Assembly: GCF_021869535.1 (NCBI RefSeq)
Contig: NW_026262690.1
Coordinates: 108,996,001 to 109,060,000, forward strand
DNA length: 64,000 nucleotides
Reading direction: 5' to 3'
From: Mytilus californianus
Lineage: Eukaryota
Below, one piece after another: positions 1-64,000 of this stretch; position 1 is the stretch's first letter, and the number at the start of each line of letters is the position of its first letter. Made by a program: the position numbers and the translations under genes. The notes beneath the pieces are model-generated. The model did no database searches and was not told the origin of the DNA. It saw only the letters and a list, made by a program, of their open reading frames with translations.

Positions 1-2087
1 TGCTGTGGTGTGCATCAGTCCTGGTGATATTCAGATGAATGTAACAATATGGATTTCATTCTTGAAAGGGCTGTATGTTAGTGTCACTAGTTTTGTCCAT
101 GTAATGGTTTTGCACGAAAAATACACCAACAAGGTTTAGACGGTAAAAAGTCGGCTTATTTTTTAACCATGTGTGAGGCTTAATATGTAAGTTAACAAGT
201 AAGGGTTATATGTTCTATAAGCCTCTCAATACATTTATGATACTGTTTGTATACATTCAATCAACACAATTATCTTAGATAAATAAAACAATTCCTATGA
301 TTTAAAATAGAATTTACATTCAAATACAAAAAAAAAGATAAGAATAAAAGACTTACATACGTTTAGATCATCTATCATCTATTTTATTCAACATTTATGT
401 ATGAAATGGTCGTTTTGTGCTTTTTTTTATTTATATCTTAGCAATAAAGCTATTGGCCAACACGCAGGAATGTGAAATGAAAGTAACAAATAGTTATTTG
501 ATTAAGTGCGGCGTACATTTCAAAGTTACTCATTCATGTCATTTTTGACTTTTAAAAAACAAATTCTTACTTTTTTTTTGTTGTTGTCCTTTTGTGATTG
601 ATAATTTTCGTCTTAATTGTTTATTGTCTGAATTCAAAACATCTGCTGTTACAGTGTGCTTAAAAATATTGTACATGATATTCTAATGTATGCAATTCAT
701 ATTTTATACAATTCCTTATGAAACCGTTTAATGCAACTAACTTTAGAGTACAAATAAAGATATATTGACAATATATTATGAATATGCAAGGATAGTCAAT
801 TGTATCTAATAATTGAATCCCGACCAGTAATATTACGGCACAATGTCAAGCTCAAGGAAACAAAACTGAAGATAATTCAGGAAGTTAATAAACCCTACTT
901 CAACGCGTCGTTGTATCTTAACAAAACGATAATTTTATCACAGAAGTGTTTTGAGAAAAATACATGACAACGGTTTCATTTTGCGCACTAAATATTGCAT
1001 TCCAGTGAATTTATCAAATAAAATCCCTTGAACTTTGCCAGAGAAAAGACCAAATATGCTGAAGATACGTGGAGATTATTTTTAACTGTACTTTCATCCT
1101 TAAAGACATGATGCAGTTCCTAATATATAAAAAATAGAATATGCAGTATAATAACCAGCGACAACACTACAGGCTTTTTACAAATAACCGTTTATTTATA
1201 CAGCTATAAGTCGCCGTTTGGCCTCCAACAATGTAACATTTTGTGTTCTATAGTTTACATGTGATCACGTTTTAATGAACATTTTTTTGGAAAATAAGCA
1301 AGTGTTGTTTTAGTTGCCAATGAGACCACTTTCCACCAGAGACCAAATGATATAGAAGTTAGCAAATAAAGGTCGCCTCAAGGCCTTTAACAATGCGCAA
1401 AACTCAAATCATATATTAAGCTAAAAAAAGGCATAGGCAGGAAAAACTATAAAACGAGGCAAACAATGGACTGATTCATGTACAAAACATTTAAAAAAAA
1501 AAAAACAAAAAAAGAACAAAATGAAAAGACCAACCAACTAATTATAGACTCCAGGTTTTGAACAGACTGATACTGAATGTGGCTGAGTTAACATGTTTGC
1601 AAACGCAAAATTCTTCCGAAAAATTGATACAGTGGTGTATCATTACAATATACATGTAAGAACACACAACACAACTGTGTAATGATTATCTGTTGAACTG
1701 AATAATGTCAGAAATATATCTAATTTGGTATATGTGTCTTACTCACCAATCTGAAAACAATTAAAAATTTATTTACAGTTCATGGTTTTGAAGAGCAACA
1801 ACACAATCAATCTCATATTCTTTATTCATATGCTGTTCCAATTAAACTGTTAACATAGTGTATATCTATGTTAGCCATACAGTTTCACCATTTTTTTTAT
1901 TGAAAATATTGCAGTTTTCAAATATCGATATTCTGTTTTTTACAATTGTCCTTTTTTATTGACCGTTTCGTCGACATTGGGATCTTGACATACCTAAATC
2001 AACATGATCAACTAAGCCTTCCGTTTTTCTTTTTGTACAGGTCGGAAACCTCTGTATATCTCTGTACCGATGTAAAGCTTTCCCTAA

Positions 2088-2187
2088 ATTTCGGTCAATG
2101 ATTGTTCTGCCATCTGCGTTTTATTATTGGGAAGACATGTCATCCCAATAATAGAACACAGATGCCAGAACAATCATTGACCGAAAT
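2088..2187. repeat. Fold-back inverted repeat (~45-bp arms)
   Basis: ATTTCGGTCAATGATTGTTCTGCCATCTG...TATTATTGGGA versus TCCCAATAATA...CAGATGCCAGAACAATCATTGACCGAAAT. Confidence 0.9.
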
Positions 2188-5100
2188 ATATACAACTTCT
2201 AAAATTTCCACATTTAAAGTTAAAATTTAATTTAAACAAGGTAAACCAACACATGAAGTGGTAATCGAGTGGTAATTGATGGGTGTTGTTGTCTTTATTA
2301 TCGTTTTATGTATGTAAAACGTGTAATATATATGAAAATGGGCGTTGTAATCTTTTAAAATAGATATTTTACTGAAGTAAACAAAATATACTTTACATAA
2401 CAATGCTATCTATGGTAACACAATATTTTTTTAAACCGGTTAGGAGTCTGGTATTGCACTTATAAACACTCAACGATTGACAGATTGATTATATAAATGA
2501 CGGCACAATATGTTATAAAAAAGTTAAATAAAGCTTACTTGAATTGCACGATTCTCTTACATGTACACTATAAATGTGTTATTATATACACTTTCCCCAT
2601 TTAACAACTACACTTGTTCAAAAGTTTGAAGTATCAATTTACTGGACATAAATCATCAGATTTTTTATTGCACCAGGTTTCCATTTAAATCAGATTAACT
2701 GCATGCACATTTACATTTGATGTTGCTGTTCTGTACTTAACTTTATGTCGGACAAAATATCAAATAACTTAATAAAAATCGGTAAATTATTTGTGTTCAG
2801 AAAAAGATACAACAAGATATGGCCTGATCCCTAAATGGATACAAACACAATTCATAAGGTTGACCAAATTAAATTGTAAAATCCACAGACGTCTCTGTTA
2901 CTTTACTTGTATACAGGTATTTCAACATTGAAGATACTTTTGTTCATATAATGCTGCTAGTTGTGTTTATATGTTGTGTTGGTTATATGTATACACTATA
3001 TAGATAAACTGCCTAGACCGTAAACTGTGCTGTACATTTGTTAATCTTGGGTTACGTTTCACAGTATAGTACTTACCTGCGTGATTTATTAGTGTCCCCA
3101 AAACGTCGTTGGACTGAAATGATCGAAATATATCTTGCAACACATGCGTTTTTGGACCCTTGTTCTATTGTCACAGACTGGAAGGCAAAACACCAGCAAA
3201 CATTGATTTGTATAATGCCAATAAAATTATAAATAAGATTATAGAAGCCCAAGCAATATTCATTGTTATATTTGCTGTGCACAGTTTACTGACCCATGTA
3301 ATTTTATTTGAAGTTATCTGTCTTTCTATTACTGTTATAGTGTGCAGGTAATCGTAGAGGTTTGTTGTAGCTTTAATGTTTGTATGGGTATGTAATGCTA
3401 TAAGGTTGATGTTTTTTAGTTGCAATCTGTTTAGTTTGATGTGGATGTTAAACCTGGTTGTGCTAAGGTGTGCGGGGAGTAAAACCCAGCTGCACAATAA
3501 ATAATTGTTTTTATAAATCGACTGCGTCAAAGTCGAATGTGGAATGTTTATTCCATTAGTTTTCAAATGTCTCCTTTATAACATCCTTATATTATCGATT
3601 ATATTCTTCAAGATTTAAAAAATGGTGCATGGAATCCCGAATATCACACTTTGTTACAATCCTAGTTTAGACAGACGAGGAAAGACATAAATTGACCAAA
3701 ACTACACCATATAGCCTATCTTGTCGAGTGGCTCAGACAAGGCAGTGTTATCAAGATGTCAAAGTTGTAAGGAATCGAGTCCTATGTAAGAAAGTACATA
3801 CATTTGGTACGATAAATTTGCAGGTATTTGTTATGCTTGATTGAAATAAATGTAAATGCATATATTTCCAAAAAAATATCAAAATATGGTACGATTAATT
3901 AACCAATACTTAAATGCAAATGTAATGCACAAAGTGAAATATTACTGCTATTTGACCCAAACACAGAACTATGTGTTTTCTTAATGCCGATAATATGCAT
4001 TTAATTGTAAGTAAATAAAGAAAACTGTAAGTAAATGTATGAAATTGGTTGGTATACTATGGTATGTTGGTTTTTCTTTGTGTTGTTTGGTTGTCTTTTA
4101 AATAATGCATTCTATTCCTATTATTCCTATTTTTTCTGCCAAACAAGAGAATTGAATCTGATTTCGGTGAGAAATATATAAAAAAAAAAAAAATGACCTT
4201 TCTGAACATTTCCTTATATGCAAAATTTTATCAATAGGTCACTTGACTATGGAATATTGTTTACGGAAATAAAAATTTAACAGATCTGCACTGTAAAAGG
4301 ACAAATAAGCTTTAACGAACCTTTTTGACTCACAAAGAGTTCATTTTTGACAATCTTTTACTTCACTTACAGTACTCAGCATTGATGCATATTTATGTAA
4401 AATTTATGATTTACCTATATCATTCAAAATCGTTCTCTAGTTGAATGTTTCTTCAATAGACTATCGTGAGGGAATTAAACATATAAAATTAACATATTTT
4501 CACTTATTAGACGAACAAACACACACTTACTCGCATTTTTATAACACGAAAATATAATCATCTTTAATCTCTAGTTATAACTGAAAATTACAACTCTTGT
4601 AATATACCTGGTACGAAATCTCGTCTGAAGAAAAAAAAAACGGTGATCGTTCATTCCATCTCCAAAATTTTGTCCATCAATGTGCAAATGTACAGGATAC
4701 CTTCTAGCTTTCTTTATATGTGAAAATCGTTTTAACTTATGTAGCATCCACACATTCTCCCATAGATAAAAAAACCATTAGAATACCTTTAACCTGTAGA
4801 CAGTTTTATTGCCAAAAGGTTCATACATGTTGTCAATAAGAAATTTAAAATGATTTCTACGTGAGAGGATAAATGCAATGTGCGGCAACTAGGAATGTTC
4901 TGCATAACTGTTTGCATTGATGTACTTGGAATTTCCATGTTAATCAGAAATGATTACTCAACAAATTAGATGGTCCTTTTCGGGATCTTTATCTTTAGAC
5001 TCATGACTAGTCGTATAGTTTGTAAATTAACCTTTTTATTGTGTCTTATTTCAAATTGTTCTATTTTGATTTAGTGTGAATTTGAGTGGCGGGTAATGAT

Positions 5101-5837
5101 TGCATAGAAAAAACGCTTATATAGATGCATGAAATCAGAACATTGTTAAACTACTGCTATTTGAAATTTAACATTGAATCCTTGTTAAGACTACATAAAG
5201 GTACATAATGTTATTTTGATGAGGAAACATACACGTTCGTACATATCTGAGTTGGTGTGTTGTTATCATTAATTAGTTCTGACTATGGACACTTATAAAT
5301 GCCGTATTACGTAGACTAGAAGGAAACATGATATCTTAAATATTGAATAGATTTCGCGACAAACGGTTCTAAATGGAGAGGAGCGATACAGCTTGGATGG
5401 TTTACAAGTATTATACCATTTGTGAAAATTGGGGTCGATTTTGGTGCTTATTGCCCCTATTACTTTCAAATGACATCATCCTTTTTTTCAGCAAATTGCT
5501 TATCAATGATTTATGAATTATTGATCAATTTAGATAACTCGCATTTGTTCATAGTGTTTCTTTCTTTCTACTCTAATATCACACACGGATGGTCACTCTG
5601 CATTCTTAAAAGCATGCCACTAGCAAAATGATATTCTAAGCATTATTACTCATCTTCCTCCCAAAGTACAGCTGTTGTTTATTTCTTTCAGTTTGTTTGT
5701 ATATTCCTTTTCTTCTTGCTGTTCATTCTCTTTTTAGTGTTTTCGTTATTCCTTTTCTTTCGTATTTTCCTTTTTTTTCTATTTTCTATGTGCCTCCTTT
5801 TCCATCTATTTTACATTTTATCGAACTTTACGGATAT

Positions 5838-5966
5838 CAAAAAGTAAAATCACAAAAATTCTGAACTTCGAGGAAAATTCAAAATGGAAAGTCCCAAATC
5901 AAATGGCAAAATCAAAAGCTCAAACACATCAAACGAATGGATAACAACTGTCATATTCCTGATTTG
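5838..5966. repeat. Dispersed repeat family 2 fragment, inverted
   Basis: Reverse complement of the 3' half of 19852-20052. Confidence 0.75.
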
Positions 5967-8398
5967 CAAACAACTGCAAAGTTTTAAAACTTTTTGTATT
6001 TATTATAGGAATATCTAAAGAGTTATATGTATTGAAACAAACTATTCATTACATTTACGGACAAAAAATAAATAAAGACGGTTAGGTTATCTACCAAAAT
6101 CGAATTGGAACTCAACTTGGCACATATATTTTTTCGAATTGACTGCTGTCAGTGCCATGACGCCTTTTGTTAAGTCAAACAGCATTTATTCATTTTTGAC
6201 TTCAATTTTACGAGCCAATCAATTAAAGTCTACTCACCGTTTCATATTCCACATTGTTATTTGATGAACTAGGAGACCGCAATGGTTAAGGAAAATATCA
6301 TTGGTACAAAATATTTTGAAATCAAACCCACAACTCCGTTATTAATAGATTGAAAATGTGGGAATCTTCCATCTGTGAGATAATCCGATTAACGATTTAA
6401 TGTATGGCATGAATGGAGGAACAGAATTAGGTAAATATAAGAGACATTGAATATTAAATGCTTAACCGTGACACCTTGAGCAAGATCAAAAGCTATTCAA
6501 AAACTTTCGTTATGTTTTTAAAGGGTTTTATAACTAATTCCTGTTTATTCATATTCTGTCAAAAAAAAAAAAATAATTACAAAGACCTGCTGCCGATGAA
6601 AAGACTAACGCTTTTTATGACTTAATAATGATACATGTTGAGTACATGTTGAGTATTGTAGAATATGATATTGAATGTACTGGAATACCATTATAAAAAC
6701 AAAGGAATAAAACTTTTTTGAACATAAAACAATTCATATCGAGGGTTCCAGAAATCAAATGGCAATGTTTAAATTATTACACATAACATTAAACGTAAAG
6801 CAACACGAAATGAGTAATTAAGAAGGGTGAAGGAAATTCTAATAAATAGAATCTATATTGAGGTGGAAGTCATCATGTTGAAAATAAAGTCCACTAAAAA
6901 TGGTTTCAGAGAAATGTGCTCTTGTATCTAGGTAAACTGCTGGTTATGCAAGATGACAAGTGGAACTTGGAAGAAGCAATATTGAATTAATTACATTTAC
7001 ATTTTGCTGGTGTTAGACCTATGTTATTCATTAAAATCTTTCATATTTCATTAAGTTATCCCCTTTCAAATATATTCACTCTTCGATGAATATTGGTCAA
7101 GCATTCGTTAAATGATGTCAGAGAAATACACGTAAACAAGAAGAACGACAGATTGAAGTACTTCACACTTGTACTTATGGACATATAAGATAGTGGGAAT
7201 TGTTAATTAAAACATGGTTGGTCCCTTTGGCTGTAGTCGTTCGTCTTTATTCTATTTTTTTCACTACAAAGAATTATTGTGAACGATTACCGAAATCTGC
7301 AGTTTTTCTCAAGTGGCGAATTGAGAAATTCCTCAAATGGTCAATAATTTGACATCAGATTTAAATCATGTATTTGGTTTATACTTAGGTATATTGTATG
7401 ATGAACATAAACACAAAGTACATAATTTACATTATTAATATTGAAATTAACTGTTGACACAGAGATATGTCACGTTTTTATTTAATTTTGATAGTAAAAT
7501 GCTACGGTTAAAACTATAATGGCAATACTTTAGGATCTTAGCTATCCATAAAATTTAAAGTCAATGAACAATGACTGTAGATGAAGGTCCAAATAACCTC
7601 CTTGATATAAGTACATGCTAATATAGCAACATACCAATGACTATTGACTTATTACAAGTTGTTCCCGGTAAACTGACCGAATCACAAACATTAACTTCTA
7701 AGCTAAGGAAAAGTTTCAAAGTCAATAGACCATACCTAAGGGGGCGGGGCCAAATAATCTCCATGGAAATGAGATGTGCCAATGATTATACAACTTAAGA
7801 TTACTATCACTAGATGATCTTTTTAAACTGGCATAATCACAAACTAATGCATGTACATTATTGAATACATTGCCACCTGCCACAGCATGCCTGAGTCTCG
7901 CTTTTGCGATTTCGTCGAGGAGAGACAATTTGATATTTTTCTCTTCTATATTCCTTACGGCATCTAATCTTTTAACTGTTTAAAACTGTTTAAAATCGTA
8001 AGTCATTACTTTGAACAATGCTGTCTGTAATGGAGATTTGTTTTATGTCACGTTTCCCCAAAAAAATTGCGCGTCTAAGACAGAACAGATTGTGATTATT
8101 TCTTTAATGTAAATGATATGTCCGCTTATAATTTCGAAAGAAAATGTTGAACTGTAACCTATTGCTCGACAATGATACCCTCTATAAGCATCCGGTAAAC
8201 AGTTAGTTGACGAGCAATGGATGTGAGAATGCAATACTAGGGATAGCATGCTCATATAAAGCATATTTGCAAATTTGTAGTTCTATAGAAAAATGTGACA
8301 AACATTGCATATATGTGTAGGAATATATTTGACTGCTCAGTCACGGTAAACAGGAAGTTATATTATTGAGTGATAATTATGAAAACGTATCATACAGT

Positions 8399-9240
8399 AA
8401 ATAAAGGCAACAGTAGTATACCGCTGTTCGAAATTCATAAATAGATTGAGAAAAAAACAAATCCGGGTTACAAACTAAAACTGAGGGAAACACATCAAAT
8501 ATAAGAGGAGAACTACGACACAACAGAAACACAACATTAAAATGTAACACACACAGAAACGAACTACAATATAACAATGGCCATTTTCCTGACTTGGAAC
8601 AGGACATTTTAAGAAAAAAATAGTAGGTTGAACCTGGTTTTGTGGCTAGCCAAACCTCGCACTTTTATGGCAATGTTAAATATAACACTAAATGACATCA
8701 TTACATGACATGAATACAGTACAACATTACGGACAGAGAATAACGCAAATAAACAATACAATATAGTACATATGGACAACGAAACAACAGAAACACTGAA
8801 GTGAACAAACAACCGACAATGCCACAAACACAGAAACAAACTATACGCTATACGATAACAATTGCCATTTTCCTGACTTGGTACAGGATACTTTTAAGAA
8901 AAAAATGGTGGGTTGAACCTGGTTTTGTGACTAGCCAAACCTCCTGCTTTGATGGCAATGTTAAATATAACATTACAATGACAACATTACATGACAGGAC
9001 TACAATACAAATAATGGGAGAACATAAAGGACAGAGAAACATACGAATAATAGTTAACAAAAGATACCAGGTTTAAAATACGCAAGACGCGCGTTTCGTC
9101 CACACAAGACAAACCAGTGACGCTCAGATAAAAAAGTACGAAAGCCAAAACAAGTACAAAGTTGAAGAGCATTGAGGACCAAAAGTTCCAAAAAGTTGTC
9201 CCAAATACGGCTTAGGTTATATGTCTGGGATAAGAAAATC
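8399..9240. repeat. Dispersed repeat family 1 (AAAGGCAACAGTAGTATACCGCTGTTCG...) with internal duplication, fused to a hammerhead-bearing repeat
   Basis: Near-identical to 16920-17415; internal unit repeated at about 8581 and 8864. Confidence 0.85.
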
Positions 9241-9394
9241 ATGCTCATACCAGTTGCATGGTACGGACGGACGAAGGACGGACGGATATGAACCAGTTTA
9301 CCCCTGCCCTTTTCAACGTCTTAATTCTACTATACTTTAACGTATACAAAACATTTGATTAGAAATAAAATTGTTGCTTGACTATATATCTCTA

Positions 9395-9557
9395 TTACAC
9401 ATTGGCAATGTGTACGACATCATATGGTGAAAGATTGTCTCTTCTGACCAGAGTCAGATCCTGATAGGCTTGATGATCTAATTGGATTTCATTTTCATAA
9501 ACTGCTGAATTTCTTTGATTTGAATTTTCGTGACAATTCTTCAACATCGATTTTCGC
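9395..9557 (-). CDS. Terminal coding exon: cytoplasmic tail (Q)RKSMLKNCHENSNQRNSAVYENEIQLDHQAYQDLTLVRRDNLSPYDVVHIANV*
   Basis: Acceptor ttttatttttgacAG; phase-2 entry matches the TM exon; 53 open codons then TAA (followed by TAG); basic RK directly after the TM. Confidence 0.85.
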
Positions 9558-10813
9558 CTGTCAAAAATAAAATGTAAAAGTAATATTTTACATGAGAAGT
9601 AACATTTTAAATGCGTTTTTAAACCAAGATGGGAGTGAAATTTATATCTGATAGCAGTTAGAAATGATCAACAGCAATCCGTTGTTGATGATTGAACAAT
9701 TTTGCCATCCGATTCTTCATTTTCTAGATCAATTGTTAAAATTGCAAAAAGGGGAAACACACAGAAGTTGCCCTTAAAAACGAAAAGTCAAACGAAATCT
9801 GACAACGTTATAAGCCACAAACACAGAAACAAACAAACCACATGAAAAAAAAGAAGATAAACGACTAACAACGAATGCCAGTGGACGAAAAACGGACATC
9901 GGACGCAATTGATTACAATAGCTCACATTGACACTCTTTAAATATACATTCTTATAATACCTTAACTAATAAGTCTAGAAAAATGTATAGTTGTCAAATG
10001 AAAAATGATAACACAAATTAAATACACTGACTAAAGTGAACAGACAAAATATTAAATTATACGTTCTTAAAAGTTTGTTTGACATGTTTAAATTGAGCTT
10101 CGGAATCTTCTTTTCCCCTGATATTATTTAAATATCAATATACTAGTATACATACATAAATCACATATACATATTACAAGTCGAGGTATAAAGTTTGGAA
10201 TAGGATCTGACTACCTTTCAGTAGCAGATCAGTTCAACGCGGCTTTTTGTGATGCTTTATGTTTTATTATGTCTCTTTTGTTTTCATGGTTGTTGTATAT
10301 TCGTATTTTTTCTATTTTGACCTTGGTGTTGTAGTTTTTGTTTCGATATATTTGGTTTTTGGTTTTCCGTTCGAATATTCTGCCGCATTTTACCGGAAGT
10401 TCGTTCAGTTCATTCTTACTTTGTTTAATTATCAAAAAAATACAATAAGTTCATATTGTTTGTTTTACTTGCAGTACTTCAAAAGATGTGATCCCTTTCT
10501 TCTCTATCAACCAATAAGATAATGTCGATCCTATTTGAAATTTTAAAACAATACGCGGTATGCCAATAAACGGTTGTGACTTCTACAATACTGATTGTTT
10601 TATGAACAGTCTTTCTAAATGTGTACTTGTATATTATATTGGTTCCTTCGAAAAGAAACCTTAATTAAGAGAATGGCAACTTTAACATGAATGACGAGTT
10701 TTCAATCAAAACAAAATATTTTGCTAAGCAAATGTCATAATCTTTTTAAGTTATATCTAGCTTTGTGATACTACATATACATGGAATTTACACTCGACTT
10801 AATTAACACGTAC

Positions 10814-10889
10814 TGAATAAACAAAATGACAGCTGCAATGATAACTATCAATCCTACAATTCCAGCAACTACACCGATCAAGACAGTAT
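10814..10889 (-). CDS. Transmembrane exon (Y)TVLIGVVAGIVGLIVIIAAVILFI(Q)
   Basis: Acceptor ttattttgctattgcAG, donor GTACGT; 76 nt, phase 1 to 2; 24 uncharged, mostly hydrophobic codons. Confidence 0.9.
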
Positions 10890-12308
10890 CTGCAATAGCA
10901 AAATAAGAATCAGATGAAATGGAATTTGAAATATCTCCGCCATTAATACAACAATTATTCTATTATTCATTATCAAACCATATCATGCTAAACACATTAG
11001 AATAACACGCACACGCAGAAAGACGTGAGGTAACAATTTGTAATAAAATGAATTGACTGAGCAAATAGAAAGTATATCGGATCTATTGTCTTAGAAGTTT
11101 ACATTTTGTTAGGTTAACATAATCCAATATTTCTAGGTCAGTATTTTCTACAGTGATCGAGGGAATAAAAACGCATTTTTTTCTATCATTTTTAATAAAT
11201 ACTTACTAGTACTTCTTTTGTATCCATCTTCTTTTGAAACTGAAAAAAGTTTTGATATGAAACTATTTTTTATATATGAATAATAGTCCATCAGATATAT
11301 TTAGTTATGTCTATCAGTGCAATATTCTTAATTGAGAAAATTCTAATTATTGTGTGTTTCTATTTTCTCGGCAAGGATAATTTTTCCATACATGTAAGAA
11401 CAAGTACAAACAAAAACGTTGTATGCAATCAATGTATCTGTTTTATAGTCAAACAAGGAAATACCAAAAAAAAAATAAATAAATGGGAGATTTAGTACTA
11501 AAACAAAAAATACACAAAACGGTTTATAGACGCTGGTTTCCGACGGTATCCTATGATTAATACATTTCGTAGACGATCCTAGGACATATCGTTGTCTTAA
11601 GTGAGTTTTTTTTCAAAAGATTTTCAAGTTAAGATATGTGAAATTATTTATAGTAAAGCAAGGACATCAAAGTATCTCTATTAAGATATGTCATTTTCAG
11701 CCATACCAACACCACAATAATTATGCCGTATTTGACATTTAGTTATAAAAATCAGAAGATTAGGTATGATTGCCAATCAGACAACTCTGCATTAGAGAAC
11801 ACACGATATAAAAGTTTACAATTCTAGGTCACTATACGGCCTTCAACAATGAACCTTTTAGGTGATATCAGATAAGACACTGTCATAGCATTTAAATTTT
11901 TAGTTTGGCATATTATAAATATTTGTTATCCGTTAGATAAATTATCATGGAATTATCGTGAAAGGCTAAGATACATAACCTGTCTTACGATTCAAGCTGA
12001 AATTGTAAATGTATAATATATAGAGCTATTGCCACTGATTGTCACAAAAGCATACACGGAAGAATTAATTACGCTGCATACATGAATATGCATATGTATG
12101 ACGTTTTTGACTATTCATAAATATAGGTCTATATAAATGATTGTCGGTTGCTCTACCTAAGTTTCTAAAAATAGTATCAAAACATTTCTTAAAGTAAACT
12201 AAATGTACTTCCTATATATAATAAAGAAGAAAAAAATGCTTTTAAATAGTTATTACTAAGATTATTCATCAGACCATACATTCTGGGAACATAAGCGCAA
12301 AACAGATT

Positions 12309-12318
<10 letters not shown>

Positions 12319-12339
<21 letters not shown>

Positions 12340-12351
12340 GTGGGGGGGGGG
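12319..12351 (+). repeat. Poly-G tract (G22 T G10)
   Basis: Directly read; follows a T12 run. Confidence 0.95.
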
Positions 12352-12762
12352 ATTCTTGCCGCTGAATTTTTAGTTCTCTTTGTCCAGTTTTGAGGGCTGT
12401 TCTTTGTATTTTAGTCTTTTTCGTTTTGGCAATTGTATTGTCGGTTAGTATTCAAGTTATGAATTTTTGTTGAAGTATTTTACCTGTTTTACTATTTTTT
12501 TTTTAACTTAAAGTCAGTAAGAAATACACAAAATTTTCCTCCGAACAAATACCCTCTAAAAAAAAAACAGCACACGAAGCATGGTGTATTTATTTTTACT
12601 AAGCACATAGAGATTGATATGAGCTACATAATATGAATTCAAATCTGAAAGAAAATTAGTTAAATGTGTTTTACGAATTAAGTTAGAATAGCTTCAAAAT
12701 TAAAAAAAATAAATAAAAAACAACAACAAGTAACTAGTAAACGAAATGGTGTCTATATTTAC

Positions 12763-12834
12763 ATGCTGTTATTTCTGTTGTTACTCCTGATGTAGTAGAT
12801 TCTTCCTGTGCATAAGTCAGATGAGTTGTTGAAT
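12763..12834 (-). CDS. Ser/Thr-rich stalk exon (D/Y)STTHLTYAQEESTTSGVTTEITA
   Basis: Acceptor ttttcaatactttAG, donor GTAAAT; 72 nt, phase 1/1; open frame that joins the TM exon in frame. Confidence 0.8.
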
Positions 12835-14499
12835 CTAAAGTATTGAAAATAAATGTCATTGATAATTTCTGTGTGTAATTTGACAGTATTTGTACATAAT
12901 TACGTAAGTCAACCAGAAACAGATAAAATTGGGCCTATCTAGATTTTTAGGGGGAATCTATAAAGGTTCCTATCTTATACTTCTCAAAATAAACGGAATA
13001 AAAAAGGAGGTTTGTTATCACCACAAAATTTAAATCTAGCTCCAAAAATGAATTTCATGAGGATTCCCTTGTAACGTGATGGATGTTATCTACTCTTGTT
13101 TTTGACTTTTTGTCAGATATTCGGAATCCTCTAGTTTTATCAATGTAGTGAATATACAAATTTTGCCCTCTAACCCCTACTTTCTTTTCATTATTTGATT
13201 ACATATAGTTTTAAAATTCATTTTTTAAAATCTTATAAAATCCTTGTTATTTTTTCATAGATTTTGAATAAAAAGGTGCAAATGTAAAATGCTTGAAAAC
13301 TCTAGAGAGAATCGTTCCCCGCCATATTTTCTATTAATTATGTATCGAAAACAAGCAGACACATCCATAATTATTTTCTGCTTTTTTAGTTCTTTTATTT
13401 ATATACTCAATTCAAAACAGTCTTTTCAAAAGCTTGTTATTTTGAAACATAAACTTCCTTAAGTAGCAAACATCCTTAAGAAAAAGTAGTTAGTCCATAC
13501 TTCGCATCATATGTTCAACATACTTATCTTCAGCACGACTGAGCTTCAATTTCTCTTCATACATAAAAATAATAAAACGATACGATTGTTTGTGCCTTGT
13601 ATTATTTTATAATCTACTTTGAACAATAGGACAGTTACTCGATTAGACATTGGACATTACCGTACAAGAGCAACTCGATAGTCAGTACATTTAGATTACT
13701 TTAACGCGATCAAAAACAACTCCGATCCGTGACTGAATTCAATTTATATGTCTAAGTTTAGCCGGGATTTTGGTATTTTGTATTGTCATCTTAAGAAGTT
13801 ACGCAGTGAAGAAGATGGACAGTTTTCTTTGCTTGAAATAGGATCTTGTCTACACTAGTCCTTGTTTCCTTTTTTTTTTAATCAACAACAATATTGCACA
13901 TGATATTAATAATTACTCCGGATCTGGACACAGCTATCTCAGTGGAGGTCACCGTTTCATTAGTTCTAGAAATCCAGGGAATTGTATATGTCATCTTAGA
14001 TTAGGCTTGTTGTTTATAAGCTATCATCAATTCAATGTTTCCGGTTAACGGTTGTTTTGTAATCATTTTTGGAATATATTGTGTATTAGCTATATCTAGA
14101 TTATTAATCAGGTAGGTCAGTTATAATTTAAAAGGTTGATAGTCAAACTGTAACCAACAAGAACATACATGGTGCCAGATCATATAAATATATCATTGTT
14201 CAAGTACATGAAAATTGAATAAAACTCACACAATTAAGTGATAAATTAATCAATTAATGCACAAATTAACTGTACTATCAAATGATATAATTCAAGTACA
14301 TCTAAATATATTTGTTTTTCTAATATAACTTTTCTTTCAGTGTATTGAGATTTGTTTTGTAGAATTTACCAGTTTTTAACCAGATTTCGAAAAGAAAATA
14401 TCGCTAATTAATTTTACTTAAACAAACTTTCAAACAATCTATTTATCTTGCAACTGAAATCGGATATCTTAATATAATCAAGGTACTAGTATAACAGTG

Positions 14500-15330
14500 A
14501 TAATAAATGAAACAAATGGCCAAAAAACTTCAGACTAATTCGCCAACAAGTAATTTGGGGGGAACTAGTTGTGAAACTTCAAAACATTTCATAACTGACT
14601 GAAAAGCAATATCATTTATATAAACGATATTATTGTAGAAAATGGAAATATTTTAGAAAGTTTTATGAGATAAAAGCTAAAAAATAAAAAAAATGTATTG
14701 ATGAGTTTTTCAGAATTCAAAAAGCTATACCAACAGAATTATTAATATATAAGTTGAAAACTGTTCATGAAAAACTATTGTACTAATAAATTATGTGTTG
14801 TATATTTATGACAATGATAACTGTAATCTCAATATAAATAAATTAGAAACAAGTGAAATTGATAAAACATTAATAGAACAAGATATAGCAATACAAATTG
14901 GTTTTAACAAGTGGAAGAGACCACTTAATTTAAAAAAACCCAGAGACTATAAAGCCCAAGATATACTAAAATTTGTTTTGAATCATTTGAAAGAAAATAG
15001 TTAAAAAGTTTTAAAATGGAAACTCGTACATTTATTTTTTTCAAAAAGATAGACAATTTGTTCTTACTCTTAATGTAATCACTGTAAAATTGCAGATGAT
15101 TATAAGCACCTATTTATTACATGCCACTTTCTAGATAACTTTATGGAAGAAATATATAATCCATTAGAAAAAACTAAGCTTTGAAAATAATTTAACTTGG
15201 AATCATTTAATTTGGGTTTACAAAATAAATGATGCACACTACTATAATATCAGTTATTTACTCATAGTGCTCTTGTTTTCACTACACAAAATACATAATC
15301 TGAATATCTGAAAATAGGACATAGAATATC
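14500..15330 (+). mobile_element. L1/Tx1-type LINE ORF2 3' remnant (zf-RVT region)
   Basis: Broken frames IRQQVIWG, SNIIYINDIIVENG and LKWKLVH...CNHCKIADDYKHLFITCHFLDNF match the CxxC...HLFxxC tail of L1/Tx1 ORF2. Confidence 0.7.
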
Positions 15331-15769
15331 AATGCATTTTATGTATTTAAAACAGAGTTTAACATGTTTAAACATTGTGACTTGGATTGACAGTTGCCTA
15401 ATTTGTACTAATATTACATCTTCTTAGTTCTATTAACAACAGCACGTCATACATTACACGAAAAGAGCATAATCCGAATCATGCTAACAACTGGTTATAG
15501 AATAAAAGTGTTTATTACCGATGTAAAGACCCTATGAGCAAATAAATATTAATTCAAAAATCGTCAACTTTCATGACTTGACAACAGTGTCTTAACTATA
15601 TACCTTGTGAATTAGTCTGTTTTAATTTTTTTTTGTAGCTCTTGAAGTGAATGACGACATTTGTGTTTGTATAGAATATAGCCCTTAAAGATGGAATGTG
15701 AAAAACCTGAAAATATAGGATGTCTGCAATTTTATTCCTTGTAACATTAATAACATTTTGTAAAATAAC

Positions 15770-16170
15770 AGGAACGGGATCAATTTTAATGCACAACATG
15801 CGCATTTCGGCAATTCTTATCTCTTCATTGATGCTCGAGACCAAAATATTTGAATAGCCAAAATCTATTACAAAAGTTGAGTGCGGATCATGAGGGAGAT
15901 ATATTCCGTAATTTAAAATTATTCCAACAATTTTATGACGGCAGATTTTTATCAAACAATATCCGTATTTTTATGCCAGAACCGAAGTACTGAATATTGG
16001 GCTGGTGATACCCTCAGGAACTAACAGTCCACCAGCAGATGTATCTACCCAAAGGTAGTAGTTACATAAATGGGACCAATTTTAATGCGTCAGATTCGCA
16101 TTTCGAAAATTAATGACTCATCAGTGTAGCTCGAAGCCAAACTATTTGAATATTCAAAAAATTACGATAT
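15770..16170 (-). mobile_element. Two tandem decayed Penelope-like terminal repeats with hammerhead remnants
   Basis: Related segments near 15780-15870 and 16075-16160; minus strand reads ATGAAGA...GAAATGCGCATG and CTGATGAGTC...TTCGAAATGCGAATC. Confidence 0.5.
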
Positions 16171-16539
16171 CGAAAACCCTGGTATAATATTTTTTCAGTA
16201 ATACAGAGATTTCTTTCTCTAAAACCAAAAACGTTGTTACTCGTACTGTGAGAAACAAATTTATTTATTTTGTAAAAAATGTTTCCGTACTCCTAACAAC
16301 AAAATTATTATATTTAAATTTACCTGTGTACATAATTTTATTTAACGCTATTTTGTCCCGGGTTAGAGTTGTCTTTTGACATGGTTTCCTAGATCTTTTT
16401 TTTATATTACTATTTCATTTTTAATGTGTCATAGATCAAATTTATTCGTTCAGTGTAGGTTTACTTGTTTTTGTTTATATGTCTTTTTGATCGGATTAAG
16501 CCATTTTGATTGATATTTTCTAGTGTGTCTTTTTATGTT

Positions 16540-16875
16540 GTAATGTTACACTTTTGTTCCAGGTTAGGATGAAGGTTGGCGCCTGTTAAAACGTTTAAAC
16601 CAGCTGCATTTGTATGCACCTGTCCTAAGTCAGGAGTCTGTCGTTCAGTGGTTGTTGTTTGTTGGTGTGGTTCATAAGTGTTTATCGTTTCTCGCTTTTT
16701 GTATAGATAATACAGTTGGTTTTCCTGTTTGAATTTTTTTACACTAGTCTTTTTGGGGCTCTTTATAGCTTGCTGTTCGGTGTGAGATAAAACTCCGTGT
16801 TGAAGATCGTACTTTGACCTATAATATTTTACTTTTTATACATTGTCTCATTGGCACGCATACCAAATCTTCTTA
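16540..16875. repeat. Dispersed repeat family 3 variant, inverted
   Basis: Collinear with 62750-63110 (TGTCCTAAGTCAGGAG...TTGTCTCATTGGCAC). Confidence 0.75.
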
Positions 16876-16919
16876 TTTATTTTTACATACACGAGCAAAT
16901 CGAGCAAGTTGAGATATAT

Positions 16920-17415
16920 AAATAAAGGCAACAGTAGTATACCGCTGTTCGAAATTCATAAATCGATTGAGAAAAAAACAAATCCGGGTTACAAACTAAA
17001 ACTGAGGGAACACATCAAATATAAGAGGAGAACTACGACACAACAAAAACACAACATTAAAATGTAACACACACAGAAACGAACTATAATATAACAATAG
17101 CCATTTTCCTGACTTGGTACAGGACATTTTAAGAAAAAAAAATGGTGGGTTGAACCTGGTTTTGTGGCTAGCCAAACCTCCCGCTTTTATAGCAATGTTA
17201 AATATAACATTAAAATGACAACATTACATGACAGGACTACAATACAAATAAATGGGAGAACATATTGGACAGAGAAACATACGAATAATAGCTAACAAAA
17301 GGTACCAGGTTTAAAATTTAATACGCAAGACACGCGTTTCGTCCACACAAGACTAACCAGTGACGCTCAGATAAAAAAAGTACGAAAGCCAAAACAAGTA
17401 CAAAGTTGAAGAACA
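16920..17415. repeat. Dispersed repeat family 1, same composite as 8399-9240
   Basis: Long near-identity with the 8.4-kb copy, including the same junction to the CCACACAAGACTAACCAGTGACGCTCAG segment. Confidence 0.85.
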
Positions 17416-17467
17416 TACGCTTGTGCCAAATTGATAAGTAACAATAGAAAATTGACAATCATCTCTT

Positions 17468-17641
17468 TAATCACCCCCAGTTTTTGGTGGGGTTCGTGTT
17501 GCTGAGTCTTTAGTTTTCTATGTTGTGTCTTGTGTACTGTTATTTGTCTGTTTGTCTGTTTTCTTTTCTAGCCATGGCGTTGTCAGTTTATTTTCGATCT
17601 ATGAATTTGACTGTTCCTTTGGTATCTTTCGCCCCTCTTTT
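17468..17641 (+). repeat. Solo copy of the Penelope-like tail (ATCACCCCCAGTTTTTGGTGGGGTTCGTGTTGCT...)
   Basis: Matches 54420-54597; further copies at about 24572-24740, 51715-51930 and 12310-12460, and inverted at about 47396-47605 and 59845-60020. Confidence 0.8.
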
Positions 17642-18199
17642 ATCGTATATTTTATTAATAATAAGATTTCCGTTAGAGATAAAGATATCAAGTCGAAGAT
17701 AGAATTTACTGACCCCGTATATATCGTATAAGGTCACTTTCACACTATGTAGCAAATAATATCAGCGAATTAGTGTACGGGAAGACAATAATTCAATACC
17801 AGCACATTTATGACTATTGTGTTACTATAAAGGATTTTCTTTTACCAGAAAGTTCGCGTACATTTCCTAGCCATTCAAGTATATAAAACATATTTCACTT
17901 TGTTTCTAAATTTGAAGTTTCATGACTTTAACGAACCCAAAATGACACAAAAAACAGGTCCCTTACGAATAGTAAGGGATACATCAGAAAATGACCCTAC
18001 TCCTTTACACGTGGGATATCTAATTCGAAATTTGCCTTCACCTTTATCTCCATGTAAACAGATGGCATATTTTCCAAAAACCTGTACTCTAAGCATACTG
18101 ACATCCACCAATACCTGTCTCCAATGCTGTTATCTCGACAATTCTGCTAATATAGCCGCTATGAAAGACCCCGATATGTGAAACGATTAACAAAAACAC

Positions 18200-19075
18200 G
18201 ACCTGATTTATGACAAACAATCGACCAAAATATATATGACGTAGAACAACCAACGATGTTTTGACAAGGTAACTTCATCATTCAGCGGAGTGAAAGATGT
18301 TAGTGAGCGCTCAACCCGTCTGCTTACCTTGCATAGTGATGTAACAGCATCGTGTACGAAAAAACTGTGAACATAAATTTTGAGATTTCGAGAGTATTGC
18401 ATGGTAATACATTGTCCTTTACCGGTAAAAAATTCATTGTACTGGGAAACATTACAACAAAGTGCTGATAGCTGATTATTTTCGTACATTTTCTTAAGTA
18501 CAAGGACAAAAAATCTGTTAAAAAAGCATCTGAGCGAAACAAAATTCAAACTTGGTCTACAACTTGTCATGGTGAAACTAGTACTATATAAAAAATACCC
18601 AATCAATATATTCAAGCATGAAGAAAAAAAAAGTGTGGAAATCTGATTATTTGCGTGAATTTTCTAAGTCAGAGGACGATAACTCTGCAAAATAATGAAT
18701 AACCATCTGAACCCAACTAGATTCGAACTTGATCTATAACTTGTCATGGTAAGACTATTTATCAAAAATCAAATCAATATCTTCAACCATGAAAAAAAAG
18801 TGTGAAAAACTGATTTCTAGCGTGAATTTACTTAGTGAAAGAACCATTACCCTGCACAAAATCATCAGACCGGAACAAAATTCAAACCTGATCTGTTACT
18901 GGTCATGATAAAACCATATACCAAATAATAAATTGATACCTTAAAGCATGAAGAAAAAATTGTGAAAAGCTGATTTGCCAGACTGACATATAGACAGACA
19001 GAAGGACAGACGAACGGATTGTAAAACATAAAGTCCCCTTTGGCTTTATCGGAAGTTTACTAATAAAGATAAAAA
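18200..19075 (+). mobile_element. Helentron-associated (HINE/pearl-like) element with internal ~165-bp tandem units
   Basis: Units anchored by AAATTCAAACTTG...TTGTCATGGT at about 18542, 18719 and 18879; followed by a CAGA/GGAC microsatellite and AAAGTCCCC terminal motif. Confidence 0.55.
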
Positions 19076-19851
19076 AGAACCGACTTAGGAGTACTTGCAA
19101 TTACTGAATGCTAGTTTAAAACCAATAACAACTAAATCATGTTCTTTTCGACTAAATAATAAAAACTGATACCGTGCATGGACGTCATAAAGATGTCACA
19201 CAAATTAGGAGAAAAGCATAGGGTTTGATGTAATGCCAACAAATAAATGTATAATTTCGATAGGATGAAGGACGATACGTTTAAATAACTGTATGATATA
19301 ACATATTTATGTTAGTTTTAATATATCAAAATCAAAATTAAAGTTTGAATTCTACCTATTAACATGTTCTTATTAACAATCACAGGATAATAAATAAATT
19401 TCTAGACAATGAAAAACATAAACAAAAACTAATCATCCAATGGAAATATCATAACATGAATTTCTAAAGATACATGATGCTGTCGAATCGATAAAAACAG
19501 AATGCACTGCTGTTCATAAGACGTTTTACATATACGACAATCAACGGAGGAGGTATGATAAGACCCATTTGTTTGCCTCTGATATAATCTTGACACTTAA
19601 GCGCAAAAGGTCGCTTGTAATCATGTCGCAATAACCACGTCTTAGTTTAGATATGTTCAAAATTGATATAAGCCAAGACCTTACAAATTTTTAATTACAT
19701 ACATCTGCGTCGTAAAGCAAAGTACATCTAGTAAATATGACAATAATATAAATGCCAACATTACAAAGAATGCTCAATTTTAGCGATTGGTATTGAATTA
19801 CGTAAATGAATATATGAACAATAATATTTCTGGAATCTGATGCGACTGTCA

Positions 19852-20052
19852 TACAAGTGAGAGGTTTAGCGCTATAAAACCAGGTTCAATCCACCATTTT
19901 CTACATTTGAATATGCCTGTACCAAGTCAGGAATATGACAGTTGTTGTCCATTCGTTTGATGTGTTTTATCATTTGATGTTGCCATTTGATTAGGGACTT
20001 TCCGTTTTGAATTTTCCTCGGAGTTCAGTATTTTTGTGATTTTACTTTTTTT
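19852..20052. repeat. Dispersed repeat family 2 (TGCGACTGTCATACAAGTGAGAGG...)
   Basis: Homologous copies at about 53150-53350 (same orientation) and 5838-5966 (inverted fragment). Confidence 0.85.
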
Positions 20053-20106
20053 TCTAAGACATCAACTTCCATAGTTTTAAATTGAAAATAAATTATCAAC
20101 ACTTAC

Positions 20107-20252
20107 AGGTACAATTTTCAAAATCGCTTGCTTGAAGACTTGACATTTGAACATTATTGCGATCCAAACAGTTTACTAATTCTTCTTTCAGTGATCTAGA
20201 TTTTAGCCAGGACCAAAATGGAAAGTTACAATCGTAGATCACATGAAGATAC
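20107..20252 (-). CDS. LRR C-terminal cap exon B: YLHVIYDCNFPFWSWLKSRSLKEELVNCLDRNNVQMSSLQASDFENCT
   Basis: Acceptor cttcaaacAG, donor GTAAGT; 146 nt, phase 2 to 1; open; 25 of 48 residues identical to exon 52082-52233 (hand count); first cap Cys replaced by Tyr. Confidence 0.85.
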
Positions 20253-21649
20253 CTGTTTGAAGATGAATGATAGAAATTAGATGAATTAATAGTTTATTTC
20301 AATACTGCTGTTGCTAACATTATCATGACATTTTTAAAAACAATGGAATCAAAATATTAGAGATTAAAAATTCCACAAAAATTATCATATCAACATTATC
20401 AGATGCTCTGAAAAGTTACTTGATATTGCTGATTTGGGTGAGACTAATACTGTTTAGTGATAGCAAGATATGTATTTAATCAGTTAATTAGTTAATGCCT
20501 TTGTGAAAACATGATTGACCAGGAAACACAATGTGTGGAAACATGAGATGGAATGCTGACAGTCGTTAAAGAAAATCGGCTTATATGTTTTAACCTAATA
20601 AAGCGTAATATCTGGGCAAAAACATATTGAATTTCACTAAAATGTGTCTATAAAAATGCGGAGACAGTGTATGGATTGCATGCGTTGCTTGTAGTTTCAT
20701 TCAAAGAACAATTTGATGAGTTTTAGAACACCTAAAATCAGTGAAATATGAAGTTCATTTTTATATCAAGTCGCTTAAGTAAGATGAGGGAGTTCCATTT
20801 CAAATAATATCTGCATATGGATATGTTGAAGGACATATTTTCTTTTCATTTCATGTTCTTGATGTATTTGACTGGAGTATCAACTAAGGATTCAATTATT
20901 CTGCACTAAAATGTCATTGTTTTTGCTTATATAAATATAAAAATCAAATAATAGTAAAGGCCATTACATTTCAAGAGATATTTTATTTCAATTGACAATT
21001 TCGAATATTCAACTTCGTAAATTTTGTTGAAATTAAATGCCTAAAATGTTGTGGAAATACATGTACCGTTAAATAAATTTGGATTTAGTATATTACAGGT
21101 TTTGATACCGGTTTATATACTATAAATATATATATATACATCATTCAATGGGTAAGCAACACAGCGACGGGGAAATAAATTGAAAGAACTCTAGATGTAA
21201 TCATTGAGTCTTCAACGACAGATACGTGTAATACTATATGAATGTTTATGATCATTCGAAGGACCAGACAATATCTACTCATCATCCAACCTCCGGTTAA
21301 AAATGCAGAGGGAGACAAGGATGAAAATCAGCAAAATGGTATACTTACATATATTTGGTATAAGAATCAGCTAACCTTTTTTTTTACCGAAGAAGAACAC
21401 TTACTTTATAAAATGTGACAGGAGTATCTAAGTACAAATAACATTTTGCACTAGTAAACAAATGTTAGTCTGAAAAGGTAATTTTGATCCGAACTGCTCT
21501 TAAATGACTGAACAATAAATGAGTACATCAATAATTTTCAGGCCATTGCAGTAAATTCAGTACTGTTCAGACTATGTACTTGCAGTCAATTAAGATCTGT
21601 TCAGTCTATGTTCAGATTGTTCAGTAGTTGATATTTAACTGTACAGATC

Positions 21650-21784
21650 AACAATATACTGAATGTCTATAAAGCTATTTAACAGTACTGAATGTCTGTA
21701 AAGCTACTTAACAGTACTGAAGTGTCTGTAAAGCTACTGCACAGTACTGAATTTTCTGTAAAGCTACTGCACAGTACTGAATTT
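21650..21784. repeat. 29-30-bp minisatellite, about 4.5 copies
   Basis: ACAGTACTGAATGTCTGTAAAGCTACT unit. Confidence 0.9.
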
Positions 21785-23684
21785 ATCGGAGTGAATTAAT
21801 CTTAAAAATTATGTTGTTATTTGCATACTATTGTCTTTACTAGCACTGTTCATTGATTTCCAATAAACATTGTAAAGAAAATCGATATCGACATCAAATT
21901 CAAATTATGATACAAATACATGTATATATGAACTGCATTTTCCCCAGTAATAACAGACAAGTCCGTCTTATATGTTTTTCATCATTTCTGAAAGTAAGTT
22001 TGAAGTATTCAATATAGTGACATAGAGACCGCGCTTTATCGGCTATGTTATTCCCATGTGAATGCATACATCAACGGCAAAAACAGTGAAGGAAGAATAT
22101 TTGTGTTTAAAACCCAGTAATTGTGTACAAAATTCAATACATAAACATATATAAAACCCTTCTGTTTCATTTTAAATTGTGAATTGAGGTTTGCAATAAA
22201 ATGGCATTCCTCGACATACCACCATTTTCTCACGTATTTCGACCGATAGCACTGACGCATGACTGAGGGGAACATACATGTATACTGCCTGAATAGTTTG
22301 CTCTCAGAATGTCATTCTGCTACTTTAAATCTTTACATATTTTGTTATTTAATGTTAAATGATGTTATTGATTAAAACCTTGTAAGGGAATTGCTAATGC
22401 AGTTAATTGTAATCAAAGGCATCGATCATTACTTGGTAATATTTAATACTTCATCAATACACACATAATGTATTTAGTTCTTATTTAGGGGGTAGACCTG
22501 GGGTATGATAGACAAACTCTTACACATGTATTGAAAGTCATTTGTGCGTTTTAAAACAGCAGTCATTGAAACAGTGATGAAGCATTTAAGTTTCTTACAT
22601 TTGGCTGTCAGAATGATGCAGGCAAATCCAGGAAAAAAGTTGAACATCACCAAGCATTAAATTAACATTTACTACATTTTTTAAGCTCATGAAGCAAGAG
22701 CTGAAAAGGTAGAAAATTACCATTCATACATGAAATGCTTTAAAAAACACCAATGTACCGAGGAGTTCTCATATGGCAAAATTTGAGGTAATTTGCTTAT
22801 TTGCATAGCGGCTATATTGCTTTATCATGACGACAGCCATTACAATATGATTATACATGCTCCTAAAATAAAAATGCAAATATGCCAATTCCTAAGTCGA
22901 ATCAGCAATTTGTCCGCATATAAAGAATTGTACATGTTTTTTCTATCTGTTCGTGTACAATTAAACATTGTCTTCTTTGAATACTTTCCGCCTTTTCAGT
23001 TTAAAAAATGGAAGCATAACCGTAGTATATTTCCTATATAAAATAACGAAAAATCGTAAAAAAGCAAGATTCAAAATAGAAATAAGATTACAATAAGATA
23101 TTGTTCATGATTTGTCCGCATATAGGGAAACACCTTGCATGTTGAATTTTCAGGTTAAATAACTTTTATCTTACCTGCTTTTTGAGAGAAACGAATACAA
23201 GAATTAACAAACAAAAAAAAAATATAATGAAATAAAGATAAGCATTTGTGCTTTTCATATTTCGAGACACATGTAAGTAATGATGGCATGTTTGAAATCG
23301 TATATATATATATATATATTTATCATATGATTATAGAAAATCATGCTATAATTGTACCCCTTGATAAAACTAATTTGTACATAAATTTATACATTAAATT
23401 CAAAAAATTGTCTTAGCCGTGCGATATGACTTTTGTTATCAACTGCTTCCGGTATATATCAACTGCTTTCGGTTTATTTCAACTGCTTCCGATTATTATC
23501 GCATGCCTGTCTTTAAATTTATCGCAAAGCATTTTGACGTCATTTTGCAAATTCCGGAAAATAAACCTCAGTGGTACATTTTAGTGAAAAACATAACTTA
23601 GAAGAATAAAATAAAAAAACAAATATTAGAAAATAGGAAAATATATTATTAAAAAATGCAAAACAAATAATACAATAGATAAAT

Positions 23685-23772
23685 TTTATAAATCAGACCC
23701 CTTATCAGCCCATGGTCAAAATCATCCCTCGAGCCTGTCGGCCCTTGGGCTGATAAGAAGTCTGATATAAAA
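23685..23772. repeat. Short fold-back inverted repeat
   Basis: TCAGAC...CTTATCAGCCCA versus TGGGCTGATAAG...GTCTGA. Confidence 0.7.
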
Positions 23773-23837
23773 AATGCCATGTTACAATCTATAACGCAAA
23801 TTTACAGATCTAACATTGTTGGACTGTTATTTAGACG

Positions 23838-23868
<31 letters not shown>

Positions 23869-23872
<4 letters not shown>

Positions 23873-24485
23873 CATGCACACGTATAAAAATTGCGGTTTT
23901 TATCCAACGCAATCATAGGTTTGAACGTTGTTTTCAATTTAGACTTGTTTATATTTTTTCGTTTGGGCTTGTATTATATTTGCCTTCGGGTTTATATGAT
24001 CCGTTCATCCTATTTCGACTCTTCAAAATTCAAGAGTCAATCCCAAATTGAGGTAAATTATATGGCCTTTTAAATACCGTTTCGATTCCTAACATCACTG
24101 AAGAGACATTACTTGTCGAAATCCGGATATGGTGTACAAATTTTTGCACCTCATGTTTGCGGTATACCATCTTTTCCGCAAGTTTATTGTTTTCTGTTTG
24201 GTATTAAATTAATATAATTAAGATCCATTGTGTTACATCTGTGATTCGTTTATTTGGCAATCGCCATGGCAGTCAGCAGGGTTTAAGAACATCCGTTGTT
24301 CGACCTGCTAGTCAAATGCGTTTTGTTTAAATATACTTTTTCACTTTTTTGGTCTTTTGGAAAATGTTGTTTGTGCTGTATTTAGACCCCTCTACAAAGA
24401 AATTTGTTTTACATGCACACGTATAAAAATTGCGGTTTTTATCCAACGCAATCATAGGTTTGAACGTTGTTTTCAATTTAGACTT

Positions 24486-24493
<8 letters not shown>
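23869..24493 (+). mobile_element. Penelope-like retroelement terminal fragment with ~86-bp direct terminal repeat, embedded in (TA)n
   Basis: TTTACATGCACACGTATAAAAATTGCGG...AGACTTGTTTATAT occurs at 23869-23954 and 24408-24493; hammerhead inside; (TA)n on both flanks. Confidence 0.6.
24092..24135 (+). ncRNA. Minimal type I hammerhead ribozyme (Penelope-like-element type)
   Basis: ACATCA-CTGAAGA-GAC-ATTACTT-GTC-GAAA-T-CCGG-A-TA-TGGTGT. All core nucleotides present; helix I ACATCA/TGGTGT, helix II GAC/GTC, short helix III with palindromic CCGG loop; cleavage triplet ATA. Confidence 0.75.
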
Positions 24494-24528
<35 letters not shown>

Positions 24529-25589
24529 GTCGATGTGGTAAAAACAAACATTCACATTTTAGATCTTGTTAATCACCACCAGTCTTTGGTGGGGATCCTG
24601 TTTTCTATGTTGTGTTTTGTGTATTTTTGTATGTATGTATGTATGTTTGTTTATCTTTTTCTTTTTTAGCCATGGTGTTGTCTGTTTATTTTCGACTTAT
24701 GAGTTTGAATGTCCCTTTAGTATCTTTCTACTCTCTCTTATTGAACTCAAATATATTTAGTACACAATAATATTTAAGTTTAATCATTAATGATAGTACT
24801 GTTACATACTCTGCTTCTAAATAATTTCTAGTTCGTACGTTCGTACGGTCTTTCTGTGCGAATGTTTGTTTGCTAGTATTTTGTTTTGCATAAAGTATGG
24901 GTAAAATTTATACATACACAATATTTAGCCATGGGAGATCTTGAAACGACCCTTGTCGTATTGTGGTTACACGATGACATTGCAAATATGTAGAAAAGAA
25001 AATGGTAATCTTTTTAATTTATGTTGTGCAAATGTGGTTGGTATTCAATTAATTTCTACTATTTGACATATTTTTCCTACCACTAAACCGATACGGCTCC
25101 TTTCCCGTGGACATCACTGTTTGTAGAAATACTTGGGATGTTGGTTAATTAAATCAAATCAATGTGTCTATAAATAGTTTGAAGTTCAAAAATATAAATA
25201 TTTTCGAAAATAATGACTGTTAAACCAAATGTATATGTTTGTTTTATGGAGACTTTGCTATTCTGTAAAGACCAATTTAATTTTGAAAACCTTATTGCCT
25301 TTTGATTTTCAAATATTTGTTCGAGAGCATACATTGTTAAATCTTTTATAAAATATGTTTAACACCAAACCCTATCTTAATTAATATTTTAGAAAATGAT
25401 ACTTTTTTATTTTTTTTCCAACCCGGTGCATATATCGATCTATTGCCAAATACTCTGTTCAGAAAGTATAAAACAAAATGTTTTGAAACTTTATTTGGAA
25501 TACTATTGGATGATTCTCTTTAAAAGTCGTTAATGTGAAACTTATTGCAGATCAGCAGGAAGATATGCTGATCGGATTCGGACTTCTAT

Positions 25590-25950
25590 TAAACTCAGTT
25601 TTGCTGTGCGTATTGTTGTGTTATTGTTTTTTCTACATTAGCTAGAGGTATAGGGGGAGGGTTGAGATCTCAAAAAACATGTTTAACCCCGCTGCATGTT
25701 TGCCCCTGTCCCAAGTCAGGAGCCTCTGGCCTTTGTCAGTCTTGTATGATTTTTAATTTTAGTTTCTTGTGCATAATTCGGAGTTTAGTATGACGTCCAT
25801 TATAACTGAACTAGTATACATATTTGTTTAGGGGCCAGCTGAAGGACGCCTCCGGGTGTGGGAGTTTCTCGCTGCATTGAAGACCCATTGGTGGCCTTCG
25901 GCTGTTGTCTGCTCTCTTTGACACATTCCCAATTTCCATTCTCAATTTTA
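25590..25950. repeat. Dispersed repeat family 4 (...TGTCCCAAGTCAGGAGCCTCTGG...GAAGACCCATTGGTGGCC...)
   Basis: Inverted fragment at about 28062-28265 and decayed fragment at about 44035-44180. Confidence 0.8.
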
Positions 25951-27135
25951 TGATATTTGTCCCAATTTCACATAATGTTATATATATAAATGTGAAAATG
26001 TTGCATGATATCTAGTGATACAACTATTCATGGAAACCAAATGCATTGAGGTAAATTAAGGCGGCAGTTGTTTACCGACTTTTTTAATTTCTCTTAGAAC
26101 TTAGTTTTTCTGTAAATACTATTTTACCGATGTTACTTTACAAAACGTTACGACAAAAGAGATGAGTTCAGCTTCACAATTGTGTACTTCTCATTTCTAT
26201 GTAGTATTTGGCGGTACCGAAATCCTTAATTTTTCAGTCGGACGACCCTGTTACCATGTGCTTATCATCAACAGAACAGACATGACATGTAACATGTTCA
26301 GCGTTGTTAATGAATGTGACAATCGACTCATCTTCCAACGCTACAACTTTCACACAAAAAAATGTTTTTAAATATGATATCACTACTTTATAGCTGTGGT
26401 TTGCGTTAATAAATATTTCATTCATCAAAGTTGTACGATATTCATAATTAAGAATTCAAATTAAAGCATTTTTTTAAAAGAAAGGCAATTGATTTTTCTT
26501 TCGTACTAAATACTAGTTCATATTTGCGTATGCATTTGTAGAATTTAATTAAATTTTAAAATTAGAAGTAATGCATGCAACGTTCATTGCAATCATGAAT
26601 GTTTAAAAAAGATAGAAAAATAACAATCAAAAGTTCAGGCAAGGGCAAACCAAAAGATGTTTGAAAATATAAACACATGATGAGAAAGGGCCAAATAAGA
26701 CATCAACGTACAAAAATAGAAAAAAAAATAATCTTTTTTTGTCATAACTTTTGTATAGCTTTTAATTTTGCTGTCATAAACTAATTCTCAAAATCTAGAA
26801 TAAGACATTTATTGAACATTTTTTGTATTAAAAGTATGTTCCCTGAATAAAATGTCTGCCGTATTACAAAATAATTCGTGAATATCTAATACAACAGCTT
26901 TGTCAATTTTACGTTATATCAACTTAAATGGTATTAAGACAGATCTTTACAATGGGTATGTACTTTGTTGGAGCCATTAACTGTAATTCATAATAATTTA
27001 ATTTTGGATGTAACACGTCTTCTGATTGGCTGAAAGTGTTTTGTCTATCAGCTCATAGACATAATTTTGTCATGTGACCGCGACGTCATCAACGTTTTAA
27101 TTATGATTTACTCCTTTTTAAAATTAAATTATAAG

Positions 27136-27282
27136 AAATGACTTAAATATTTTTTCTGTCTATTCGAAATAACATAAAAAATGTGGTGCACACTTTGAAA
27201 TAACACGCACCGCTGGTTATTCAGTGTGCACCATATTTTTTATGTTATTTCTTCATAGACAGAAAAAATATTACAGTCATTC
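27136..27282. repeat. Fold-back inverted repeat (~65-bp arms), terminal part of a larger element starting near 26990
   Basis: AATATTTTTTCTGTCTAT...GGTGCACACT versus AGTGTGCACC...ATAGACAGAAAAAATATT. Confidence 0.85.
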
Positions 27283-30200
27283 CTTAAGAAATAAAAGAAG
27301 ACATTTCCTTTAAATGTGGCTAGATTGGTACAATTAGAAATACCTACAAACTTGACAAAGGCAATCGCCGAAACTTACATATATGCTGTCAAGGAGAACG
27401 TCTGAATCTTTAATTATATCATCACTCTTTTCGTTAGTATATGTAGTATATTTACATTTGTTATCATTACGGAAAGATACTTTATATGAGTTGTAGAAAC
27501 AACTAGTTGGTTTTCTGATTTTTCCAAAGAACCATTTATATATAAACAAAAACAAAAGAAAACAATAATTTCATAAGATTGTGTGAAAGTGATGTGAAGA
27601 GAACCAAAATTAAATTCGCCATATTAAGAACAAATTTTATTCAAAACAATTAAACAGTTTTTTTTACATTAAAAAAATTATGAGTTCAAAGACCTTCACA
27701 ATAATAAACTTTATTTCAAATGTTGTTTTTAACAACAGAATTAAATACTTATTTCAATTTTACTTGTTACAAATTTAAATGTTATTTTTAAGATGTTTGA
27801 TAGTATTAATGGAACTTTATAAAATCACTGGACGATTAAATTGCAGCAAACGAATTAGAAGCCAACATCAGTCAACCGTCTTTAACCGTCTTTACCCGAC
27901 TTTGCACACCAGACACAGGTCTGGAACTACCACTGAAATGTAATAATACTACTGGATATTGGCTTTTAGATTTAAATGAATGTTATTTATATTGCACGAT
28001 ATTTAGCTATAACTATATTCTTTTTGGAGTTTTTTCTAAAATCCGTAAATTGACACCAATAATAAAATTGGGGAATCGAAAATGGAGACTGTGTCAAAGA
28101 GACAACAACCCGACCAAAGAGCAGAACGAAGCCCAAGGGAACCAATGGGTCTTCAACACAGCAACAAAATCCCGCACCCGGAGACGGGCATCAGCTTACC
28201 CTTAACTCAAATGTGTACTAGTTCAGGGAAAAATGGACGTCAAACTAAACTCCCAAATATATAAATGACCGTTTCAGATCAAAACTGGTCTAGTCTTTAG
28301 TATGGCAAAGTGTTGACATTTTTTTCTCGTTACTCGTTAAATGTGAGCCGAGAAGTATGTAGCCTAGCAGTATCCTGTTGATATACACAATCGTTTTTTC
28401 AAATCATAAACGGGATCACGAAAGTGCGTTAAATGTTAGTATAATAACGTTGGACATTTAGAGTATAGAGTAACACAACACAATGAACTTATTTCAGCGT
28501 AGGACTCATCCCAAAACCATCAAACTGATACAATCGAATCTATCAACTAGCATAGCCGTCCAAACATAATTCTCCAGGACGTTTCCAGCTTCGATGTCGG
28601 TCATCTGCAAGTTTTAGTGTAAACCGAGATCCGTCCTCCAGTTTTGGAGCAAATGCTTATTTGTCTAGGCAAATCAATGTCTCTTATGATGTACAGTATG
28701 TTCCATGTCCTTATTTGGTCTTCTTGATCACAGACCATACCTTTTGGTATACCTGATGTTAACGTATTGTTTGGTGGAAAACACGGACTCTTACTACTTT
28801 CAGCAACCTGTTTGAAATTCTCATTAAAGGTAGGAAGCGGGCAAATCTTGATATGAGTCTTAAAAAACGTTTGTCGCAAGGGGGTAAGTGCTAAAGGCAT
28901 TGTCCATCTTTTCCTAGCAATAACCAAACATGAAGTCCTGTAACGTTCCGATCACCTCCTGATTGTATTCATGTGAAAGCGAAAAGCTACTGCAACGTGA
29001 CTTACACTTACACTGATACTAATATTTAATATAAATATTCTTATTCAATTCTATTTTTACTCAGTAAACATATATATTTATGTATATATTTCTATATTGT
29101 TATTAAGTGTGGTAAGCTCATTACACGCCTTTAGTCCAGTCGATTTGTATAGATTTTAAGCAAAATTGCTCAGATATTACTGCATTATAGTAGTATAAAA
29201 CATGGAAAACATTTTCAGCTATGGACCCACTCTGAAAGTCGATATTGGCGTGAAAGGCGGCCATTTTTAAGATGGCGGACGTTTGATTTCTATGAACTAC
29301 TTTAATAATTCATGAAAATTATATTAGTAAAGATACTGACATGATACCTGGTAAAAAGAGTGACAGTGCTTACACCAATTGCCTTGTTGAACACAATTTA
29401 TCAATTTGTTACTCATATTGAATGGCGGCCATCTTGAAAACGCTTGAAATTCAAAGTTAAGCCAAAATAGGTAGATCTCCAAGTTCATAATTCGATGTAA
29501 ATAAATCATTTGGTTGATATTGTTTATCTGGAAACAACTTTCAAAAAACCTCTATGACACATTATGAGTATCATATCATACAAGTATTGTCATAAGGATA
29601 TCATCTGCTCAAATGTTCTCAAATGACGTTAAAACTATCACACAATTAAAGAGTTGTACATGTTTTGTCAAACCAGACAATATCTGTCTTTGTCTATTAT
29701 ATCATATCACATTATCCTCCACATTTAAACAGAGAAGTACAACTTAATTCTGCCTTTAAACATTTGCATCGTCCTCTGCAACCGTTTAAACTTATACATT
29801 CATATCTTATCAATTTAGCGCAGCGATGCCTAGAAAGGTTCCCATATAGACCAGACGTTTTGTGAAACAATTATTCAGATGCTTGTTATAGCTTCAAACT
29901 TTGCAGAGTTTTAGTTAAGGGTCAAAGCAAACATTTATAGCTATGAATATATTTCAGAAAATCAATAACGGTCTGATTTTGGCCGCCAGGAAATTGATAG
30001 AAAAAATGTTTTAAAAAATTATGAAAAATAAATGGCTGTACCAATTTTGATGGTGTATTCATCACAGATGACAAGGACTATCATCTGAAGACTTCAGATA
30101 TTGAAGTTCGAGTAGGCATCTTAAATGGTGGCCATTTTGAAAACAAGAACTTCCAATATATCATTATTCGTTATTTTTATTAATTTGCTATTAGTATTTA

Positions 30201-31793
30201 TACTAATTTTTATGCATTTACAAACAACTAGTCAAGTAAAATCATTGATTTTTGTTGATGTGGTTCATAAGTGTTTCTCGTTTCTCGTTTTTTATATAGA
30301 TTAGATCGTTGGTTTTACACCAGTTATTGGTACTCATATCACATCTTCTTATATTTATTTTATGACTGTTGCTGTTTATATTGGATATTTACCAAGTCCT
30401 CAAATAAAGCAGGCAAATGTTTACGAAATAGAGGTATCCGATTCAAAATTTCTCGGTAGAAACAATCTACATGGTATTTTTTTAAATATTTTGTTTTTTC
30501 CATAAACAAGCACCTTGAATGAAAAAGAGCAGCAAAGTTTAATGAGATAGAGTCTACAACACAAAGGAACTTATTCTAAAAATAATGTCCTATGTTTCTA
30601 TTGCAGCTAGGATTTTGGGATTCTTTATATTGCTTAACTCTTAAATTCAAAAGGACGATGTATAATAAGTGCAGTATTTGGTCCCTTTATTAGTTCAAAA
30701 AATTATTAACAATATCTGTGCAAAAAACAAAGTTTTGTATTTTGTGAAGATAAAATAATTAGTCAAGTGAATTCAGAAAATCGATTATAAATGATTCTAT
30801 GAATATACCATGAATCGGTGTCTATACGGAATTCAGACTTTTCGTACTCTACTATCATTGATTAAAATATGAGCGCAGCACGTATTATTTTTACATATGC
30901 TTAAGTATTTACATTAAATAAAATTCTCATAAATGTTCTCATATATAAATCTTAATAAATCATCATGCTCAGTCGTTGAATTTTGCGTGCGGTAATTTTT
31001 TGTCTGACAACTTTCGGATTTTCGATGACAGGGAAGTTGGATTTCACTAAGGACACCATATGATGGTGATATGTAGTAATATATGAAAATAAAAAGGTAA
31101 ACGTGATACTTATTCATCCAAAAACTATTACTTTGACAAATTGTGACTTGGATAGAGAGTTGTCTCATTGGCACTCATACCACATCTTCTTATATCTATA
31201 TATCATGAATCTCATATGGGATAATGCACGTGTTCATTAAATAGTTCCATAAAAAAAGAATCATAAATTCACTAATCATCGTTCATGTTCAGAGTAGACG
31301 TAATATATTAGCTCTCAATTTAAAAGCATAAAAAAATTATAGAATTGTCAATGTGATTCGTCCAAAAAATTGAGATATATCATAAATTTAGTGTTGGAAT
31401 ACGCATGTGTTCCCAACATAGTTCCAAACCAAAGTAGTATAAATTCAAGAATACAACGCCTTTCTTGTCCAGAGCAGTCGTTATATGTAAGTTCTCCATT
31501 TCAAAGCATACATTTATTGCCTACTCAGATAAATCGTTAGCGTTTCCCTATGTAGAAGTTGCAATGCAACTGAAAATCCAGATGGTCAATCATCGGGTTT
31601 TTAAAAAAACCTTATTCTACCATCTACATTTGTACATAATAAAATCTAAATATGATTATTTCCTCTTGCGATACGTATACAAAATAGGCATAGTATTACA
31701 GGAAGACTTTTATAAAAGTTTTTTGAGAGCAAATATATTTTAAAAGAAGTAAAGACACAACATGATAAATTGTTTGACATTTTTAGGCAATGT

Positions 31794-32053
31794 GGGGACC
31801 TCGGTGGCTTGGTGGTCTAAGTAGTTCAACTACTGTAATCACTAGCCAGTCAACCCTGCTATTGTGAGTTCGAATCCCGCTCGTGCGGGACCACTTAACT
31901 CGACCAATTTTAATTGATTAGGATTGTCAGTTTTCCTACTGAGGGTCGGTGTTTTTCTCCGGGTAGTCCGTCTTCTTCACGAAAAAAAAAATGACCGCCA
32001 TGAAATAACACGATAGTTTTGAAAGTGGCGTTAAACACCAACCAATCAGTCAA
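31794..32053 (+). mobile_element. tRNA-derived SINE with conserved central domain (RUDI/Meta-SINE-like)
   Basis: A box TGGCTTGGTGG (31805-15), B box GTTCGAATCC (31868-77), core GGTCGGTGTTTTTCTCCGGGTAGTCCG, tail GAAAGTGGCGTTAAACACC. Confidence 0.75.
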
Positions 32054-33356
32054 ATAATAATGCAATGGGAAGAAGGAGATAGGGCAGTTAAGTTCTACAA
32101 ACATAAAAAAATAATGTATAATCTAAAGCTACTCGAAATCCATCTTTTTCCTCGAGATTGTGTTTATAGTCATTGATTTCTATCATGACAACTGCTCGAC
32201 CACCATCTGATCATGATGTTTTTTTTTTTATGTTTCTGTTTTTATTTTTATTTTGCTGTGATGTTTTCAGTTTTTTTTTTCAAAATTATCAGAATGTTCT
32301 CTTGATTTCTTTTATCTCTTTTGTTTACAAGAGCTTCAATCTTATTTTTTTTCAATATTATATCATTTAGATTTCTATATATTCATGTAGTAATGCTTTT
32401 TTATCTGCAGAAGTCTTACAACGTGTGGCCTCGTTTTACAACACACAGCTTAGACACAATTTCAGTGACGTATACTTTTGATTAAATGTCTGTAACTGCA
32501 CGATATATATGAACTACGTTTTTGCAAAGAAAGAAAAAAAAACCAACCATATCACCGTTTGTATATATCCCATACTACATATAGTGCGGTGACTGAAGGC
32601 AGAATTTTTGGTATTTAATCTCCCCACCAAACACCTTGGGGGGGGGGGTTCCACTTCCTATATACAAGGTGATAGGACGTGCTGCTGGAATAGGTCACCT
32701 TTTCAAAAAATATTGGAAAAGGTTACATTTTTACCTACGCAATATATGAAAAGGTATACATTTTAAAAATCTAAAATATATGAAAAGGGTGGGGTAACAG
32801 AACCCCAGCGGCACCCCTATCAATTCAGTATCCTTTTTCTAATCTCTACCTAAATACAAACGCTACTGTTTTGGCGATAGCAATGTTTGTTTGAATACAT
32901 AAACCTCAATCATAAATATTTTTATACCAAAAAAATCCCAAAACGACGTTTTAAAAACAAAACTTCAAAAATCCAGTTTTCAAACCATAAAATGTTTAGC
33001 ATGTTTAGGTCAGCTTAACCTTATAAATTATTTTAATTTCTGGTAAAAATCAAGTGTCATGAAGGACAATACTTCAAAATTATTTTTTAAACAAGCATAT
33101 TGGGTGAGGTATGAAGCCAGTAGCAAAAGAACACTACAGTCAAATATGACCTAAAATTTAATTTGCGGATACTTCTTTTGTTTATTGACTACTCGTTTCT
33201 TCAGGGTTTTTTTTCACAATTATTGCTGCTTCCATAGTATTATCTACTGTTGTGTATATTTTTCAGGTTAGATGTCTATCACATGATCGGTTTTACACCT
33301 ATATCCCCCTTTTTTTCCCCTTGCAATGTACCATATACTTCAAAAGGTATTCAATA

Positions 33357-33645
33357 TAAAGATAAGAAGATGTGGTATGATTGCCAATGAGACAACTCTC
33401 CACAAGAGACCAACTGACACAGAAATTAACATCTTTATGTCACCGTTTGGCTTTCAAAAATGAGAAAAAGCAATACCGCATAGGCTGCTCGTAAAGTCCC
33501 CGAAATGACAAATGTTAAACAATTCGAACGAAAAATCTAACGGCCTAATTTACTATTAAATAATGCACTAAACAAATATGATATACAGAAACAAACGACA
33601 ACCACTGAATAACAGGATCCTGACTTGGGACAGGCACATGCAGAA
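33357..33645. repeat. Dispersed repeat family 3 (AGAAGATGTGGTATGATTGCCAATGAGACAACT...)
   Basis: Related copies at about 1312-1680 and 11750-11860, and inverted at about 16540-16875, 30250-30360, 31130-31200, 57130-58320, 59640-59760 and 62750-63110. Confidence 0.85.
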
Positions 33646-33660
33646 TGCAGAGTGTGTTTT

Positions 33661-35600
33661 TTCCCATACAATTGTTTGTCAAATGTCTGAATAGCATGAT
33701 CTTGTCCAAAAGACTTGGTCATGTCAAAGCATTTTTATGATAGTATATACTGTTGACAATAACTTGGTGGCTTCAAATCAATAATGGGTTGGTATGAAAC
33801 AACTGAAAATTATGGACTGACATCTGAATGAGTGCTATTGTACCCACTCCAGAAAGGAAGTTAGGGAGTGTTAGATGGTAGTGCAAAAGGTAGTTAAAAA
33901 ATACCTCTAGATAAAGATCTCACTATAACATATCCTGTGAATTTGTTCTTTCTGAAGCACAAAATGATGTTTTTCCATATGCATTATGAACTCTGGGTGA
34001 TTCTGTTTGCAATTTGGGTTTTGGAAAACAACACAATTCATAATGGACATGACATCCTCGGTCAGTGTCACAGATCTCTCGTTATCTTTTTTTTTTTCAG
34101 CTTAACCGGTTCAATAGAAGATTCATTCGTATTACTGACTTGAAAACTTCCAATGTCATTTAATGAAAGGTGTTTTTTCATCTATTGTTTCCGTATTCGA
34201 ATCAATGTTATCAGCACCTTCTTTCAAAAGACTCCACCCCACCAGAGAAACATTATACGAGACGTACATAGCATCTTGAATTCGCTCAATACTTGTTAGA
34301 TAGAGTCGCACTTCTCTGTACAAAGCACAAAATTCATTGGCATTTACTGTTTCAACAAGGTGTTTCGAACCAAACTCATGATACATTTGTAAAGCAAATC
34401 TTAAATGTAAAGCAGTAAAACTGTTTTTGGTCACAGAAACAATTGACTCAACAATTGCCAAGTATTTGTGCAATTTCTCTGGTGCCATTTCCTGATTATA
34501 GAACTGGCTGTATGCAGTATCATCCACTAACCATGAAATGAATTGCAATAAAGACGAAGGCATAGAATGAAATGAAGAAGGGAGAGACAATTCATCAGAA
34601 GTTGGGTTTTCTTCTGTGGAAATCTGTAAAGTGTCGATGTCTTTTCTTAGTATAGTTGCAGCGGAATGCAATATATGTTCCTTATTTGTGTCTATTACTG
34701 TTGACATTGATGTCTGCATCTCAGAAATTTTTAGGTCAGCATTTAATTGACTATCCCCAATAGTTATGTTTCTACTGAATATTATGTTAGATTTACCTTG
34801 ACATTGTTGTTGTTGTATGACAACTGAGTCTCTATGCAGTTTCCAAATAGAATATTTTCACTTAGAGTCAGTAGGAAAGAAAGATCTATATATTAATCAA
34901 GTAACGTTGTCACGAGGAATTATTTTTTTTCAAAATAAAATCTTTGTCAATAGCCGATATATCAATAGTAAAAGAATTATCGTGATCTGTGATTTCTGCT
35001 TCCAGGGAGTCAGATTTTTTTGTTTTTGTTTTTGTTTTTAGCAAATATTTTGTAATGCTATCAGAAATATATAGTGCATGAAGTTTAAAAGATGGATGAC
35101 AAACTATTTCTACTTTCAAATTATCGTCATTGCTTTCTGCCACGGCTAAAAATACTCTTAATACGCCCATCTGATTCAAACTTGCAGAGATTCAGATCTT
35201 TCTTAAATGTTTTGTTACAACAAATTATACAAGAACTCTAGTCGAATCTCTGACTTCTAGAACGCGTACAAACACCCGAATCTTGGGAAACACCAGTACG
35301 ATGATTGTCTGTCGTCAGGTTATAATCTTTCTCACTCTTAAAGGGAGACAATTATTATTACTGTAGCATGAACGTTGGTATACTGCCTGCATTTTTTTAA
35401 ATTCAAAACTATCAAATGAAACAAATTCATCTATAACCTTGATGTACACCTCATCCAATCGTTTGTGCATTGAAGATACAAAAGTCGACTTCCCTTCTCT
35501 AGAAAATTGACTCAAACTTTCAGCGGATGTTTTTGGCATATTATGCAATGCATGGAATTAACAACGTTCGTCTTTTCTTTGGACTTGAAGGAGCAAGTTT
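33661..35600 (-). pseudogene. Degenerate large transposase-like ORF (superfamily unassigned)
   Basis: Broken frames give YQRSCY, LHLRFALQMYHEFGSKHLVE, GADNIDSNTETIDEK/NTFH, PFWSGYN, SYQPIID and HAIQTFDKQLY, motifs in the order seen in a widespread invertebrate transposon-like protein family; stops and frameshifts; cut at about 33660 by a dispersed repeat. Confidence 0.65.
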
Positions 35601-36510
35601 CAACGGACTTGATGAATTGTAAATGTTGCGGAATTTTAACTGAAACTATCTGTCAATTATTTTGATTTTCCACAATAAGACTTTTCCGATAAAGAGAATT
35701 TGACGGTTTATAGCAAATAAAATAAAATATGAACATATATATACAAACTTTGTACATATATTAGTGCACTTAATTGAAAATATTTGTATATGATAGCGAA
35801 AAGGGTAGTAATTTCATATAGTAGTTGAGTTTAATAATACACAAAATGTAAATTTTTTACCAATACAATCAGGGCACCAAGTTAGTGAACGCTCAAACCT
35901 TGACATTAGTAATTAAAAGACGGACCCTTTTTTGTCGTGGAGGTCCCCTTATTTTAAAATAATGCCATTTGATAAGCATATATCCATATTATGGAACCAT
36001 AACAAGTTAAAAACATAGAAGTATCAGAATGAGATATGGGAATAATGCTAGACAGGAAACAATAATACAGGAATTAGAACAGTAAAATTTAAGGTCTTGT
36101 GTAGCCGTTCATCATAGATTGTACATTTGTTTACTAATATCGCACAAAAATTATAAATGTCGTATATTATTGAATAGTAGACCTTTTAATTAGTAATCAT
36201 CTATTTTTAGGTCAGGACGATGATTTGCATTCAGTCCAAAAGTCCAATACCTACTCGTCCCATGAAATACATTAATGTGTATATCTTATTTTTTGTTTGG
36301 GATCGCTTTTTATAACAATGCTGTACTTTTCAATTACTTCTTATGTGTTGCATGTAACAAAGACATGTGGATAGCTTAGTTCAATATATATAATTCATTT
36401 GTTAAAACAAAGACACATTTATTCATCAGAAAAGTTAATGTCTATCAAAAATAAACCCACAGCACCATCAGTAAACACAAGTATTGTTTTCCCTAGAACG
36501 GTTAACGCAT

Positions 36511-36693
36511 GTTGATCAATCAGAGTACCGATATGATAGAATTATTAGTTGGTCAGTTCATTGTACTGACATTGATCAGGCAGTGTATCGATATGATAGA
36601 GTTAATAGTTGGTCAGTTCATTGTACTGACGTTTATCAAGCAGTGTATCGATATGATAGAGTTAATAGTTGGTCAGTTCATTGTACTGACGTT
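36511..36693. repeat. 60-bp minisatellite, 3 copies
   Basis: ...CGATATGATAGAGTTAATAGTTGGTCAGTTCATTGTACTGAC recurs at exactly 60-bp period. Confidence 0.95.
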
Positions 36694-38820
36694 GAAAATT
36701 ATTTTTGTGTTAAAATCGGAGTTATAACTATGATCATTGTTTATGTATTTTGGCAAGCATTTCAAAAATCCAGGTCCAATCTTTAATGCAGGGCCCTAAA
36801 TAATAAAAATAACATACCATTGCTGTTGTCAAGATATATTTCACTTAAATGGCATTCTGAAGCTAAGTTACAAATTTGACTCAGTGATTTCCTTTTTCTG
36901 AAATTAAACCGTGCATAAATGAAATAAAAAAAAAAAGATGTACTTTGCGATAATTGGTCCTTTTAGATATTGATGTTTACAACAGGAAGTTTATTAAAAT
37001 TTAATGATATATATAAATATCATTCCAATATTTATCTAGAAGAGATAATAAAAATGTAGATCAAGCAATCTGTGTGAAATACAAACCATCTGTATTTTGC
37101 GGCAGATACACAGTTTTTATATACAACGTTTGTCCTAAACATAATCTATGACATAAACAATATCTAATTAAAATACGATATAGGGTCAACGATATGCTTA
37201 ACAGATATGACGGCACTCCATGCTACATTTTGTTCCGATTATAATTACCAAAATTGTCTATCTTTTCCCACAAAATGTGTATCGTTACGACAATCAGAAG
37301 ATTCCGAAAGGTATAACAAAAAAATGTATAGATGCCTGTTATCCTTAAATATGTGCTCCACTGCAAATTGTTGATACTCAATTCATGTTATCATCCTACT
37401 CAGTGAACCATTCAGTTAGGAAATATTCCAATTTTGAAACTCTTGGTCTTAAATACATCACTTTCTTGACAAAATGTATAATTGTAATTTCATTATATTG
37501 TCAGCTCATTTTCGTAGACAAAAGTGACCATATGGGTCTTATCTAATGCTATCTCTTAAAATTATTGCTGAGGAATTTTGTAAAAAGCGTTAAAAATTAC
37601 ACACAGATTGACATTCGAAAGCTTAAAATGGGCATTACTAATAATATTACGCTGCTGCCAGCATCTTTAAAGTTATTGATGTGGCAGCCTCTTTGTGAAA
37701 TTTGCCTGATTTGTTATATGAATTGATATTTAAATTATAACAGTCTTCCGTAAATATTTGTTTTAGCTATTCCTTTCATGATTTGAACTCCTGCTTGCCA
37801 GAATGATATCCTCTCAGTGACAAGTATTAAATTAGCTACTATAAAATATATAAATTCGCTTAATTTTAATATCTTGTTCAAATTTAGAATGCAACTCTTC
37901 CAAACTTGTTAAAAACTAAATAATGCAATTCGTCTGATATCATGTCCATTGCCTATTTACTATTTCAATATTAAATTTGACATACAAGAGTTTTAGTGTT
38001 CATGCTAAATGTTAATGCCATATCTACTTTAAATCTATTTGATGGGTCCTGATTAAGTAATTATTATTCGATACCACGCTCCATGCTCATTTTGAAGGTT
38101 GCATTTTGTAAACAACTGATTCACAAACACGCCTCTTCTGAGGAGATGTTTCTTATACATAGATATTTTATTTTGCTTTGTTTCACTCTCCATATATCAT
38201 ATCATAGAGCCACAGCTTACTAAAGACAGTTGGATAGCGGTCAAAATGAATTTTAGGACAGTTGAAAGATTGGGAATTTTATAATCTTGAATGCAGATAT
38301 GATTTATTAATAAACTTTACATTGATAGTACTTTGAACTGCTTTTGATTTATTATGAAAGTAATGTGATGCAGGTTATATGCATTTCATATCAGAAAACA
38401 TGCACATAGGGTAGGCATACAATAATTAAAGTATTGTTTTCAAATTAGAAATGAATATGAAATAAAGATGAGCGTAGAAAATGTACTGTAAAAACAAAGT
38501 TTAAGGATAACCAGTGATACCTTTTAGGCTATAATTCTTATAAATAAGTATTGTTTCCATTCTGGAATGTTATTTTTTTTATCACACTTCAAGGTGAAAG
38601 TGACACATTTGTAGCCGTAAAAGGAGTTCCAATGAGAAATTACATTGTCAATTTTTGCAAAAATGCAACCTATAATTGGTATGCTTTATATTTGTCAATA
38701 TTTCTATCTTTGAAATCTTTACAAATTGAATGTTAAAATAAAATAGAACGTTGCGTTATATAATCAATTCGATTGAAATGGGAAAATTAAGAACTTTGGT
38801 ACTTTTGAAGCGGACCTATA

Positions 38821-41800
38821 CAGTATTGCAACCTTAGGCGTTACTATTTTAGCGATCAATCAGCGGTCATCGATCAGTCACCGATCAGTCAAAATCGCGT
38901 AAAACTCACGTCACCAATCCGTCAGACTTATGTTAAAAATATTTGACTGATCAGACGGATCGGACCGATCGACCTTTCTGACGTATTGAACTCTACAACG
39001 TCACTTGATGAACTTATACAAATGATGGAATCTTAGTTTCGTTTCATTAATTAAAACGGCGCCATGGAAAATACGAAACTTTCATGTACAAAAGCTCAAC
39101 ATATTTTTTAATAATTATTTAGCAAAGGTTTAAGAATTTGAAAAGAAAAAAAATATGCAGATAAAACTTAATTTAAATGTTAAAATGAAAGAATGGTGAT
39201 TTTCGTTTTTATTTAGATTATATATTTAAACCCGAAAAGTGCTAAAACGTTGTTTATCGCGATTGTTATTTTTTCTATTTTCCGAAAATGCTCTTGAAAA
39301 TGAAATGAAATGATCGGTGTATTATTTTCAATATTTTAAAGTATTTTTGTCCGTATTATCATAAAATTCTTATAAAAAAAATTTTCGGGATATAAAATAA
39401 TTTATTACAAATAACATTGCTGGGTTTGTTTATAAAAAGAAGAAATATTGGTAATTGTTTAATGTTTAAACAATGTGAATGACAATTAGTATCTTCCCCC
39501 CGATATTTATTTAATTTTGTGAAAAACAACCCATTATGATGCAAAAAAAGTAAAAAATATCCAATGGTGGTCAATAACTTCCATTAAAATGAAGAAATGA
39601 TTGCATTCTGATTCAACAGAAACAAAAGTTTATGAATATTCATCCTTAAATTATTCACACTTCATACAAAATTACTTATCTAAAGTCATTCATAATGACT
39701 GATTGCAATTGACATTGCATTATTTCTGATATAGAAGAAGAAATATTTGCATTTTTAAGCAACGCGTACAAAAAATTATGTAAATTTTCTCTTAAATTCA
39801 GTATAATTTTTGAAAAACAACCAATCCTGATTGTACAAAAAAATTACTGAAATTAAATGGCGGTTCATAATTTCTATCAAAATAAAGAAATTATTGCATT
39901 CGTATTCAGCACAAACAAATGTTTAAGTATTTTTTCCTTATATTATTAAAATTTTCATAAAAAAATCTTATCTTGGGGCCTTTAAAAAAAATAGTTACAA
40001 AAAACATTGCATTATTTATTTATCAAAAGAAGAAAAATTGGTTAGTTTTAACAATGCGAACAACATTTTAGTATATTTTCTCTGATATTCTTTTAATTTT
40101 ATGAAAAAACTACCAATCCTAAACTGTAAGAAGTCTAAAAATCCAAAAGCAATCAATAATTTCCATTAAAATGAAGAAATGATTGCATTCTTATTCAACA
40201 AAAACAAAAGTTTATGCATATTTATCCATCCACTATTCACATTCTATATAAACATACTTAGCTTAAGGCATTTTTAATGACTGATTGCAATTGACGTTGC
40301 ATTATTTCTGATATCAAAGAAGAAAAATTTGCATTATTAACCAACACGTACAAAAATTTAGTATCTTTTCCCTGAAATTCAGAATATCTTATGAAAAACA
40401 ACGAATCCTGATGTACAAAAGTACTAAAATTAAATGGCGGTTCATAATTTCTATCAAAATAAAGAAATTATTGCATTCGTATTCAACACAAACAAAAGTT
40501 TCAGTATTTTTTCTCCTTACAATATCAAAATTCTCATTAAAAAATCTTATCTTGAGGCCTTTGAAAAAAATAGTTACAAAAAACATTGCATTTTTTTTTT
40601 TATCAAAAGAAGAAAAATCGGTAAGTTTTAACAATGCGAACAACATTTTAGTATATTTTCTCTGATATTCTTTAAATTTTATATAAAAAACTACCAATCC
40701 TAAACTATAAAAAGTCTAAAAATCCAATAGCAGACAATAATTTCCATTAAAATGAAGAAATGATTGCATTCTTATTCAACAAAAACAAATTTTTATGCAT
40801 ATTTATTCTTCAACTATTCACATTCTATACATACTTATCTAAAGGCATTTATTGCAAAACAACGAATCCTGATGTACAAAAAGTACTAAAATCAAATGGC
40901 GGTTCAAAATTTCTATCAAAATTAAGAAATTATTGCATTAATATTTAACACAAACAAAAGTTTAAGTATTTTTCTCCTTACATTATCAAAATTCTCATTA
41001 AAAAATCTTATTTTGAGGCCTTTGAAACAACTAGTTACAAAAATTTTTGAGTTATTCTTTTTATCAAAAGAAGAAATATTGGTAATTTTAAACAATACGA
41101 ACAACATTTTAGTATATTTTCTCTGATATTCTTTTAATTTTATGAAAAGCAACCAATTCTCAACTATAACAAGTACAAAAATCCAATGGCGATCAATAAA
41201 TTCCATTAAAATAAAGAATGATTGCATGCTTATTCAACAAAAAAAATAAGTTTATGCATATTTATTCATCAATTATTAACATTTTATACAAAACTACTTA
41301 TCTAAAGTTATTTATAATGACTGATTACAATTGACATTGCATTATTTCTGCTATAGAAGAAGAAATATTTGCATTTTTAAGCAACGCGTACAAAAATTAA
41401 GTATCTTTTCCCTGATATTGAGTATAATTTATGAAAAACAACCAATCCTTGTGTACAAAAATTACTGAAATCAAATAGCGGTTCATAATTTCTATCAAAA
41501 TAAAGTAATAATGGCATTCGTATTCCACACAAATAAAAGTTTAAGTATTTTTTCTGCTTACATTATCAAAATTCTCATTAAAAAGTCTAATCTGATGCCT
41601 TTAAAACAAGTAGTTACAAAAAACATTGCATTCTTTTTTATCAAAAGAAGAATAATTGGTTAGTTTTGACAATGCGAACAACATTTTAGTATATTTTCTC
41701 TGATATTCTTTTAATTTTATGAAAAACAACCAATCCTGATGTACAAAAATTACTAAAATCAAATGTGGTTCATAATTTCTATCAAAATAAAGAAACTATT

Positions 41801-43428
41801 GCATTTATATTCAACACAAACAAAAATTTAAGTATCTTTTCTCCTTACATTATCAAAATTCTCATCAAAAAATCTAATCTTGAGGCCTTTGAAACAACTA
41901 GTTACAAAAACATCGCATTCTTTTTTATCTAAAGAAGAATAATTGGTTAGTTTTAACAATGCAAACAACATTTTAGTATATTTTCTCTGATATTCTTTTA
42001 ATGTTATAAAAATAAATTACCAATCCTAAACTATAAAAAGTACAAAAATCCAATGGCGGTCAATAATTTCTATTCAAATGAAGAAATGAATGATTCTCAT
42101 TCAACAAAAACAAAAGTTTATGAATATTTATCCTTAAGTTATTCACACTTCATACAAAATTACTTATCTAAAGTCTGACTGATTGCAATTGACATTGCAT
42201 TATTTCTGATATAGAAGAAGAAATATTTGCATTTTTAAGTAACGCGTACAAATATTTAGTATCTTTTCCATGAAATTCAGCATATCTTATGAAAAACAAC
42301 CAATCCTCATGTACAAAAAGTACTGAAATCAAATAGCGGTTCATAATTTCTATCCAAATAAAGAAATGTTTCCATTTATATTCAACACAAACAAAAGTTT
42401 ATGTATTTTTTTCCTTACATTATCAAAATTCTTATAAAAAAATGTCATCATGAGGCCTTTGAAATAACTAGTTACAAATAAGATTGCATTATTTTGTATC
42501 AAAAGAAGAGAAAACGGTAATTTTAATTAATGCGAACAACATTTTAGTATCTTTTTTTTAACATTCAACACATTTAATGAAAAACAATCAATCCTAATTA
42601 ACAAAAAATACTGATATTTTATGGTTATTCATTATTGCTTTCAAAATAAAGAAATTATTGCATTCTTATTCAACATAGACAAAAGTTTAAGTATTTTAAT
42701 CCTTATTATATTTAAATTCTATATAAAAACTTATCTTGATTGCCTTTAGAATAACTACAGTAATAACAAATAACATTGCATTATTTTTTATAAAAAGAAG
42801 AAATATTTACAGTATTTTAAAACAATAGTCAAAACAACACTCATAATCAACCCAAACAAGGCTTTAAGTATCTTAATTGTTATATTATTTTTATTTTCAT
42901 CATCTAGTGACATTAAAATGCATAATTGCTAAATAGAGTACTTATTTTTAATGATAACATTTTATCGCTTTTTTAGTGGAACAGAAACATTCTGAGCATG
43001 ACATTATTTTGCACTTATGTAATTTATTTGGCAGAAATTAAAATAAGAGAATATGAAGTAATACATATGATGCGTGAAAAGTAATTTATATTTTTTTTAT
43101 GCGTTATTGCAACCAAGTTGATTCCAAATTAAGGAGTAAAGGTGTCTTTGTAGAGGTCTGCGTTTATCGAATGTAAATAATATGGAGTTCGTTTTACATA
43201 AAAAATGTAATTATATACGTATCCGTCCGATCCGTGCATACAATTAAGTAACTGATCGATCGCTGACCGTTGTCACGGTAACTCTCACATAGCTTATTTG
43301 ACGGATCTGTCGGATTCTATGGGTCATCGATCACCGATCAGTCATCGATCAGTCAAACATCCGTCATCGATCATTCACCGATCAGTCAAGTTCACGTCAA
43401 ACAGTAACACCTAAGGTTGCAAGTACTG
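38821..43428. mobile_element. Non-autonomous TIR DNA transposon (TA target duplication, CAGT...ACTG ends, Tc1/mariner-like) carrying a satellite array
   Basis: Left CAGTATTGCAACCTTAGGCGTTACT versus reverse complement of right end CAGTACTTGCAACCTTAGGTGTTACT; TA at 38819-20 and 43429-30; no transposase ORF. Confidence 0.8.
39400..42820. repeat. Tandem array of ~290-bp monomers in two alternating variants (A/B)
   Basis: Anchor GAAAAACAACCAATCC-like at about 39521, 39812, 40103, 40393, 40684, 40854, 41144, 41433, 41721, 42010, 42291 and 42579; spacing 281-291 bp, with one 170-bp truncated unit. Confidence 0.9.
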
Positions 43429-46400
43429 TAGGACACATTCGACAAGTAGCACAGATAGAAGTCTCAAAGTGCAAAGAAATTGATTCCAAAATAAAATTGC
43501 AATCATAGATGTTTTCAAATCAAGTGTTGTTTTTAAAATCGTTGGTTTTTACTCAAGGATTATTTCTAACTGATTACGTAACCGCATATATATTTGGTTT
43601 TCGGGGAAGGATAACATAGGTTATATCAAAGGTCAACATTTTTTTATTTGTCGGTTCTAACGTCATACATATTGTAGTCCTCGTTGAAAAAGAAAAAAAA
43701 ACCAGTTAATTGCCTTTTGCATAAAGATTTCTTGCACCTTATCACAAATTTCTGACTTACAGACAATTTTTAACGTATAACAAAAGCCCTTCCCTCGATA
43801 GATGCATTTTCTGTTGAACGAAAACCCGCCTTTAGTTTGCAAGGAAACAAGACATTTCAGGATAACAGATACCTATATTGTGTTAAAAAGTATAACGATG
43901 TGTATTCAGATCCCTGTAAGCAAACGCGTTGGTACATGATCTGTATTTTGATCATTGCAAATTCAAGGACATTACTATATATATGTCTGTTGCAAAACAT
44001 ACCATCTATTTCGCTGATATAGTAGCCATTATTGGTTAAGGGACAACCTTTAGCCCGCATCTTGATGCGGAGTTTTCTTGCTATGTTGAAGACCCATTGA
44101 TGATTTTGGATTGTTTTTTAAAGGGGCTCTTTGGTCCTGTTGTTGTCTCCTTGACATATTCCTTGTTTCCATTCTCTATTCCAAGTTTAGGTTTTCTATT
44201 AGGGAAAATAAAAGCAAAGTCAGCTGTACAATATTAATATTGGTGAATATTTAACCTTATTTTTTTTTAATCCAAATTTCAATGTATTTAAAAGAATAAA
44301 AAATCAATTGATAACGTCACAAACAATATAATTTAACAATCTAAAGCTACAGGTAAACTATTGATTGAGGTGCATTAACATATGTACTGGCAATATCATG
44401 ATTTAAAGGAGATAATGGAGTGGTACCATTTCAATGTCCGCAACGAACAAAACAGACATAACAGTCTTATCATCTTTCATTTTATTGTTAGAATCTCTCA
44501 CCAGAGGAAACAGCTCCTCATTCCAACATACTGCATTTCCTATCTGAAAAAAACTAAAAAACAGTAGCGCTCCAAACTGGAAAAGTTCATTTCACAATCA
44601 TAAGTCTGAAGACAAACATGATAGATACTTTTAATTTGGAAATCAATTCCATTTAACGTAGTTTTATACCCTTAATTATTGTTAATTGCAGAAAATAGTC
44701 ATGACATATGAAGGCATCTTTCGATATTGATTACCAATAAGAATTTGAAGTATAAAAAAAAGAAAGTGAACATTACAAAGCTAAAAATGATGGGTACATT
44801 AATCAGTGCCATCTTTTACACTCCATATTATGCGCAATGTATGGTGTATGGGTATAGGAATCAAATTACGTTAAAAAGAATACACTAAGTAATGACACTG
44901 TGTGTAAAATTGGCACCTTGTTTAGCTCCCACCAATTGTACCCGAAGACAGCAACACTCATGCGGTTACCTGTTGAAGACATGGGGATAATTATATATCA
45001 TGTCATACTGCAGGAAATATCAATTAACCTGCTGGTATGGGGCTTAACTAAATAAAGCGATTATACTATTAATAGTTATTGCGACCATGACTTTCAAGTT
45101 TTAATTAATAAATCCTACTAACCACACACACTGATATCGATTCTATCTTGCTGATAGTGTAATATAATTTCAAATATATGTTTTGAAATACATTTAAACA
45201 AATTTGTTATTGCCGTTGGTGATGTTTTCAAGTAACGTTGCGAACTTTAAAAATCATGTGTTATGCTAAAAGGTAAAGGGACACTTCAAAACGTAGCCTG
45301 GTAAATTAAGAATTGCTTTCAATTTTTCACATCGAAACGACCCATCAAATACGAATTTCTTCTATGGCTGAAATGATAAAAATGTGAAATCAGTGGATTG
45401 TCAACTAAAACTATGCAAAATTAACCAGATTATAATAAGTTATACAAATTAACATGTGAAACGAACAATGGCAAATGAGCTATTCACAGTCATGTACGAA
45501 ATGAATAAAAATCAATAATATTGGTTAATAAAATTGAACGTTATGTCATATATTTGCTACATAAGTATATATACATGGTCGTCCTCGTTTTCTCCATTGT
45601 GAGATAATTTTTGAATTCGACTCATCTGCAATTTTAACTTGGAATTAGCGTCACAGATTGTGCCACTTATGAATGTAATGCAGAAGGAACTGTTTACTCG
45701 GCACATATAAAAATGCAGTAATCTAGAAAAAATGAACACTCTAAGCAAAGATTGTTCGCGTTACAATACACTTCAGTTTGACTAGTCACCACATTTATGG
45801 CATGTGTCTGAGCAACTCAGGTTTTTACCTGGTTTTACGAATTACGTATTATTTAATCTCTGTGTAGTGTTGTTTTTTGTTCATCTTTTTTCTTTTGTTA
45901 CCTTTTTTCGCATTAGATTTTAGATAGACTCCTGTGCCTCTTCTCGTTCTTTTTTTTAACCTTTTGAGAATATTTTAAATGTCAACAATGTAGATATTTA
46001 ACGAATATTCATAATGATATTAATATGATTGATACCTGGAAAATAAGTAAAGTGTTATTTTAGGTTACATTAAAAGTATCATACAAGATGTCAAAATAGA
46101 TACTGAAGACACAAACTTGTTTTATAATATGACTTGATTAACTGAAGATGAGCTGATTAAAAATTACTTGACTAAAATAGTCACGTGTAATAAAGTGAAA
46201 TTTAACATATAAATTGCATAAATATACAGAAAATCAAAATGTGTTGATTAATTCCAAAAAAAGTATTTTTCAAAAATTATATTTATACAATTATATAAAG
46301 ATATAACACTATTATTAGTTAGGCAGAAGAAGTTATTTTTAGATTTAGACTTATAACAATGCTAGTATGTTAGTAAAAATCAATGTTCACGCAAAGCACA

Positions 46401-47666
46401 ATGTATAAGATTAAACTACTTAATGAAAAGAAAACAATCTAATGAGAACTTGAAACAAAAAAAAAACAACAAAAAATCCAACCGAATTCAGATAATACTA
46501 TACGAGAAATCCATTAGTTCCCTTTATAATTATTTTTTTACTTTTCAAGTCGTGCAAAAAAATGTTTTGTCCCAGAATGCTCAAAACATAAACAAAATAA
46601 AACACATTACTAATATAATGATAGTAATTAAAGTAATTCTACAATATGCAATGCATTTTTTTTTATCTTCAATGTACTTAAATCTTTTATGGTTAATCAT
46701 AGTGACCTCACTGTTCATTCATCATAAAGTAGCATTCAAAGTTAAGGTATTGTAAACCACATGTAGGATGCTTATAAATATACTATATAAGTATCCATAA
46801 TAAATCAATTTAATTGCACATAAATATATAATTTATCACTGACTGTCCCAATATCTCTTGAAAGTTTAATTTTCGATACATTATACTAATAACGAAAATA
46901 TGTAACAAATTATTGTAAATTTGCAAGTGTGGATACTTCTAGTGAATACATTAGTCTAAAAAAATATTTAGTGTATTTATAAAGCAAACCCGAAAGTTCA
47001 GCATTTTGTCGTGCCGACATGTAAAATCCATATAAGAAACTTTTATTTATACAATGTACCGCAATGGAGTATACATTTCCTTACTATCATTATTAAAAGA
47101 CTATTAAGATTTAGTAGATTTGGTTTTCAGGCTCCGCAACTAAATAATTTTTAGATATATTCGGCCTACGTCCTCTTTAAGCAAAGTGTCTATAAAATCG
47201 GATCATTTAACATAAGATGAAGAAAACTATATTAATACATGTAAAAACAAAAACACCAAACAATAAAAACTTCTACAGAATGATTAACTACTTTTGTTTT
47301 TATTTGCTTGGTAATTTTATATGAAGATATTTTTTGGTAGGTTATAATATCTTGAAAAACCACCTTATCAATATCAAATAATTAAAAGAGAAGCAAAAGT
47401 TCCCGAAAGGATATTCAAACCCATTAGTCAAAAATATACCGACAACGCCATAGCAAAAAAGAAGTAAAAAGATAAAACAAAAACGTACAACTGTGCACAC
47501 AACACAACATTAAAACTAAAGACTGAGCACCACGAACCCTACCAAAACCAGTGGTATTCTTAGCTGCCGATGAAGGAAGGGTAATCAGATTCTGTTCTAC
47601 ATGTGGCACCAGCCCAACAGACTGTTTTTATATCTTCAAATGCAAACTCTGCAGTTATTTTGCATA

Positions 47667-48592
47667 CGTTCCAGACCATATGAGTATTTGGACCGTACTC
47701 GTACGGTCTAGTACGAGATGGACCATACATGTATTTGGACCATATGGGTTTATTTTAGACAAACATTTATCAAAAAAGTTTTATTGAGTTTTACAAATTA
47801 ATATCATTACCATTAGATGAATAAAAGGAATAAGTTAACATTTAATCAATTGAAACTAAATAATTTTGTATTTAATTGTATTTAATTGTCTGTCTAAATC
47901 TTATTTTGACACTTTCGCCCTAGGTGACAATTGCTGCCACAAGGAACATCCGATTTCTTACATTCACATATTTTGTTCATGCATGTTCCTTTGCATTTGC
48001 ATCTCTTGCTTGTAAGAGGCAAGCTTGCTTGTTTTGTGCCAGCATGCAATGCAATTCCTTCTGTTTTCCAATGTGCAGTTTCAATTTTGCGTGTCAAAAG
48101 TTCTATATAGCCCATAACATAACAAGAGTTCAATATGCCAAATTCACATAATAGTTTGTACAAACTTGCATCCTTACCAATAATATCATCAACCCTACAT
48201 CTCCCGATGCTCTTCTCTCAGTAACAAAGCTACCTTTTTCAATCTTTGCATTTTTTTCGACACTTTTTAATAATATTTTCTTATTGTAATTTGAACAGAT
48301 TTTTTATAATTTCTGTCCAGTATCACCGTATTCTGTCGTGATATACAGGAGATTAACTTGTAGATAGTTAAAACTTTAAGTTTTTATTCCAATTATAATT
48401 GAACTTTTTATATTAATTCGAGATTTCAGTTATGTTGATCTGTAATATACATTTGTATCTAATAAACTTGACCAATTTTTTATAATCTGGCAGACCATAC
48501 GCGTACAGTCCAACCGTATGCGTATTTTAAAAAAGTACGCATACGGTCAGGACCGTACGCGTACGGTCCAAATATTCATATGGTCTGGAACA
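47667..48592 (-). mobile_element. Ginger2/TDD-like DNA transposon deletion derivative
   Basis: TIRs of ~40 bp (GTTCCAGACCATATGARTATTTGGACCGTACKCGTACGGTC); 4-bp TSD CATA at 47663-66 and 48593-96; right end ...ACA, left end CGT (TGT mutated); residual frame ends in CKCKGTCMNKICECKKSDVPCGSNCHLGRKCQNK, the Cys-rich tail of KRBA2/Ginger2-type integrases. Confidence 0.7.
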
Positions 48593-48997
48593 CATATACA
48601 TGTTCAAATATAGGGATGTTTTATGATTGAAACAAATTTCAACGACAGTTAAGCTGATGTGGATAAAGCTTATTGTACGGCATTAATCAATTAAAAAAAT
48701 AATGCAGTATAGTCTGCAATAAAACGCAAATAAATGCAAAATGTGAAAACACTGCAGACGAGAAATTTAACGATCTATTTGATAACTATACAATTTACGA
48801 AAAACACATTTGGCAGTTATGACAAACTGTAAGAATCAGATGCAAATGGCCTAACTCAATATATCGATACGAAGCACAAAACAAACATAAAACATATCAA
48901 CGACAAAAGAGTTACTTAAAAGCTAGTTCAAAACCAATTTCAACTAATACATAAATAATGATATCCAAAGTTTGAGGATCTTTTTGTATAGACGTAC

Positions 48998-49048
48998 CAG
49001 AGTAGATATTTTCATCCGAGTTGGGCATGTCAATATGGTATATTATTT
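48998..49048 (-). CDS. Candidate short linker exon after EGF: (E)IIYHIDMPNSDENIYS(G)
   Basis: Acceptor tactttaaAG (alternative AG gives upper bound 49060), donor GTACGT; phase 1/1 and open, but the preceding intron is only 57 nt and no domain is recognised. Confidence 0.3.
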
Positions 49049-49105
49049 CTTTAAAGTATCCTGTATATATGCCATGAACACGTACATTTTTATTTTCCTC
49101 CTTAC

Positions 49106-49216
49106 CTGTACATGTATCACCGGTCCAGTTACCAATGCATGAACAAACTAAATCACCATAACTGTTTTGACTACAAAATCCACCGTTTGAACAATAGTCA
49201 GGATGACAGGAGTAGT
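49106..49216 (-). CDS. EGF-like domain exon (D)YSCHPDYCSNGGFCSQNSYGDLVCSCIGNWTGDTCT
   Basis: Six Cys in EGF spacing with NGG and GxxC; acceptor ttttctttttaaAG, donor GTAAGG; 111 nt, symmetric phase 1/1, typical of EGF module exons. Confidence 0.9.
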
Positions 49217-52081
49217 CTTTAAAAAGAAAAACTTTTCTTATCCAGATTTTAACATGAAGTTCTAATTTCTTCATTTATGTAAAATATGAAAATGAAAAGC
49301 AGCAAAACTGTTTAAATTCATTATTGTTCCGAAATTGATGATAACATTTGTATGACAATTACTATTTTAGATAATTTAATTTAATGACAACACTGCCCTA
49401 GGTTATAAAAAGTGTTCAGAAAAAGAGGATCGCTGATCCGCAAATACTAACGACAGGAACAAATGACAGATCTTCTCAGTTGGTAACTGGTTTATTAAGG
49501 AAAAGTAACTTTATCTAACGAACTTCTTGACAAAATTATATTTTCATAAAACCTTCACAACCTTACAAAAAGTATTTTCGAACCTATTGGGCATGCATAC
49601 CATTGACATTGAAGAAAAACAAGTAAGCAGGGTTTAATGATGCTAAGATTGTTGATTAGGTTCCAGGAGCTGGACTACATATTCCAAAAGAAAACGACAT
49701 AGTTTTAAAAGGTGCAATATGCGAGTTGAATATTACCATGTTGCACAATGTATAATATCCACACAGGGAACGCAGTTTATTGATGATGGATATGATACAA
49801 ATGTTGATTGGAACAAGAACTCCTGAAATATATGTGATATATTCGATAATTCATGGACAGTGAACGTATGATGAACAATTGAGATTTAGCACTGCACAAC
49901 GCCCCAAATCAAATCGGGCTGTTATAAGCCAAAAATTAGAGTCGTTTCACATTACAACAGATACGCGTGATAAGGGTCAAAATTATGATAGTTATTCTTA
50001 TATAATGGGTCACGTTCCTTTCGTCGGTCCTCAGGACAACAAATTTTTCAGCCAAAAGTACATGCAAACCAGACGACCTAAACGAAAGTGATTCCATGTT
50101 AAACTTTGAACGACATTAAAATGCCAAAACATACAGGCAAGTTATCAATCTGTTTCACCGAACTGATATAAAAAATTCCGAAATATATTTACTTGATTAC
50201 CCACTTTTATCAAGTGCATCGCCTTAATTGTCTGTCTTTAAATTTAGTTTTCTTTTAGATCTTTCATATCCTCGTTTATCGCAAATTTAAAACAAATGAA
50301 CGGTGCATATGTGAGGCCTAGTGTAAATCGAATAGACAAAGAGGCCGGGCGTGTTTCTAGTTCTTATAAATCTAGGTCAATCCTAATTTCACGAATCTCC
50401 TATTAGGTTTGGTTAGAGATGGAAAAGGGAGCAATCAATTTACAGAAAGAAATAATTTATCTTACACTCGAAATAGAGGTTGGTAGGTGAAAGGGAACGA
50501 TCAACTCACTGCCCCCCTCAGGCACATATATCTTCAACGGACAACGTTGACACATCGTAGGGTCCCCGATATGCTATTTCAAATTTTTAAATTTGGAGTT
50601 GTTTATCTGACTGGAAGTTTCAACAATATCAAGGGCTTATCGGTATCCACTATTTCCTAATTATGGATATAGACTTGCAGTATTACCCGCTATTAACAAT
50701 CTGCATCTTTCTACTGTATATTGGTAGTTTTCAACACCATTAGTTCGTTTATAAATTAAAGTAACTCTCGCATTTGTTGGGTGTTATTTTTTTCCCAGCA
50801 TTATCACTTTGATCGGTTATTTAACTTTTGAAGTGAAGACAAAACGATGTTATTTTTCGCTAGATATTTGTATTAAGTTAGCAAAATCGAATTGTTCAGA
50901 CATTAATCGTAGCTTGGCTACAATAAATATACAGATAAGAATACGAAAAGAGTCATGTGTTCGAACATTATTAAGAAGAACAGTGAGGGTAGTCAGGCAT
51001 TTCTCAATTGCATCACTCCTACTAATAGATATTGTTTCAGGGGAAAAAGTAAAAAAATAAATTCAGCTATGTTGATAACTTATCGAAAGTTCAACAGGCT
51101 AAAATTTATATTTTCGCCTTTAAGAGTCGATACCCAATTATCTATTCATATCAAGAAAAAAAAAATGGTCGCTACACTTTATACAATTTCAACAATATAA
51201 ATGCTTTTTCCCATTTGAAGCAACAGGCAGCAACACTGTTTTGAAACCTACAAACCAATGAAAATCTAACAAACTAAAACGCATGCAAAGTGATTGCATA
51301 TAAAAATAAAAGTTTTCATGAAAGTTTTAATTATTGCTGTTCTACATGTAAGTCGAAAGTTTTAGTTTTGAACATAAAATAAAACTATTCCAGTAAAAGA
51401 TAGTTTCTTTATCTAACGGTTTAATTGAGCTATCTTCACCGTCTTTGTGTCATTTATAACATATCTTTGTATATAGCCGCATCTGAATGACATATTTATT
51501 TCGTGTAAGCACTTTGATAAAGTAGCAAGTCACCTACAGGTATGTTTAAAAAAGTTTAGTCATAGATTTTCGTTTGTTTCAACGTGAATAATATATAGGT
51601 GTAATCTTCATCTCTATAACATTATACTTATAATAGTACAATTGTATGCTAGTAAATGTCATGGTTTATTTATGACCATATCGATGTTTTTTCGTCATGC
51701 AATGTCCTTACAATAGCTACACGACGGGAGACAAATTGGGAGCAGGACCAGCTAACCTTTCAGGAGCATTTGCTATCACCCAAAGTTTTGGTTGTTGGGT
51801 TTGTTGGGAATTGTGTTGCTCAGTCTTAATTTTGTTGTATTTTGTATACTGTTGTTTGTCTTTCTGATCGTTTTTCTTGTTTTTGCCATGCCATTGTGTT
51901 AGTTTTTCATTTTGCTAGTGTTTGCTTCTCTTTTGAAAATATGAATAACTACTGTACTTAGTACGTGTTTATTACACAACATATTCCAAATTAGCAATAA
52001 GGATTGAATCAAGCAGATTAATTCAGACTACAACCTTTTATTATCATTGTTTTTTCAATAAGAAGTAATGTAAAAGCTTAC

Positions 52082-52233
52082 CGTCACAATTATCAAAATC
52101 ACTTGCTTGAAGACTGTATAAATCTGTATTATTCCGATCCAAACATTTTATGATATATATGATATGCCCGACACTCTTTGACTTTGACCAGGACCAAAAG
52201 GCAACGTTACAACCACATACTAAATCCAGAATC
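52082..52233 (-). CDS. LRR C-terminal cap exon A: ILDLVCGCNVAFWSWSKSKSVGHIIYIIKCLDRNNTDLYSLQASDFDNCD
   Basis: Acceptor tttcaatttcaaacAG, donor GTAAGC; 152 nt, phase 2 to 1; CxC...W...C...C pattern of LRR-CT caps; joins the EGF exon in frame. Confidence 0.88.
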
Positions 52234-52857
52234 CTGTTTGAAATTGAAAGTTTTTGATGTGCATAAATTCTGATTCGTGTACTTGTTTAATTGTAGTTTT
52301 GTAAAGGCAATATGACAGTTATTAGGAAGAAGAAATCAACCTTCCCAAAAAGTTATAATAAAAGGCAGCAATAAAAAATAGAGATTTAGAAAAAGCACAT
52401 TAACGCTGGAATGGTATCTGATATTCCAATTACGATTCACGGTAATATTTCACTGCACCTTGTTAGTCGGTCATTAAATCTTTACTCATTTCACAGTGCC
52501 TTGAGTACAATATTTGTGATAGGAACATAAAATCCATTTGTTTTTGTTTTTTCTTTTATTTTAGAGATTGTAAGTCCTATAATCATCGTTATTGGAAATT
52601 TTGTTTAACTGCAAAACAATTCATAAAAATTTCAACAATTAACTGTTGCTTAAGTTCAAATATTATAAAACATCTAGATATAAAAAAATAAATGATAGGA
52701 CTGGTTAAACGGTGATCGTTTTGATAGATAGGAATGATTGCATTGGTGATACTACAAAAGCTGTCCTGTGTATTTTATATTCAAATTGCAAAATAATTGA
52801 ACAATTTGAATTGATGAGGATTTTTAAAAACACGGTACCTCAATGAAATAAACATAG

Positions 52858-53034
52858 TAGTTATAGAAGGACTGGTCATTATCGCGATACATGGACTGCC
52901 CGTAGGACAGTGTTATTGACTGCAACAACGATAATGACCTCGCCTACGGCTCGGTCATTATCGTTGTCTTAGTCAATACAACCGTCCTGTGGGCAGTCTA
53001 TATATCACGATAATTACCAGTTTCTCAATAACTA
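52858..53034. repeat. Fold-back inverted repeat (~80-bp arms)
   Basis: Arms pair imperfectly from TAGTTAT/ATAACTA inward to ACAACGATAATGACC/GGTCATTATCGTTGT around the loop TCGCCTACGGCTC. Confidence 0.88.
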
Positions 53035-53149
53035 TTATATAATTACTGCACTCATACTTTTGTTTATACCGCTCACTATATTTCGATGGCTAATTCAAAA
53101 CAAAACAGATAGCAGGAAGACACATTCTAATGCAATACATAGTAAATTA

Positions 53150-53350
53150 TCCGACTGGCATACAAGTGAGAGGTTTATCTAGTTATAAAACAAGGTTTAA
53201 TCCAACATTTTCTGCATAAGAAAATGCCTGTACCAATTCAGGAATATGACAGTTGTTGTCCATTAGTTTCATGTGTTTGAGCGTTTGATTTTGCCATTTG
53301 CTTAGGGACTTTACGTTAAGGATTTTCCATGGAGTTTAGTATTTTTGTTA
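53150..53350. repeat. Dispersed repeat family 2 copy
   Basis: Aligns with 19852-20052. Confidence 0.8.
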
Positions 53351-53814
53351 TTAAATTTTGATACAGAATTCAATGAACAATAATATATATATATATACCA
53401 AATTAAATAATTTTTTAAAACATTTTGGGAATTCTAAAATAACAAAGTGATTTTGCTTGAAGTTTTTAAGAAAGCAATAATGAGTTGAATGACATGTCCT
53501 AACTTGTTTAATTATTTTGTATATATTATTAACCTAGGAAGATTAGTTTGAAATGCAAATATTTGACACCACCCTTCTAGTGTCCGGTATCATTTGTTTT
53601 AATTGAATTTATGGATCCGTATACCTGCTGTATAAGTTTGAAGTGGTGAATATAGTATGTTATTTACTGTCTAATCGATCTGTAACGGTAATACTTCAAA
53701 TTAAGAGTTTACACAATCATGAGGGGCAAAACTACATCAATGTTAAAGGACACACATAGATCTTTTTTTCTAGCTTTCTGTAACTGCACAAGTTTTTCAA
53801 TCTTGTAATATGCA

Positions 53815-53990
53815 TTTTATAATGATATGTTTTTCTCGTTGCATTGTCGTTTGTTTTTTTGTTGTACTCCAGTATTTCTGTTGTTTCGTTGTTTTCCTCT
53901 TATAGTTGATGTGTTTCCCTCAGTTCTAGTTTGTAACCCAGATTTTTTTTCTCTTAATCGATTTATGACTTTTGAACAGCAGTATACTTC
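53815..53990. repeat. Dispersed repeat family 1 fragment, inverted
   Basis: Reverse complement of GCAACAGTAGTATAC...AAATCCGGGTTACAAAC...GAGGGAAACACATC. Confidence 0.75.
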
Positions 53991-54129
53991 TAATGTCTTT
54001 ATTTGCAATATTTCATTCCCAAGTTTATAAATTTAGTATCTTATGGACGGAGTTTTAAAGAGTAAATATATCGGGATGCTAGCTCAATCATCAAGTTTCA
54101 TCATACATTTTAAGCGTGTTTTGGTAAGT

Positions 54130-54597
54130 CCATAACAACGCTCAATATGCTCACAAGTAAGATATTAAACCAAGAGTTCCAAATGGTGAAGTTGAAATCA
54201 TCGCTTCGTAAATTCTACGGAATCCATCACGAGTTGGTTGACCGTTATGGAATATCCGTTTCGTAGATGATATCAGATATGTTCCTTATGTCGGAATTAC
54301 AATTCCGTTCCCTTTTCAAGAATGTGACCTACCGAATTAGACTATTTCCCAGTTTTGTAATAACATGAGCAACACGACGGGTGCCACATGTAGAGCAGGA
54401 TCTGCTTACCCTTCCGGAACACCTGAGTTCACCCCCAGTTTTTGGTGGGATTCGTGTTGCTTAGTTCTTAGTTTTCGATGTTGTGTCTTGTGTATTATTA
54501 TTTGTCTTTAGTCTTTTTCTTTTTTAGCCATTGCGTTGTCAGTTTATATTCGATCTATGAGTTTGACTGTCCCTCCGGTATCTTTTGCTCCTCTTTT
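54130..54597 (+). mobile_element. 3' end of a Penelope-like (probably Naiad-type) RT element plus its non-coding tail
   Basis: Frame reads LNMLTSKILNQEFQMVKLKSSLRKFYGIHHELVDRYGISVS*MISDMF, followed by the tail GAGCAGGATCTGCTTACCCTTCCGG...CACCCCCAGTTTTTGGTGGG that also occurs alone elsewhere in the window. Confidence 0.65.
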
Positions 54598-54748
54598 GAA
54601 TATGCTGATATCAGAATTACAGACGAGAGAAGAAAACAGAGATTTTATTTTACCTTATACTGAATTAACAAGTATTTAACAATATAGTAATAAATCATAC
54701 AATATAGAAAATGCATAATAAATCATAAAAAATAAAATATGTACTTAC

Positions 54749-54820
54749 AAAAATTCTTAGTTGATGTTATGTTCAAATGTGTCATTCTTGACAAAAGTCA
54801 AATTGTTTCCACTCAGGGAT
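54749..54820 (-). pseudogene. 72-nt LRR exon with in-frame stop: SLSGNNLTFVKNDTFEHNIN*EF(L)
   Basis: Strong splice sites (tttttttctgcAG / GTAAGT), phase 2/2, xLxxNxLxxVxxxTF consensus; TAA falls at a conserved Leu position, one base from TTA. Confidence 0.8.
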
Positions 54821-55589
54821 CTGCAGAAAAAAATGTGAACAATCCTTTGATATCATTGTCTCTCCAAAGTATGTTATTGATTGTAACGTTCAGCAAGTTA
54901 TAATTCAAGAATAGATCATCGTATTTAATTTTGATTTGTTCTTTGACTTTTTGATGCCAAAACACGAATCTAAGAAGAACACTTGTACTTGATAATTGGG
55001 TCACTGCAAGAAACTTTTTTAAAGGTTGAAAATATACTGCACAGCCCTATATTTTGACCTTTGAAAAAATTAGTAGTGCATATGAACTTCCCTTTCTACG
55101 ATATAATTTTTTTTTTGAAAACTTCACAGTAAAAGTGGTACAGTTTGAGCCGTAAAAAGAGTTCCTATGGGAAATTGGATTGTCGATATATATAGAAATG
55201 CAACCTCTAAGGTTGGTGAAAAAAGAGTACACACAGAATTTCACCAAATCTGGTTTATCTCAGAGATTTTAATGAAATTAAATAAAATATGAAGTGTTAT
55301 AAATTTTCAAGAAGATTGAGAAAATCCTGGACCTGTACTATGATGACTCAGCATAAATTCACAATTTACAGTATGCATAGTTTTAGCCGTAATAGGAGTT
55401 CCTATGGGAAATTGCATTGTCGATATTTACAGAAATGCAACATAAAAACAGCTTATATTCATGATTCATGGTCTTTTTTATTGATATTTTTTCGTGAAAC
55501 AATCTTCAAAGATAAATTTTCTAAATATACTGCCGAAATTTGTCCGATGGAAACTTACTTAAAAGAAATAAAATATAAACGGTATTAAC

Positions 55590-56100
55590 TGTCCTTTCCT
55601 AGATTTATGTATTTCAGTTTTTCATGGTGAAACTGTATCCTAAAATTCTCGAAAAAAAGAAAATATTTTTCGTTCCCTATTGTTTATTTTCCATTTTTAG
55701 ATGATGATGTTCTTTTTGCACCATCTCATGGTATAATACACCACACCTCGTTCGCTATGTCCGTCTCCTCTGTTGTGATTTTTTGGATTTTAATGAACGT
55801 TATCTATGTATTACTGGTATGTTATTTATTTTAAGGGATTTCGTGACCACAAATTACTTAAAACCTTTACTAAACTGTAAGTAGTAATTTTGGTTGTACC
55901 TGTAGAAAACTATTGCAAAAGGGATAGCACATCCTCATTTTTATGGTGAAAATGTTTACCGAACCCGGAAATGAAGAAAATATCCTGGAAATCTATCAAG
56001 CATTTATATAAAATTATTCTAAAAGGTTACCAGTTCAACAACGTATTTAGATCTTTGAATATTGTTTTTATTGGTATTAATATTGACTTTATTATTAGTG
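55590..56100 (+). mobile_element. Decayed Penelope-like RT C-terminal fragment (second family)
   Basis: Broken frames FSFPIVYFPFLDDDV...PSHG, LVRYVR...DFNERYLCIT, KGFRDHKLLKTFTK and CRKLLQKG/IAHPHFYG. Confidence 0.6.
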
Positions 56101-56394
56101 AATTAAAAGCAAACTGAATACTATTGTTAAATACATATGATAGATAGATAGTTTATTTTTCATAAAACCATGAAATACAAAGTTACAGAAAGATTAAAAA
56201 CAATCGTACAAAAAATAAATAAATACATAAATAAAAATAAAAAAAAAAATAAATACAAATATAAGAATACAAAGTAGGTGAATCATAAAATTGAGATTGG
56301 AAATGGGAATGTAATATACATGTTTAAAGAAATAGTTTTAGTGTTTAAATATGTTAAAACTATGGTTGAGAAGAAGGAGTAATTTTACTGTTGA

Positions 56395-56765
56395 TACATA
56401 AACGCAACAGTAGTGTACCACTGTTCGAAAGTCATAAATCGATTGAGACAAACACAAATCCGGGGGAAACACATCAACTATAAGAGGAAAACAACGAAAC
56501 AACAGAAACACTAAAGTGAACAAAAAACAAACGACAATGCAACACACACAGAAACGAACTATTAGATAACAACTGCCATTTTCCTGACTTGGTACAGGAC
56601 ATTTTAAGAAAAAATGGTGGGTTGAACCTAGTTTTTTGGCCACTTTTATGGCAATGTTAAATATAACACTAAAATGACACCAATACATGACAGGAATACA
56701 GTACAAATGAATGCAAGAACATTCAAGACAGAGAAATACACAAATAAACAATACAATAGTATATT
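56395..56765. repeat. Dispersed repeat family 1 copy
   Basis: Shares GCAACAGTAGT...CCATTTTCCTGACTTGGTACAGGACATTTTAAG with 8399 and 16920. Confidence 0.8.
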
Positions 56766-57129
56766 TCTACATGCTAACCACAGAATAAAAACGAACACGT
56801 AAAACAATACAGGACAGCACATAAAACAGCACAACAGAACAACGAACAGTCGTTCACACGACTGGAGCAACGCCACAAAAGTGACGTCACAGGTAAATTT
56901 CTAAAAAAAAAAAATGATACTGTTCAAGATCAGGTTTGTAACTATGTCATTTGATGTATTTTATAACAATTACAAGAATATTTATATAGAATTGTGTTAG
57001 TAATTAGATAATTATTTGTATTATCTAGCTATGTCGGTATTTTTTCTAAATCAAACTGTAAAACAAATAGATAGTGTACAAATAGTTGCTTTAAACTAAA
57101 ATCTTAGAAATGAACTAGGTGATTAATCA

Positions 57130-58320
57130 TCTTTACTTTTACATACGAATAGAAAATAAAAAAGGTAGAAATACAACTACAAACGATAAGACATTTAACA
57201 ATATCCGATCAGAATTACAAATACCACATCATAACTAAATACGTGAATGTTGGATAACAAGTACCTTGACACTAGCTATGCGAATTCACACTCAGCTAAA
57301 CAGTCATATTCGGGAATAGGTCATGTTCGGTACTTAAAAGACCAGACGACGTAAATGGTAAATCACAATCTAAGACGTGGTAAAAATGTCCTTAGTTAGT
57401 TTAGACACAGACACATCTAATGGATCAACCAATTCGTGATGGTGTCCATAAAATTCTTTATTTTGAATCTTTCCTCCTCATAACTTTGTTGGAGCAGTTT
57501 CTGTGTAAGAAGCACACTCCTGTATATGAAGTCCGTATAGTGTGAACATGCACGAGCATACACATTATGAAATTGCAAAGCTGTCTGAGTGTCTTTTGCT
57601 CTTTGGAGTTAAACAGTGTCTTGAATTAAACATTCATGAATCTACACTTTGTCGATACCTGTATCATGAATTTGCACGAGGTCATGCTTTTTTCTGACTG
57701 GTTATTAGATATTTACACTAAATCAATTGAATGTTAGATGTGTACTGATTGATAATTTAGTCTTAGATACATGATTTTTTTTATAAGTTGTTATTGACTT
57801 TGAACTAGATGTCTGTAACTGCGAGTACTCTCAGATAAGTGTCGTTTTGTTGCTAAGATGTACAAGTACTCTCCCGCGTTCACTCTGTTTTTTTGTCAGA
57901 TGTATTTTTATTTGTATCCATCTGATGAGTTAAACCCTTTTCAACTGATTTTAAAAGTCTGTTCTTATGTTGTACTGTAACACTAATATTTTAGGTAAAG
58001 GCGAGTTGGGCGTCCGCAAACTATTTAACTCCGCTACATTATATATGTGCCTGTCCAACGTCAGGAGTGATTGTTGTTTTTTGCTGTGTTGCATATTTGA
58101 CTTTTGTTCATTACTTTGTACATACATTAGGCCGTTAGTGTTCTCGTTTGAATTGTTTAACATTTGTCATGTCGCGGCTTTTTATATCTGCTTATCCGGT
58201 ACGGGCTTTGCTCATTGTTGAAGGACGTACGATGACATATAGTTGGTAATTTGTGTGTCAATTGGTCTCTTGTGGAGAGTTGTCTCATTGGCAATCAAAC
58301 CACATCTTCTTTTTTTTATA
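57130..58320. repeat. Long (~1.2 kb) member of dispersed repeat family 3, inverted
   Basis: Ends in TTGTGGAGAGTTGTCTCATTGGCAATCAAACCACATCTTCT; carries the TGTCCAACGTCAGGAG core variant; start boundary uncertain. Confidence 0.7.
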
Positions 58321-60389
58321 TTTTCAAATGTCTTCAGAGAATGTTAGACATTTAGTTATGGAAGTAAAAGTAACCATCAAAAAGGGATATAATGATTTAG
58401 AAGAACATACTGTACTATATAAAATTGGATTCTAAAATAAACAGAACCAGAAAAAAAAAAGGTTGCCCGTTTTGTAAATGTTGGTACTTTTAAAATTGCA
58501 AGACGAATTTCTGGTGTTTAAACAGCCAAATCAAAATGTCACCTTTCAGCGATCATCATAACCTTTACAGATGCGGTCATGTTAAGACCTCTATTTTGTT
58601 CTAAGTGCAGACAAACATGTGCATATGGAAACAGTTTACGGCATTGATGAGACATGATACAGAATTGAAATGTGTAATTTCAGAAAATTGAAGAATTTGA
58701 GTTTCATTTTTCTTGAAACAGAAAGTGTCAAAAATATACAAACTTTAGAAAATTCTCCGAGAAGTTCCTCCAAGTATTATTTGCATTGTGTTGCATTACA
58801 TGAACAATAGATCAACAGTAATCATCAGCGCAAGAAAGATGATTTATACCGAAGGAAAACAATGAACGGTACTTGTTTATAACTGTTCTATATGTATGAC
58901 TTAATTGATTCTAGATTTGATTGTACTCACAGTACGTTTTCCGGAATAAACATGCAATTGTTTCCAAAATGTTATGATGAATATTTGGAGTATATGGGTG
59001 AATGTACTGTTCACAGAAAATAAAGTAAAAACGTCTAAAGTAAAACACAACAAACGACATTCATACTACAACACTTTGCATGTACAGACAGTATGCGTTA
59101 ATATAAGGCGTAGGCACCCTTTTTTTAATTATCTATAGTCAATATTTAACAACAATTCAAACAGAATTAAAACCATTATTGTGTTGTTCCTGTCATACAT
59201 TTATTTATAAAATAACTATTCAAATAATTCAAATATAGTAATATATCCAAGGAGTGACCGAGCATTACATTTATAATTCACGAATGGGCGTAGAGCATGA
59301 TTTTTTTTTATTAGTGTTGTTCTGTCGCGAGTTTTTCCATATCTAAATCTGGGAGTAGTTATTTATTTTTATTACATTGATGATAAACCTCTTAGAAAAA
59401 AAGTAGAATCTGAGGAATAATGTCTTTTTCTACGCATACTCATTTTTTTTATGCAATGTAAGCGGCAACGTCTTGACAACATCAATAGTTGTATGACGCC
59501 AGAGATGGAAATTATCAGATTTATTTCACTTGTGAAATTATCGTGTAAATATTTTTATTTCACCGGGAAATCACGATGATTAATAATAGTCTATGTGACA
59601 ATTGATAGAAATAACAATGATTAGTCTCCAAGTGGATAATTGACAAATTGACTATGCGGTATGGACTTTGCTTATCATTGAAGGCCGTATAGTGATCTAT
59701 AATTGTAAATGTCCATGTGATTATATCTCTGGTGGAGGCGTACATCCCCTTCTTATTCTTTGATTTATAATAATTTGGTATTATTGTCAGCTAATTTATC
59801 TTCATTATATGATTTTCTTCACATGCAAGAAAGATGAAATTAAGAAATAAACTGACAAGGCCATGACTAAAAAAAAATAAATAAAAGACCAACAGCAGTA
59901 TACAAAACGCAACATAGAAAACTGAATACTGAGCAAGATGAACCCGAACAAACACTGGAGTGATATCCGGTGCTCCGGAAAGGTTATCAGATCCTGCTTC
60001 ACATGTGGCATCCGTAATGTTGACATTGTACATAGAGTCCGTTGGTAAAATATACACCAATAAGAAAATGATCAGATTTTAAAATGTAGTTCAAACATTA
60101 TCAATCTTTTTTTGACCACTTGTGTTGAATCAACGTTAAACATCAGAACCGTAAACGGATGTGTTCTTATCATTATTGTTTAATAAAATAGTTAACACTA
60201 ACTGAGTCACCTATGTTCTAACTATTGAATAAAAGAACTCTTGATATTAACAATTTATAATAGTAAACATAATCTGCCACGGATTGACGTTACAATTTTT
60301 CATTTCTTCTTCTCACTTATGACTTTGAATGTCCCTTTTGTATCTTTCGCCTCTATTCTAGATTAAATATTATAATAATTCAAACCTAC

Positions 60390-60461
60390 AGGACTCGGAG
60401 TGCTTGTAGGTCTTGGAATGTTCCTTTCTGCAGTGTAGTTATTCTATTGTTGTCCAATTGG
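60390..60461 (-). CDS. LRR exon QLDNNRITTLQKGTFQDLQALRV(L)
   Basis: Acceptor tattttgttttAG, donor GTAGGT; 72 nt, phase 2/2; full 24-aa typical-class LRR consensus. Confidence 0.92.
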
Positions 60462-61054
60462 CTAAAACAAAATAATAGGTAGAAATGTACATAAAATCAT
60501 TCAATATTGTTTTATGGTCCTGTTACCGCCGTATTTTAATCTTTATTTTAATTTTAATCATAGCTTTGAGCAAACGGTTTAACAGGACAAAACTTTTTAC
60601 TGCGTTAGTTATAGCCGTGGGTACAGTCAAAACTATTATCTTCAAAACGTATACACGTTTGTATGAGACAGTTATTTGGGTCAAATATAATTTCAAAACT
60701 GTTGAATTTTTTGCCGGAAGAAATATGTCAAACAAACATGAAAGATGAAATAACAACAGATAAACTACAGTTCAAATAATCATATAACTATTATCGAGCC
60801 AATTTGTCTTCTTCATCATATGTTCATTGAATCAAAGTTTACAATCAACATGGTCTTACGAAAGCGTTCATTATATTTATCAAATAGTCAAACAGTTGAA
60901 CGACCAGAAAGATGTTAGACATGAAAATAACACTTTATATTTTATTTGTCCGAAGTATTCACGGAAATTACTTTCATCAAGAACACTCAATGTTGGGTAT
61001 TTGAAAGCCAAGAATGTATAAGAACCTAGACTGTTGAAGAGATGTATGACCAAG

Positions 61055-61300
61055 AAAGGCAACAGTAGTATATAGTCATGAATCGATTAAGCCAAAAGAA
61101 AACAACAACCTAAAACAAATCCGGGTTACAAACTAAATCTGAGGAAAAACATCAACTATTAGAGGAAAAATAAAAAAACACAAACACCCCCCCCCCCCCC
61201 TCCAAAAAAACAAACAACAGAAACCCTGAACTGCTACAAAAAACAAACGCCAACATATACAGAAACGGACTATTCGATAACAACTATCATTTTCCTGGAC
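61055..61300. repeat. Dispersed repeat family 1 fragment in the intron between the two intact LRR exons
   Basis: AAAGGCAACAGTAGTAT...AAATCCGGGTTACAAACTAAA. Confidence 0.7.
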
Positions 61301-61432
61301 AATATGAACCAAATGATAATAGGCAAATTGATCAAAGTTTAAGTCCAACTTTGCCTTTGAGCAACTTACTGGGTCACTGATTGACTTTATATTGTTGCTT
61401 CGATATAAGATAATGTAATAATGTAAACATAC

Positions 61433-61504
61433 AGTCTTGTGAGTGCTGATAGGTCTTTAAATGTTGCTTGATGTAGAGAAAGTATTCTATTGTTGTCCAA
61501 ATAT
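61433..61504 (-). CDS. LRR exon YLDNNRILSLHQATFKDLSALTR(L)
   Basis: Acceptor ttacttttgtttcAG, donor GTATGT; 72 nt, phase 2/2; full 24-aa LRR consensus; 52/72 nt identical to 60390-60461. Confidence 0.92.
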
Positions 61505-62749
61505 CTGAAACAAAAGTAAAGTAAGGCAAAATATTCCTTGATGTATAGTACTGTTATCAATGAAGGTTACCAATTCTTTAGTATCCTTTAATCGCTTGTA
61601 TATTTTCAATTTTACCACTCATTAAATTATAAAAAGGAAAAATAGAAATAAAATTGAAAATAAGTTTGAGCAGATGATAAGAAAGAACCAAAGTTATCGC
61701 AGTTTATGTATTAATTGTAGCGATAAGCAAAACGTTACGTCCTCCCAAGTATATATGACAGAGTGCATCAGATTAAATTTAATCTGATAAATTTAATGAC
61801 AATAACTGTTTTTTTGCTAGAAGAAATAAACAAATGATTGATGTATGACTACGACTTCGCTTTGACAAACTGTATGTATTTGTGAACCGAAATATGTCAT
61901 CTTTGGACGTTTCGTATATTTTACTATTTCAACCTATATGGACATTGTTATCAATACCTATTAAGTAAGCTATCAAGTCTACTATATGCAGATCATAATC
62001 ATAGTATTCAATGTATTTGAACAAACTAAATACCTGAATTGTACATGTTAAGTCAACTGTCAAAGTTTAGACCTATGACTTTTTCGATGCAAATACAAAT
62101 GGCAATATAAATATAAATCAATCCGAAATATTATGTAGTGGGTTTTGAATCTTTCACCAGTTTTTCAACCGTTGCACGTAAACTGGCAACGGACAAAGGT
62201 TTAAACCGGAAACAATTTCGAAAGGATCATTGGGTCACTAATAGAGCTTATTTGCCGCTGCATCTTTTAACAATGTTGAAGAAAATTGATTTAAAACGTT
62301 TCAAACAGGTTTAAAATGTTTAGATTGTGCTGATTCAGTTTTGACCGGTTTCAAACGGTAAAGGAAAATATGGAACTAATTTTATTCAAAATGAATAAAA
62401 TGTCCATGGTGAATTGATTCAAAAATTATCAGACAAATTAGTTAAGGAGGTAAAAGTTACCAGCGAACAAGCGAACAGTATGTATTTATTCAAAAGAACA
62501 AAATATAATTAATAAGATTGATTTAAAAACAACAATAGAAGTAACAGATCAGGGATGCACATTTTTAAATGTTGGTAGTTTTAAAATTATGAAAATAGCT
62601 TCTGCTGTTTGGTGTGCGTGTGAAAAATCATTAAAAATGTTCAACACAGCAATTTTTTGAAAAGCTATTTCTTAAAAAAAAATGTTAACTTTAATATGAC
62701 TAGTAAAAAACATAAAATTAATTGATATTTTATTGTATGTCTTGTTATG

Positions 62750-63110
62750 CTATAATGTTACACTTCTGTGTTAAGGTTAATGTGAAGGTTAGAGCATGTT
62801 TAAACGTTTAAGCCCACTGTATTTTTATACACCTGTCCTAAGTCAGGAGCATTTTGTATAGTGATTATCGGTGTTGGTGGGTTCATAGGTGTGTCTCGTT
62901 TCACGTTTGTTATATAAATTAGACCGTTGATTTCCCCGTTTGAATTGTTTTACACTAGTCACTTTGGGCCTTTTATTACTTGCTGATCAGTGTGATTTAA
63001 GGCTCTGTGTTGAAAGACCTTGTTAAATCTATAATTGTTAACTGTTTATACATTTTGACTTGGATAGAGATTTGTCTCATTGGCACTCATACCACATCTT
63101 CTTATTTATA
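62750..63110. repeat. Dispersed repeat family 3 variant, inverted
   Basis: Collinear with 16540-16875. Confidence 0.75.
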
Positions 63111-63734
63111 ATTAATGATTGAAAACCCTTTGAAAAATAACTGCAGCTCTGGACAATAATACATTGAATAAAATTGGCAACATGATCTTGTTGATATTTA
63201 CGGCCAATAATAACATACTTTAAATATTAAATTGATAAACCTTTATTTAGTTTCTTAGTACAGACACACATGTGCATCTTGACAAAATTTGGAGGCATTT
63301 ACTTGAATTGTTCTCTCTCTAATATATCGCGAGTCGGAAAGGGGTAAAAAGGGCGTTGATGGTCTGTTAGTTGGTTAATATTGAATTAGATTTACATGCT
63401 AACTGCATAGCTTAAGATATAATTTAGTAACTCTAATACATGTTACTGTCACATTTTGAAACAAAATAATCCAGTTATTATAACATTTTGCGTTTAGCAT
63501 ATTGGGTAAAACTCTTTTGTCGATTACAATTACGACTTCTGAGGGACAAATTTAAAACATGACGTTGACCTTTGGTCGTCAATTGTATTACCAAGTTCTG
63601 GTCCCGAAAGTAATTTACTCATGTCTAAACGGCTTATGGTTTCAGATTTACTGCTACAGAACACTTTGTAAAAGAGGGACAGAGTGATAAATCCCATAAA
63701 TTGTCATTTAATCGCTTCAGTAAAAATTAAGAAA

Positions 63735-63920
63735 GAACTCATTATAGATACCAGAATTTAAAATATGTACGGCACGCCCGGTTCGTCAACAAAGGCTCTT
63801 TAGTGACACTCGAATCAACGCAGTTATAAATTGAAAATAAAGTACGAAATTGAAGAGCATTAAGGACCCACGATTCCGAAATGTTTTGCTAAATACAAGT
63901 GAGGTAATCCGTTTCCTTAG
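63735..63920. repeat. Decayed copy of the hammerhead-bearing repeat found at 9060-9240
   Basis: GATACCAG...AAGTACGAAATTGAAGAGCATT is collinear with the 9-kb copy. Confidence 0.6.
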
Positions 63921-64000
63921 GTAGCAGTCCTCAACATTTCGGAAGATCAGTGTGCTTATCTTGTTTGTAACAATCCAATGCGCATAGACGAAAACAGTAT

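What the first reader, a model, noticed from the sequence alone, without database searches (positions are those of the whole stretch)
9395..61504. Hidden 52-kb LRR-EGF-TM receptor locus with an immunoreceptor-like tail
Seen: nine small GT-AG exons on the minus strand assemble in frame into LRR(n) - LRR-CT - EGF - S/T stalk - TM - 53-aa tail. Only the EGF piece is visible in the ORF track. Knowledge: extracellular LRR plus Tyr-motif tail without a TIR domain is a pattern-recognition or cell-contact receptor layout; LRR+EGF+TM loosely recalls vasorin but there is no FN3 here. Inference: an uncharacterised bivalve LRR receptor family, possibly immune. The 5' exons are missing from the window.
Basis: partly seen in the sequence, partly recalled or inferred. 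Interest (0 to 1): 0.85.

Follow-up and report, generated by a model that had tools for sequence, protein, structure and literature searches.

The report
Mussel LRR-EGF gene, unproven membrane tail
The window holds the back part of a real, expressed mussel gene for a leucine-rich-repeat plus EGF surface-type protein of a mussel-only family, but its link to the membrane anchor and tyrosine tail 36 kb away is not shown, a second overlooked gene remnant lies in between, and this copy carries a premature stop.

Summary
The exons are real. I find eight minus-strand GT-AG exons that join in frame, not nine: three 72-nt LRR exons, a four-cysteine C-cap exon, an EGF exon, a stalk, a TM and a 53-aa tail.

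RNA contigs show the C-cap-to-EGF splice at exactly the predicted borders. They also show that the EGF donor is used and that the transcript continues for 193 nt further.

- The last LRR exon has an in-frame TAA. The M. edulis orthologue has Leu there.
- The supposed 36-kb intron holds a dead LRR exon (24988-24920) and a second open C-cap exon (20252-20107). These are remains of an older paralogous unit, and the stalk, TM and tail exons belong to its type (M. edulis CAG2211084).
- The family already sits in databases as Mytilus predicted proteins, auto-named slit-like or Nogo-receptor-like.

The EGF-to-stalk join is phase-compatible and plausible, because no signal-peptide or N-cap exon exists downstream. 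It is not demonstrated.

The tail motifs are not conserved in the one paralogue with a tail, and there is no canonical ITAM.

Verdict: an ordinary, lineage-specific capped-LRR gene. It may have fused to a neighbour's membrane exons, and this allele may be null. The same scan found other one-repeat-per-exon LRR genes elsewhere in this genome.

The parts
61433..61504 (-). LRR exon, 72 nt, phase 2/2. Corresponds to the fourth LRR of the M. edulis orthologue.
   Evidence: Sequence with cag|...|gtatgt borders. Pfam LRR_8 E 9e-5 for the single repeat. Family LRR profile E 5e-7. 71% identical to XP_071161759 residues 107-130. Syntenic with L002 31308-31379.
60390..60461 (-). LRR exon, 72 nt, phase 2/2.
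   Evidence: Pfam LRR_8 E 6e-5. Family profile E 4.5e-11. 74% identical to the orthologue's next repeat.
54749..54820 (-). Last LRR exon, 72 nt. It carries the family signature GNNLTFVKNDTFEHN and an in-frame TAA at 54759-54757, at a framework Leu position.
   Evidence: Sequence. Family profile E 7e-10. 87.5% identical to the orthologue, which has TTG (Leu) at that codon. Strand-specific RNA reads fall in its bin, but they are not specific to this copy.
52082..52233 (-). C-terminal cap exon A (LRRCT-like), 152 nt, four Cys, phase 2 to phase 1.
   Evidence: Sequence. Best 67% identity to Mytilus family proteins. An RNA contig of run X1 covers 52082-52232 with 2 mismatches and is joined directly to the EGF exon. 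A contig of run X2 also stops at 52082.
49106..49216 (-). EGF exon, 111 nt, phase 1/1.
   Evidence: Sequence. Pfam EGF_2 at 24 bits against a cut-off of 22.1. 81-84% identical to the M. californianus XP_052106642/3 EGF. The X1 contig covers exactly 49106-49216 with 0 mismatches and continues 193 nt beyond the donor without reading into the intron.
24920..24988 (-). Decayed LRR exon copy (relic of unit B). The AG acceptor is lost (ac) and NN is replaced by CH. The gtatgt donor is kept.
   Evidence: tblastn E 5e-4 to the LRR exon at 60461. Sequence. Family LRR profile E 7e-5.
20107..20252 (-). Second C-cap exon (unit B), 146 nt, open frame, same phases as cap A. The first Cys of the CxC pair is replaced by Tyr.
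   Evidence: tblastn E 1e-16 to 1e-21 with family proteins. Sequence with cag|...|gtaagt borders. 69% nt identity to cap A with no flanking similarity, so the duplication is old. Chance of 48 open codons is 0.04.
12763..12834 (-). Ser/Thr-rich stalk exon, 72 nt, phase 1/1.
   Evidence: Sequence with ttag|...|gtaaat borders. In frame after either the EGF exon or cap B. No homologue found and no RNA evidence obtained.
10814..10889 (-). Transmembrane exon, 76 nt, phase 1 to phase 2.
   Evidence: Hydropathy 3.2 over 21 residues. Sequence. 52-57% identical to the TM of M. edulis CAG2211084.
9395..9557 (-). Last coding exon. It encodes a 53-aa cytoplasmic tail that starts with basic residues, holds three Tyr (YEN, YQDL, SPYDVV), and ends with a TAA stop at 9397-9395.
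   Evidence: Sequence. 35% identity over 26 residues to the CAG2211084 tail, E 5e-4. Runs X16 and X1 hold 79% and 34% of the sampled words of 9250-9560. Chance of 53 open codons is 0.03.

Best explanation
The window carries the 3' part of an expressed gene of a Mytilus-restricted family of small capped leucine-rich-repeat proteins. The family layout is signal peptide, N-cap, 24-residue LRRs each on its own 72-nt phase-2 exon, a divergent four-cysteine C-cap, and usually one or more EGF modules. The gene here is the syntenic orthologue of M. edulis XP_071161758/9.

Shown:
- The three LRR exons, cap exon A and the EGF exon exist.
- Cap A is spliced to the EGF exon.
- The EGF donor is spliced onward.

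Inferred:
- The onward splice goes to the stalk, TM and tail exons 36-40 kb downstream. This would give a type I membrane protein with an LRR-EGF ectodomain, a short O-glycosylatable stalk and a 53-aa tyrosine-bearing tail.
- Those three exons are the surviving 3' end of an older neighbouring paralogue (unit B, of the LRR - cap - TM - tail type). Its own LRR array has decayed to one dead exon, and it has no signal-peptide or N-cap exon in the window. If the exons are still used, they must be used by the upstream gene.

As in other capped-LRR ectodomains, the concave LRR face would be the ligand-binding surface. The ligand and any signalling are unknown.

The reference haplotype has a nonsense codon in the last LRR exon. 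This allele therefore makes a truncated product, or a nonsense-mediated-decay target, unless that 72-nt exon is skipped. Skipping would keep the frame.
For: Exon anatomy and a single frame over 790 nt.

LRR census:
- The three LRR exons and one relic are the only four significant LRR hits in the window, all on the minus strand.

Family and orthology:
- Family proteins come from M. edulis, coruscus, californianus and galloprovincialis.
- The window is collinear with the M. edulis locus L002 from 64.0 kb to 31.8 kb.
- The last four exons correspond one to one.

RNA:
- A 501-nt X1 contig lies on 49106-49216 and 52082-52232 only, ending exactly at the exon borders.
- It has 193 nt beyond the EGF donor and 46 nt before cap A.
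- Contigs of all three contig runs give no depth in the intron bins 49351-50950, 51351-51750 and 52351-52750.
- X6 raw stranded reads fall only in the orientation expected for minus-strand RNA.
- An X2 contig, from another study and organism label, also stops at 52082.

Support for the downstream join:
- Phases match.
- The TM and tail are homologous to a family member.
- No N-cap or signal-peptide hit occurs anywhere in the window; the best E is 0.66.
- Only a dead LRR exon lies upstream of cap B.
- The tail exon is held by the same two runs, X1 and X16, that show the cap A to EGF joint.
- The TM and tail frames are open, at chances of 0.2 and 0.03.
Against: - The EGF-to-stalk junction itself was never seen. 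The single read-laying run could not reach it, and the loose end at 49106 was not printed.
- Cap B keeps an open frame and good splice sites. It is equally in phase with the stalk exon and with the LRR exons.
- No annotated family member in the searched length range combines EGF with a TM. All EGF-bearing models end soon after the EGF, and the one TM-bearing member has no EGF.
- The M. edulis orthologue has no EGF exon at the syntenic place, and its RefSeq models end by read-through after the cap.
- The nonsense codon and a dN/dS of 0.65 against the orthologue fit a decaying gene.
- RNA depth is very low, 3.7 for the specific contig.
Confidence: 0.55

Rival explanations
1. Two units, not one receptor. 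The LRR / cap A / EGF gene ends in an unrecognised 3' exon and encodes a secreted protein, like the annotated EGF-bearing family members. The stalk, TM and tail exons are instead joined to cap B. That could happen as an alternative 3' cassette spliced from the upstream LRR exons (LRR exon to cap B is in phase), or as the rump of a separate gene.
For: - A second C-cap exon has an open frame and canonical sites at 20252-20107.
- It is in frame with the LRR exons and with the stalk exon.
- M. edulis CAG2211084 has exactly LRR - cap - TM - tail without an EGF.
- In M. edulis an EGF-type model (CAG2211083) and this TM-type model have consecutive accessions on one contig.
- Every EGF-bearing family model ends just after the EGF.
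Against: - No signal-peptide or N-cap exon lies anywhere in the window, and only one dead LRR exon lies upstream of cap B.
- Cap B has lost the first cap cysteine.
- The EGF donor is demonstrably spliced to at least 193 nt of exon sequence rather than read through.
- No homologue of the paralogues' post-EGF C-termini is present in the window.
Confidence: 0.3
2. Transcribed pseudogene or null allele. The locus is decaying in this lineage or haplotype, and no full-length protein is made. The RNA seen is residual transcription.
For: - An in-frame TAA sits in a constitutive, family-conserved LRR exon, where the orthologue has Leu.
- dN/dS against the orthologue is 0.65, and exon identity (82.5%) is only slightly above that of alignable introns at 70-81%.
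- The orthologue itself has lost the EGF exon.
- No database protein closer than about 70-87% per exon was found for this copy.
- RNA depth is very low.
Against: - All other exons keep open frames and canonical splice sites.
- The stop is a single codon in a 72-nt symmetric exon, and skipping that exon keeps the frame.
- Mussel genes are highly polymorphic, so the stop may be confined to the reference haplotype. The state of that codon in RNA or in other individuals could not be read.
- High dN/dS is also usual for ligand-facing LRR residues.
Confidence: 0.35
3. One reading: an immune pattern-recognition or contact receptor that signals through ITIM/ITAM-like phosphotyrosine motifs in the tail.
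For: - The tail holds YEN, YQDL and SPYDVV, the last fitting the ITIM consensus.
- All three together occur in 2% of composition-preserving shuffles.
- The LRR ectodomain fold resembles binding scaffolds such as VLR and GPIb-alpha.
Against: - Each motif alone is common by chance: 18%, 34% and 12%.
- There is no canonical ITAM.
- In the only homologous tail found, the first Tyr is Val, the second motif is YQIS, and the protein ends before the third.
- YxxL/V is also a plain endocytosis signal.
- There are no expression data by tissue or challenge.
- The link of the tail to this ectodomain is unproven.
Confidence: 0.1

Closest known systems
Mytilus predicted 'slit homolog-like' / 'reticulon-4 receptor-like' small LRR-EGF proteins (M. 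edulis XP_071161758/9; M. californianus XP_052106642/3; M. coruscus CAC5402791-3). All are uncharacterised.
   Same: - Same exon plan, one LRR per 72-nt exon.
- Same signatures: GNNLTFVKNDTFEHN in the last repeat, the LDLVCDCN..FWSW and SDFDNC cap, and the CxPDYCSNGGxCSQNSYGDL EGF.
- The M. edulis gene is syntenic with the window.
   Different: - The window copy has a nonsense codon in the last LRR exon.
- It keeps an EGF exon that the M. edulis orthologue lacks.
- Its EGF donor is spliced onward, whereas the annotated models stop right after the cap or the EGF.
M. edulis CAG2211084.1 (LRR - cap - TM - tail family member)
   Same: Homologous C-cap, TM (52-57% identity) and membrane-proximal tail (35% over 26 residues). 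TM and tail lie on separate exons.
   Different: It has no EGF and no separate Ser/Thr stalk exon. Its tail is shorter and has one Tyr. Its own LRR array is intact, with at least five exons, whereas in the window only a dead LRR exon precedes cap B.
Vasorin (Slit-like 2)
   Same: Order N-cap - LRRs - C-cap - EGF - TM in a type I protein (my own knowledge of the family).
   Different: Vasorin has a fibronectin type III domain between the EGF and the TM. None exists here: the chain goes EGF - 24-residue stalk - TM. No specific sequence relation was found.
Nogo receptor (RTN4R), 5T4/TPBG, GPIb-alpha, LGR4/5 ectodomains, lamprey/hagfish VLRs
   Same: Capped LRR solenoid fold. A model of family member XP_052106643 aligns over about 285-300 columns, TM-score 0.6-0.75. 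The sequence search points to the same proteins. GPIb-alpha also has a mucin-like stalk before its TM (my own knowledge).
   Different: These are generic fold relatives at 21-30% identity. None has the EGF module after the cap. RTN4R is GPI-anchored, and VLRs are somatically assembled. There is no sign of such assembly here.

Membership tests
Capped extracellular LRR proteins (N-cap, LRRs, C-cap) | Tandem 24-residue LxxLxLxxNxL repeats | tested here: met
   Pfam LRR_8 at E 6e-5 and 9e-5 for single-repeat exons, below the cut-off only because each piece is one repeat. Family LRR profile E 5e-7 to 5e-11. The orthologue scores LRR_8 at E 5e-43.
Capped extracellular LRR proteins (N-cap, LRRs, C-cap) | Cysteine-rich C-terminal cap (LRRCT) | tested here: inconclusive
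   The four-Cys CxC...C...C pattern follows the last repeat directly. Pfam LRRCT does not hit the exon or any family member. The predicted fold of a family member aligns with the Nogo receptor from cap to cap (TM 0.70), but pLDDT in the cap is only 67-87.
Capped extracellular LRR proteins (N-cap, LRRs, C-cap) | Signal peptide and N-terminal cap (LRRNT) | not testable with these tools
   The 5' exons lie beyond base 64000. No hit of a family N-terminal profile occurs in the window. The M. edulis orthologue has them, with Pfam LRRNT at E 0.0025, below threshold.
Mytilus slit-like LRR-EGF family | Family signatures in the last LRR, the cap and the EGF, plus synteny with an annotated member | tested here: met
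   Per-exon identity to family proteins is 59-88%. The window is collinear with the M. edulis locus.
Vasorin / Slit-like 2 | Fibronectin type III domain between the EGF and the TM | tested here: not met
   No FN3 hit on any exon piece. The in-frame chain has only a 24-residue stalk between the EGF and the TM.
Slit | Four LRR domains, 6-9 EGF, laminin G, C-terminal cystine knot | tested here: not met
   There is one LRR domain and one EGF. Family members are 190-380 aa. The database names 'slit homolog-like' are automatic.
ITIM/ITAM-bearing immunoreceptors | ITIM consensus (S/I/V/L)xYxx(I/V/L) | tested here: met
   One match, SPYDVV. Such a match arises in 18% of shuffles of the tail.
ITIM/ITAM-bearing immunoreceptors | Canonical ITAM: YxxL/I, 6-12 residues, YxxL/I | tested here: not met
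   The second motif is YDVV. A regex for the canonical form finds none.
ITIM/ITAM-bearing immunoreceptors | Motif tyrosines conserved in relatives | tested here: not met
   In CAG2211084 the YEN position is VEN, YQDL is YQIS, and the third motif is absent. Only one comparator was available.
ITIM/ITAM-bearing immunoreceptors | Tyrosine phosphorylation and SH2-phosphatase or kinase recruitment | not testable with these tools
   This needs experiments.

The most novel reading that the evidence does not exclude
After the downstream paralogue lost its own LRR array and 5' end, the upstream LRR-EGF gene captured that paralogue's stalk, TM and tail exons by long-range splicing. This would create an LRR-EGF-TM architecture that no annotated family member has. 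It may come with a choice between two C-cap cassettes (cap A plus EGF, or cap B), giving different ectodomains on one anchor. The nonsense codon would then be a segregating null allele of the kind common in mussel presence/absence-variable gene families.
Probability: 0.2. Interest if true: 0.55.

Novelty: new member of a known kind. Interest (0 to 1): 0.3.

Why it matters
On its own it matters little. It is one more lineage-specific, fast-evolving LRR gene in a mussel genome that has many of them, and its relatives are already in the databases as unstudied predictions.

It would gain interest if the EGF exon really splices to the neighbour's TM and tail exons. That would be a clean example of a secreted-type binding protein turned into a membrane receptor by exon capture from a decaying paralogue.

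It would also gain interest if the stop codon proves to be a segregating null allele in a family that might take part in recognition.

For annotation, the useful result is the corrected exon map. It includes the second cap exon and the LRR relic, and it warns against stitching distant in-phase exons without junction reads.

Tried and rejected
- **Naive motif scans.** Scans for LRR motifs in stop-free segments showed no strand excess: 100 hits on the minus strand against 104 on the plus strand. The repeats are split across phase-2 introns. The exons appeared only once borders and phase were used.
- **Tail relatives.** A region-limited word search with the CAG2211084 tail returned only itself.
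- **Protein of the 501-nt RNA contig.** A search with the EGF open frame found four known family proteins and no Logan product.
- **Paralogue C-termini.** The post-EGF C-termini of paralogues have no counterpart in the window. The apparent 'stalk plus start of TM' at the end of M. coruscus CAC5402791 is a plain terminal exon with a stop.
- **Recent duplication.** Self-comparison shows only the cap exon is shared between the two units, at 69% identity. Other matches are dispersed repeats.
- **N-cap or signal-peptide exon for unit B.** None was found.
- **Literature.** No paper on this family was found.
- **Not done.** I did not hand a stitched protein to the search tools, because it has no reference and I did not type long sequences. 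The state of the TAA codon in RNA, and whether that exon is included in the specific transcript, could not be read.
Full report
**What is in the sequence**

The window is AT-rich (about 31% G+C) eukaryotic DNA with no N runs.

Simple LRR motif scans of open segments showed no excess on either strand. Each repeat is split by a phase-2 intron. A border-aware scan then gave a second perfect 72-nt LRR exon, 60461-60390.

The remaining exons were read from the sequence:
- a third 72-nt LRR exon, 54820-54749
- a 152-nt four-cysteine cap exon, 52233-52082
- the EGF exon, 49216-49106
- a Ser/Thr-rich 72-nt exon, 12834-12763
- a 76-nt TM exon, 10889-10814

All have AG acceptors behind pyrimidine tracts, and all but the last have GT donors. 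Joined, the 790 nt read in one frame to the TAA at 9397-9395.

That makes eight exons, not nine, and the frame is not clean. The third LRR exon has a TAA at 54759-54757, at the position of a framework leucine.

A profile built from 54 family repeats finds just four significant LRR hits in all six frames of the window. All are on the minus strand: the three exons, and a relic at 24988-24920.

**What family it is**

A HMMER search of 1.84 billion representatives with the 50-aa cap gave ten hits. The eight strongest (E 1e-9 to 8e-6) are all short Mytilus proteins. Seven carry M. edulis, M. coruscus or M. californianus names, clusters include M. galloprovincialis members, and one comes from a Logan assembly. 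The names are 'slit homolog-like', 'SLIT2', 'RTN4R' or uncharacterised.

A second search widened the census to about twenty Mytilus members and found only weak generic LRR hits outside mussels.

The family plan is:
- signal peptide and N-cap
- 24-residue LRRs
- a last repeat with the signature GNNLTFVKNDTFEHN
- a cap reading LDLVCDCN..FWSW ... SDFDNC
- one to three EGF modules

The window's exons carry these signatures.

Pfam gives LRR_8 and sub-threshold LRRNT for family members, but never LRRCT. An AlphaFold model of a member (mean pLDDT 80) matches the Nogo receptor, LGR5, 5T4, a hagfish VLR and GPIb-alpha from cap to cap, at TM 0.6-0.75. The sequence search of the PDB points to the same class.

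I found no paper on the family. Other agents of this scan reported several one-repeat-per-exon LRR genes elsewhere in this genome. I did not test those reports.

**The orthologue**

M. edulis XP_071161758/9 (241 and 232 aa) is the closest protein: 71%, 74% and 87.5% identity to the three LRR exons and about 70% to the cap.

Its locus (L002) is collinear with the window from about 64.0 kb down to 31.8 kb, at 70-81% nucleotide identity. Its last four exons correspond one to one with the window's. Three more exons (signal peptide plus N-cap, and two LRRs) lie upstream.

Three differences matter:
- M. edulis has TTG (Leu) where the window has TAA.
- M. edulis has no EGF exon in the syntenic interval, which is 0.9 kb there against 3 kb here.
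- Both RefSeq isoforms end by reading through the cap donor.

Across 121 aligned codons, exon identity is 82.5%, dS is 0.27 and dN/dS is 0.65. Constraint is weak. That fits either a fast-evolving binding surface or decay.

tblastn with the family proteins found a second cap exon at 20252-20107 (E down to 1e-21). It lies inside the supposed 36-kb intron.

It has a good acceptor and a gtaagt donor, the same phases as cap A, and 48 open codons (chance 0.04). The first cysteine of the CxC pair is Tyr. It is 69% identical to cap A with no similarity in the flanks, so the duplication is old.

About 4.7 kb upstream of it lies an LRR exon copy. That copy has lost its AG acceptor and the two asparagines of the repeat's NN motif (CH here).

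One family member, M. edulis CAG2211084.1, has the layout LRRs - cap - TM - tail with no EGF. Its TM and membrane-proximal tail are homologous to the window's. It carries the accession next to an EGF-type model on the same contig.

So the window holds two units:
- A: LRRs, cap A, EGF
- B: a dead LRR, cap B, stalk, TM, tail

Unit B has no signal-peptide or N-cap exon anywhere in the window; the best profile E is 0.66.

**RNA**

I put it on 48951-54950.

- A 501-nt contig of run X1 lies on 49106-49216 (0 mismatches) and 52082-52232 (2 mismatches) and nowhere else on the stretch. This is the predicted cap A to EGF splice, to the base.
- The contig has 193 nt beyond the EGF donor that do not continue into the intron. 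The donor is therefore used, and at least 193 nt of further exon sequence lie below 48951.
- The contig also has 46 nt before cap A.
- A contig of X2, from another study and another organism label, also stops at 52082.
- Run X16 shows a joint about five bases off the same splice.
- Contigs of all three contig runs give no depth in the intron bins 49351-50950, 51351-51750 and 52351-52750, so these runs behave as RNA.
- Raw stranded reads of X6 fall on the exon bins only in the orientation expected for a minus-strand RNA, at very low depth.
- Reads on the stop-bearing exon's bin are not specific to this copy, because that exon is conserved among paralogues.

I could not read the codon at 54757-54759 in RNA. 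I could not tell whether that exon is in the specific transcript.

Runs X16 and X1 also hold 79% and 34% of the sampled words of the tail region.

**How I weigh the join**

The 193 nt would equal stalk (72) plus TM (76) plus 45 nt of tail, but contig ends are arbitrary, so this is not evidence.

- The phases match.
- The downstream exons keep open frames and good splice sites.
- Unit B has no 5' end of its own.
- The same two libraries hold both parts.

Against it:
- The junction was not seen.
- Cap B is equally in phase with the stalk exon and with the LRR exons.
- No annotated member combines an EGF with a TM.
- The EGF-type relatives end right after the EGF.

I put the join at a little over one half.

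**The tail**

The tail has 53 residues. It starts RK after the TM and has three Tyr, in YEN, YQDL and SPYDVV.

In shuffles of the same residues:
- an ITIM-type match arises in 18%
- YxN arises in 34%
- two YxxL/I/V arise in 12%
- all three together arise in 2%

There is no canonical ITAM.

In the one homologous tail, the first Tyr is Val, the second motif is YQIS, and the protein ends before the third.

The immunoreceptor reading is therefore a motif-level guess.

**Verdict**

This is a real, expressed, lineage-specific capped-LRR-EGF gene. It has a premature stop in the reference copy and lies next to the remains of a membrane-anchored paralogue. The immune-signalling claim is weak.

Noticed in passing
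window 53149-53352 and 54148-54618: Dispersed repeats inside the gene's introns. They show thousand-fold depth on both strands in all four runs and have copies at 19840-20041, 17471-17641 and 24573-24745, as well as in the M. edulis loci. They look like abundant, transcribed short mobile elements.
   Followed up: partly
window 34159-35548, minus strand: Three consecutive open frames of 233, 89 and 77 aa in the large intron, with no Pfam match. They may be the remains of a mobile element's gene or an unrecognised intronless gene.
   Followed up: partly
window 47894-48163, minus strand: An 89-aa open frame with a weak Tesmin/TSO1 CXC cysteine-rich hit (E 0.029), just downstream of the EGF exon.
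   Followed up: no
L002 36811-38936 versus window 46859-51090: The M. edulis orthologous interval is about 0.9 kb where the window has 3 kb, and it lacks the EGF exon. The 3' structure of this gene differs between mussel species.
   Followed up: partly
L001 7010-65486 (M. edulis CAJPWZ010001254.1): The CAG2211084 model starts with a Met inside an LRR, and at least one more LRR exon lies upstream of it. The model is 5'-truncated, so that paralogous TM-type unit may also depend on upstream exons.
   Followed up: partly
Mobile-element insertion may have taken part in the decay of unit B.
   Followed up: no
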